This document shows positions 1-64,000 of a stretch of DNA of 64,000 nucleotides, one piece after another. Source of the DNA: Atractiella rhizophila (lineage: Eukaryota). The stretch's first letter is position 1. Every line of letters starts with the position of its first letter. A program made the translations under genes and the position numbers. The notes beneath the pieces were generated by a model. It was given only the letters and a program-made list of their open reading frames with translations. It ran no database searches and was not told the origin of the DNA. The stretch spans positions 10,106 to 74,105 of the forward strand of contig MU271294.1 of assembly GCA_021432655.1 (NCBI GenBank), in the 5' to 3' direction.

Positions 1-1183
1 CCGCTTGACAGCGAGAACGACTGGCAACTTGCTAAAATGCTGTTTGAGCAGAATGACTTCTGGTGGGCTCAATGGTGCGCAACAGTTTCTTTCGTCCCGT
101 GCAATTCTGAGGTAAACTGTGTAGGTACCATTTGGTTGCCACTCACGAGGTCATCGACATCGTTTACGAAGCTGCTCTGAGGAGCCTGAGCGCTGATCAT
201 CCGTTGCTCGCCATCATGAACCGATGTATGTCCTCCCGCTACTCTTTGCGCGATTCTCACGCCTCTAGACAGTGGCATCTCAAACATTCGCCTACCGTAT
301 CAGCGCGATTCAGACTCTCATCAACGTCGGAGGACCAGTGGACAACTACTTCGCCTGGAGTGGTTCCGCCGCAGGCACTTATTCCAGCAAACTATACTGG
401 TCACAAGCCGCTCCGTGGAAGTCCAACTACTTCAAGACTAACCTCCAGAACCGGGGTTTGGTCAACAGCAAGTTTGGACCTGCGCTGAAATCGTTCCCGT
501 TCTACGAGGACGCATCCGTCATCTACAGCGCCATGAGCGACTATTTCGACCAATTCGTCAGCTCCTACTACACCAGTGACAAGGCGTTGTCGCGTGACCA
601 GGAACTTCAAAACTTCATCGCCGAGACCGTCCCAGCTGGCATCGTCGACTTCCCCACCTCCATCACTCGCCGTTCAGACCTCGTGGACATCCTCACCCAC
701 TTCGGATACCTCGTTTCCGTCCTTCACGGAGTCTTGAACACCAACGACCCCGTCCATACCACAGCCTCGTGAGTCCACCTCCTTGTCACCTTGTCCATGT
801 CTCCTGATCCTGTCTGCAGCCTCCCTCTGCATCCTACAGCTTTTTACTCCCCCCTTCCCACCGAAAAAGGCGTCCAGGACCTCGTGCCCTTCATGCCGAA
901 CGTCACTCAATCCGTTGGACAGATCACTCTGCTCGGTGCATTCAACAGGCCCTTCTTCGAGAACGGCAACCGCACCGTCTCCGAAATGTTCGATGAACAG
1001 GAGCTGCTCGATCGCTCGAACGCCAAGGTTCGATCTGCAGCACAGACTTTCAAGAACAGGATGGTTGCGTTCAGCAAGGTGTTTAAGGCTAGGTCTTTTG
1101 ATGAGAATGGATTGAGTCAAGGAATGCCTTTCGTCTGGACTGTGCTGGACCCGCTAGAAACCCCCTTCTACCTGACTGTCTAA
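1..1183 (+). CDS. Lipoxygenase, fungal manganese-lipoxygenase type (3' part; 5' end lies outside the window; 3 GT-AG introns visible)
   Basis: Spliced reading gives WYHLVATHE (His ligand pair), SVLHGVLN (H-x3-N ligand motif) and the C-terminus PFYLTV-stop, resembling Mn-LOX termini that end in Val. Introns at about 75-125, 226-271 and 769-819. Confidence 0.85.
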
Positions 1184-1675
1184 AAGTGTCGTTTGTATTA
1201 CTCAACCATCGTCTGTTTACAATCGACTTGTGTTCTAGCTTTCTTTGATGATCTATCTGATGAGCGAGACAATTAAAAGTTATCAGCAACTAAAGAAAAC
1301 ATAATCGACGTAAGTCTTCTAGCTCAGAAAAATACACAAGGACATTATCGAACATGGGAGTTCACCGTTCACCTAGCACTACCATTGCACAACGTCACAA
1401 AAACAAAGAGTCGGGATGTTCGCAGCCCTCGATAACTCATCAGGCAAACTCAAACCGCAAATTCATCTTGTTTCACGATCCCCTCCCAATCGCTTGCACG
1501 CCTCTGGGACATTATGGGAAGTGGGAAGTAGGATTGTGGTCGCGTCGGTTATCTTATCACTTGCTTCTTAGGGTTAGGGCAGTTTATCAACCGGAATAAA
1601 TCACCTGATCAGACCACTTTCACAGCAATCCGATCTCAAAAAGGAACGACGAGTGCAGTTTAGTCCTCGAGCAAG

Positions 1676-3774
1676 ATGTCGGCCTCTTCTGCGGCCTCAA
1701 TAACTCTTTTCACACCTCCACACGTCCCTAATCACCCATCGCATCTTGCTTCCTTGATCCCTTCCCAATCGCTTGCACACCTTCCCTCATTTGAGCTCGA
1801 ATCGGGTGAAGTTCTGGAAGATGTTTGGATTGGTTGGAAGAGCTGGGGAAAACTCAATGATGAGAGGAATAATGCAATGGTAGTTTGCCATGCTCTGACC
1901 GGGAGCAGCGATTTAGAGGATTGGTACGTCGAGGCTGTTTGAGAATGGCGTGTGTGTGGTCATGTTCAGGGAGAAAAACTTCTTTTGCTCTGCAAAATCT
2001 CATTGGTTTCCTGGAGGGAGTGACTGCGAGATATTCTGTGAAAAATTGAAAAGTTGTCTGAGTAATCCATTTAGCAGCTTAGATTTGAAATAGGGATGCA
2101 CTTCCCATACACATAGGCTGCTCTGTGTATCTCGAAATCCAGTTGTGCTGATAAATCTCTTTATATAAAGCGCTTTTTTAGCGAAATGACGGCTCGCTGA
2201 AGCTGTCTGCGTAGTTGCTTGAGATCGATTGCATTTTGGCCCTAACCTTTTGTCCCACATTCCTTTTCGTATTGTCGTGCTCTCCAATTCACAGTCGCGC
2301 CATAGCCGCATTTGCTTACACATCTCTTCTTTCCTCAGGTGGGGACCCCTTCTTGGTCCAGGTCTGGCCTTTGACCCAACACGCTATTTTATAATCTGCT
2401 GCAATGTCCTCGGCTCGCCTTACGGTACTTCATCGCCTATCACCGTGAATCCACGTACTGGGAAGCTATATGGGCCAGAATTTCCGTCAACAACGGTACG
2501 GGACGACGTCCGGTACGATTTGCGCTTTTCTTGAACAGTACACCCTTGACACCGATTGCTTGGGGCTTCTTTCTTCCTCATCTCGGGGAAATAGACTACA
2601 CAAACTCCTCCTCGATCGTCTGGGTGTAGAGAGCGTTGCAGTGGTCATTGGGGGGAGCATGGGAGGGATGCAGGCGCTCGAATGGCCCTTGCTGACGCCG
2701 GAGGGATACGTGCAAAACGTTATTCCGATAGCGACCTGTGCAAGACATTCAGCGTGGGGAATTTCCTGGGGAGAAGCTCAACGCCAATCGATATATTCTG
2801 ACCCGAAATATCAAGACGGATATTATGCACTGGATGACGGTCCCTCGGCTGGTTTAGCAGCAGCGAGGATGGCGGCGCTTTTGACGTATCGAAGTAGGGA
2901 CAGCTTCGAATCTCGCTTCGGGAGAAGAGAGCAAGAGTCCCCTCGTGGTAGTGGGGAAATCGACCGAACCTACTCGCCAGCTTTGGAGGCACATAACGAT
3001 GGCCACAAGCGATTTGGCGCTTCGAGAGTCAATCATAAATCTCCTATGTTGGGAGAGGGGAGGGAAGAAGCAGTCCCTCTTGCGGCTGCGAGCCAGAAGA
3101 CCATCTTTCGCGCTCAATCGTACCTCAGATATCAGGGGGACAAGTTCATTTCGCGGTCCGTATTTTGTTGGTTGATCTCCCTCTACTCGATTTTTACGAA
3201 TTGGAAAGCTTCGATGCAAACTGTTATTTGCACATAACCCGCAAAATGGACTCGCACGATGTCTCCCGTGGCCGTCCATCTGCCCCTAATCCTCTATCAA
3301 GGATACCCAAAGGAGCGTTGGTGATGGCCATCTCTTCGGATGGTCTATTCACGATGACGGAACAGGAAGAGTTAGCAAACAACATTCCTGAGGTCAGTCT
3401 TGTCGCCTAGTATTTTTATCGCAGCGTTGAATTAGGAGACAGGCAAAGCTTGTTATCATTCAATCGCCCGATGGGCACGACGGCTTTCTCCTTGGTGGGT
3501 TCCTCCTCCTCCGATAAATAACGCTTTTCATTTTACTGAAACAGAATTCGAGCAAATAAATTCTCACATCCTCTCATTTCTGCACTCTCGTCTACCCTCC
3601 ATCTACGAGGGAGAACCGATCATGAAAGTTGAAGGAGATGGAGTGGAGCACAGTTTTCAGGTGAAGAAGCCGAGCCTGTTTGGAGAAGCTGAAGGTGCTT
3701 CTGACGAGGAGGGAGAGCGCAAAGGGGTGGGAGTGGAGGAAGTGAGCAGCGAGCCAGATGTGACGCGCTGGTAA
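1676..3774 (+). CDS. MET2: Homoserine O-acetyltransferase, 6 exons
   Basis: Motifs VCHALTGS, WWGPLLGPG, CNVLGSPYG, nucleophile GGSMGG, SYLRYQG, FDANCY, SPDGHDGFLLEFEQIN and C-terminus DVTRW-stop (TAA 3772-3774). First intron 1924-2338, then short GT-AG introns. Confidence 0.93.
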
Positions 3775-4023
3775 TCCTTTTCCTCCGTTGTTTCTCTCTT
3801 GTTTCTGGCTTTCGGTTTGAGACTACAATCGAAGTAGAGAATAGAATTGGTATCGTTGTATTCACATCAAAGCGTCCCTGTCATCGTGCCCCACCTTGCA
3901 CAACCATCAACCATGTCATCCATCCATCACCATGCATCATCTATCACCATGTATTCTGTATTCCATTCCGGATGCGTCCTCCAGAGCCGTCTCTCAGCGC
4001 TCAACAATATCCATTAATCGACT

Positions 4024-6046
4024 TCACTCTCTTCCTTTCCTCTGCTCCGTGGCCACCCGACCAAAGATCAACCACCTCCCGAACCTCCAAAGCAGCCAGA
4101 TCAAGAACCCCTCAAAAGTGATCCTTCTAGCAAGGACGAGCAATGCCTCGAGAACGTCCTCCCCCTCCCGCCTGCCCCTCGGGAACAACAACCTCCTGAC
4201 GAGGGGGAACGCGAGCGCATTATGCGAGGTGGACGCTCCTCCTTGCCCTCTCCCTTGAGCCTGCCCCAATCCTGATGCTCCAACAGGGTTCGAAGACGAT
4301 TCCAAGCGCTCTAATCTGGCGGAGATGCGTGAGAGGGAGAGCATGATATGGTCCAACGTCGCCTGGGTAGCCGTAGTCGCGTTCCCTCCTCCTCCTCCTC
4401 CAATCCCTCCCACTCCTGGTCCACCAGGTGTGACGCGTCCGCCTGCGCTTCCCGCTCTAGCCTGAAGAGGGGGGACGGGCAAGGGCATGATGGTACTCTC
4501 GCTCCCTCTCACCCGTCCCGTTCCCCCTCCGCTCCGCTCTAACCTTCCTAGGTTCTCCCTCGACAGTGGGAGGACTCTACTACCCCCAACTCCAAGCGAC
4601 ATCGACTGCTCTGCTCTTCCACCGGGGCCGGTAGATCCGGAGAGGACAGATCCGGGGGGACTCAACATTCCCCCACTCCCTCCCCGTCCCGGTCGAACTG
4701 GCGGTCGACGAGGTGTTGGGTCTGGATCTTCAGAGTCGGATATGGAGCTACCTTCTGAACCGGACTCCTCTGCTATCCTCTCCCTCTCCCTCCCCCCTCT
4801 TCCGGGGACGATGCGAGCACTCGTTGGATGGGAGGAGCGGGAGGAGTGAGGGGGAGGGAGAAGGGAGGAGCCAGAACCGGTCGTTGAGGGTGGGTAGACG
4901 GGGCGTTGGTATTGGTGTTGGTGTTGACGGGTGGAAGTGGAGAGTAGATCCGAACTTGTGATTGAGGGTGGACCGCGTTGAGGATGCGGAGGGGGACGGG
5001 CGGATGTGGATGTGGATTGGAGAGGCGGAGGAGGCCGCTGTGGAGGGGAGTCGAGGGATGAATCTGAAGCTTTATTCGTCAGCCATCACACCGCAGAGTA
5101 TATCAAGTAGAGGAAGAAAGGCACCTGATTCAGAACTGCCTTCCTCCTCTTCCTCTTCCTCTCGTTCAGCATGTTTGGAAAGCGAAAGCTCGCGTATCCA
5201 GACCTTAGCCTGTTTCTCATCTTTGAAGTTACCCAGTATCTATCAACCTTCCTATCAGTTTCCGAGCCTAAATCGATGTATGAAAGAAAAAGAAAACGAA
5301 CAGATACGAGGACGTCTCCGTATCCCTTTTCGGCTTCGGTCTTGGATAAGGCACGACGACGGTTCCATGCGTCCCTGTGTCAAGCTGATCAGTGTGTTTC
5401 CTCCTTGTGAGAGAAGAGGAAGTGAGACTTACCATTTTGAACGGCCTAGGACGTCCCATACGCCTGGACGGGGTGTCGTTGGTGGTCCTTCGGTTGCTGT
5501 TCCCATGATCTACGTCTCAGCATGGACATCGGAATGAGGAGATAGCGATTTGCCGTGCAAAAGTGGAAACTTTGGATGAAAAGAAAGTGGGGCTGAGCAT
5601 GACGACGTAAATATCTAAGGGAATATAATAATGAGGAAGAGAAAGGGAAAATAAAATACAGGAAAGTAACAATAACGAAAGGAGAATAAATTGAAGACAA
5701 CATTGTAAACCATGGAATAAATACGAAGACGAAAGCATAAGGGGTATAAACGAGATGAGAAGATAAGGTGTAAGAAGGAATAAATGAAGGGAATATGAGG
5801 ACAGTAAAGAAAAGGAAATAGATATGAAAAGAGGCAAATAAAACGATGACCTACCCTGTTTATACAGACTGTAGAGCTGCAGCTTGTCATCGTAGGATGT
5901 CTGGATAGGTCCAGACTTTGGAAGTGACTGGACTATGCGCACGCTGCTTTCAAATCGGCTGTATGCATGTAAATATTAAGGAATGTCATGTGAAGCCGTG
6001 TCGGTCAGGGAAAGAGAACGCACGAGTGGATGGCCCTGTCAGACAT
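4024..6046 (-). CDS. Acyl-CoA-binding (ACBP) domain protein with Pro/Ser-rich linker and hydrophobic C-terminus (ACBD5/Atg37-like), multi-exon
   Basis: Spliced exons give MSDRAIHSRFESSVRIVQSLPKSGPIQTSYDDKLQLYSLYKQ-ATEG...RPGVWDVLGRSKW-DAWN, the ACBP signature. ATG at 6046. The last exon runs into ORF 4024-4668, which ends in FEGFLIWLLWRFGRWLIF. Confidence 0.82.
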
Positions 6047-8350
6047 CTTTTGCTCTATGCCTATGCTGTGTTGACTCTGTTGCAGGGAGTGACGGTGTTG
6101 AAGAGGACGCCGACGAAGGAAAGAGGCGAGAGTAAGGAATGTATGAATGATGATGAATGTCGAAGGTAGCCGGAGACCGGTGTTTGGTTGGAAGGCTCAA
6201 TCTAGCACTTAACCAAAAAAATTCAGCCATTCCTGACGCGCAAACTGGACGTGTTCTTTGGCCTGCACCGCTGCCATGTCCTACCCTCAAGCAAGCACTT
6301 GCTAGTATCACAGTTGCCAAGAGAAAGAAAGGCGCACCGCGTGATAATGTTGTTGTGAAGCAGTTCTCCTATCTTCAATAGATAGGTGGACAGGATACAG
6401 TCAACAGCAGGGAATGTCGGGAAGAGAGAATGTGCCATCTTTCGAGTACGTGACTTTCTTTTGGAAGAGCCAGAGATTTGGAGGAGATGATGAACGCATA
6501 CATTTCTTCACTTTCTGACCTTAGCGCTCTTCATCCATTTGATGGTTGATGAGCGTCGAAGGAGAGAAGAATAGTGACATGCTCTTCCTGATCGTCCAAC
6601 TTCTTCATCTCTTTCATGCATCGTATTGAAATCAATGAAGGCTCATCGGACTTTTTAGTGATGGACACCAAGACTGTCGGACAATGCGGCGCCGTCAGAA
6701 AGTAGGACGGCAAGTTCCAACACAGATGATGGAGTGCACCGTTTCCCAATGTATCCAGCAGTCGACTCAAGCCGAAACATCTGAACAGTCATACATGCCG
6801 TATAGAAGCGAAAACAGTGAGTTGGCTCGTTCCTCATTCTGTATCTTCCTTCAGCGTGGTGTGAGCAAAAGTGATGATGTCCAATATTCTAACCTCTAGA
6901 TGATTCTTATGCCATAGTATGAGAGCGAGAACTGTCTTCATACTGATCTAACTTTAGTCGGCTCGTTTATTACAGACGAAAAGAAAACTGACTTTGGAAG
7001 GGGCTTTAGGATCACCCCAAAGAAAGAAGTCCCTCATCCGACCGACCATAAGCAGGTGAGCATTTCCTCCTCCGGGTTGCAAAACGCCGTTTGAAAGAAT
7101 GATGAAAAAGAGCATGACGCTCGAACATAAACCCAGCTCGTCGACTGCCCTCCTCTCTCTGCGGAGAGAATAGGTTGGAGCGTGAGATCAATGTTTATTC
7201 TGATTCCTAAACTCTACGCAAATATTCACTCGGATTGACGCTGATATCCATGTTTTCTATGGCCAGGAAAGTATCAGCCGTCTATTGTTCGGGTGGGCAG
7301 CCGAGAAGGTCACCGCTTGAGAAGGCGAGTTCATCCTTTCTTCCTCTCATTCGAAACGGAGCTCGAGCTCGTCGTGATGAATAAAAGATAATCAGCATGT
7401 ATTTTCTGATCCTCAGAGAGGAATTGCAGAATGCAGTCTCTATCTATACTGTCTGAACATTTCTTCGTTACTTGCCTCTCGGAACGGGAACTGATGAGTC
7501 CCAACGTTTAGGCACAGAAGTCGAATAGTGGGTGCACAAAGTGTTGGGCAGTCGGAAGGAGTCCCTAACACTTCAATCCCGCTATTGTGAGTCTCCCTAG
7601 TGAGCGTCGATTGCAGCAATGATGCTACAAAGTGCCACTCGTGTGCATCCTGAAGTGCCAGAGGACAAAAGGTGGAAACGGCACGTCTCTGTTTTGACAT
7701 CTTGTACAGAGCATTTTCTGAGCCGTCCCTCTTGAACCATCCTGACGGAGTGTGATGCTGACTTGTATAATGCTGCCTAGGTCCCTTCCCAAGCACCGCC
7801 TTGCCTTAACCAGTTATCCCTGTCCAACGCGACGACGATTTCTTGAGAGTGTGGCGACCTAGTCTTGTGGCATCTCAGTTCAGTTGATCACCTTCCTCTG
7901 GCGTGCTGCAGAATATCAATGTGAGCTAACGTATTATCCATGTCCATCCACAATTTTGGCAATGATGAAAAAAGCTGCCACGTTCTGGGATAGTCTGAAC
8001 CGTTTTCCACGGGCGGTGAAGGAGAGACAGCAGGACTCTGCTTGTTGGGGCAGAGCATTTTCTGAGCCGCCCATGATAAATGCAATGAGGAAAATGGCGC
8101 TGACGCTGCTGACGAGGATGCAGGCTATGGAGCTGTAACGCGGAACGGAGAATAGGATTGCATTAGACAACAAAACCTGCTGGAATGAATAATTAAGGAA
8201 CAACGCAAAAGTCGAAGAGTCAGCAATTTTGTGCATACCCGACTATCTCCAGAGTGCATGAAGGGAAGGTCATAGAAAGAAGAAAAGATCACATTATCGC
8301 ACGCAAAGTGCCAGAACGAATTGTAATGTTTGGAATTGGAATGTAGAAGT

Positions 8351-9338
8351 TTAGACCTCCTTGTAGGGATACTCAAACGTCGCATCCTTCCTCCTCCATC
8401 GCTTTTGCCTAAAGACCAATCAGGCTACAATCTCGTTAGGGAAGTCAAAGCAACATACTTTTTCTTGCTGACAACATGTTCAGTCCATACTTCTGTGCAG
8501 TATTCCGACTTGAATTTCCTGATGAAGCTCGGGTCCCTGTCCACGCAAAACGCAACCGTTACGTGAAAAAATGGCTAATAAATGGATTGGAGTGCGTGAG
8601 AACGCACCAAAGTTCAGAGGCGATTCCCAAATCCTTGCAGCACCTCATCAGAGCGTTACTCTTCGCCGCCTCTGCAGCAGTGGGTATACCAGCTGGGTCG
8701 AAGAATTCTTGTTCGCCACGGGCCATGCCGACCATTCTACATCCCAGGCCATAAATCATCTCAGCTGTCTGCACATTCAACTGCATAAGAATAAGAAACG
8801 CACCGCCCAAGACACACGAGCGCGTACTCCCGGCTCACCAGCCTTTGCGCTGAGATGTCGAGGTCGGAACGGGGAGCGAGACCCCATCCTCCTGGTCCGA
8901 ACGCCTGGTTCAAAATACGGCGGTACTTGATTTCAGGAAGGTAGATCAGCCCATCTATTTTCACATAATCTCAAACCCACGACATATACGAGCAAGAGAG
9001 GGCATACCAGGTTTCATTTCAACATCTGCCGGGTCGATAGGCTTGAGCAGAATGTCTGCGATTTCCTTCTCGAAAGGCGCCTGTGAGAGTCCGTAGAAGG
9101 AAGTGCTCCAATCTTCCCCCTCTGCATTCTCTCTAGACACTGCATCCACCGCATATGTCGCAGAAGGAAGCTTCGCTTCTGCCCTCGCGGGGAAGGAGGT
9201 GGTCGAGTTGTTGTAGCTCGCTGGCCGCGCTGCTGTCGTCGCCCCGTTGGCGGAGGCTGGTTTCGTAGCTGCTGGAGCGGCGGTTGTGTACCGTCTGGCG
9301 GTGCGGAGGAGTTGAGAGGAGTAGCGTAGGCGTTGCAT
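8351..9338 (-). CDS. MGM101: Mitochondrial genome maintenance protein Mgm101, 5 exons
   Basis: Arg/Ala-rich presequence, then [67 protein letters not shown] and the end [12 protein letters not shown]. Confidence 0.93.
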
Positions 9339-9949
9339 GTTCTTTTCGTTGTCGTCTTGCTCAATGGTGTCTCATAAATGACTCACACGCCAGCACAACA
9401 ATCAACAAAAGGTGGTGGAGATGAAATAAATGGAACAAAGTAACGTCTATGTGTACATCTCTTCTTAGAGTTGCGGGCAGCTTGAGGCGACGTGTCTCTA
9501 ACTCTTAGCACCGAGAAATAAGCATCACTGTCATAATTGTCCATCGAATAGACTTTTATAGAGGCACCTGTCCCATACTCTAGTCAGCGATTCCCTCCAA
9601 AGCAAAGATTACAAAGAAACGGACCAAATACTCCGCATAAATACTGCTCAACGTCAGTGGCAGTCCCAACTTCCACTTCACACAAAATTGACGCCACTCT
9701 TTGTCCCATTTTCTTTGCCCTTCAATCTGTCCCTCTTCTGCCTTACCCATTTTCAGATTTTCGGTTGTAACTTCCTTCCAACTTTGTCTCCCTCCTCGTC
9801 TTGGCAATCATTTCCTTCTCAAACACTGTATGTTCGACATGGCATTGGTGGTTGAATAAAAGTGTGCGAAGAAAAGATCCCTCGACGAGCAGTGGTGGAA
9901 ACTGTGGGGCCAGAAGGGAGGAGAAGGAGGACATGCTGTCCGTATCTGT

Positions 9950-10400
9950 GGGACACTTTCTGGTACTGTGGACAGGCGAGGGATACCACCGCCTGGTGTC
10001 GTGGTCGGTACAGGAGGGAAGGGGTTGATCCCATAGTCAAACAGATATTGTACGCTTGCCCACCACCGCCATGGCAGTCATAGGGAATCTTCAGTATGCT
10101 CAAGGCGTCTCCTTCGTGGGTTTTATGGAGTTTTTGAGGAGCTCAAATATCACATATTTCTATCTCCATCAACTATTGCAAGACACAAAATGAAACAAAA
10201 CGTACTCAAGATGTTCTTCGACGCAAGTAAACTCTCGCCCCATTACCAACAAAATCCAGAATGATTGTCCCTAGCTTGTCATCCACCTTCTCCCCTCTGG
10301 CCTCCTGCAGCGTCAACATTTCAGCTTCCTATCCACAATCCATCCTCCTTCCCCTCCTCTCTTCAAATTGACGCGAAAGGGCAACGTATCTTAGTCTATC
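9950..10400 (-). pseudogene. Decayed gene of unknown family, paralogous to 31540-31910
   Basis: Nucleotide similarity to the 31.6-kb region (gagctcaaatatca...actcaagatgt), a shared GT donor after 'catcttga', and similar broken peptides containing stops. Confidence 0.35.
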
Positions 10401-11771
10401 CCCCTAAGAATATTGACTGCGGCAGGGAAATGGGGAATTTGGCGTGGGAGCATAAGTCTCGACAGTCTTTTTGGGTAGAATGGTTGCCTATTGCCTAAAA
10501 ACATGTTCAATCACTTTCTACCCCAGAGTGCACGGTGACGTGGACCAACCACCAGCTCCCTTCCCATGGGATTATTCTTTTGTTGCACACAGTAGCGCAT
10601 ATCATCAGAATTAAATATTTTCGACGCATCAAACTCGCCCTCAGTGTCAACCCTGCCACGGTGGATTAGCCACATTCGTAAATTTCATATCCAACTCTCA
10701 TTTCAGCATCCGTGTGGCCGCTGTAGCATGAATATCGACTCTTGATCTACGATGAGGGTCATGCCACCGTGGCTGATCTATAGCATGGGTAAACAGGATG
10801 GAGCAGGATGAAGCAGGGAAAGGACAAAGAAAGATACAGACACCGGTGCGTCCCTTCTTTCGCACCAAACAGGGATAAGTGTGAAGTAATAATTTGTCAA
10901 ACAATGTCATCTCCAGACCCATGTATGGCCTAAAACCTATTGTCCTTGAAAATTTCACTTTTTTAGCACACTAAGCTGAACCAAGCTGCTCGTATATTGG
11001 GGCTTTCATTGGATAATCAACAAATATCACTGTGTTTTGGTCTCTAACCCTCGCTACTGCAATCGAGGTGTAGGGCGACCAACTTGAGGCTCGACAGACG
11101 TGTCAAGAATGAAAAGGCTTCATTGATAGACCTGTGTTGTTTTATATCCTGGTTGGTCAGGCGTACTCGCATTTCGGGCTTGTTTTCTTCTTTTGTGAAA
11201 TTGTGTCAAATTATCTTCATTGCAGCTCGTGCAATTTAATCAAGCCCCGAGCCACAGGATTAATCTGTAAGGGAACGTTGACTCCGAATTCCTTGTTTTC
11301 TATCTGAACAATCGTGTAGTCGTAAGGCTTCCAACGAAGCTCTGTCACCGGCAGTTTCACCAGCAACACCGCTCTTATTCCTGCCCCAATCAGATCGAAT
11401 CAGACTTGTCACAAATTCATTTCCTCTTTCAACTTGGAAGAGGATCAGACGAAGTGCTACAATGTCTGGGTGCACTTATTCTATCTGGTTTCCGATGCTG
11501 GGATAGAAATAATTCTGCTCACACCTCAGTGGGCAGCATAACTGACGGCAAGGAGAGCAGGAGAGCATGTTTTACAATGTGATTGCAATAAGTTGCTGGA
11601 TATGACCTTCCACCAAACATGTTCCAGCGAGGCGCAGTCCTTCAAGTCTTGATCTCGATCAGCGGAACGGAAGCCTTCACCGTCCGGACGCCAGTCCAGC
11701 AACAGCCCAAACAGTCGCCTAATCCATCAACTCCTACAAACGGTTCTACGACCTCCATCCTCACCATTGCG

Positions 11772-13761
11772 ATGTCTGATCGCTTCCCCGAGAATATCGA
11801 TATGGTCGAAGCTTACCCATGCGATGATGTGCAGCCAGCTTGCTTTCTCCATCTCTTGTGCTTACCATGGATTCGTGGGGTTTGGTCCGGCATATTTTCT
11901 CTGGGAATGATGGAGAGGGGGATGGCGCAAGTTGGACAACGCGCTGATGCGCCGCAGGCATGATTTGATCTTTCCCCTTCTCTTGTCTCGTTTAACATGA
12001 ATTCGTGGCCTTCAGTCCAGCGTATCTTCTCTGCGAAGGATTGAGAAGGAAACATTGATTTCCCGTGAGGATGATCAGGGAACAGAATCGATTGCACAGT
12101 TTCATCTCATTACCGCAGGAACAGTACGACATGGCAGCCCGCTACATCTGTCCATTCTGCCCTCTTTCCTACCTCGCCTACCTCCATCAATTCACACGCT
12201 CAGGATCACGTTTGTGTTACCTATTCGATTCTGGAAGCGCAAGTATGGGCCGTCGAAATCTTCCTACTTCTCCCTGGCAAGTCTCGAAAATGAAGTCGAA
12301 CCCGACGGTACAGTGATTCTTTGCGTCGCGTTGGAGGAGGAAAGTATTGCGGTGACTTTTGGGGATCTTGTATCCGTGGATATGGATGACCTGGACGAGC
12401 CGCCCTTCACATGCACGTTTCACCTTCCAGATAATCGCTCTGAGGTCCTCTTTGAACCCGTTGCCCTATACTCCAAGGAGCAACACCGTTTCATTCCTCT
12501 CAGCGAATGGGAGAAATCAACCATCCCATCCACCGGTCTGGGGACAACCATCCAACTCTCGCTCTCCACAACTCGACCTACAGGTATTAGTCCATGCAGT
12601 ATCATGCACCTTCCTCCTGAGATCCTCTCACTCATCTTCGAGTTTCTTTCATTCCATCATTATGAGGAGGTCATACAAAGTCCTGCATATGCATATCTCG
12701 TTGACTTCGAGCGACTTTCTGCCGTCTGTCAGCTTTGGAAGGCTGTTTCAGTCCCATTTTTGAAAGATTTTGATCTTTCTATAAAGGAGAGGCTTGCTCG
12801 CTTGAAACAATATCCTCATGCCGGACGGTTGTGGAGGTTCCTCAAATTTACAGAGCTTGACGAAGACATCAGCGGTGAGATGGTGAAAGACGTCATCGCA
12901 GGCTCGCCGAATGTTACGAAGGTGTACTTGGATGCAATTTGGAATGAAGAGGAGGCGAAGATTGTGTTGCATGCGATTGAAAGCTTGACGACGTTGGATG
13001 ACGTAATGTTTGGAGGGCAAGGTTGGAGAAAGTGGAAGAAGGATGAGGTCGAGAATTTTGTGCGGAGGATGGGTGGCAGGATCAAAATCTTCGGTGCTTG
13101 TAACGTGGTGGACTCTGCCTCGTCGACGTCACCAGGGCTTCAATTATCGACTGACCTCAAAGAACTAGAGCTTCGCACATACCTGCCTCTCCCATTGCTC
13201 TCTCTCCCACTCACCCTCACATGGCTGAATCTCTACAATCTGTGTCCCCTCCCTCCCTCCATCTCAGGCTCCTGTCTGCCGCCTCTCCTCGAATATCTCA
13301 AGATCAAGCTCGCCCCCTACTTGCTCGCTGGAAAGACCTCCACCCTCCCTACTCCGCTCGACTTTTCACACCTCAAACATCTCACATGGCTCGAGCTCGA
13401 CGGTGGTGAGGAAACTTCAAACCTCGTTTCCCCCCAGTTCTTCCATACCCTCAGAAATGCAAAAGCAATAGCAACCATAGATGTTAGATACTGTGTGGTG
13501 GACTGGGCATTCACAGGGTTCGTATTCTCAGCCTTCATCTGCTGGTTCTTTGGGGACAGGGGGTTGAAGGAGGAGGGGGATACGGTGGATGGTGCTGAAA
13601 AGGTGAAGACGACGAGAAGACGCAACTTGCGCGTTCAGCTATTCTTTGGAGGGTGGCTTGAGGAAGCGATACGTACAGCCAGAAGCACGCTGAGAGAGGT
13701 TGGGGTTATCGAGGAGGATTGCGAGATATGGATTCGGGAGGGTGGAGAGGAGTGGCGCTGA
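11772..13761 (+). CDS. F-box/LRR-like protein, copy 1 (exon 1 11772-11957, alternative ATG 11922; GC-AG intron 11958-12015)
   Basis: F-box HLPPEILSLIFEFL...RLSAVCQLWKAV at ~12601, followed by LxxLxL repeats (LKELEL, LTWLNL, LEYLKI, LTWLEL). 568-codon open frame. Confidence 0.85.
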
Positions 13762-15089
13762 AGATCCTCATATTTCCCACTTGTGTTCTAGAGAAGACAC
13801 GAGAGAAAGGTGCTCAGTTCAGTTCCCTCTACATCTAATGCAACATTGAAAATGGGTGACTAGGATCAGGGGTGGAATTCATTCGGGACAATGCCATCCG
13901 TCCATCCCTCCCCGCTATTCAATGTACCGTACCTTCCAAAGCTCGCCTCCCTTGTACTCGACACCTCCCACTCAGCGGTTGCGTGGAATCTTCAAGCCCA
14001 TTCACACGCGGTCTTTCCACACACAACGTTAGAATACCATTAAGCTAAAAATCGTACCTACCCTACTGCCTGGAGTGGTTCAGTTCCGCAACATTCGTCC
14101 GTTGGCTCTGCGGGATCGTGGGATGGACTCACGAGGATGAGGAGTTGAAAATGGATGTTCAAGTTTATTTTACCCTTAACGAATGCCTGAGGAGCTGGGT
14201 TTGCGAGACAAGAGAGAGTGTGCAGTGTGAATGCTGGCAGAAATCACTGTGTGTTCTGGAGCTCAGCGGCTCGTAGGATTAGTGGGTGGTCGACTCAAAA
14301 AAGATAGAATATGAAGGTACGTCTCTTGAATCACGTTCTGTCGCTGGCATGCTGTGGCGTATATGGAAAGAAGAGTTTGAGAACTCTACACATGCAAGGA
14401 GTTTTGTATGAACGTAACGTATACTTAGCCCACGAATGGATTCTTTTCATCAAATGCCTTAAAGATTACGGAAAATGGAATTTATGGTGTCCTGATACTT
14501 GGTATCCTTCCCATCGCACTATCTGAACGGGCACAATATGTCGGATGCTGTAGACGCGACAACTGGTGAAAGCCCTTTATCCTCCATCATCTCTTCACTC
14601 CGTTAATCTAGCTTCCTCCATTTTGGTTTGCTTTCCTTCACCTCTAAGGCATACGATGCGAGAACTTCCCCTCCTTGTTAGCTCATGCCTCACCCTGAAT
14701 AGAGCATGTGCACGGCTAAAAATTCTCTCGCTCCTCCCGATTCTTATACACCGGTACTGACAGCTGTAGGTAAGTATTTCCTTTGAACCTAATGGAGAGT
14801 TGTCAAACGAGCACGGGTGTAGGATCTTGTATACCATTCCTCTCCCATGCCATTCCTCTCCTCATCCTCGCTACAAAGTGCGGCTAGCTGCACCGGCATC
14901 AAAGTGAAATACCAAGATATCCCAACAAACTTCCCATTCCTTGTCAGAGGTATGTGTTCCATCTTGTACTTGGTACCGGTCTTCTCAGGAATTCTGATAT
15001 TGTCTTCTCCAATGTGTAATGCTGAAGCTCACGCCAATATTTTTATTTTAAGGATAAAGGAGCAGGTAGGAGGGAGGTAGACGAAACGA

Positions 15090-15736
15090 AGATGGTGACG
15101 CTCAACCGAGCTTCCCTCCCATGCCTGCCACACTTTGAATGGCCACGAAGAGCGGCTCGATCAACACTTGTCTTCTGAGGAGACGGACGTCCTGTTATTA
15201 CGGCAGCAGTCGATATCGTCATACCAGATTTTCCATGAAGGTTGAGTTTCACGTCAGGAAGTTTGTTGGCACTCTGATAACAGAAAGGATAAGTCAGCAA
15301 TAGGAGGGAGGAGAGGGAGAGGCGGAGGACTTACACAGAGCTCAATCCAGCGTAGTCAGTGGGTACCACAAAGAGGAGAGAGGAGGGAGAGGAGAACTCA
15401 TGAAATGAGGATACCGGCGAACTGGACGGACGGCCACAGCTCGGACTTTCCCACCTTGCAGTCGTAACGCGTCCTATAGATCTCTCCAGGCTCATGGGCG
15501 ACGCGATATCCCTTCTTATGATGCGAGATTTTGGGTCCGAGTGCGTGCCTTGGTTTGGCCAAGCGAATTAGAGGTGGAAGAGGAGAAGGAGAAGTACCAG
15601 CGACGACTAAGCCAGCAGTTTCATGACCCAAGGCGATAGGATCTTTGACCTTGACATCTGCGGTCTTCCCATTAGCGGAAGTCGGCTCAAAGGCGCCCTT
15701 GCGTGAATCCTGCTTCCATCCGTTGATTAGTTGCAA
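15090..15736 (-). pseudogene. Zn-dependent sorbitol/xylitol dehydrogenase (MDR family) pseudogene, 5' fragment A
   Basis: VKDPIALGHETAG, KKGYRVAHEPGE..R..YDCKVGKSELWP (degenerate structural-Zn loop) and LIEPLFVAIQS. Cys ligands are lost and frames are broken. Confidence 0.75.
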
Positions 15737-18140
15737 GGGTGGACATCGGAAGGAAAGGAAGACAGGCTACTGGTGCGTCTTCCGCGTTGGGAACTCGGCG
15801 CGTCCCGAATTTGATCTGTGAAGCGAAAGGCTTTTCGGTTAGTCATCCAAAACTAACCCTGCCACTTGGCTGGCAGTCTTTCATCTCCTCCGCCTCCGCA
15901 AGCAGCCACTAGTACGCCGTCGCTGAACGTCCTCCATCGTCTCTCGATCTCCGAGTCCGCCACCCTCCCCTCTTTCTGCCTCTGAGCCACCCGTTTCTTT
16001 CATGCAGTCCCACGCCTCACATCCTCACCTCTTTGCGTCTCGCTGGTCTCCTTCACTGTTGCTGGTTCTGGCGTCACTCTCCTGTCCCAGCCTCCTTCGT
16101 CATACCCTCCGGCTCCTCTCTCCTCCAGTCCACTTTCACATCAGCTATCCTCCAAAGTCCTCTTGTGCTGATGGACCCTTCCTAGACTACGGGTGATGGA
16201 GTCGGTACGAACCGAAATACTTCGACAGCTGGTGACAGAGCAGGCATTATAGGGTAGGGAGGCGCAGGGAGGAGAGACGGTAGCGTGGTGCGCGCAAGTG
16301 ATGAATGGACATGTACAATCAGTGCGAAGAAGGGAGGGAATAAGATGCATTACCAAAAGAATGTTGCATAATGAAAGGCGAAGTGTGACGGAGATGGAGG
16401 GGCAGAGTGGTATGAGAGAAGAGGTAACAGTCTCGTCTCCTTGCATTGCGTTTCCTGACATAAGTATTAGGTTCCTCCCCCCGTCACTCTGTCCACAGTC
16501 GTCCTCAACCCTCTGCAACCGCGTCCCGCCTCAGCACTGCTCCACCCTCCGGGCGTTCTGCCTTACCTTTAGCTACCGGGGCTACGAAGGAAGAAGGCAG
16601 TTAGAGGGAAGCAGTAAGCGCCGCGCTGCACCATTCTCGATGCCTCCATCCGACCTATCCCACTTTCCCATAACCCTTGCCACACCTCTTGCCTCTCTCG
16701 CTCCGTCATTCCTCTCTCCCTACATACCCGCCAACACCCATCATCCTCCGCTCCTCCAGCAATGTTTCTGTCCTCCGTAATGAAAGCCGGGCCGAGTTGG
16801 AGGCCGCATCGCGAAAGTAGAGGACGTAGCTGACACAGCTGGTCGAGATTGAGCTTGGACATAGGAGAGGCATGATATGCTTTGTCTCACCCACGGTTGC
16901 CCTGTCGCTTCGCCTCGCTCTCTACCATCCCCACCCCCGCTTCAGCCGTCCCTCGGCTCTGAGCAACTTGCTTCACCGTAGACACGCAAGTCAACCGCGA
17001 GGCGTTGTAGAGGGGCCGTGATGGCGAAGGAGGTGGACTGTGGCTCAGATGGAGTCAGGAAGGAGGTCAGAAAAGAATTCTCTGCCAACCCATTCGCCCA
17101 CCCTTCGTGCTGCCGTCTTTCGCCGCCTCGCCTATTCTCCTGCCCTCCACTATCGCCTATTCACCCTCCACCAATTCCTTCCACCTTCTCTCGCAAAATG
17201 GTCATCTAAAATCAACCCAAAGTAAGAGAGGCACTTCAAATGGTGAAAATGGTGGACAAAGGGGACGAATTTAGTTGGCGAGCGCAGAAGGACGTGAGAA
17301 GCACCGTCCTGGCGTCTCTACTACTCCTTTTCGACCTCTGCCATCTCTTTTTGCCGCACTTACTCTCTACCCCGAGGTTCACGTTCTGCCAACCCCTCCG
17401 CCTTTCTCGCACGGTAGCCTCGTTGGGACTTCTCTTTCTCCTGGCAGTGTATTCCTTTTCTCCATCTCTTTCCTTGCTCAAGTGTCCGGACTGACATGCG
17501 CACCAGAGTCCATTACTCCGTTTTCTGCTAGTCTCACTCCACATCCTCTCGCACGGCACCACCCCTCACGCGCCCGGAAGTCGGACGTCGAAAGTGGACT
17601 TGAGGTTGGATGTCGGGTAGCAGGGAGGATATGTGACAAGAGGATGTCGGAGGGACGCGCGGCGCTTTCTTCGCACCTTTGTTCGGACTCCCTCGCCATC
17701 TCTCACCCTGCTATGCCTCTCCCGTGTTCCATGCCGCTTCTCTCTCCCACCTCATCCTGCGACTTCCATCCCGGCTCGCACTCCATGGATTACCTTCCAC
17801 TGGCGGTTGCTTCGTGACATCAAGGTCAACCATGAAATACCTGATGAAGAAAGAGGAGGGTGTTGAGGACGGTGTTGGATCATGGGCCACAAGAGGATGT
17901 TAGGTCGGCCCCCCTCTCATGCTCCTAAGCCTCTGCCCTCTGTCCCTATTGTCTCCCGCTGCTGACTCGAACATCACTTATATTCTCGCTGAGATGCAAG
18001 TGACTTCCGCTCCCGTATGCCATCCTGATTGCTAACTGCCCTCCGTACCTCTCCCAGCCCTATCTAGCCTTTCCTCGTACAATCAGATCATTACCGACGA
18101 AGCATCCATCAGAGCATTCTGCTCTGGCTCTCATTTGAAA

Positions 18141-18180
18141 TGCAGTGTGATTTAGGTACCGGTATTGCAAAGGATTTCAG
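18141..18180 (+). promoter_or_regulatory. Conserved AT-rich block (GTGTAATTTAGGTACTAGTATTGCAAAGGA consensus) ~220-260 nt upstream of the array ATGs; candidate core promoter
   Basis: Recurs at ~18141, 25043, 26288, 35055, 41686, 49326 and 50561, ahead of every unit except the divergent copy 1. Function is inferred from position only. Confidence 0.3.
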
Positions 18181-18361
18181 TTCTTTACATATTTTCGACT
18201 TCCTGTGGCACTATCTGGTAGTCCAGTGCTTGAGAACTAAACCCTTCACCGTCCGGACACCCACTGCCACCCAACACTATTCTGATGTATCCTAATCGCA
18301 ACGGTCGCCTAATCCACTGACTCCCACGAACAGTTTTGCGATCTCCATCCTCACGATCGTG

Positions 18362-20219
18362 ATGTCTGATCATTGCGCGGAGAACGTCGAGATGGTTGGA
18401 CAACGCGCGGATGCACTGCAGGCATGATATGATCTTTCCCCTTCTCTTGTCTCATCTGACATGGATTCGTGCGCTTCAGTCCCGTGCATCTCGGGGAAAC
18501 GTTGAGAAGGAACCATTGATTTCACCAAAGGATGATCAGGGAACAGAGTCTATCGCACTGGTCCATCTCATCACCCCCGTAACATTACGACATGGCACTC
18601 TGATCCACCTCTCCATTCTTCCCTCTTTCATTTCTCAGCTACCCCCATCAATTCACACACTCCGGTTCATATTTGTCTTACCCATTCGATTCTGGAGCAT
18701 CGCATTGTCAAAATTGTTCTCCTTCTCTCTGGAAGATTTCGAAAATGAAGTTGAACCCGAAGGTGCAGTGATTCTTTGCGTCGCGTTGGAGGAGGAAAGT
18801 ATTGCAGTGACTTTTGGGGATGCCAAATATCTTGCATCCGTGGATATGGATGACCTGGACGTGCAGCCCTTCACATGCACATTTCACCTCCCAGATAATC
18901 GCTCTGAGGCCATCTTCGACCCCGTCACCCTATTCTCCGTGGAGCAATACCGTTTCATTCCTCTCAGCGAATGGGAGGAATCAACCATTCCATCCACCGG
19001 TCTGGGGACAACCATCCAACTCTCATGCTCTCCGACTCGAACTACACGTATTAGTTTATGCAGCATCACACACCTTCCTCCTGAGATCCTCTCACTCATC
19101 TTCGCGTTTCTTTCATTCTATAAAACTGAAAGGCTTAGAGAAGATACTGACGATGATCTTGTTGACTTCAAGCGACTTTCTGCCGTCTGTGAGCTTTGGA
19201 AGGCTGCTTCAGTCCCATATTTCAGGGACCCTATTTCTGTGTTGAAGAAGCATGCTCGTTTGACAGCTTATCCTAATGCCGGGCATTTGTGGACATCCCT
19301 CTGGTTTGAAGACTTTGTCGGTGTCATCAACGCCGAGATGGCGAAAGACGTCGTCGCTGGCTCGCCGAATGTCACGAATGTGTACTTGGACGCAATTTGG
19401 AATGAAGAGGAGGCGGCGATTGTGTTGCATGCGATTGAAGGCTTAACGAAGTTGGATTGCATAACATTTAATGGGCGAAGTTCGAGAAAATGGAAGAAGG
19501 ATGTGGTCGAGAATTTTACGCGGAGGATGGGTGACAGGATCAGAGCCTTCGGTGCCCGTAACGTGGAGGACTCTGCCTCGTCGCCATCACTAGGCCTTCA
19601 ATTATCATCTAACCTCAACTCCCTAGAGCTTCACACATACCCGCCTGTCCCAACGCTGTCTCTCCCACACACCCTCATACGGTTGCATCTCTCCAATCTG
19701 TGTCCCCTCCCTCCCTCCGTCTCAGGCTCCTGTCTGCCGCCTCTTCTAGAATTTCTCAAGATCAAGCTTGTCCCCTACTCGCTGGATGGAAAGACCTCCA
19801 TCCTACCCAGTCCACTCGACCTATCAGACCTCAAACATCTCAGCTACCTTGAACTGGACGGTGGTGAGGAAACTTCAAACCTTGTTTCCCCCCAGCTCTT
19901 CCAAACCCTCAGAAATGCAAAAGCGATAAAGTACATAGGTGTTCGGTACTGTGTGGTGGACTGGGGATTCACAGGGTTCGTATTCTCAGATTTCATCTGC
20001 TGGTTCTTTGGGGACAGGGGGGTGAAGGAGGAGGCGGATACGGAGGATGGAGCTGAAAAGGTGAAGACGACAAGAGGACGCCGGTTGGAGGTTCAGCTAT
20101 TCTTTGGAGGGTGGCTTGAGGAAGCGATACGTGCAGCTAGAAGCACGTTGAGAGAGTTTGGGGTTATCGAGGGGGATCACACGATATGGATTCGGGAGGG
20201 TGGAGAGGAGCGGCGCTGA
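18362..20219 (+). CDS. F-box/LRR-like protein, copy 2 (exon 1 18362-18421; GC-AG intron 18422-18479)
   Basis: Same architecture: HLPPEILSLIFAFL...RLSAVCELWKAA plus LRR-like repeats. Intact frame. Confidence 0.85.
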
Positions 20220-20325
20220 AGATCCTCATATTTCCCACTTGTGTTCTAAAGGAGACATTCAGAGGAAGGTGCGATGTTCATAACACTCCAGGCTCTAACG
20301 CAGCATTGACAAGGACAGGCAGGAG

Positions 20326-20661
20326 TTGATAGCGGAGCCAGGCTGTGGCGTTCACGCCGCACAGCCCACGTTAGGGACGATTCCCTTATCCGTTCAACTT
20401 GACAAACACTCAACAAAGCCAGCGTCCCTTGTCCTGACCGATTGTGATGAATCTTCGGGCCTAATTCGTACCAGTCTTCTGTGCACACTGTTGACATCCG
20501 ATGCGATTAAAGGCATAGCTATGTCGTACTGCGTGGAGGGAGTCGGTTGCCCAATGTTTATCTGCTGGTTCTTGGGGATCAGGAAACGAGGGATACGGCG
20601 CCTTGACGGCAATGGATGGGACGGAGTAGAGTTGCTGGTCGATGATTATTTCAGTCCTTGA
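20326..20661 (+). pseudogene. Relic duplicate of the F-box/LRR C-terminal region (best-preserved example)
   Basis: SLVLTDCDESSGLIRTSLLCTLLTSDAIKGIAMSYCV...FICWFLG aligns with YLELDGGEETSNLVSPQLFQTLRNAKAIKYIGVRYCV...FICWFFG of the upstream gene. Confidence 0.65.
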
Positions 20662-21149
20662 GAAAGCTTTAGCGCATGAAGAGATGGGGCTTGTGAGGAG
20701 GACGCTCTCTAAGTGTATTATGGTTGTCTTCTCTCATGCAAACAACTTCTGCCGATTCCCCGTAAAAGCGCCAAAGACATTAAGTCTGTCAAACAGTGCC
20801 ACAATGGAAGGATGCTGATTCACCCTTTGAGTCTTGCTTGAGTTGTTCTTACGGTTGATGATGACTCATGCATTGAAGGATGGATAACTTAAGAGAAGAG
20901 AAGGCTGTAGTCGAAGATCGAAGATGTGATATAACAATGGTACCATTCTTTGGACCTTTGTGGTAGCACAAATCCATATTTTTGCTCCTTCATTTCCGTA
21001 ATGGTTCTGAGAGTTGCATGCACGTAGGTGCAAGGTTCAATCATTGTCGTAATCCATCGATGACACTTGTTATCGCGTCCCCCCACATCCTGTCCCTTCG
21101 TGTCCTATAGCGAACCATCATCACCGGATTTTCAACTTTGTGACATCGA

Positions 21150-22640
21150 GGCGGAAGAGAACACGGGAGATGAGCCTGCATTGTCTTAAAGGCGTGAGTT
21201 GCATCTTTGAACTTGTAGCACTGTATGATGAGCGACTTCAAGTCGATAAGGACCTAGCAACCGGATCAATCACTGGCTCAACTCTCTTGGCCCTTATCTA
21301 TCACGCAAATCAATCACCAACCCGGAAGCTTTGGAAATGCGTACAGGCAGTAGAAGGAGAAGCAACAGAAGGAGCCTAAGGAGCCTTCCTTCATGAGGAT
21401 GACGGTGATGGGAGCTTGGACGAACTCGTACCCATTCCGACCCGGGCCACGTTCTGCCTTCCTCTACAAGATAGAGGGCGGTCTGGATGCACGCCTGTTC
21501 TCATTCGTGCATCGATACACCAATATCCAAAAGTACAGAACGGGAGTGACGGAGAAACGGACCTCAGCTCCATATAGTATGCGGCCAGGTCGATGCCATC
21601 CAGCCCTGTCTGCAACCTTTACCTCCTCCTTCATGCTCTCCGCGACCCTCCCCGAATACGCGATCCTGTACTTACTCTCCCTCCTCCGCTAAACCACGAC
21701 CGCAAACACGCCACACGCAAAAAAGAAACGTAGGACAAAACGCGCATAACAGAGGTGAGAATTGAACGCACGTTGCGGAGGAACAAACTCCTCCGATCCC
21801 ACATACTCTTCGCGAAAGCCAGCTTACGCTCTTGGATGTCGACGGTGATTGTCTTTCGAGCGTCTCGCGACTGACCGTGCGAGAAGTCCAACGGGACCAG
21901 CGCTTCACAACAACGTTATCATTTGTTATTCACAAGACAGAGGAGCAGTAGGGGAGGGGGAGGAAACGAATCCACGGATCGCTCCGTTCAACCATGCCTT
22001 CATCCCCCATACGTGCCAGGCTCTGGACATCCACAGAAAGTGGTTCCGATCATCTTTCCTTCGTCTACGAAACATTCTATCCAGTCAATTTCGTTATAGA
22101 AGACATTTTATGGGGTAGAGGGAATGAAATGCACATTTTGAAGTTTGCAGGCACTCCAGCATAGACATGATAAGTGAGCGATCAAAGAGAGCAGTAGACG
22201 AGAGGGAGCGGTCGTACACGTCGCCTTGGAGATTGTAGAACCCTTCGAGAGTTCCGTCCTGTCATCCAGTGATGTTAGGACCCAAACATGTACCACAGAA
22301 GGAAGAGGAAAACTCACGACAGGAGGAGTAGCAGCGAACTTGATGGAAGGCATTGCTCTTGCCTTCCCGCTTCGCAGTCGTAAGACGTCCTAAAAGTCAC
22401 TGTCAGGGCTAAAGTGCGACGCGATCTCCCTTCTTGAGGTGTGTGACTTTGGGCCAACTATGTTCATTCCGCAAGTGGAGAGACGAGAGGGGAGAGATGG
22501 AGACGTACCAGCAACGTCTGTGCCAGCAGTTTCGTGACCCAAGAGATGGGGTCTTTGACCAGGACATCTGCGGTCTTCCCATTAGCGGAAGTGGGAACCA
22601 CAGACGCCCTTGCGTGGATCCTGCATTCATCCTTTAATTA
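21150..22640 (-). pseudogene. Sorbitol/xylitol dehydrogenase pseudogene B (near full length)
   Basis: Fragments KVTHLKKGDRVAL-stop, SIKFAATPP, VDIQERKLAFAK, ARVGMG and KSLIIQCYKFKDATHAFKT, with multiple stops and frameshifts. Confidence 0.8.
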
Positions 22641-25029
22641 GTTGCAAGTTGGACATCCGAAGAAAGGAAGACAGGCTACTGGTGCGTCTTGCGCGTTGGG
22701 AACTCGGCGCGTCCCGAATTTGATCTGTGAAAGCGAAAGGGTTTTCGGTTAGTCATCCAAAACTAACCCTGCCACTTGGCTGCAGTCTTTCATCTCCTCC
22801 GCCTCCGCAAGAGGTCACTAGTACGCCGTCTCCGAACGTCCTCCATCGTCTCTCGATCTCCGAGTCCGCCGCCCTTCCCTCCTTCTCGCTCTGAGCTAGC
22901 CGTTTCTTTCATGCATCCCCAGGCCTCACCTCGCTTGCGTCTCGCTGGTCTCCTTCACTGTTGATAGTGCTGGTGTCCCGCTCCTGTCCCAGCCTCCTTC
23001 GTCATCCCCTCCAGCTTCTCTTTCTTCCGCAGTACTCTTTCATCGCAGCTATCCCCCACCGTCCTCTTTTGCTGATGGAACCTTCCTAAGACCACGGGTG
23101 ATAGAGTCGGTACGAACCGAAGTACTTCGACAGCTGGTGACAGAGCAGGCATTATAGGGTAGGGAGGCGCAGGGAGGAGAGACGGTAGCGTGGTGTGCGC
23201 AAGTGATGAATGGACATGTACAATCAGTGCGAAGAAAGGAGGGAATAAGATGCATTGCCAACAGAATGTTGCATAATGGAAGGCGAAGTGTGACAGAGAT
23301 GGAGGGCAGAGAAGTATGAGAGAAGAGGTACCGTCCCGTTCCCTCTCCCTCTTTTGCATTTGCGTTTACTGACATAGGTATCAGGTTCCTCCCCAGTCAC
23401 CCAGTCCACCATCGTCCTCTCCCCCCTGCAACCCCGTCCCGCCTCAGCACTGCTCGACCTCCCAGCGTCCTGACTTACCTTCACTGCCGAGGCTACAAAG
23501 CGAGAGGGCAGTTAGAGGAAGCAGGAAGCGCCGTCCGGCACCAGTCTCAATACCTCCATCGGACCTATCCCACTTTCCCTAACCCTTGCCACGACACCCG
23601 CCTCTCTCGCTCAATCATCCCTCTCTCCCCACACCTCCGCCCCGCCCGACATCCATCATCCTTCGCTCCTCCAGCAACCTTTCTGTCCTCCAAAATGAAC
23701 GCCAGGCCGAGTTGGACGTCGGATCGCCAAAAGCAGAGGAAGGAGTCACACAGCGGGTCGGGGATGAGCATGGCCATCGGAGAGGCATGATATGCTTTCT
23801 CTCACCCACAGTTGCCCTGTCACTTCGCCTCGCTCTCTACCATCCCCAAGCCCGCTTCAGTCGTCCCTCCACTGTGAGCAACTTGCTTCACCGTGGACAT
23901 CGCAAGTCAACCGCGAAGCGTAGTTGGGACGCGTGATGGCGAAGGAGGTCGACTGTGGTTCAGATGGGGTGGGAAAGGAGGTCAAAAAAAAGTGCTTGCC
24001 AACCCGTTCGCCCATCCCACTCCAGCCACCGTCTTTCGCCGCCTCGCCCTTCTCTTGCCCTCCACTATTGCCTATTCCCCTCCACCAATCCCTTCCACCT
24101 TCTCTCGCAAAATAGGCATCTAAAATCAACCCAAATGCTGAAAATGGTGGACAGAGGGGACGAATAAGGTCGGTGATCGCAAAAGGACATGAGAAGGACC
24201 GTTCCGGCGTCTCTTCTACTCCTTTTCGACCTCTGCCATCTCTCTTTGCCGCACTTAGCCTCTGCGCCAAGGTTCGCCTTTCATTTCGCATTCCCCCAAC
24301 CCCTCCGCCTTTTTTCGCATGCTAGCCTAGTTAGGACTTTTCTTTCTGCAGGCAATGTATTCCCTTTCTCCCTCTCTTTCCTTGCCGCGAGTGTCCTAAC
24401 TGACATGCGCACTTGGCCCATTGCTCCGTTTTCTGCTAGTCTCACTCCACCTCCTCTCGCATTCCACTGCCCCTCACGGGCTGCATCAAGCCATGAGCGC
24501 TCGGAAGTCAGACGTCGAACGTGGACTTGAGGTTGAATGTCGAATAGCAGGGAGGGCAGATGTGACAAGGGGATGTCAGATGGCCGCGTCGCACTTTCTT
24601 CACACTTCTGTTCGGACTCCGTCGCCATCTCGCCATCCTATACCTGTCCTGTGTTCCATGACGCCGTCCTATTCTCTTCTCGACCTCATCCTGCCTCACA
24701 CTGCGTTGATCACCTTCGACCGACGCTTGCTTCGTTACATCGGGGTCAACAATGAAAATGTCGATGGAGAAAAAGTAGGCAATGGGGGCAGTGTTTGAAC
24801 AGGGACCACAAGAGGACATCTAGGCCGGTCCCTTTCGAGCTGCTAAGCGTTCGCGCACCATCATCTGGTCTCCCGCTACTGACTCAAGTGTCATCTATGT
24901 TCTCGCAAGTAGCTTCCTCTCATTCTGATTGCAAACTGACCTCCCTAACTGCCCTAGCCTACCTAGCCTTCCGTGTCACAATCGGATCATTACGGAACGA
25001 AGCATCAATGTCAAACCGCTGTGCTCTAG

Positions 25030-25324
25030 CTCTCGTTCGAAATGCAGTGTAATTTAGGTACTAGTATTGCAAAGGATTTCAGTTCAATTACATATTTTAT
25101 GATGTCCTGTGGCACTATCTGGTAGTCAAGTGCTAGAGAACTAAAGCCTTCAACGTCCGGACTTCCACTTCTTCCACCCAACACCATCCTAATCTGACCT
25201 AGTTGCAAACGGTTGCCTAATCCGCCGACTCTCACGAGCAGTTTTGCCATCCATCTTCACGATTGTGACGTCTGATCCTCGCATGGAGAACGTCGAGATG
25301 GCTGAACAACACGCACTGCAGGCA
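25030..25324 (+). pseudogene. Aborted array unit: promoter block plus exon 1 only, gene body deleted
   Basis: The upstream motif and gagaacgtcgagatggctgaacaac...ctgcaggca are present, then the sequence jumps into spacer sequence. Confidence 0.65.
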
Positions 25325-26540
25325 GAGCACGATAGACACGTCAATGGTGAAAAACTTGGACAGAGGAACAACTTCGGTTGGTGATCGCAGAAGGAAGAGA
25401 GACTGACCGTCCTGGCGTCTCTGCCGCTCCTTTTTTGACATTCGCCAACTCATTTTGCCTCACTTACCCTCTCACTCCACTTCGCATCCCTCTCCGCCTA
25501 TGTTCACGGTTCATTTCCACCAACCTGTCCGCCTTTTCGCATTCTCGCCTCGTTGGCCTTTCCTCTCTGCCGGAGTGTATTTTCTTTCTCCCTTCCTCTC
25601 TCCCTGATACAAGTGTACTTAATAACACGCGCACTAGATCCGTTGCGCTCCCCTTTCTGCTAGTCTCAATCCACCTCCTCTCGCACTCCACCGTCCCTCA
25701 CGCCTCCACCAAGCCTATGGGGCGCACGGACGTCGAATGTGGGTTGAATGCTGGACGTCGGAGAGCGAAAGGGGAAGGAAGAAGTATCACGAAGCCGATA
25801 ATCAACGTGGGATGCCACAGCGACGCCTCGCATTTTCTTTCCAACTTCTGTTCGCACTCCCGTTCGATCCATCCTCGCCCATGTTCCATCCCGCTCTTCT
25901 ACTCTCTCTCCCACCTCATTCTCCTATCCTCCGTTGCACTCCGGCTCGCATTACATAGATCACCTTCGCCCTATGCTTGCTTCGTGACATCGATGTCAAA
26001 AAAGAGATGGCTGATGGACAAAGAGGACGGGAATGTGGGCAGTGATGTGATCAGGCCACAAGTGGACATCTAGGTCGGTCCCTCTCGTGCTCCTAAGCCT
26101 CTGCCATCCATCCCTTTAATCTCCCGCTACTGACTCAAGTGTCATATAACTTCTCGCAAGTGGCCACCTCTGCCTCCTCTGTCATCCTGATTGCTAACTG
26201 CCCTCCCTAATGTCCCAGCCCTTCTCGCCTTGCTCTCACAATCAGATATGGACGAAGCATCAATATCAGGCGTTCTGCCTAGCTCTTGCAGTGTAATTTA
26301 GGTACTGGTATTGCAAGGGATTTCAGTTCTTTTGCATATTTTAGGCTTTCCTGTGAAATTATCTGGTAGTTAGGTGCGAGAGAACCAAAGCCTTCAACGT
26401 CCGGACGCCGACTTCCACCCAAGACCATTCGAATTGCAAACGGCCGCGTAATCCATAGACTCCCACCAACGGTTAGGCGATCTCCATCTTCACGAGTCGT
26501 GATATCTGATTTGCCTGATCATTGCGCGGAGAACGTCGAG

Positions 26541-28380
26541 ATGGTTCAAGTTGGACAATGCACTGATGAGCTGCAGGCATGATGATCTCTCTGCGTTGTC
26601 TTGTTTAATGTGCGTTCGTGGGCTCTAGTCCAGCGTGTTATCCCCAAGAATGAAAAGAAGAAAAACATCGATTTCATGCAAGGATGATCAGGGGACAGAG
26701 TCCATCTCACTGGTCCATCTCATTACCCCAGTAACGGTAGAACATGGCACTCCGATCCACCTCTCCATTCTCTCCTCTTTCCTTTCTCGCCTACCTCCAT
26801 CAATTCACATGCTCCGGATCACATTTGTCTTGCCTAAGGGCTTCCGGAGCGAGTATTATGGGCCGTCGAAATCATCCTACTTCGCTCTGGCAGGTCTCGA
26901 AAATGAAGTCGAACCCGACGGTACAGCGATTCTTTGCATCGCGTTGGAGGAGGAAAGTATTGCGGTGACTTTTGGGGATGCCAAATATTATCTTGCATCC
27001 GTGGATATGGAGCACCTGTTTCACAAGCTCGTCACGTGCACTTTTCATCTTCCAGATAACCGCTCTCAGGTCCTCTTTGAACCCGTTGCCCTATACTCCG
27101 AGAAGAAACACCGTTTCATTCCTCTCAGCGAATGGGAGGAATCAACCATCCCATCCACCGGTCTGGGGACAACCATCCAACTCTCGCTCTCCACAACTCG
27201 ACCTACAAGTATTAGTTTATGCAGTATCACACACCTTCCTACTGAGATCCTCTCACTCATTTTTGAGTTCCTTTCACTTGATGAATATAAACTGCTCATG
27301 GAAGATCTCGAATATGAATATCTCGTTTCCTTCAAGCGACTTTCCGCCGTCTGTCAGCTTTGGAAGGCTGTTTCAGCCCCATATTTGAGTGAAGATGTTT
27401 CTGTGAAGGAGATGCATGCTTGTTTGACAGCTTATCCTAATGCTGGGCATTTGTGGACAGCCCTCCGGTTTGAGAGTGGGCTTGACGATGACATCAGCGT
27501 TGCGATGGTGAAAGACGTTATCGCTGGCTCGCCGAATGTCAGGTATGTGTACATGGGCGCAATTTGGAATGACGAGGAGGCGAAGATTGTGTTGCATGCG
27601 ATTGAAGGCTGGACGAGGTTGGATGACGTAGAGTTTGGAGGGCAAGGTTGGAGAAAGTGGAAGAAGGACGAGATTGAAAATTTTACACGGAGGATGGGTG
27701 ACAGGATCAGAACCTTCCGTGCTGAAGACGTCACGGACTCTGGCTCGTCGACATCACCGGGCCTTCAGTTATCATCTAACCTCAAAAGCCTAACACTTCG
27801 CGCGTACCCACCTCTCCCATCGATCTCTCTCCCACTCTCCCTCACATATTTGCATCTCTTCAAGCTGTGTCCCCTCCCTCCCGCCGTCTCAGGTTCCTGT
27901 CTGCCGCCTCTCCTAGAAGATCTCGCGATAACGCTCGCCCCCTACTCGCCTGATGGAAAGATCTCCATCCTCACCAAACCGCTCAACCTATCACACCTCA
28001 AACATCTCACCCGACTCTACCTCGACGGTGGTGAGGAAACTTCAAGCCTTGTTTCCCCCCAGTTCTTCCACACCCTCAGAAATGCAAAAGCGATTCTAAC
28101 CATAAATGTTCGGTACTGTGTGTTGGACTGGGCGGTCACAGGGTTCGTATTCTCCGATTTCATCCGCTGGTTCTTTGGGGACAGGGGGGTGAAGGAGGAG
28201 GGGGATACGGTGGATGGAGCTGAAAAGGTGAAGACGACGAGAGGACGCAAGTTGAGGGTTCAGCTATTCTTTGGAGGGTGGCTCGAGGAAGAGATATTCA
28301 AAGCTAGGAGCGCATTGAGAGAGTTTGGTGTGAGCGAGCAGGATAAAAGTACATGGGTTCGGGAAGGAGGGGGGAAGTGA
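26541..28380 (+). CDS. F-box/LRR-like protein, copy 3 (exon 1 26541-26576; GC-AG intron 26577-26628)
   Basis: HLPTEILSLIFEFL...RLSAVCQLWKAV plus LRR-like repeats. Intact 581-codon frame. Confidence 0.85.
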
Positions 28381-29214
28381 TGCTGGAGGTACTCAATTTC
28401 ATCGGTGTTCCAGAGAAGAAAGCGAAGAAGGTGTGCAGTTCGTATCCATCTCTCCATCTAACGCAGAATTGAAATGATGCGGTTTCATACAGGACGACGT
28501 CAATCATCCATCCCCTAGCTCTATTCATCCTATCACATCTCGCAAATCTCTCCTTCGTGCCCAACACCTCACGCTCGAACAATTGCAAGGAATCTTCAAC
28601 CCCGTTCGCACCAAATCCTTCTGCATGCACTGTTAGAGTCCAATGTCGTTAAAGTTTCCTAAGTCCTACTTCCCGGAGGAGTGATTCGGTTTCCCAAAGT
28701 TTATCAAAGAGGGATGTGGACAATGATGGATGGGGGGGAGGGGGGAGGCTTATTTAGTTCCTTGCAGAGGTATGAGGAGATTCGGTTTGTGAGGAGAATG
28801 CTGTCTGTGTGTATTACGGGTGTCTACTCTCAGGCAAACAATTCACTGGCTCGCTGTAAAAGGGTTTAAGACATCAAATTCCGCCCAGAAAGTGTCACAA
28901 TGTGGTCTCTTGCTTAAGCTGTTCTCACGATTGACGATGACTGTTGCGTTCCGATGATGGACCAGTTGGCACCTGCCGTCGGAGGTCGAAGACGTGGTAC
29001 AAGGCCAACGATGGAATTCCTTCAGCCCCTGGTTGAAGGACCAAGTTCCCATCTTGTTGTCCCTTCATTCCTTAATCTTTGTCCAAAGAGTTCCATTTAA
29101 GCATTCTTCGAGGTTCGGTCATTGTCGTGATTGCGTTCTCTTCATCCTCTACCTTCGCTTCCTGGAAACGTACATCACCCGGTGTCAACGTCAGAACATC
29201 ACAGCAAAAGGGAG

Positions 29215-30480
29215 AGACGAACCTGAGCAGCCCTAAGAGCACAGATTGCATTTTGAACTTAAAGCGATGTGTGATGGCGACTCATCAGTCTACGAGGCCA
29301 GGCCCCTAGGGAATAAATTAATTGCTTGCTCATAACACCCTGGTCAGTATTCATTGAGCAACTCATTAACTATGAAGCGTCAGAACGAAGTATAGTGCAA
29401 CAGTAGGTCGGACCGGAGAGAACCGTTGGCGGTCACCTCCTTCGTGAGGATGGCAAGTGACGGGCACCACCTGGACGCACTTGATGCCATGCCGACTTGG
29501 ACGTATGTTCCGCCGTCCTTGGCGAGGTAGACAGTCTGCATGCAGGCCTGTTCTCGTCCGTCCATCACTATCAGTACACCGATTTGCAAAGTGTAGGATG
29601 GAAAGGGAAAGCAAGGGCAAACACACCTCGCCGCCGTGCAGTCGACGGGGAGGTCGTAACCCTGCAATCCCCTCTCTGCAACCTTGGGCTCCTCCGCGAG
29701 CCGCGAGCCTCCTCGAATGCCCTATCCTCTGCTCTCCGTCATCCGCTAAACCACAAACGCAAAAAGGACAGAAACGTGAGACATGTCGTGCATCAGAGAC
29801 GTTAGAGTTGGACGCACATTTGGCAGGCATGACAGTCTCCGATCCCACATACCTGTTTGCGAAGTGAGCCTGCCACTCTGGGATGTCGACCGCGATTATC
29901 CTTCTAGTATCTAACGGCCTCGCACCTGCCTATGCGAGGAGCACCCTTAGACTGGCTGTTCAGTTATTAGCTTTTATTCGAAGGGGACAGCAGAAATGGA
30001 GGAGCAGAACCCGAAGAAGGTAAAATTCAACCTTCAGCCCCACTTTCGTTCCGCGATATGTGCTATGCTTTTGAATGAGCACAGGGTATTGTTCGATCCG
30101 CTCTATCTTCTAATGAGATGTCTGTTACCACACCAGTAGTCTGTTATACGACATATTCGACGGGAGTAGAGGGCTTGAAACGTACATTGGGAAATCTGTA
30201 GGCTCTGTCATCACGGACACCATAAGTCAGCGTTTGGAGAGCAGACATGTAAGGAAAATAATGAGCAGGTCTCGCCGTAGTCTGTAGAAGCACGCAGCGT
30301 CCAGCCTGCCAACCAATGTAATCAGCACGAAGCTGCGTACCAGGAAGAGGAGAGAACGAAGAGGGAAAGCTCACGGAAGGAAAGGTAGCGAGGAACTCGA
30401 CGAAGCGACAGAGCTAGCACCTTCCCGCAGTGGAGTCGTAGCACGTCCTACGTGACTCTCCGCGCTCGAGGGCGGTGCAG
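29215..30480 (-). pseudogene. Sorbitol/xylitol dehydrogenase pseudogene C
   Basis: ACMQTVYLAKDGGTYVQVGMA, AILTKEVTANGSLR and ALERGESRRTCYDSTAGRC-stop-LC. Disrupted. Confidence 0.75.
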
Positions 30481-30549
30481 TCTCCTTGAAATCATCTCAA
30501 CTCTCTGCCCATTTACATGACCAAGTGTCAACTTTAGAGCAATCGCGGG

Positions 30550-30800
30550 AGCAGGGAGAGACGAACCTGAGCGGTCTTAATTCGCGCATTGCATCTTTGA
30601 GCTTGTAGCAATGAGTAGTGGGCGGCGGCTTCAAGCCTACATGGTCCCTAGCGATGCTTGCTCGCTAACTGATTATGCACAGGAAGTACGAGGGAGGATG
30701 GACCGGGAGGCACCATAGAAAGTCACTTCTGCCTTGAGGATGGCGGCGATGAGCTCTTGGTCGAAATCACTGCCCATCCCCACTTAGACGTTAACGCAAA
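30550..30800 (-). pseudogene. Sorbitol/xylitol dehydrogenase pseudogene, 3' fragment D
   Basis: V-stop-VGMGSD...AAILKAEVTFYG and THCYKLKDAM, similar to the 3' ends of B and C. Confidence 0.55.
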
Positions 30801-30811
30801 TGTTGAATAAA

Positions 30812-31910
30812 TTACCTGTCGACAATCGGCAGTCGAGAACGGCGAGGCCAGAAGCTAGAAGGAGGAGGAAGAGACGCTGTCCAGATTTTTCGGTACAAAC
30901 TGACCGCATCTTCCTCCACATTCCCATCCTTTCTAAGAGTCATATCCTTCGCTTCCTCCTTACTCTTCGGCGCTGGTCCATCCTCCTTCTTGACATCTGA
31001 AACCAAACCCAACTTCATTCTTTCGCCGAAGATAAGGAATAGAGATCCTACTTTCAACTGCCTACTGTTGGGCTGAGCAAATAAGAAATCGACAGGAGGT
31101 GTCTGTAGCTGCCTTGCTGATTTGGGCTCTGGTAAGGGCAATGGAGGGATAGAAAGCGGCTGCAGACAAGGAATAAGTGTAAGCGTCGGTGTTTCTTCAC
31201 TCTGCCGCATTCCTTCTCTCCTATATGGTAACACCGAGGGTGAAGAGGTAGAACCAGCCACATCATTCAACATCACTGGAGCAGTGAGGCCTGGGCCAGC
31301 TGGCGCAGATGCTGGCACAGGAGATGGTGCTAGTGAGGTAGAAGCATCGGCTAGAGAGGTCAACGTTCACTGGAGTTGCAGCTGGAGGAAAGACAGAAGG
31401 GTTTGGAGCCGGAGGGTAGAAACGGCCGTAGAGGATGTCTGTTGTTGCGAGTGCTGAAGGAGCAGGAGTATGCTTCTTGCCGAGATCACACCACCCATCG
31501 TCTTTTAGTGGAGGCTGGGACAGAATGGAAGTTCTCACCTTGATCTGATATACGAATGGTCTCGGTGGGTTGACCCATCAATGCACCAACGCCGTTGCAG
31601 TGATGGGGAACTCTTCAGGGCGTTGCCAGTGTTTCTCCCTTGTACTTATATGGAGTGCCTGAAGAGCTCAAATATCATGTATCTTTGTCTCCATTAGTGT
31701 TCACCAGAGACAAACGAAAGAGAAACTCACTCAAGATGTCTGTCTAAGTAAGGAGACCTTGGCTCCTCGTCATTGACACTATCGAGATTGATACTCCGTT
31801 GCCCACCTTCTCCCTCCCTCTTCCTGTAGCTCCATCATGTGGCACATATTCGCACCTTGTCCTCCGGCTTCAGCTTCATATTCGCAATCCAATCTACTTA
31901 TCCCCTTCCC
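30812..31910 (-). pseudogene. Decayed spliced gene of unknown family with Pro/Ser-rich 3' part, paralogous to 9950-10400
   Basis: GT-AG junction-like sites at ~31538 and ~31730, overlapping Pro-rich ORFs in different frames, and similarity to the 10-kb region. Confidence 0.35.
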
Positions 31911-34900
31911 ATCGTTGAACTGCCGTGAAAGCGAGATGCGTCAAGAGACAGTCACTATATCTGCGAACGCTCCATACGCATGAGGAAGGTGTCGAATGTG
32001 GAATTGAGAACAGCAGTCTTAGGAGCATCTGTCGCAATAATATCTTTCATTGGTGTTTTTGCCCGGCATTTGGGGGGAAAGGTTGACATTGGTCATTGAT
32101 AACTGGAAATGATGATTTGATGCTTTCACATCAACGGGATCATGAACTCGCTGGAATCTTCACCACCTCTAACGTTGAGACAAGGGGGCAGTTAGGGTTA
32201 ACTCTCCTGCTCAGGAGTCTCCTTCAGCCACCGTTCCATGCGTGTGGAAGGAAGACACGGACAGCTGGAAGGCACCACAGTATAGACCGTACACGAAGTA
32301 CAGAGAGCGACGTGTTGCCATGATAAATGGGAGTTACTCTCCCAACCGATTGGAGATATGGAAGGTATGTTTGCAGCTGGAGAGCATCGATCAGCTCTGC
32401 AATGTCTGTGCATAAAACCTCCAGCAGCAATTCTACTTTGAGAGGCTCTCAGCAGCATTCTCGACATATCACAGTATAACCAACGCTTCGCAATGAAGAA
32501 GAACGCACAAGTTAATGCCGTTGATCAGCTTCCTCTCAGTCTCATTCCTACCAACTCCATCTCTTAGTCTAGTCTGCTTAAAAACATCAACCGCTACAGG
32601 GGAAGGGGGAACACGGTGGGGAGGCGTAAATCGCGACAGCCTCTGTTCGGGTAGATCGTTGCGTGAAAGTGTCACGAAGTTGAACGATGTTCTACGATCG
32701 CCAGAATGTCGATGACGCTGCGAGCAGCTCCTTTTCTGTCATCTCCTTCGACCTCCGCAGCAGCCTCCAGTACACCGACTCTTCTTCGCGCTTTCTATAC
32801 TTCATCGCCGTCTATCGTATCTCCGCCGTCGTTCTCGCCATTCACGCTTTCAGTTCGCTGCTTTCTCGCAGGCTTCACCTCTCTCGATGTCGCGTCCTCT
32901 CGTCCATCCCATCCACAGCCTCCTTCACTCTGGCTGGTTCTGGTGTCCCTCTCCTGATTCAGCCCCCTTCGTCAACCCTCCAGCTCGCTCTCCTCTACAT
33001 TCGTCTTCCACTTCCGCTATCCTCCACCGTCCTCTTTTGCTCATGTACCCTTCCACTCGCGAAGGCCGCTGTAATCGGTATACGCTGGTGTGAGCGAGCG
33101 ATGAATGGACAAGGACAATCAGTGAGAAGATGGGAGGGGACGTGAGATGCATTGTGAACAGATGGTACGTAATGGTAGGTGAAGTATCACGGGGATTGAA
33201 AGGGGAGAGCGAAGCCTGAGGGTGGCATAGCACGACAAAGGAGGCATGTAGTAGAGGGCTAGAGCGAGCGAGGAATGGCGAAAGGGCGGCCAGGTATGGA
33301 TCATACTACGGTCAACGGAGGGTAAACACTTTTATAGCGAAGAGAGGTGGGAGAAAAGAGGTGACGCTCCCTCCCCTCTTCCTCTTTTGCATTTGTGCTT
33401 ATTGACATAGGGATCAGGTTCCTCGCCCCCTGAACAAGGACGCTCGTCACCCGCCTCCCTCTTGCAGCGCTGTACCGCTTCAGTGGGGCTTTGAAGCGAC
33501 AGAGCAGTGCGAAAGAAGCGTGGTAGGCAAAAGGAGATGAGTGGGCGCTGTGTGAGCGACTAGTCTCGATACCTCTGTCCAACCTATCCTACTTTCCCAT
33601 GACCCTCGCCCAGCTTCTCTCGCTCCAGCATCCCTCTTTCCTCGCCTCCGTGCTCTTTTCGTCGTCCATCATAGTCCACTTCTCCAGCAACCTCTATGCC
33701 GTCCGAAATGAACGGCGAGTGCGTCGGATCGTGGAAGCAGAGGACAGAGGTGGCAGAACAGGTCGAGCATTGCGATGGACAATGGAGAAGCATGGCATGC
33801 TTTCTCTCACCCACCATGGCCCTCCCGTTTCACCTCGCTCTCCAACACCATCGCTCAAGCCCGCTTCCGCCGTACTTCACCTCAAACCGACTTGCTTCAC
33901 ACTAGACATCAGAAACCAGCCGCGAAGCGTAGGGGCATGTGATGGAAGACTGCGACGCCGACTGTCCCCAACTCACGCCGCCATCTTGCGCCGTCACGGC
34001 TTGTTCTCCACCATTGGCTAGAAAAGTCACCCTCCCTCCACTGCGGCCTTTACCTTCTGGTCATTTAAAATCAACCTAGAACACGGACAACACATCAAGT
34101 AGCAAGAAGGTAGACGGAGGGGACGACGGTTGGTGAAAAGGATCGTGCCAGCATTCTCCCACTCTCCCCCATCTCCTTTGACCTCGCCTACCCTCTCACT
34201 CTGCCTCACATCCCTGTCTGCCAACGTTCACCCTTTATTTCGCCTTCCACCAACGCCTCCGCCTCTTTCGCATTACGGCCACATTGGGGCATTTCTTTCT
34301 GCTGGCAGTGTATTTCGTTTCTCCCTTCCTCTCTCCAGCTACGAGTGTCCTAACTGACATGCACACACTACGTCCCTTGCTCCGCCGCTCCCCTTTCTAG
34401 GCAGTCCCACTCCACCTCCTATCGCACTCCACCGGCCCTCACGCCTCCACCAGGCCCGTAGCTCGGAAGTTGAGCGCGCACTGGAGGTTAAACGTTCGAT
34501 AGCGAAAGCGAAAGGAGGAAGTGACAACGGGTCCATATCAAGATGGGATGTCGGAGGTATGCGTCATACTTTGTCTCCCCGATCCGTTCGCACTCCCTCG
34601 CCATCCCTCGTCATCCTATGCCTCCCCCATGTCCCCATGCCTCCCTCCTAGTCCTCTCTCACCTCATACCCTCCTTCTGTTGCACTCTGGCTTGCACTTC
34701 ATGGCTCCTTTTCCACCCACGCTTGCTTCATGACATCAAGGGCAACAATGAAATGGCTGATGGAGAAAGAGGAGGGCAAAGTGTGCAGTGTTACATCAAG
34801 GACCACAAGGGACATCTAGGTAGGTCGTCTCGTGCTCCTGAACCTCCGTCCTCCATCCCTCTTGTCTCCCGCTAGTGACTCAAGTGTCCTCTACGTTCCA

Positions 34901-35308
34901 GAAGTAGTTTCCTCTGCCTCCTCTGTCATCCATACAGGTAACTGCCTCCCTAACTGTCCCATGTCCCAGCCACATCTAGCCTTTCCTCTCACAATCAATC
35001 ATTACGGAACGAAGCATCAATATCACAGCGTTCTGCACTAGCTCTGGTTGATTTGCAGTGTAATTTAGGTACTAGTATTGCAAAGGATGCTTTTACATAT
35101 TTTAGGACTTCCTGCAGCACTATCTGGTAGTCAAGTGCTAGAGAACTAAAGCCTTCAAGGTCCGGACGCCCACTTCCACCAACACCATCCTAATCCGTCC
35201 TAATTGCAACGATCGCCTAATCCATCGACTCCACGAACAGTTCCAGGATCTCCATCTTCACGAGTAGTGATATCTGATCTGCCTGATCATTGCGCGGAGA
35301 GCGTCGAG

Positions 35309-37137
35309 ATGGTTCAAGTTGGACAATGCACTGATGCGCTGGAGGCATGATCCCATCTCTCCCCTTGTTGTCTCGTTTAATGTGCGTTTGTGGGCTTTAG
35401 TCCAGCTTGTTATCTCCAAGAATGAAAAGAAGAAAAACATCGATTTCATGCAAGGATGATCAGGGGACAGAGTCCATCGCACTGGTCCATCTCACTACCC
35501 CAGTAATGTTAGAACGTGGCACTCCGATCCAGCTCTCCATTCTCTCCTCTTTCCTTTCTCACCTACCTCCATCAATTCACATGCTCCGGATCACATTTGT
35601 CTTGCCTATTGGCTTCTGGAGCAAGGATTATGGGCCGTCGAAATCATCCTACTTCTCTCTGGCAGGTTTTGAAAATGAAGTCGAACCCGACGGTACAGTG
35701 ATTCTTTGCATCGCGTTGGAGGAGGAAAGTATTGCGGTGACATTTGGGGATGCCAAATATCTTGCATCCGTGCATATGGATGACCTGGACGTGCAACCCT
35801 TCACATGCACGTTTCGCCTCCCAGATAATCGCTCTGAGGCCATCTTCGACCCCGTCGCCCTATACTCATACTCCGAGGGGCAACAGCGTTTCATCCCTCT
35901 CAGCGAATGGGGATCAACCATCCCATCCACCGTTCTGTGGACAACCATCCAACTCTCCCTCTCCACAACGCGACCTCCAGGTATTCATTTCTGCAGTATC
36001 ACACACCTTCCTACTGAGATCCTCTCACTCATCTTCGAGTTTCTTTCATTCGATGAATCTGAATCTGAATATCTCGTTTCCTTCGAGCGACTTTCTGCCG
36101 TCTGTCAGCTTTGGAAGGCTATTTCAGTCCCTTATCTGCGTAAAGGTGTTTCTGTGAAGGAGCTGCATGCTCGTTTGACAGCTTATCCTAATGCCGGGCG
36201 TTTGTGGACATCCCTCTGGTTTGAGAGAGGGGTTGATGATGACATCAGCGGTGAGATGGCGAAGGACGTCATTGCAGGCTCGCCAAATGTGACGGAGGTT
36301 TGGATGGATGCATTGTGGAATGAAGAGGAGGCGAAGATTGTGTTGAATGCAATTGAAGGCCTGAGAAAGTTGGATTCCGTAACCTTTGGAAGGCAAGGTT
36401 GGAGAAAGTGGAAGAAGGATGAGGTTGAGAATTTTATGCAGAGGATGGGTGGCAGGATCAGATTCTTCCGACCTCACAACGTGGAGGACTCTGCCTCGTC
36501 GACATCACCAGGCCTTCAATTATCATCTGACCTCAAATCACTAGAGCTTTACAAATACCCGCCTCTCCCATCGCTCTCTCTCCCACTCACTCTCACGGAT
36601 TTGTATCTCTCCAACCTGTGTCCCCTCCCTCCCTCCGTCTCCGGCTCCTGTCTGCCGCCTCTTCTATCGTATCTAGACATCACGCTCGCCCCCTACTCGC
36701 CTGATGGAAAGACCTCCATCCTACCCAATCCACTCGATTTATCACACCTCAAACATCTCACCCGACTCCACCTCGACGGTGGTGAGGAAACTTCAAACCT
36801 CGTTTCCCCCCAGTTCTTCCACACCCTTACAAATGCAAAAGCGATAAGACACATAGATGTTCGGTATTGTGTGGTGGACTGGGGATTCACAGGGTTCGTA
36901 TTCTCAGACTTCATCTGCTGGTTCTGTGGGGACAGGGGGGTGGAGGAGGAGGCGGATAAGGTGGATGGAGCTGAAAACGTGAAGAGGATAGGAGGACGCG
37001 TGTTGAGGATTCAGCTATTCTTCGGAGCGTGGCTTGAGGAAGCGATATGTACAGCCAGAAGCATGTTGAGAGAGTTTGGGGTTATCGAGGGGGATTACTG
37101 GGTATGGATTCGGGAGGGTGGAGAGGAGCGACACTGA
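35309..37137 (+). CDS. F-box/LRR-like protein, copy 4 (exon 1 35309-35344; GC-AG intron 35345-35400)
   Basis: HLPTEILSLIFEFL...RLSAVCQLWKAI plus LRR-like repeats. Intact frame. Confidence 0.85.
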
Positions 37138-38089
37138 GGATGCACATATTTCCCACTTGTGTTCTAAAGGACACACGAGAGTGAAGGTACGATGTTCATA
37201 ACACTACAGGCTCTAACGCAGCATTGAAAATGAGTGACTAGGGATAGGCAGGAGTTGATAGCGGAGCCAGGCTGTGGCATTCACGCCGCACAGCCCACGT
37301 TAGGGACGATTCCCTTATCCGTTCAACTTGCCAAACACTCAATCAGGCTAGCGTCCCTTGTCCTGACTGATTGTGACGAATCTTCGGGCCTAATTTGTAC
37401 CAGTTTTTCTGTGCACACTGTTGACATCTGATGCGATTAAAGGCATAGCTGTGTCGTACTGCGTGGAGGGAGTCGGTTTCCCAGTCTTTATCTGCTGGTT
37501 CTTGGGGATCAGGAAACGAAGGATATGGGCCATGACGGCAATGGATGGGACGGAGTAGAATTGCTGGTTCATGATTATTTCAGTCCTTGAGAAAGCTTTA
37601 GCGCATGAAGAGATGGGGTTTGTGAGGAGGACGCTCTCTACGTGTATTATGGTTGTCTTCTCTCATGCAAACAACTTCTGCCGATTCCCCTTAAAAGCGC
37701 CAAAGACATTAAGTCTGTCAAACATTGCCACAATGGAAGGACGCTGATTCACCCTTTGAGTCTTGCTTGAGTTGTTCTTACGGTTGACGACGGACTCGTG
37801 CATTGAAGGATGGATAACTTAGGAGAAGAGAAGGCTGTAGTCGAAGATCGAAGATGCGATATAACAATGGTACCATTCTTTGGACCTTTGTGGTAGCACA
37901 AATCCATATTTGTGCTCCTTCATTTCCGTAATGGTTCTGAGAGTTGCATGCACGTAGTTGCAAGGTTCAATCATTGTCGTAATCCATTGATGACACTCTT
38001 TATCGCGTCCCCCCACATCCTGCCCCTTCGTGTCGTATAGAGCGAACCCTTATCACCAGATATTCAACTTTGTGACATCGAGGCGGAAG

Positions 38090-39570
38090 AGAACACGGGA
38101 GATGAGCCTGCATTGTCTTAAAGGCGCGAGTTGCATTTTTGAACTTGTAGCGCTGTATTTCGAGCGACTTCAAGTCGACAAGAGCCCTAGCAACCAGATC
38201 AATCACTGGCTCAACTCTCTTAGCCCTTATCTATCACGCAAATCAATCACCAACCCGGAAGTTTCGGAAATGCGTACAAGCAGTAGAAGGAGAAGCAACA
38301 GAAGAAAGGAGCCTTCCTTCATGAGGATGACGGTGATGGGAGCTTGGACGAACTCGTACCCATTCCGACCCGGGCCACGTTCTGCCTTCCTCTACAAGAT
38401 AGAAGGCGGTCTGGATGCACGCCTGTTCTCATTCGTGCATCGATACACCAATATCCAAAAGTGCAGAACGGGAGTGACGGAGAAACGGACCTCAGCCTGC
38501 GGCCAGGTCGATGCCATCCAGCCCGGTCTGCAACCTTGACCTCCTCCTTCATGCTCTCTGCGACCCTCCCCGAATACGCGATCCTGTACTTACTCTCCCT
38601 CCTCCGCTAAACCACGACCGCAAACACGACACACGCAAAAAGAAACGTAAGACAAAACACGCATAACAGACATGAGAATTGGACGCACGTTGCGGAGGAA
38701 CAAACTCCTCCGATCCCACATACTCTTCGCGAAAGCCAGCTTACGCCCTTGGATGTCGACCGTGATGTCTTTCGAGCGTCTCGCGACTGACCGTTCGAGA
38801 AGTCCAACGGGACCAGTGCTTCACAACAACGTTATTATTTGTTATTCACAAGACAGAGGAGCAGTAGGGGAGGGGGAGGAAACGAATCCACGGATCGCTC
38901 CGTTCAACCATGCCTTCATCCCCCATACGTGCCAGGCTCTGAACATCCACAGAAAGTGGTTCCGATCATCTTTCCTTCGTCTACGAAACATTCTATCCAG
39001 TCAATTTCGTTATAGAAGACATTTTAGGGGGCAGAGGGAATGAAATGCACATTTTGAAGTTTGCAGGCACTCCAGCATAGACATGATAAGTGAGCGATCA
39101 AAGAGAGCAGTAGACAAGAGGGAGCGGTCGTACACGTCGCCTTGGAGATTGTAGAACCCTTCGAGAGTTCCGTCCTGTCATCCAGTGATGTTAGGACCCA
39201 AACATGTACCACAGAAGGAGAGGAAAACTCACGAAAGGAGGAGTAGCGGCGAACTTGATGGAAGGCATTGCTCTTGCCTTCCCGCTTCGCAGTCGTAAGA
39301 CGTCCTAAAAGTCACTGTCAGGGCTAAAGTGCGACGCGATCTCTCTTCTTGATGTGTGTGATTTTGGGCCAAACTATGTTCATTTCGCAAGTGGATGAGA
39401 GACGAGAGAGGAGAGGTGGAAACGTACCAGCAACGACTACGCCACTATGCCAGCAGTTTCATGCCCAAGACGATAGGATCTTTGCTTGACATCTGGGGTC
39501 TTCCCATTAGCGGAAGTCGGCTCAAAGGCGCCCTTGCGTGAATCCTGCATCCATCCGTTGATTAGTTGCA
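38090..39570 (-). pseudogene. Sorbitol/xylitol dehydrogenase pseudogene E (close duplicate of B, with a 5' end like A)
   Basis: Near-identical to 21150-22430 including shared lesions. The 5' part matches 15600-15740. Confidence 0.8.
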
Positions 39571-41905
39571 AGGGTGGACATCGGAAGGAAAGGAAGACAG
39601 GCTACTGGTGCGTCTTGCGCGTTGGGAACTCGGCGCGTCCCGAATTTGATCTGTGAAGCGAAAGGCTTTTCGGTTAGTCATCCAAAACTAACCCTGCCAC
39701 TTGGCTGGCAGTCTTTCATCTCCTCCGCCTCCGCAAGCAGCCACTAGTACGCCGTCGCTGAACGTCCTCCATCGTCTCTCGATCTCCGAGTCCGCCGCCC
39801 TCCCCTCTTTCTGCCTCTGAGCCACCCGTTTTTTTCATGCAGTCCCACGCCTCACATCCTCACCTCTTTGCGTCTCGCTGGTCTCCTTCACTGTTGCTGG
39901 TTCTGGCGTCACTCTCCTGTCTCAGCCTCCTTCGTCATACCCTCCGGCTCCTCTCTCCTCCAGTCCACTTTCACATCAGCTATCCTCCAAAGTCCTCTTT
40001 TGCTGATGGACCCTTCCTAGACTACGGGTGATGGACTTGGCCTCTCTCCCCCTGCAACCCCGTCCCGCCTCAGCACTGCTCGACGCTCCCAGCGTCCTGA
40101 CTTACCTTCACTGCCAGGCTACGAAGCGAGAGAGCAGTTAGAGGGAAGCAGGAAGCGCCGCCCCCCTGCACCAGTCTCAATACCTCCGTCCGACCTATCC
40201 CACTTCCCACAATCTTGCCACCCCTCTCGCCACTCTCGCTCCAGCATCCCTCTCTCCCCACACCCCCGCCCCGCCGACATCCATCATCCTCCGCTCCTCC
40301 AGCGACCTTTCTGTTCTCCGAAATGAACGCCGAGGCCAAGTTGGAGGTCGGATCGCGAAAGTAGAAGATGGAGCTCATACAGCGGGTCGGGGATTAAGCC
40401 TGGGCATGGGAGAGGCATGACAAGTTTTCTCTCACCCACAGTTGGCCTCTGGTTTCGCCTCACTCTCTAACATCCTCAAGCCCGCTTCAGCCGTCCCTCG
40501 ACTCTAAGCAACTTACGTCACCGTAGACATTGCAAGTCAACCGTGAACCGTTAGGGGTTATGATGGCGAAGGAGGAGGACTGTGGCTCAGATGCGGCGGA
40601 AAGGAGGTCAGAAAGAAGTCCCTGCCAACCCATTCGCCCAGCCCGCTCGTGCCGCCGTCTTTCGCCGCCTCGCCCTTCTCTGGCCCTTCACTATTTTGTA
40701 TTCCCCCCTCCACCAATCCCTTCCACCTTCTCTCGCAAAATAGGCATCTAAAATCAACCCACATGCTGAAAATGGTGGATAGGGGGTACGAATTCGGTCG
40801 GTCGGTGATCCCAAAAGGACGTGAGAAGGACCGTTCCGGCGTCTCTTCTACTCCTTTTCGACCTCTGCCATCTCTCTTTGCTGCACTTAGCCTCTGCGCC
40901 AAGGTTCGCCTTTCATTCGCACTCCGCCAACCCCTCTGCCTTTTTCGCACGCTAGCCTGGTTAGGACTTTTCTTTCTGCTGTCAGGATATTCCCTTTCTC
41001 CCTCTCTTTCCTTGCCACAAGTGCCCTAACTGACATGTGCACTCGGCCCATTACTCCGTTTTCTGCTCGTCTCACTCCACGTCCTTTCGCACTCCACTGT
41101 CGCTCATGGGCTGCATCAAGCCGTGAGCGCTCGGAAGTCATACGTCGAACGCGGACTTGAGGTTGAATGTCGAATAGCACGGGGGGCAGATGTGACAAGC
41201 GGATGTCAGATGGCCGCGTCGCACTTTCTTCACACCTCTGTTCGGACTCCCTCGCCATCTCGCCATCCTATGCCTGTCCTGTGTTCCACGACGCCGTCGT
41301 ATTCTCTCCTCGACCTCACCCTGTTCCACTCTGTCTCACACTCCGTTGATCACCTTCGACCGACGCTTGCTTCGTGACATCGAGGTCGACGATGTAACGG
41401 CTCATCGAGAAAGAGGATCGCAAGGGGGACTGTTTAGTCAAGGACCACAACTAACAGTCTGCGTTGGCCCAGCTCTCGGGCCCTGAAACCTCTGTCTTCC
41501 CTCCTGACTCGAACATCACCGATGTTCTCGCTGAGATGCAAGCGAGCTCCCCTACCACCTCCGCCAGCCTGATTGCCGACTACCCACCATGGTTCTCCCA
41601 GGCTTATGTAGCCTTCCTCTCGCATTCGGATTATTAGGGAACGAAGCATCATTATCAGAGCGTACTGCTCTAGCTCTCGTTTGAAAGTGTAATTTAGGTA
41701 CTAATATTGCAAAGTATTTCAGTTCATTTACACATTTCCTGTGGCAGTATGAGGTAGTCAAGTGCCCGAGCTAAAGCCTTCAACGTCCGGACGCCCGCTT
41801 CCACCAACACTATCCTAACGTGAATCTGTGCTAATTGCAACAGTCGCCTAATCCACCGTCTCCCACGAACAGTTTTGCGATCTCCATCCTCACGATCGTG
41901 ATGTG

Positions 41906-43767
41906 ATGTCTGATCATTGCGCGGAGAACATCGAGATGGTTGGACAACTCGCGGATGAGCTGCAGGCATGATATGATCTTTTCCCTTCTCTTTGTCCGTT
42001 TAACATGAATTCGTGGTCTTAGTCCAGCATGTTATCTCCCAGAATGAAAGAAAGAACATTGATTTCACAGGAGGATGATCATGGAACACAGTCAATCGCA
42101 CGGGTCCCACGGGTCCATCTCATCACCGCAGTAACCCTACGACATGGCAGTCTGCTACATCTATCCATTCTTCCCTCTTTCCTTTCTCGCCTACCTGCAT
42201 CAACTCACATGCTCCGGATCACATTTGTCTTGCCTCTTGAATTCTGGAGCGAGGATTATGGGCCATCGAAATCATCCTACTTCTCTTGGCAGGTCTCGGA
42301 AATGAAGTCGAACCCGACGGTACAGCGATTCTTTGCATCGCGTTGGAGGAGGAAAGTATTGCGGTGACTTTCGAGGATGCCAAATATCTTGCATCCGTGG
42401 ATATGGATGACCTGGACGTGCTGCCCTTCACATGCACATTTCACCTTCCAGATAATCGCTCTGAGGCCATCTTCGACCCCGTCGCCATATACTCCGGGGA
42501 GCAACAGTGTTTCATTCCTCTCAGCGAATGGGAGGAATCAACCATCCCATCCACCGGTCTAGGGACCACCATCCAACTCTCGCTCTCCCCACCGCAAGTT
42601 CCAGGGATAAGTCCCTGCACAATCACAAAGCTACCTCCTGAGACCCTCTCTCTCGTCTTCGATTTCCTTTCATTCAACGAAAATCGAGAGCTCATCGAAG
42701 GTGGTGAGGAACTCCTCATTTCCTTCGAGCGACTCTCTGCCGTCTGTCAGCTTTGGAAGGCTGTTTCAGTCCCATATTTGAGTGAATATGTTTCTATGAA
42801 GGAGATGCATGCTCGTTTGACAGCTTATCCTAATGCTGGGTATTTGTGGAGATCCCTATGGTTTAAGGAGGACTATGATGTCAGCGTTGAGATGGCGAAA
42901 GACATCATCGCTGGCTCGCCGAACGTTACGGACATGTACATGGATGCATTTTGGAATGAAGAGGAGGCGAAGATTGTGTTGCATGCGATTGAAAGCTTGA
43001 CGAAGTTGGGTTCTGTAGCCTTTGGAGGGGAAGGTTCGAGAAAGTGGAAGAAGGCTGAGGTCGAGAATATCATGTGGAGGATGGGTGACAGGATCAGATT
43101 CTTCTATGCTTACGATGTGGAGGACTCTGCCTCGTCGACATCACCAGGCCTTCAATTATCATCTGACCTCGATAGCTTAGAGCTTCACACATACCCGCCT
43201 CTCCCATCGCTCTCTCTCCCACACACCCTCACATGGCTGAATCTCTCCAATCTGTGTCCCCTCCCTCCCTCCGTCTCAAGCTCCTGTCTACCGCCTCTTC
43301 TAGATCATCTCAAGGTCACGCTCGCCCCCTACTCGCCTGATGGAAAGATCTCCATCCTCGCCAAACCGCTCAACCTATCACACCTCAAACGTCTCACATA
43401 CCTCGAACTCGACGGTGGTGAGGAAACTTCAAACCTCGTTTCCCCCCAGTTCTTCCACACCCTCACAAATGCAAAAGCGATAAGACACATAGATGTTCGG
43501 TACTGTGTGGTGCACTGGCAATTCACAGGGTTCGTATTCTCAGATTTCATCTGCTGGTTCTTTGGGGCCAGGGGGGTGAAGGAGGAGGGGGATACGGTGG
43601 ATGGAGCTGAAAAGGTGAAGACGACGAGAGGACGCCGGTTGAGGATTGCGCTATTCTTTGGAGGGTGGCTTGAGGAAGAGATATGCAAGGCTAGGAGCGC
43701 ACTGAAAGAGTTTGGTGTGAGCGACGAGAATGAATACATATGGGTTAAGGAGGGTGGGGAGGAGTGA
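41906..43767 (+). pseudogene. F-box/LRR-like copy 5, frameshifted (1-nt deletion at ~42287); GC-AG intron 41966-42022
   Basis: TTCTCTTGGCAGG here vs TTCTCTCTGGCAGG in copy 4 splits the gene into ORFs 42029-42367 and 42286-43767. Otherwise intact, so a sequencing error is possible. Confidence 0.75.
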
Positions 43768-44439
43768 TGTTGGAGATACTCAGATTTCACTCGTTCCAGA
43801 GAAGATACGAGAAGAAGGTGCGTGGTTCGAATCCCTCTCCATCGAACACAGCATTGAAATGGGTGACAGGAACAGGGCTGGACTTCGTTCGGGACAATGC
43901 CATCCTTCCATCCGTTCCCCACACTGCACCTCATAAAGGTCACCTCCCTCGTGCTCGATGGTTATCAGCAATCTTACAACCCCGGCTGCACCGAGTCTGT
44001 CCTGGTAAAGGTCATAGTTATTTCGTACCGCGTGGAGTGAGTCAGTCTCCCAGTGTTTATTTGTGGGTTCACGATGGATGGGAAGAAGTAGAATTGCTGT
44101 TGATGATTATTTCATTTCCTTGAGGAAGCTTCAGGGCATGGGAGACCGGGTTTCTGAGGAGGACGCTAGCTATGTGTATTACGGATGTCTTTTCTCATGC
44201 AAACAATTCTACTGATTCCCTGTAAAAGCGCCGAAGACATCAAGTTCCGTCCAAAATGTGCCACAATGTAAAAAAGCCCTTCACATTTTGAGTCCTGCCT
44301 GAGTTGTTCTTACGGTTGACGACGACTTGTGCATTCGATGATGGAGGGGGTCTTTATCGCGTCCTCCTCATCCTCTCTCTTCACGTCCTAGGGCGAACCA
44401 TCGTCATTAGGTTTCAACTTTGTGACATTAAGGCAGCAG

Positions 44440-45520
44440 AGAAGAGAGTTGGCAAGTCTTTATTGTCTTAAAGATGCGAATTGCATCCCTGAACTTGAGG
44501 CGATGTGTGATGAGCGGCTCAGCAGTCTACGAGGGCCGCTAGCGAACAAATCATTTGCTTACTCATAACACTCGCTCTGTATTCATCGAGCAAATCAATA
44601 ACTACGAAGCGTCAGAACAACATTATAGTGCAAAACGTAGGAGGGAGGACTGAACTGAAAGAACCTTGAGGGTCACCTCTTTCGTGAGGATAGCAGTGAC
44701 GGGCGCCTGGAACGAACTCGGTGCCCATTCCCACTTAGACGCATGTTCCGCCATCCTTGACAAGTTAGACGGTCTGAATGCACGCCTGTTCTCGGAACGG
44801 AAACGTCAGACAGGACGCGCATGAGAGAGGTTAGAGGTCGACACACGTTTGGGAGGAACAAAAGTCTCCAACCTCACGTACTTGTTTGCGAAAGCTAGCC
44901 TACGCTCCTAAATATCGACAACTTTATCCTTCAACTACCAAACGGTTTCGTGACTGCCTGTGCGAGTAGCACTCTTGGATCGGCTATTCACAACACAAGT
45001 TGGTGCGTATTGCGTTTTTATTCGAAGGGTATAAGAGAAAGGTAGGGAGATAAACCCGACGAAGGTAAAGTTCAACCTTCAACTTTGCTTTCATACTCCG
45101 ATACGTGTTAGGCTTTGAAGGATCACGGAGAGCGGTTCGATCATGGAACCCTTCATCTACGGAGACGTTCTGTTATCACACCTGCAGTCCGTTATACGAC
45201 ATATTTGGCGAGAGTAGGGGACCTGGAACGTACATCGGGAAATCTGTAGGCTCTGTCATAACGGACCAGATAAGTCAGCGTTTGGAGAGCGGAGGGGTAT
45301 TGTAAAATAATATACAAGTCTTGCCATAGTCTGTAGTCTCGCAGCGAGCGCCCTGCCAACCAATCAAGTCAGCACGAAGTTGTGTACCACGAAAAGGAGA
45401 GAGAAGGAAGAGGGAAAGTTCACGGAAGGAAAAGTAGCGGGGAATTCGATGAAGGGACAGAGCTCGCACCTTCCCGCATTGGATTCGTAGCACATCCTAC
45501 ATGACTCTCCGCACTCGAGG
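44440..45520 (-). pseudogene. Sorbitol/xylitol dehydrogenase pseudogene F (paralog of C, internally deleted)
   Basis: ECGESCRMCYESNAGRCELCPFIEFPAT and a degenerate GMG motif. Region 44900-45560 resembles 29880-30520. Confidence 0.7.
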
Positions 45521-45639
45521 TGGATACGGTCTCCTCGAAACTCACCTCAACTCTCTGCCCGTATATACATGGCACATGAAGGAGCGGTAACATACCGCCT
45601 AAGACACACGAGCGCCTACTCCCGGCTCACAAAATGTTG

Positions 45640-46770
45640 TGCTGGGATGTCGAGGTTGGAACGGGGAACGAGACCTATTCTCCTGGTCCACACCTCCCGT
45701 AATGTCTACAGGGAGGTCGATACCCTCCAATCCGTAGTATGCAACCTTGAACTCCTCTTCATGATCCTCGCGGTCGTCCTCGAGTACGCTATCCTCTGCT
45801 CTCCCTCCTTCGCAAAACCACAAACGCAAAAACACGACGGTCAAAAAGAAAAGGAAACATGAGACAAGTCATGCATAAGAGACGTTAGAGTTGGACGCAC
45901 GTTTGGGGAGCATGAACTTCGATCCCACGCCTTTGTTCGCCAAAGTGATCCTACCACTCTTGAATCTCGACGGCGATTATCGTTCTAGCGGCAAAGGCCT
46001 TCGCCACCGCCTGTGCGACGGTTCCTACAGATCAGCTCTTCACAACACCGTTAGTATTGTTTTCTTTTACCGGTGGAGGAGGAGAAGGGCGAGGAAGATG
46101 GACCCGCAGATGGCGACGTTCAGCCCAGCTTTCATCCATTGATACGTCCCAGGCTTTGAACAGCCACGGAGAGCGGTTCGACCATCGCTCATTCTTCTAG
46201 GAAACGTTCCGTCCAGTCGGTGTTGTTTTACAAGATAATCCCTGCCAGCAGGGAATCGAAAGCACATCCGGAAGTGTAGGCGCTTCCACTGCACACATGA
46301 TAAGTCAAAGTTGGCGATTGGAGAGAGGAATAGACGGGAGGGACAGATCGTACAGGTCGCCTTGGAGCTTGTAGACCCGCGGAGAGTTTCGTCCTGCCAT
46401 CCAATGAGTTAGAACCCAAACATGTACCACAGAAGGAAGAGGAATACTCACGAAAGGCGGGGTCACGACGAACTTGATGGAAGGGCATAGCTCATACCTT
46501 CCCGCCTTGCAGTCATGACATGTCCTAAGAGTCTCTCTCTGGGCGCAAATGCGACGCGATCTCCCTTCTTGAGTGATGACTTTGTGTCAAACGATGTTCA
46601 TTTTCTTTAGCAAGCGAGACGAGAGAGGAGAGGTGGAGACGTACCAGCAGCGACTATTGCAGTTTCGTGACTCTAGACGATGCTGTAGGATCTTGATAAT
46701 GGCATCTGCGATCTTGCCCATGCACAGACATTGGTACCACAGATGTTGTTGCGTGGATCCTGCATCCATT
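45640..46770 (-). pseudogene. Sorbitol/xylitol dehydrogenase pseudogene G (5' two-thirds)
   Basis: GKIADAIIK and KKGDRVAFAP, then a frameshift to RTCHDCKAGRYELCPSIKFVVTPP, the clearest structural-Zn loop among the remnants. Confidence 0.8.
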
Positions 46771-47602
46771 CTTTTGCAAGTCGAACATAGGAAAGAAAGG
46801 AAGACTGAGTGGTGTCTCGTGAGATCCTTGCTTGCGCATCATTGGGAACGCGGCGCGTCGCGAATTTGACCCGTGAAAGCGAATTTTCGGTCATCAGAAA
46901 TGGCCTAACTGCTCCAGCTCCTCACCAGCTCCTTTATCTCTTCCCCCCGCCGCAAGCCGTCACTAGTACACCGTCTCCGAACATCCTCCATCGGCTTTCG
47001 ATCTCCGTGTCCGCCGCCCTTCCCGCTTTCTCGGTCTGAGCTAGCCGTTTCTTTCATCAGCCCCATGCCTCACCTCGCTTGCGTCTCGCTGGTCTCCTTC
47101 ACTGTGGATAGTGCTGGTGTCCCTCTCCTGTCCCAGCCTCCTTCGGCATCCCCTCCGGCTCCTCTCCCCTCCACACTCCTCTTTCCGAGTCACCTCAGGC
47201 TGTCCTCCACCGTCCTCTGTTGCAGATGTGCCGTTCCTAGACTACGGGTGATGAAGGTGGTACGAACCGAAATACTTGGAGAGCTGGTGACAGAGCAGGC
47301 TCGACAGGGGGGGGGCGCAGGGAGTGGAGACGGTAGCGAGGGTGTGCGCAAGTGATGAATGGACAAGTGCAATTAGCGCGAAGAAGGGAAGAAGGGAAGG
47401 AATAAGATGCATTGCCAACAGAATGTTGCATAGTGGAAGGCGAAGTGTGACAAAGATCGAAGGGACAGAGTGGTACAAGAGAAGAGGTGACCGTCTCGTC
47501 CCCTCTCCCTCTGTTTGCATTTGCGTTTACTGACATAGGTATTAGGTTTCTCTCCCGTCACCCTAGTAGCCATCGCCCCCTCTCCCCCTGCAACTCCGTC
47601 GC

Positions 47603-47810
47603 NNNNNNNNNNNNNNNNNNNNNNNNNNNNNNNNNNNNNNNNNNNNNNNNNNNNNNNNNNNNNNNNNNNNNNNNNNNNNNNNNNNNNNNNNNNNNNNNNN
47701 NNNNNNNNNNNNNNNNNNNNNNNNNNNNNNNNNNNNNNNNNNNNNNNNNNNNNNNNNNNNNNNNNNNNNNNNNNNNNNNNNNNNNNNNNNNNNNNNNNNN
47801 NNNNNNNNNN
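47603..47810. other. Assembly gap (208 N)
   Basis: Run of N within repeated spacer sequence. Confidence 1.
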
Positions 47811-49309
47811 CCACTCCCTATAATCCTCGCCACGACTCTCGCCTCTCTCGCTCCAGCATCCCTCTCCCCACACCTGCCCCTGCCAACATCCATCATCCTC
47901 CGCTCCTCCAGCAACCTTTCTGTCCTCCTTAATGAAAGCCGGGCCGAGTTGGCGGCCGCATCGCGAAAGTAGAGGACGTAGCTGACACAGCTGGTCGAGA
48001 TTGAGCCTGGACATCGGAGAAGCATGGTATGCTTTCTCTCACCCACAGTGGCCCTCTCGTTTCCGCGCTCTCTGACATCCCCAAGCCCGTTTTAGCCCTC
48101 TCTCGACTCTAGGGAACTTGCTTCACCGTAGACATCGCAATTCAACCGCGAAGCGTAGTAAGGCGCGTGATGGCGAAGGAGGTGGATTGTGGTTCAGATG
48201 GAGTCAGGAAGGAGGTCAGAAAAGAAGTCTCTGCCAACCCATTCGCCCATCCCACTCGAGCCGCCGTCTTTCGCCGCCTCACCCTTCTCTGGCCCTTCAC
48301 TATTGGCTATTCCCCCCTCCACCAATCCTTCCACCTTCTCTCGCAAAATGGGCATCTAAAATCAACCCAAAGCATGAGAGTCACATCAAATGGTGAAAAT
48401 GGTGGACAGAGGGGACGAATTCGGTCGGTGATCGCAGAAGGACGTGAGAAGGACCGTTGCGGCGTCTCTTCTACTCCTTTTCGACCTCTGCCATCTCTCT
48501 TTGCTGCACTTAGCCTCTGCGCCAAGGTTCGCCTGTCATTTCGCATTCCGCCAACCCCTCTGCCTTTTTCGCACGCTAGCCTCGTTGGGGCTTTCCTTTC
48601 TGCTGGCAGTGTATTCCCTTTCTCCCTCTCTTTCCTTGCCGCAAGTGCCCTAACTGACATGCGCACTAGGCCCATACCTCCGTTTTCTGCTCTTCTCACT
48701 CCACGTCCTTTCGCACTCCACTGTCGCTCATGGGCTGCATCAAGCCATGAGCGCTCGGAAGTCAGACGTCGAACGTGGACTTGAGGTTGAATGTCGAATA
48801 GCAGGGAGGGCAGATGTGACAAGGGGATGTCAGATGGCCGCGTCGCACTTTCTTCACACTTCTGTTCGGACTCCCTCGCCATCTCTCACCCTGCTATGCC
48901 TCTCCCATGTTCCATGCCGCTTCTCTCTCCCACCTCATCCTGCGTCTTCCATCCCACTCCGGCTCGCACTCCATGGATTACCTTCCACTGGCGCTTGCTT
49001 CGTGACACCAAGGTCAACAATGAAATACCTGATGAAGAAAGAGGAGTGCAATGGGGACAGTGTTGGATCATGGGCCACAAGAGAATGTCTAGGTCGGCCG
49101 CTCTCTCATGCTCCTAAACGTCTGCCCTCTGACCCTCTTGTCTCCCACTCCTGACTCGAACATCACCTATATTCTCGCTGAGATGCAAGTGACTTCCGCT
49201 CCGTCTGCCATCCTGTTGCTAACTGCCCTATCTCTCCCAGCCCTATCTAGCCTTTCCTCTTACAATCAGATCATTACCGATGAAGCATCAATATCAGAGC
49301 ATTCTGCTC

Positions 49310-49911
49310 TGGCTCTCATTTGAATTGCATTGTAATTTAGGTACTAGTATTGCAAACGATTTCTTACATATGTGACCTCCTGTGGCACTATCTGGTAGTC
49401 AAATGCTTGAGAACTAAACCTTCACTGTCCGGACCCCACTTCCACCCAACACCATTCTGATCTGTCCTAATCGCAACGGTCGCCTAATCCATCGACTCCC
49501 ACGAACAGTTTTGCGATCTCCATCCTCACGATCGTGGTGTCTGATCATCGCGCCGAGCGAGAAATGGCTGGACAACATGCTGATGCGAGACGCTCTTCTC
49601 CCTTCTCTTTGTCCGTTTAACATGAATTCGTGGTCTTTAGTCCAGCATGTTATCTCGCAGAATGATTTCACAGGCGGATGATCAGGGAACAGAGTCAATC
49701 GCACAGGTCCATCTCATCACCCCAGTAAGGCCACGACATGGCAGTCTGCTTCATCTATCCATTCTTCCCTCTTTCCTTTCTCGCCTACCTCCGTCAATTC
49801 ACACGCTCCGGATCACATTTGTCTCATCCCTTCGATTCTGGAGGTTCAATTATGGGGCCGCGACATCATCGAACTTCTCCCTGGCAGGTCTCCAAAATGA
49901 AGTCGAACCAG
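49310..49911 (+). pseudogene. Aborted F-box/LRR unit: promoter plus N-terminal ~88 codons, then deletion into spacer
   Basis: ORF 49647 matches paralogs up to SLAGLQNEVEP, then switches to spacer sequence homologous to ~34402 (cagtcccactccacctcc). The GC donor is also lost. Confidence 0.75.
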
Positions 49912-50803
49912 TCCCACTCCACCTCCTATCGCACTCCACCGGCCCACCCGCCTCCACCAAGCCCGTGGCTCAGAAGTTGGACTCGGAGTGGAGGTTGAAC
50001 GTTCGAAAGCGAAAGGGGGAGGAAGAAGTGATAACGAGTCCATAGTCAAGATGGGATGTCGGAGATACGCATCACACTTTGTCTCGTCGTTACGTTCGCA
50101 CTCCCTTGCCATCCCTCGTCATCCTATGCCTTCCTCGTGTCCCCATGCCGCCGTCCTACTCCCTCTCCCACCCCATCCCCTCCTTCTGTTGCACTCTGGC
50201 TTGCACTTCATGGCTCCTTTTCCACCGACGCTTGCTTCATGACATTGAGGGCAACAACGAAATGGCTGATGGAGAAAGAGGAGGGCAAAGTGTGCAGTGT
50301 TGCATCAGGGACCACAAGTGGACATCTAGGTTGGCCCTTCCTCATGCTCCTGAGCCTCCTCCTCCATCCCTCTTGTCTCCCGCTAATGACTCAAGTGTCA
50401 TCTATGTTCTCGCAAATTGTTTCTTCTGCCTCCTCTGTCATCCAGATAGGCAACTGCCGTCCATAACTGTCCCCGCCTATCTAGCCTTCCTTCTCACAAT
50501 CAGATCATTACGGGATGAAGCATCAATATCAGAGCGTTCTGCACTAGCTCTCGTTTGATTTGCAGTGTAATTTAGGTACTATATTGCAAAGGACTTTTAC
50601 ATATTTTAGGACTTCCTGTAGCACTATCTAGTAGTCAAGTGCTAGAGAACTAAAGCCTTCAACGTCCGGACGCCAACTTCCACCAACACCATCCTAATCC
50701 GTCCTAATTGCAACGATCGCCTAATCCATCGACTCCCACGAACAGTTCCGGGATCTCCATCCTCACGATTGTGCTGTCTGATCATTGCCCCGAGAACGTC
50801 GAG

Positions 50804-52625
50804 ATGGCTGAACAACGCGCTGATGTGCTGCAGGCATGATATGATCTTTCCCCTGCCCTTGCCTCGTTTAACATGAATTCGTGGGCTTCAGTTCAGCGTA
50901 TCTTCTCTACGAAGGATTGAGAAGGAAACATTGATTTCACGGGAGGATGATCAGGGAACAGAGTCTATCGCACTGGTCCATCTCATCACCCCAGCAGAAT
51001 TAACATATGGCACTCCGATCTACCTCTCCATTCTTCCCTCTTTCCTTTCTCGCCTACCTCCATCAATTCACATTCTCCGGATCACATTTGTTTTGCCTCT
51101 TGACGTCTGGATGGAGGATTATGGGCCGTCGAAATCATCCTACTTCTCCGTGGCAGGTCTCGAAAATGAAGTCGAACCAGACGGTGCAGTGATTCTTTGG
51201 ATTGGTTCGGAGGAGGAAAGTATTACGGTAGCTTTTGGTGATACCAAACGTTGTGCATCCGTTGAATTTGAGGGCCTGTATCGGAAGCCCTTCACATGCA
51301 CTTTTCATCTTCCAGATAATCGCTCTCAGGTCCTCTTTGAACCCGTTGCCCTATACTCCAAGGAGCAACTGCGTTTCATTCCTCTCAGCGAATGGGAGGA
51401 ATCAACCATCCCATCCACCGGTCTGGGGACAACCATCCAACTCTCGCTCTCCACAACTCAACTTACAGGTATTAGTCCATGCAGTATGACGCACCTTCCT
51501 CCTGAGATCCTCTCACTCATCTTCGAGTTTCTTTCATTCGATGAAGATCAAAGCCTCATAGCTGGTCTTGGATATCTCGTTTCCTTCGAGCGACTTTCTG
51601 ACGTCTGTCAGCTTTGGAAGGCTGTTTCAGTCCCATATTTCAGTAAACATGTCCCTCTGAGGGAGTTACACGCTCGTTTGACAGCTAATCCTAATGCCGG
51701 GCATTTGCGGACATCCCTCTCATTTGGTGGAGGTGGCATCAGCGTTGAGACGGCCAAAGACGTCATCGCGGGGTCGCCAAATGTGACGGAGGTGTGGATG
51801 GATGCATTGTGGAATGAAGAGGAGGCGAAGATTGTGTTGCATGCGATTGAAAGCTTGAGGAAGTTGGATTACATATGCTTTAAAGGGGAAAGTTCGAGAA
51901 AGTGGAAGAAGGACGAGGTTGAGAATTTTATGTTGAGGATGGGTGACAGGATCAGTTTCTTCGGTGCTTATGACGTGGAGGACTCTGTCTCGTCGCCATC
52001 ACTAGGCCTTCGATTATCATCTAGCCTCAACTCCCTAGAGCTTCACACATACCCACCTCTCCCATCGCTCTCCCTCCCACTCACCCTCACGTCATTGGGT
52101 CTCTCCAATCTGTGTCCCCTTCCTCCCTCCATCTCAGGCTCCTGTCTACCCCCTCTTCTAGATTGGCTCAAGATCACCCTTGCCCCCTACTCGCCTGATG
52201 GAAAGACCTCCATCCTACCCAGTCCATTCGACTTTTCACACCTCAAACATCTCACTAACCTCTACCTCGACGGCGGTGAGGAAACTTCAAACCTCGTTTC
52301 CCCCCAAGTCTTCCACACCCTCAGAAATGCAAAAGGGATAGCAGAAATAGATGTTCGGTACTGTGTGGTGGACTGGGAATTCACAGGGTTCGTATTCTCA
52401 GACTTCATCTGCTGGTTCTTTGGGGACAGGGGGGTGAAGGAGGAGGGGGATAAGGAGGATGGAGCTGAAAAGGTGAAGTCGACGAGAGGACGCGAGTTGA
52501 GGGTTCAGCTATTCTTTGGAGGGTGGCTTGAGGACGAGATACGCAAGGCTAGGAGCACGTTGAGTGAGTTTGAGGTTATCGAGGGGGGTTGGAAGATATG
52601 GATTCGGGAGGGTGGAGAGGAGTGA
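50804..52625 (+). CDS. F-box/LRR-like protein, copy 6 (exon 1 50804-50833; GC-AG intron 50834-50891)
   Basis: HLPPEILSLIFEFL...RLSDVCQLWKAV plus LRR-like repeats. Intact frame. Confidence 0.85.
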
Positions 52626-53051
52626 CACTGAAGATTCTCATATTTCCCCCTTGTGTTCTAAAGGAGACATTCAGATGAAGGTGCGATGTTCACAACACTC
52701 CAGGCTCTAACGTAGCATTGAAAATGGGTGACTAGAGACAGGCAGGAGTTGATAGCTGAGCCAGGCTGTGGTGTCCACGCCGCACGGCCCACGTTAGGGA
52801 CGATTCCCCTATCTGTTCAACTTATCACACACTCACTGACACTGGTGTCCCTTGTCCTCACCGATTGTGACGAATCTTCCGGCCTCGTTTGTACCCAGTC
52901 TTTACACACTGTTGACTTCCAATGCGATTAAAGTCATAGCCATGCCATACTTCGTGGAGTGCTCAGTTCCTTAACGTTTATCGCCTGGTTCTTCGGTGAT
53001 AATGAGGGAATACGGACACTGATGACGGTGGATGGTAAGAGGAGTTGAAAT

Positions 53052-53468
53052 TGTTGAAGAGGGCTGAGGAGGTCGGTTTGAGACGAGGACAATACGAAGG
53101 TCACCTTTCGCTTACCCTAGGGCAAGGAAATAATCTTTGTCAGGTCGATCTTTGGAAACATTTTGAATGAGATTTTGGCTTGGGCTAAAATGTCCCCAAT
53201 CATACAAACGTGAGCACGATGAAATAGATGATAAAGTGATTGATTGCAATGCATACAAACATACCTAAAATGTCCCCAATCACACAAACGTGAGCACGAT
53301 GAAATAGATGATAAAGTGATTGGGGAAAGACGGAAGAGACTTCGCAGGTGTTCCTTTATAGTACCGGTCTTGCGGTGAAGTGCCACATGTTTGCCTCTGC
53401 TTCGGAACGCGCGGCAAACACGGCAAACACCGATCACGTCCCGTTGTTTTCATAACCCATTTCCAACA
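53052..53468 (-). repeat. 3' LTR (~417 bp) with TGTTG...CAACA termini
   Basis: Starts right after the PPT (53469-53476). The other terminus at 53052 coincides with loss of similarity to the array 3' flank. TATAAA on the minus strand at 53355-53360. No second LTR is available to confirm the limits. Confidence 0.7.
53185..53322. repeat. 58-bp direct repeat x2 (80-bp period) inside the LTR
   Basis: ctaaaatgtccccaatca(t/c)acaaacgtgagcacgatgaaatagatgataaagtgattg at 53185-53242 and 53265-53322, one mismatch. Confidence 0.95.
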
Positions 53469-53475
53469 CTCCCCC

Positions 53476-56400
53476 TCACTTCACCGCACCACCATCCTCC
53501 ATTCCCTCCAAACCGTCACGTCTACCCATAGCCGAATTGGTGGTCGTGTATTCCTCATTTCCGACGAGTCCCATGAGCGCACAGAAACGCCAGTGAATCG
53601 TCGCAGCAAGACCCTTCGTCAACACATCCGCAACTTGGTGCCTTGTCGGTATCCATTCTAGAAGGACGGTCTCATCCTCAACGCGCTCCCGTGTAAAATG
53701 GTAATGTACTGCAATATGCTTGGTCCTTCCGTGTGCGACAGGGTGTGATGCAAGACGTATCGCTCCTTGATTGTCACCTCGAATGAGAGTAGGCTTCGTC
53801 GTGGGGTATCCCAGATCCGTAAGCAGCCTTCTCAGCCAAACGGCCTCCCGAGTCGCCACTGACATGGCTACGTATTCAGCTTCTGTAGATGATACCGCTA
53901 CCGACATCTGGCGTTTCGAAATCCAAGAGACGGCTGCGCCTGCATTGCGAAAGAGGACGCCTGATACGGATCGACGTGTGACGGGGTCTGCAGCGTGGTC
54001 GGCGTCAACGAATGCGTCCAGGCACGGTAGCAGAGAAGCGTAACCGTCGTAAACCAGCCCATGGTCCAGCGTACCCGCTACATATCGGTACACCCTCTTC
54101 ACAGCTTGCCAATGGCCCATCCCCGGATTATCGCAGTACCGCGCAACCTCCGAAACGGCGTACGAGATGTCAGGACGTGTGCATGCAGACAGGTATATAA
54201 GGGCCCCGACTGCTTCCCTGTAAGGCACTCCACGCATGCGTTCCTTCTCAACTGACGAAGCGGGAGATAGGTCAGGAGACAGTCGCTTGTTCGCTTCACA
54301 TGGCATCTGCACGGGAGAGACTGAGTCGCCAAGGTATTTCCTAACAATCTTCATCGCATAACCCTTCTGATGAATCTTGACACGCCTTCCGCCGTCCTCT
54401 CCTTCAATTTGGATCCCAAGGAATACAGACGCTGGCCCAGCTCGCAGTTTGAAGAATTCTTCCAGGCGACGGAACACTTCTTCGATAAGTACTCCAGAGC
54501 TCCCAACCACAAGACCGTCATCGACATGTAGGCAGATGATCACGACGTCATTCTCTCTCCTCATCACATATACCCCGTAGTCAGCCGTCGTCTGTTGAAA
54601 TCCCAACTCCGTAAGGACTCCCTTCATCTTTTTCCACCATTGACATCCTGCTTGACACAGTCCGTACAGGGCCTTCCCCAACTCATAGACTTCCTTCGGT
54701 CGTTCAGCGTCCACGAAACCAGGTGCTTGTTTCACGAACACCTCCTCCTCAATGTCTCCATTCAGGAACGCATTGCTGATGTCGAATTGGCGGCGTACCC
54801 ATCCCTCCTGCGCAGAAATGGACAACACCGCACGGACAGATGCCATGTGAACCGTAGGTGCCCATGTTTCCTTATAGTCCACCCCTTGCATTTGCTGATC
54901 ACCTCGTACCACTAGTCTAGCCTTGTATTTCACCACCTCCCCGGCAGGATCCCGCTTTATCAACAGCACCCATTTTACTCCTAGTGCCTTCCTTCCTGGC
55001 GGCAATTTTCTCAGTCCCCCTTTCCAAGTCCCCATCGCCTCTAGCGCCGCGAGTTCCGCTACCATCGCTGCAATCCAACGGTCCCGATCAGGTCCCGCCA
55101 CTGCCTCCTTGAAAGATGGTTCGTCCATGTTTCCTGTCCAGTAGACTTGCTCATTGTCGTCCTCCTCCTCTTGGCCGTGTGTCAATTTGAAGGCCTTCGG
55201 GTTCCGTCGAACCTCAGCCACCAGCTCCATGACGGGTCCGTTCATGTCCTCTCCCCCATATATCTGGGTGTAGTAAACCCCTCGCTCATGCAACTTCTTG
55301 TAGTCCCATGCCGGTCTTCCTGCGTTACGCGCTCCTCTTCCCCATCTCTTCTGCCTGTATGGCGAAAAACGCGCTCGCTCCTCCTCATCTGCTATCGCTT
55401 TCCGGATCGTTTCCTCAATATGAGACACTTTCTCCTTTACGAACGACGCATCCTCGTCTGGTGGAAGTAGCGCTACTGGTGGCGGCGCGGTCGTGTCTTC
55501 ACGGTTCTCTGGTTGCACATTCGCCCGTTTTCGTGTCAAGGTCGGGGAAGGAGGCATGATCAGGTCATCATCGACACTCTGGCCGTCGTGTTCTACTCCA
55601 GTGGTGTCCAACGGTTCGCTTGGCGTCTCTATCCTTTTTCCCCCAAGCTCCCCCTCAAGAGGACTCCGTGCAGCTACCCCTGTGCTCTCCTGCGGCAAAA
55701 ACATAGGTAAGAAGTCTTCTGGTTCCAATCTCCGTATCCGCTCCGTTTCTCGCTCACTCCTATTCGTGTAGAACTGGTCTTCGAAAAATCGCGCTGACTT
55801 CGCCTCCACTATTCTTCGTTTCATGGGGTCCCAGAATCTCCAACCGTACCCATCCGCAACATACCCCACGAAGTACATCAATTTCGCACGAGGAAGTAAT
55901 TTGGAGTCGCGTTGCTCTGGCATAATCGTAACCGCAGCCATGCAACCGAAAACCCTGATGTGAGTGGTGTCTGGTTTCTTCCCGTGAAACGCCTCATATG
56001 GTGACTGATTTCCTTTATTCCCTTTCGTAGGCATGATGTTTTTCATGTACACGGCGACTCTCAATGCTTCATACCATAGATATAATGGTAGTCCCGATTC
56101 GAGGAGAAGACATCGAACGATATTGAAGAGGGTATACCACTGACGTTCCCACAGTCCTCCTTGGTCGTGTGCGTAAGCCATGGTCTTCATAGATGCAATG
56201 TTATGCTTATCGCACCAATCTTTCATCGCGTATGACATGAACTCTGTCGCCTGATCGTGCCGTATCTTCCTTAAGCTCACATCCAGGTCTCGTTTTATGG
56301 CTGCTCGTATTCCTTCCAGCAATCATGGCGCCTCAGACTTCAGCTTCATTCCTCCAACTATCATATACCTTGATGCTTCGTCGACTGCACCAAAGACGTA

Positions 56401-58608
56401 TCGAAACCCCTGAATGCTTGACAATGCAGCCGGCCCCCACGTATCGAATCCTAGCGTTTTTCCCGGAGTTTGCTCCCTTAGGTTCGCAGGACCTTTACTT
56501 TTCGTGCACGTTGCCTTCCCTCTCGCACAAGTCATACACTGATTTAAGTGCGTTGCATTGCAGGTACCCTTTATTTGAGACTTTGACAAGATTTCATGCT
56601 TGATGGCCAAGCGGAGCCGTTCGTTGCTTGGATGACCTAACCGCTGGTGCCAGACACGAATAGGCACTGCGACGAATGCGGCGTGAGGATTTTGGTCTGG
56701 GGGCATTGGAGCAGGAAGGTAACTCGCCTGCAATGTGATGAGCGTTCGACCGATAGAAGCCGTTCCGAACATCTTCCCATCCTTTCCATGCAAGTAGACC
56801 CTTTTTGTGTCATTCTTGAACTGCACTCCAGCTTCCATCAAGATCTTTGATGAAATGAGATTCACGCCTAACCCCGGTGCGTAGTAGACGTTTCTTATCA
56901 CCCCAACGCTCGTTGTCCCGTCGTCGAGTGTGAACGCAGCTTTGAGGTTACCGATCGCTGTGGCGAAACCCTTGGAACCCCAAGCACCCTTGATGCCAAT
57001 TGGTTTATCGAGCTCCTTGAAATCGTGCAATAGCCATGGACATACAGTGAGGTGAATTGAGGCGGCGCTGTCCAGGTGGAAGGGTCGCATCGTACCTTCG
57101 ACCTGTTCTCCGTCACTTATTCCGGCCATCAACGCGAATCCTTCGCATTCGGGGTCGAAATTCTCGATCTCTGAGGGACTCAAAGTGTCAAGGTCGAAGG
57201 ATGTAAAGTAGGCTCCGAAGTCGACCACTTCCAGCCCATCATCATCCTCGACTTCCGCCATATAAACTCCCACTGATTGGTCATAGTCTGAGACCACATC
57301 CAACTGCTCGTTATACGGCTTCCCCGTCGCAGGATTGTTGTCCGTTGCGCGTATCGGGTTTGCATGTTGATCATCTGCAACTGTAGCGATGAGGACATGG
57401 AGTTCGTTTCGTGGAATCTCGATGTCGTACTGTTTAAAAACAGCAAGGAGGGAGGCAGCCTGTTGCTTCCTATTGAGGTTGCAGTTCCGTCCAAAATGGC
57501 CGTCCTTCCCGCAGTGGTAACATTGCCGCGCTCCCAATCGAAATTGTCCCCTTTCAGTCGTCCCATGAGGCCAATTTCCCCAATTTTTGATCGTCCTGGC
57601 ATTGGGCGCAATCCTGTTGATCAATGGACGTTGTGAACGGCCATCATTGCCGTCCCTCTTCTTTCCCGCGTTGTTCGAGGACGCGGTCTGCTGGGGTGAA
57701 ATCCTGGCGACGAGTGCGACGTCTTTGCCTCCTGATCTATCCTCCTCCCTATTCCTCAAAGCCAATTCTTCTGCCGTCAGCCGGTTCACAACAGATGCGA
57801 GATCCGCTTGGTTGACTCCTGTTGAGGACAACCACCTTCTGGTTTCTTCTCGCAATCCATTGACGAGGGTATACGAAAGGAGGGTATCGCTGATCGTCAG
57901 TTCGTCCTGGGACTCGTTGAATATTCTTCTTCGCTCGTGCAATTTTGCGATCCATTCGATAAGGCTAAGATTACTCGACTCGTGGGTGAAGTTCGTGAAT
58001 TGTCGCAACAGGTGTGCCGTGTCAGCGAATTCCTTGGTCTCGTATTTGTCCTTCAGAATCTTTATGGCCTTCACCGGATCCACCTGGTCTTCGATGAACA
58101 CCCTCGCCGTGTCTCCCACAGATTGTTTCAAGACCATCATCGCAACTGCCGCCATGCGTCTCCAGTTCGACAAAGCCTTGATGAACGCCGTATTCTCCTC
58201 ATCCGTTGGACTCTTTATCTTCGGAGTTTGACCCTTGGACATCATCTCTTGCATCTGCGTCACCGTCAGCCCTTCCTCAGACATAGGGCTGACTGGTTCC
58301 GTCACGATGCCATCCAGCAGAATCCCCACGTTGTTCGCGTCGAGGATGGACTTCAGAGAGCGGAAGAATCTGGTCGAATTTTGGAGAGTGAGAGGAGGGA
58401 TCTTCCCATTTGCAACAATGGTCTGCACTGATCCCGTTGGGAGGTTTATTTCGGACGCAATTTTCGCGGAAGATGAAACGGAGTATGGGACAGTCGAGGT
58501 CGTGAATAATGGTGCCTCCTCTGTTCCTGGGGTCGAGGCTCCTGTCCCGAATGGATCTCTCCTCCCTGAGGTAACTCCTGTTGGCGTGGTACTTCCTTCC
58601 GTAGCCAT
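53476..58608 (-). pseudogene. Copia gag-pol polyprotein interrupted by one in-frame TGA (56323-56325) in the integrase core
   Basis: ORFs 56323-58851 and 53476-56322 are contiguous in one frame: KSEAP-stop-LLEGIRAA. Probable start MATEGS at 58608. Confidence 0.88.
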
Positions 58609-58642
58609 CTTTGATGTGATGTTACTATCACTTGTTAAGCCG

Positions 58643-60546
58643 ATGCACAAGAAAACAATGTCCATCGACTCAGCTGCTGTCCCACGCATTCCAACTATCA
58701 GAGCACGATCATCATCCACCGTCACTTCTGCGGATGCACAAACATCGAAGACCCTTGCTTCACGCCTCAAGAATGCCAAAAGCAAGTCTAGCACCATATC
58801 CTTTGGAGGGACAAAACACGCGAGACCCGGACTCTCCGTCAAGTCTTCCAACCAATCTCTTCACGAACCTGCTTTCAAAGTTCACGAGGACCTTCCACCC
58901 CCTGCTAAGCGGGAAAGGACAGAAGCTCATGGAAGGGAACGACCCTGGAGTACGGCGGATATGGAGATCTTCTCACCAGTTCAGGAGCACGACTTGATTG
59001 AGGAAGTGGGGCAGGGCTTCGAAATGTGTGGAGTAACGGATAAGGAAGAAGTTCAAGTGGACAATGTCACTCTCCCCGTCCCAATGGAGCGCGGAGCTGA
59101 GTCGAGGAGGGGATCGTATAGATCGGAGAAGTCTTCGAGGCGTTCGCTCAGGGACCAGGTCATGGTCGATGAGCCTTTGAAGGAGACCGTTATGCCAGGT
59201 GGACTGCCGATCCAGGAAGTAGATGAGGACATTGAGGTGGAAATTAGAAAGGAGGCTGCCAGGGAAGCCTCGCCTGCTAAACCTGCGCGAGTGAGTCGAC
59301 ATCGCCCAATCTCCCAAGTCTCGGTCTACGAGGATCCTGTCGAAGTGGCGGAGGTGGAAAAGAAGTCAACTGCTCCTCCGACACCGGTCACGGAAATCGA
59401 TCCGGATAACTGGCTTCTTCTTGACCAAGAGGTTGAGGCTGAGGCTCAAAGGGAAGTTAAGAATATCAGGGAGATGTTTTCGGAACAGGTTGACGTGAGG
59501 GATACTCAGATGGTCGCTGAGTACCACGAAGAGATTTTCGAGTATATGTCCCAACTAGAGGTCTGTCTTTCCTCTGCTTTGGAGACACAGAACTCATGGG
59601 AACTCGAAAATAGGGAAAGGCGCTCCCGGATCCCAATTATATGGAACGCCAGCCTGATATCCAATGGGCCATGCGAACTTCTCTCGTCGATTGGCTCCTT
59701 CAGATTCACATGAGATACCACATGTTACCGGAAACTCTTTGGATCGCCATCAATATCTTCGACAGGTTCCTCTCCAAGCGAATCGTCAACGTCCATAAGG
59801 TTCAACTGGTCGGAGTGACCTCCATGTTCATCGCTGCTAAATATGAAGAGGTGATGGCTCCGAGGTAAGTTCTCTGTCATGTTCAGATCATGTCCTTTGT
59901 TCATCCCATTTCATTACAGTGTGGACGAATTTGCTTATATTACTCACGACGGTTATACGAAAGAAGAGATCCTGAAGGGTGAACGTGTCATATTAGAGAC
60001 CTTGGATTTCGAGATCTCGACGTACTGCTCGCCTTACACCTGGGTGAGGAGGATCAGCAAAGCTGATGATTACGACATCCAAACACGAACTCTTTCCAAA
60101 TTTTTGATGGAAGTCACTCTTCTCGACCATCGCTTCCTTCGAGCTAAGCCCAGTTTGATCGCTGCTATCGGCATGTATATGGCAAGGATCATGTTGGGTC
60201 AGACTTGGGTTAGTCCTCAACTCCTGAGATATGAATCGAAGATTGACACCGCGGTATCAGAACCATGCCTTCGTCTTCTACTCTGGATTTACCGAAGCTC
60301 AGCTCTTAGGTCCGGCTAGGTTCCTTGTCGAAGTCTTGAGGGACGACCTCTTTGAAGAGAAATTTCTATACAAAAAGTATTCAAATAAGAAGTGTACGCT
60401 CGGCTATTCTTTCTTTCAGCATCCGAAATAACGCGGGATGGGCGATAGTTTTAAAGGCAAGCGCATATGCACGAAACTGGTCTTTGTCTGAGGCCAGTCA
60501 GGAATTCATGGACAAGCAGCCCAGTAGAACACCTCTGCCATCATAA
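58643..60546 (+). CDS. B-type (G2/M) cyclin, 5 visible exons; 5' end apparently missing
   Basis: MVAEYHEEIFEYM, YMERQPDIQWAMRTSLVDWL, LPETLWIAINIFDRFLSKR, FIAAKYEE, RRISKADDYDIQTRTLSKFLME and FLYKKYSNKKFLKAS. Introns at 59561-59613, 59865-59919, 60209-60260 and 60394-60448. Confidence 0.9.
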
Positions 60547-61076
60547 AGTTCCCGTTACGATTGCTTCCTCTCAGTTGCTTTTTATACGGTATTATGTGAT
60601 GTTCCCTCTCTCTTCCTATTTTTTTTGGCTAGTGAGTACCCAATTATCTATCCTTTTTTCATGACTCCTTTTCTGCTCTCAAGCCGTATTGATTTGTTAC
60701 CTCTTTCCGCATTCCGCCAGTGAGTTCACGACTTGTTGTCATCCCCCTTCGTCTTTCTTTAACTCGAAGTAAGCTTGAAATGTCTATACGCAACAGGCAG
60801 TCTTCAGTGAATCTATGAATATCAATTTGTCTCTCCGAATGGTGCAGAAAGATATGGCGAACGTGACATTGCAACCTTGAAACAGCTTGGACACAACTAC
60901 AGGTTTGCTAAAGCAATACAGACACGGCTCCTGATGTGGACCAATATAGTTAGGACGGTGGTTACAATACTTGATAAATTTCTGGGAACATGAAACAAAA
61001 CTGTGAGCTTCAAGGTTCAAGGAGCGAACAGTGTCGGTAAAGGCTAGATGAAACGTCGTAAGTAGAACCGAGATGT

Positions 61077-62198
61077 TTAGGCAAAGAAATCGTTGTTTCT
61101 GACAAAGGAAGGTGTAGGAGGCTTGTCCAAAGTGGAGAGACTGGACGACGAAGAAGTTTGCTGAGGACCAACATGACCACTGGCCTGCTTCGCGCTGCTA
61201 CTGATCCAGTTGTCGCGGGACTCCTGGAGATCGAAAAAGGTGGCCGGAAGAAAAGCTCTCAATTCATCCAACTCCTGCGATGGAACGTGAGCTCTCAGTT
61301 CGACGCTAGCATCGTCTTTGATAAACTTAGACTCGATTCCTCCTTCCTTCAACATACACAAGAAGTCAAACAGGGCAATCTCAAAGCTCAGACCACAGAT
61401 GATCGTGTGCATGAGGGAGAGCTGAGATTCGTGAGACCAATCCTCGCAAGCGACGTCCACAATGTCGTGAGGCTCCTCGATATACTTCCAGAACCTGAAT
61501 CCTGGTCGCTTGTTCACAGCTCTCTTCAAGATTAAGCATGCCTTGTCATCCCTTTCCACCAGAGTGACGCTTTCGATAGTCTCTTTGGGGAAGTCAGCAA
61601 AAAACCAGATGTCAGCGAACGCCACAGCTATGGTCATAGTTGAGGTTTGCGCGGCGAAGGAGAGCAGAAGAGGCGACTCCAATGTGGTAAAGCGGCTGAA
61701 AGTCCCGACGACAAGGGTCGAAAGGGTGTAGGAGGTTAGGACTTGAGGTTGCGCCGGGGTACGCACGGATGTCGGTGGCGTTCGATGAAACCTCGAAGTC
61801 TGGGATGAAAAGTTGTGTTGTGGAGTGTGGTATGGAGTGACAGTTTGGGAACGCGTGGAGGGCGACGTGCCACTGGCGGTGATAGCAGGAGATGTACGAG
61901 CGCGTTTGAGAGGGGTATTAGCTGCCAACGCGTCCCTAGCTTGTTTCCTAAGTCCCTAACGCGTCAACTTCAAATCAGCAAGAGAGGCAGGGAAAACATA
62001 CCTTCGCCATTCAAACCACGCGACTATTTTGCAGTCCGTGAGTTTAGTTTCAACTTTTACTTGTGCCTTTTTGACCCTGGAGAACTTGGTCCAATATATC
62101 TGATCCTTGAAATAAGACTCTAGAATCTCCTCTTGCGCGCTCGTAATGCCATCCGGACGCGTAACTTCACTTCGTGACGTAGAATTTGCTCTCTTCAT
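61077..62198 (-). CDS. Divergent homeodomain protein with PHO2/HOY1-like C-terminal domain (exons 62002-62198 and 61077-61947; ~355 aa)
   Basis: ITSAQEEILESYF...TKLTDCKIVAWFEWRR|KQAR fits homeodomain helices 1 and 3. A 54-nt GTATGT...TAG intron joins the two ORFs in frame. LVVGTFSR...FPKETIESVTL...RPGF...CEDWSHESQLS resembles the PHO2/HOY1 C-domain pattern. Confidence 0.62.
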
Positions 62199-62646
62199 CC
62201 TTTCTTTGAAGGTTCTGTATTATGAGGGAAATATTGAACGAGATGTTGATCTCAACCTTTGTTTTGAAAAATGTGAAAAAGGTTGGAAAATGTTTTAAAC
62301 ATTCAAACATAAACACAGGAAGCTAAATGTTTGCAACGGCGGTGGTTGTCAGTTTCAACAGGTTTCGTAATTTCTCGCCGAATTGACTTCTGGAATGAGA
62401 TTAACATATTAAAAACGTGGAACTTGGTGGAACACCACAAACAAACGCATCAATGAGCCGAGACAACGTCTGTGCTGAGCATAAAGTGTCCATACACGAT
62501 AATCATGATCATACGTATTGGTGGCGGGCAGGATAAAGCAGAAAAACGACAGAAAACTAAATGGCGGGGGATCAAGAATGGTACTCCCAAACTTGCTCCA
62601 TGATGAGGCAGAACAACGGATGGAGCATCTATTGCACACTATGATG

Positions 62647-63335
62647 CTACAGCTCTGTCAGTATCTGAATCTTTGAGTGGAAGTAGCAGTCACCTTTGCT
62701 CTGCTGCACGACAGCCTCCTTATAAAGATCTCTCGCTGCCTCTTTCAGCTCTGCTAGTTGTCCAATTTCTGTAATCACATCAGAACCTACTCAAGAGTCC
62801 CACATTGAAATGCTAACGCTGGTCATCGAACTGGGAAACGCTATCGTGAGGATTGACATTATGAACGAGACGGAAAGAGACACACCTTGTCTAGATCGTC
62901 GGAGCTCAGCTGCCCAAATTGGTCTGGATGTGATGATTCCAGTTTATCCAGGTATTCTCTCCATTGCCCCAAAAAATGTAAAAGTTGGATTGGGTTCGTG
63001 ACTGACATAAGTTCAAATTGAGTATCACATCGAAATAGGGTAGGTATACTTTCCATACCTTCTTTATGTCGCCGAAACTCTGCCTGCCAAACACCCAAAC
63101 ATCATCCTGAGTTTGCGCGCAGTGAATGTTCAAAGCACTTTACCTTCACATAGTCATCACCCAGGAACCGCATCGAAGGGTCCCTTAGCACCTTGTAATG
63201 TGCACGGAGTAACCTCCTTCCTTCGACAAATACATCAGAAAGTGACGTCTAAAACGCCTGGGCTCTGAACGTGGCAAAAAAAAACCTGTACCGATACAGT
63301 ATTATTGGAGGAAGAAGATTCTGTGGAATAGCCAT
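62647..63335 (-). CDS. SDHAF3: Succinate dehydrogenase assembly factor 3 (ACN9/Sdh7, LYR family), at least 6 small exons
   Basis: Spliced: MAIPQNLLPPIILYR|RRLLRAHYKVLRDPSMRFLGDDYVK|AEFRRHKE|VTNPIQLLHFLGQWREYLDKLE...DDLDK|FDDQ|QIGQLAELKEAARDLY. The exact stop is uncertain. Confidence 0.85.
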
Positions 63336-64000
63336 TTTGCACTTCGCACTCGGTCCCAATGTCAATGTCCTTGAGAAACAACCTAAAGTTGGGTAGTTGC
63401 TGTCAACAAACCAAACCTCTTACTTTCTTTTACTGGCGAACTGTTGGTGGCGGCAATGGGCGGAAGCGGAACCTAGTCTTCCCTGAACATACTTTCACAA
63501 CAATATTACATTACAACCAGAATCGATAATATTACCTGACCTCAATGGTATTACTCCGTGTTATTCTGGTGTCCTAACCCTGGTGGGTGTGAAATTTGAT
63601 ATGTTTCAGATTACCTTTGCATGTTCTAGGCCACATTACGAGACAATTGTACCTTGTGCATGTAGTCCACATCATTGCAACCACGAGATCCAAAGCAATG
63701 TGCTTTCGTCTCTAGACACAATCTTTCCCCGGATAGGCGCGTTGATATATCATTATCGCTCACGTTGTATGCGAATCTAGTAAAATAAATGTCAGTAAAT
63801 GCTGAATGGCTGCTCGAGATGGTCGTGTCGACCTGAACGTCTTTCACATATCACTGCTGTGCGACGAGGAAGTAGCTCAAGCTCTCAAGGGCAGGGCCAA
63901 AATATATATTTCCAAGGACCTTGAGAAGGTCCATTCGCGGATTAATCCTGTTTGAGATTTTCTTCATGTCAGCAATATGGTTGTAGCTGTAACGACTGAA

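What the first reader, a model, noticed from the sequence alone, without database searches (positions are those of the whole stretch)
11772..52625. Tandem F-box/LRR array whose variation is concentrated at exposed LRR strand positions: candidate diversifying recognition (immune-like) system
Seen: linkers and scaffold are almost invariant in all six copies (LCPLPP..SGS/SSSCLPPLL, LDGGEETS.LVSPQ, WN.EEA.IVL.AIE). The x positions of each xxLxLxx strand vary. Copies 1-6 read RFLKF/TSLWF/TALRF/TSLWF/RSLWF/TSLSF; DDVMF/DCITF/DDVEF/DSVTF/GSVAF/DYICF; KIFGAC/RAFGAR/RTFRAE/RFFRPH/RFFYAY/SFFGAY; TWLNLY/IRLHLS/TYLHLF/TDLYLS/TWLNLS/TSLGLS; EYLKIK/EFLKIK/EDLAIT/SYLDIT/DHLKVT/DWLKIT; TWLEL/SYLEL/TRLYL/TRLHL/TYLEL/TNLYL; ATIDV/KYIGV/LTINV/RHIDV/RHIDV/AEIDV. 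Many changes need several substitutions within a codon set in near-identical DNA. Known: these positions form the concave ligand-binding face of LRRs, and the same pattern marks plant NLRs, lamprey VLRs and the unstable F-box families of nematodes and plants. Inference: this is a repertoire of SCF adaptors targeting variable foreign or selfish proteins for ubiquitination, or alternatively host-directed effectors.
Basis: partly seen in the sequence, partly recalled or inferred. Interest (0 to 1): 0.88.

Follow-up and report, generated by a model that had tools for sequence, protein, structure and literature searches.

The report
Fast-diversifying fungal F-box/LRR gene array
Six tandem copies of a gene found only in the root fungus Atractiella rhizophila encode probable ubiquitin-ligase adaptors whose predicted binding face changes faster than neutral DNA, which fits a repertoire of shifting target specificities, but the targets are unknown.

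Summary
The array is real. Six head-to-tail paralogs lie at 12.0-52.6 kb. One has a 1-nt frameshift, and there is also a seventh N-terminal fragment. Each encodes a beta-rich N-terminal domain, an F-box-like motif, nine LRRs and a C-terminal tail. All 64 database relatives come from Atractiella rhizophila. The DNA is not near-identical: nucleotide identity is 80-86% and dS is 0.22-0.29.

My own codon site models favour positive selection. M2a against M1a gives 2dlnL 146.7, and 137.4 with eight segment-specific trees. Twelve recombinant null simulations gave 0-12.7. About 6-9% of codons have omega near 7-8.

Within the LRR domain the selected sites sit almost only in the AlphaFold-predicted strands (19 of 71 against 2 of 158 positions). 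They fall at x3 and x5 of LxxLxLxx, which are rich in Tyr, His, Trp and Arg. Thirty-nine paralogs elsewhere in the genome show the same pattern. However, 10 of the 19 strongest sites lie outside the LRR domain.

Skp1 binding, the targets and any immune role are untested. This is a new fungal member of a kind known from nematode and plant F-box families. The scan had already noted this family on two other pieces of this genome.

The parts
12001..13761 (+). Copy 1, main exon, intact ORF. F-box motif at 12601-12771, LRR domain at 12817-13500. Equals most of public model P0010.
18363..20219 (+). Copy 2, intact ORF. F-box at 19065-19232, LRR at 19275-19958. Run X1 contigs show an alternative 52-nt GT..AG skip at 19976-20027 that would truncate the C-terminus, and a spliced 54-nt skip just after the stop codon (20268-20321).
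26629..28380 (+). Copy 3, intact ORF with an in-frame ATG about 10 codons before the conserved DDQG. F-box at 27226-27396, LRR at 27439-28125.
35401..37137 (+). Copy 4, intact ORF with an in-frame ATG. F-box at 35998-36147, LRR at 36190-36876. The search with this copy as query returned no identical protein (best identity 80%).
42023..43767 (+). Copy 5. The N-terminal part (42023-42364) is in another frame than the rest (42241-43767). A 1-nt deletion near 42287, relative to copies 3, 4 and 6, causes the shift. This is a pseudogene, an N-terminally shortened protein or an assembly error. F-box at 42622-42789, LRR at 42832-43512.
50804..52625 (+). Copy 6, equal to public model P0007. It has a mini-exon at 50804-50824 (MAEQRAD), a GT..AG intron and a main exon from 50892. 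F-box at 51486-51650, LRR at 51693-52370.
49641..50042 (+). Seventh copy, fragment only. It holds about 90 N-terminal residues and then loses similarity.
13762..50803 (.). Repeated spacers between the copies (4.5-7 kb each). The region given also contains copies 2-5. The spacers share 70-90% identity between units and have no long ORF with a Pfam match at E<=0.001. The two spacers that were laid (11800-28500) are covered by spliced contigs with both intron orientations. A weak ADH_N-like fragment lies at 15401-15766 (-).

Best explanation
This is one tandem array of a large gene family, restricted to Atractiella rhizophila, that encodes F-box/LRR proteins. They most likely act as substrate receptors of SCF (Skp1-cullin-F-box) ubiquitin ligases.

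Each protein has four parts: a conserved beta-rich N-terminal domain of unknown fold, an F-box motif, nine leucine-rich repeats and a conserved C-terminal tail.

Proposed mechanism:
1. The F-box docks the protein on Skp1 (inferred, not tested).
2. The concave beta-sheet of the LRR solenoid binds a protein target (inferred from the fold).
3. The outward-facing strand residues x3 and x5 set the specificity. These positions are under diversifying selection (shown by codon models).
4. New specificities arise by tandem duplication and by exchange of segments between copies. Discordant segment trees show the exchange.

This pattern fits targets that themselves change, such as non-self, viral, transposon or other selfish proteins. 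That last step is inference only.
For: Family and range:
- All 64 hits come from Atractiella rhizophila. A profile search of 1.84 billion representatives gives 103 hits at E<=0.001, and the one second-tier hit that I checked (P0091) is from the same species.

F-box:
- PF12937 matches all six window copies at 15-24.1 bits, below the 24.3 cut-off. It matches 30 of 42 family members at E<=0.01, best 5.8e-9.
- L209, P210, E212 and W249 are invariant, and V245 and C246 are at least 90% conserved, in 42 paralogs.
- The profile hits to PDB sequences are weak (E from 0.0077 to 0.7) and are limited to F-box motifs of FBH1, Skp2, FBXL17, Fbw7 and FBXO42.

LRR:
- The AlphaFold model has pLDDT above 90 over most of residues 290-450, with nine regularly spaced strands.
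- The best structural matches are FBXL2-SKP1 (6o60_C: Z 16.4, rmsd 3.8 A, 277 aligned), then RanGAP, FBXL17, Rad7 and Skp2. Foldseek puts COI1 and TIR1 on top.

Selection:
- M1a against M2a gives 2dlnL 146.7, M7 against M8 gives 151.6 and M8a against M8 gives 146.3. About 8.7% of codons have omega 6.8.
- With eight segment-specific trees the value is 137.4, with 6.3% of codons at omega 8.4.
- Twelve null simulations with recombination gave 0-12.7.
- For the LRR domain alone the LRT is 76.3.
- Selected sites fall in the strands.
- With the register defined beforehand, dN/dS at x3/x5 is 1.64 and 12 of 15 pairs have pN>pS. The ratio is 0.17 at the L positions and 0.45 in the rest of the LRR domain.
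- pS at the neighbouring L codons (0.21) is not raised. The hypervariability is therefore specific to single codons and is not caused by patches converted from divergent paralogs.
- x3/x5 are enriched in Tyr (3.9-fold), His (2.4), Trp (2.3) and Arg (2.25).
- The pattern repeats in 15 close and 24 distant paralogs from outside the window. In the close set, entropy is 2.61 at x3 and 2.18 at x5, against 0.26-0.42 at the L positions.

Exchange between copies:
- In 11 of 12 comparisons a segment rejects another segment's tree at AU p<0.05.

Transcription:
- Contigs of run X1 show canonical intron-sized skips inside and just after copy 2.
Against:
- All six window copies score below Pfam's curated F-box cut-off.
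- The F-box carries a hypervariable insertion with low model confidence (residues 219-237) between its first two helices.
- No Pfam LRR model matches.
- The selection models are my own code, run on only six sequences. They were checked by a null simulation only.
- The sites called in the F-box insertion lie next to indels, where the alignment is uncertain.
- The N-terminal signal (LRT 15.1) is barely above the null range.
- About half or more of all codons fall in the omega=1 class: 0.55 with the single tree and 0.64 with partitioned trees. Much of the protein therefore evolves almost neutrally.
- One copy is frameshifted.
- pS is also raised at the x codons (0.38 against 0.18). I attribute this to multi-step path counting but did not prove it.
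- No target, induction data or population data exist.
Confidence: 0.6

Rival explanations
1. These are ordinary regulatory F-box receptors for the fungus's own proteins. Tandem duplicates were pushed by selection to new endogenous substrates, for example in development, as has been proposed for the large F-box expansions of mushroom-forming fungi. No conflict or non-self role is involved.
For: Passages of the preprint 10.1101/349894 report 67-1,199 F-box genes in Agaricomycetes. These arose mostly by recent tandem duplication, and many are developmentally regulated. Passages of PMC10282164 call fungal F-box proteins fast-evolving. Nothing in the window links the array to a foreign target. Its neighbours are housekeeping genes.
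Against: Omega of 7-8 sustained at the same 15-20 surface positions in every copy, and high entropy at the same positions in 39 other paralogs, is more typical of an ongoing arms race than of a few shifts to new stable substrates. The family has no detectable relative outside one species.
Confidence: 0.2
2. These are LRR binding proteins that no longer work through SCF. The F-box is a relic that no longer binds Skp1, and the proteins act by binding or sequestering partners.
For: The window copies score below the curated F-box cut-off. A hypervariable insertion of about 10-17 residues lies inside the F-box, and the model confidence is low there. An extra N-terminal domain precedes the F-box, which is unusual.
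Against: The core F-box residues (LP.E..L..F and VC..W) are invariant or at least 90% conserved in 42 paralogs, while neighbouring residues vary freely. This indicates purifying selection on the motif.
Confidence: 0.1
3. The pattern reflects relaxed constraint or genomic drift. The copies are decaying duplicates, and the variable positions are merely unconstrained surface residues.
For: Whole-gene omega is 0.57-0.77. About half or more of the codons fall in the omega=1 class. One of the six copies is frameshifted and one more is a fragment.
Against: Neutral models are rejected by 2dlnL 137-152, against at most 12.7 in null simulations. Five ORFs of about 580 codons stay open at dS of about 0.25. 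The composition at x3/x5 is biased towards Tyr, His, Trp and Arg and is not average.
Confidence: 0.06
4. These are effectors delivered into the plant host that hijack its SCF machinery, as bacterial F-box effectors do.
For: The fungus is recorded as a root-associated species (name lines; literature listing). F-box/LRR effectors of bacteria appear among the structural neighbours, for example RipG4 with Z 11.9.
Against: The annotated N-terminus of P0007 (MAEQRADFSVSSLRR...) and the ATG-started copies 3 and 4 (MKRRKTS...) are charged rather than hydrophobic, so no signal peptide is apparent (read by eye). RipG4 is no better a match than dozens of other LRR proteins.
Confidence: 0.04

Closest known systems
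FBXL-type F-box/LRR substrate receptors of SCF ligases (FBXL2, FBXL17, Skp2; plant COI1, TIR1, D3)
   Same: An F-box motif is followed by an LRR solenoid with helices on the convex side. The best structural matches are FBXL2 6o60_C (Z 16.4), FBXL17 6w66_B (Z 16.1) and Skp2 1fqv_A (Z 13.2). Foldseek ranks COI1 and TIR1 on top.
   Different: Sequence identity is 7-12%, and no Pfam LRR model matches. A beta-rich domain of about 170 residues precedes the F-box; its best PDB match has Z of only 3.8. The F-box carries a hypervariable insertion. The family is restricted to one species and is amplified in tandem.
Expanded, unstable F-box families of Caenorhabditis and plants
   Same: [quoted passage not shown] Passages of PMC8120010 state this for C. 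elegans paralogs, citing Thomas 2006.
   Different: In nematodes the variable domains are mostly FTH or FBA rather than LRR (PMC8120010 passages). Here the selected sites follow the LRR strand register, and the organism is a fungus.
F-box expansions of mushroom-forming fungi (Agaricomycetes)
   Same: These are fungal F-box genes multiplied by recent tandem duplication and described as fast-evolving (10.1101/349894 passages; PMC10282164 passages).
   Different: Those papers interpret the expansions as developmental regulation. In the passages I read they report no site-level selection on an LRR surface. The present fungus belongs to another subphylum (Pucciniomycotina; this placement is recalled and was not looked up).
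Hypervariable xxLxLxx positions of plant NLR/R-gene LRRs and lamprey or hagfish VLRs
   Same: Variation and dN/dS>1 concentrate on the solvent-facing residues of the LRR strands, and the genes evolve by duplication and sequence exchange. NLR and VLR LRR domains are among the structural neighbours, for example NOD2 with Z 13.8 and VLR 2o6q with Z 12.5. That hypervariability in those families sits at the x positions is recalled and was not checked in a paper here.
   Different: There is no NB-ARC or NACHT domain and no somatic assembly. The attached module is an F-box, so the implied output is ubiquitination rather than oligomerisation or signalling.

Membership tests
F-box proteins (SCF substrate receptors) | Recognisable F-box motif (Pfam PF12937 / PF00646) | tested here: met
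   The motif is met at family level. 30 of 42 members match PF12937 and 8 of 42 match PF00646 at E<=0.01, best 5.8e-9. The six window copies match at E 3e-5 to 0.022 (15-24.1 bits), all below the 24.3-bit curated cut-off. The core residues LP.E and W are invariant in 42 paralogs. All 7 profile hits against PDB sequences (E 0.0077-0.7) are F-box motifs.
F-box proteins (SCF substrate receptors) | Three-helix F-box fold | tested here: inconclusive
   The model has helices at 211-221, 239-253 and 263-272. pLDDT is below 50 at 219-237 and 252-258.
F-box proteins (SCF substrate receptors) | Binding to Skp1 and assembly with cullin-1 | not testable with these tools
No complex prediction was run.
FBXL subfamily (F-box + LRR) | LRR solenoid C-terminal to the F-box | tested here: met
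   There are nine strands with the register LxxLxLxx. pLDDT is above 90 over most of residues 290-450. VIA Z is 16.4 to FBXL2, with rmsd 3.8 A over 277 residues.
FBXL subfamily (F-box + LRR) | Match to a sequence model of LRRs (Pfam LRR families) | tested here: not met
   No LRR family matches at E<=1 in any of the six copies, and none is among the families matched by the 42 members at E<=0.01. The repeats are irregular, with 20-31 residues from strand to strand.
Diversifying F-box families (nematode/plant type) | Lineage-specific tandem expansion | tested here: met
The window holds six copies plus a fragment.
Diversifying F-box families (nematode/plant type) | Positive selection in the substrate-binding domain | tested here: met
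   For the LRR domain alone, M1a against M2a gives LRT 76.3 with 11% of codons at omega 6.8. dN/dS at x3/x5 is 1.64. The code is my own and only six sequences were used.
Innate-immune or allorecognition receptor repertoires | A demonstrated non-self or pathogen-derived ligand, or induction on challenge | not testable with these tools
   No ligand, challenge or population data were within reach.

The most novel reading that the evidence does not exclude
The fungus may run an intracellular, germline-encoded recognition repertoire built on ubiquitin-ligase receptors. Dozens of F-box/LRR proteins with individually different binding faces would tag changing non-self or selfish proteins for degradation. 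Candidates include proteins of mycoviruses and retrotransposons, and incompatible nuclei or partners. This would be an LRR-based counterpart in fungi to NLR-type repertoires.
Probability: 0.25. Interest if true: 0.85.

Novelty: new member of a known kind. Interest (0 to 1): 0.55.

Why it matters
Tandemly expanded F-box families with positive selection in the substrate-binding domain are described for nematodes and plants. Large F-box expansions are known in mushroom-forming fungi, but there they have been read as developmental regulators.

This array gives a clean case in a fungus where the selected residues can be named, position by position, on a predicted binding face. That makes the question of what these expanded fungal F-box families recognise directly testable. 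Suitable tests are substrate trapping, swaps of the x3/x5 residues between copies, and comparison between isolates.

My searches found no paper that describes site-level diversifying selection on a fungal F-box/LRR family. This holds only for the library searched.

Tried and rejected
- Whole genome of the window: none is held. Codon analysis was therefore limited to the six copies in the window.
I checked the origin of one second-tier hit (P0091) with a homology search instead. The other second-tier hits remain unnamed.
- The look-up of sequencing runs listed no holder on record as RNA. The one run listed (X1, kind unknown) was laid and shows intron-like skips.
- The skip after copy 1's stop codon has only 25 letters on its shorter side, so I do not count it.
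- N-terminal domain: there is no Pfam family at E<=0.001. The feature search of the ESM Atlas scored at most 0.79, which is chance level. The domain folded alone had pLDDT 65, and the best PDB match had Z 3.8 to generic Ig/FN3-like sandwiches. The fold remains unassigned, which does not show that it is new.
- Foldseek on the whole model gave no hit at E<=0.001 (best 1.1e-3, COI1).
- Counting over all five x positions (45 codons) gives dN/dS of 0.90, not above 1. Only x3/x5 exceed 1.
- The test of runs of shared polymorphic sites found only 1 of 15 pairs globally significant (c2-c5, p 0.044).
- Spacer ORFs: no Pfam match at E<=0.001. The spliced minus-strand transcript at 21.3-23.3 kb has no ORF above 122 codons.
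- RIP-like hypermutation as the source of divergence was considered and set aside. Kappa is only 2.1-2.7 and the ORFs stay open.
- No Skp1 complex prediction was run, for lack of a Skp1 sequence.

Full report
**1. What is there**

The window has about 50% G+C and looks eukaryotic. It holds six long + strand ORFs of 508-618 codons, measured stop to stop, at 12001-13761, 18363-20219, 26629-28380, 35401-37137, 42241-43767 and 50877-52625. They lie in direct repeat units of 6.4-8.9 kb. The repeats also include 4.5-7 kb of spacer, and the units are 70-90% identical to one another.

The six proteins are 71-74% identical to copy 1. A seventh copy, at 49641-50042, is an N-terminal fragment only.

Copy 5 reads its first 90 or so codons in another frame. 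An alignment with copies 3, 4 and 6 shows a single missing base near 42287.

Copy 6 equals the public model P0007, which starts in a seven-codon mini-exon (50804-50824) followed by a GT..AG intron. The mini-exon is conserved upstream of all copies. Only copy 6 has GT directly after it. Copies 3, 4 and 5 have an in-frame ATG inside the main exon instead. The 5' ends therefore remain unsettled.

The flanks hold an alpha/beta-hydrolase gene, an ACBP-like fragment, an Mgm101-like fragment, a Copia-type retrotransposon (53479-58860, minus strand) and a cyclin gene.

**2. Whose gene it is**

A homology search with copy 4 returned 64 proteins, all from Atractiella rhizophila and named hypothetical. 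Four of them are products of this window: P0007, P0010, P0016 and P0017. No identical match to copy 4 came back (best identity 80%), so that copy seems to lack a public model in the length range searched.

For example, six are on the contig of 82,413 bases and five each on those of 100,918 and 112,534 bases. The family therefore forms several arrays.

A profile of 42 members, searched against 1.84 billion representative proteins, found only 103 hits at E<=0.001 and 72 at E<=1e-10. The one second-tier hit that I could check (P0091) is again from the same species. The weakest hits match the F-box stretch only.

The scan had already noted this family on two other pieces of the same genome (e1-7573709 and e1-7588581).

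**3. Domains**

*F-box.* Pfam finds an F-box-like motif at about residues 200-250 in all six copies. Each hit is below the curated cut-off, at 15-24.1 bits against 24.3. Across the family, 30 of 42 members match PF12937 and 8 of 42 match PF00646 at E<=0.01. The core residues LP.E and W are invariant and VC is at least 90% conserved. All 7 profile hits to PDB sequences are F-box motifs, though weak, with E from 0.0077 to 0.7.

*LRR domain.* No Pfam LRR model matches. The AlphaFold model of P0007 (mean pLDDT 71; above 90 over most of residues 290-450) shows nine regularly spaced short strands between residues 282 and 498, with helices between them. In a search of 48,161 PDB representatives, the best matches are:
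- FBXL2 in its SKP1 complex (Z 16.4, rmsd 3.8 A, 277 residues aligned);
- RanGAP (Z 16.2);
- FBXL17 (Z 16.1);
- Rad7 (Z 15.4);
- Skp2 (Z 13.2).

These are followed by many other LRR proteins. Foldseek puts COI1 and TIR1 on top, at a weak E of 1e-3. Scores among LRR proteins lie close together, so the fold class is secure but the subfamily is not.

*N-terminal domain.* The 170 residues before the F-box form a beta-rich domain. Folded alone it gave pLDDT 65 and no PDB match above Z 3.8. Pfam and the ESM Atlas gave nothing useful.

**4. Is the variation at the strand positions real and non-random?**

In each of the nine repeats the conserved aliphatic residues define the register L1-x2-x3-L4-x5-L6-x7-x8.

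I built a codon alignment of 593 columns and wrote GY94/F3x4 site models.

With a single tree:
- M0 omega is 0.87.
- M1a against M2a gives 2dlnL 146.7.
- M7 against M8 gives 151.6.
- M8a against M8 gives 146.3.
- 8.7% of codons have omega 6.8.

The copies exchange segments. Segment trees differ, and in 11 of 12 comparisons a segment rejects another segment's tree at AU p<0.05. I therefore repeated the test with eight segments, each with its own tree. The result was 2dlnL 137.4, with 6.3% of codons at omega 8.4.

Twelve data sets simulated under the neutral model with those eight trees, and analysed with one tree, gave LRTs of 0-12.7. Recombination does inflate the test, but not nearly to the observed value.

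Site counts:
- 19 sites have posterior above 0.95 with the single tree, and 16 with partitioned trees.
- In the 229-column LRR domain, sites with posterior above 0.5 number 19 of 71 in the strand windows against 2 of 158 outside (Fisher 4e-9).
- With partitioned trees the counts are 15 of 71 against 0 of 158.

A test that does not choose sites by their variability uses the 18 x3/x5 codons fixed by the register:
- dN/dS at x3/x5 is 1.64, and 12 of 15 pairs have pN>pS.
- dN/dS is 0.17 at the L positions.
- dN/dS is 0.45 in the rest of the LRR domain.
- 0 of 5000 random codon sets reach the observed pN.

Taking all five x positions gives only 0.90.

pS is not raised at the L codons that sit between the x codons (0.21 against 0.18). 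The effect is therefore precise to single codons and is not due to imported divergent patches. pS within the x codons is raised (0.38). I attribute this to path counting in codons with multiple hits, but did not prove it.

All 18 x3/x5 codons vary at two or more codon positions. Across 42 family members these positions are enriched in Tyr, His, Trp and Arg.

The pattern repeats in paralogs from outside the window. In 15 close paralogs, mean entropy is 2.61 bits at x3 and 2.18 at x5, against 0.26-0.42 at the L positions and 0.59 off the strands. It holds likewise in 24 distant paralogs.

**5.

- The DNA is not near-identical: dS is 0.216-0.290 and dN is 0.135-0.192.
- About half or more of the codons fall in the omega=1 class: 0.55 with the single tree and 0.64 with partitioned trees. 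The scaffold is conserved in motifs, not throughout.
- Ten of the 19 strongest sites lie outside the LRR domain: columns 42, 136 and 203 in the N-terminal part; 226, 228 and 235 in an indel-rich insertion inside the F-box; and 509, 548, 580 and 581 in the C-terminal part.
- By region, the LRTs are 76.3 for the LRR domain, 42.0 for the C-terminal part, 22.1 for the F-box plus linker and 15.1 for the N-terminal domain. The last value is near the null range. The F-box sites sit where the alignment is uncertain.
- Column 548 is the first residue of a further predicted strand (P0007 residues 542-547). It may extend the same sheet, which is inference.

**6. Transcription**

No run on record as RNA was listed. 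The one holder, X1 (kind unknown, kept as contigs), was laid on 11800-28500.

Of the 15 joints listed:
- 12 are 46-83-nt skips with GT..AG or CT..AC ends;
- one is GC..AG.

I read this as RNA origin, which is inference.

Two well-supported joints concern copy 2:
- a GT..AG skip just after its stop codon (20268-20321, 48 letters on the shorter side);
- a 52-nt GT..AG skip inside the ORF (19976-20027), which would end the protein soon after the last LRR.

A CT..AC skip at 19590-19640 suggests an antisense spliced transcript.

**7. Reading**

The best-supported reading is a species-restricted, tandemly amplified family of probable SCF substrate receptors whose LRR strand face is under diversifying selection.

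- Shown here: the array, the family range in the databases, the F-box motif at family level, the LRR fold (predicted), omega>1 at strand positions, and exchange between copies.
- Inferred: Skp1 binding, protein targets on the concave face, and a conflict or immune-like role.

The main rival is an ordinary expansion towards endogenous substrates, as proposed for mushroom-forming fungi (10.1101/349894, passages read; PMC10282164, passages read).

Purifying selection on the F-box together with positive selection on the substrate-binding domain among paralogs is established for C. elegans (PMC8120010, passages read, citing Thomas 2006).

My literature searches found no account of this family, nor of site-level selection on a fungal F-box/LRR surface. 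No supplements were read.

Noticed in passing
window 19976-20027 (+), copy 2: A contig of run X1 skips 52 nt with GT..AG ends inside the ORF. The spliced form would end the protein 11 codons after the junction and drop the conserved C-terminal part of about 80 residues. This may be an alternative isoform.
   Followed up: partly
window 19590-19640, inside copy 2's LRR region: A contig of run X1 skips 51 nt with CT..AC ends. This suggests a spliced antisense transcript across the coding region.
   Followed up: no
window 13809-13862 and 20268-20321: Skips of 54 nt with GT..AG ends lie directly after the stop codons of copies 1 and 2, so an intron in the 3' UTR seems conserved. The copy 1 joint has only 25 letters on its shorter side.
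   Followed up: partly
window 14.6-14.9 kb and 21.2-25.0 kb (spacers): The repeated spacers carry several intron-sized skips with canonical ends in both orientations, but no ORF above about 120 codons after splicing. These may be non-coding transcripts or decayed genes duplicated with each unit. A weak ADH_N-like fragment (E 0.0026, below the cut-off) lies at 15401-15766 (-).
   Followed up: partly
window 12070-12600 and the homologous parts of the other copies (P0007 residues 30-205): A conserved beta-rich domain of about 170 residues precedes the F-box. It has no Pfam match, and its best structural match has Z of only 3.8. Its fold and role are unassigned.
   Followed up: yes
window 53479-58860 (-): A Copia-type retrotransposon with long open gag and pol frames (RVT_2, SH3_retrovirus, gag_pre-integrs, Pol_BBD) sits between the last F-box copy and a cyclin gene (about 58232-60316, +).
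   Followed up: partly
window 26629-28380 and 35401-37137 (copies 3 and 4): The homology search with copy 4 returned no identical protein, and no listed hit was recognised as copy 3. These two intact copies may lack public gene models. Copies 2 and 5 appear only as N-terminally shortened predictions without a public source (P0017, P0016).
   Followed up: partly
window 47603-47810: A run of 208 N, an assembly gap, lies in the spacer before the seventh fragment.
   Followed up: no
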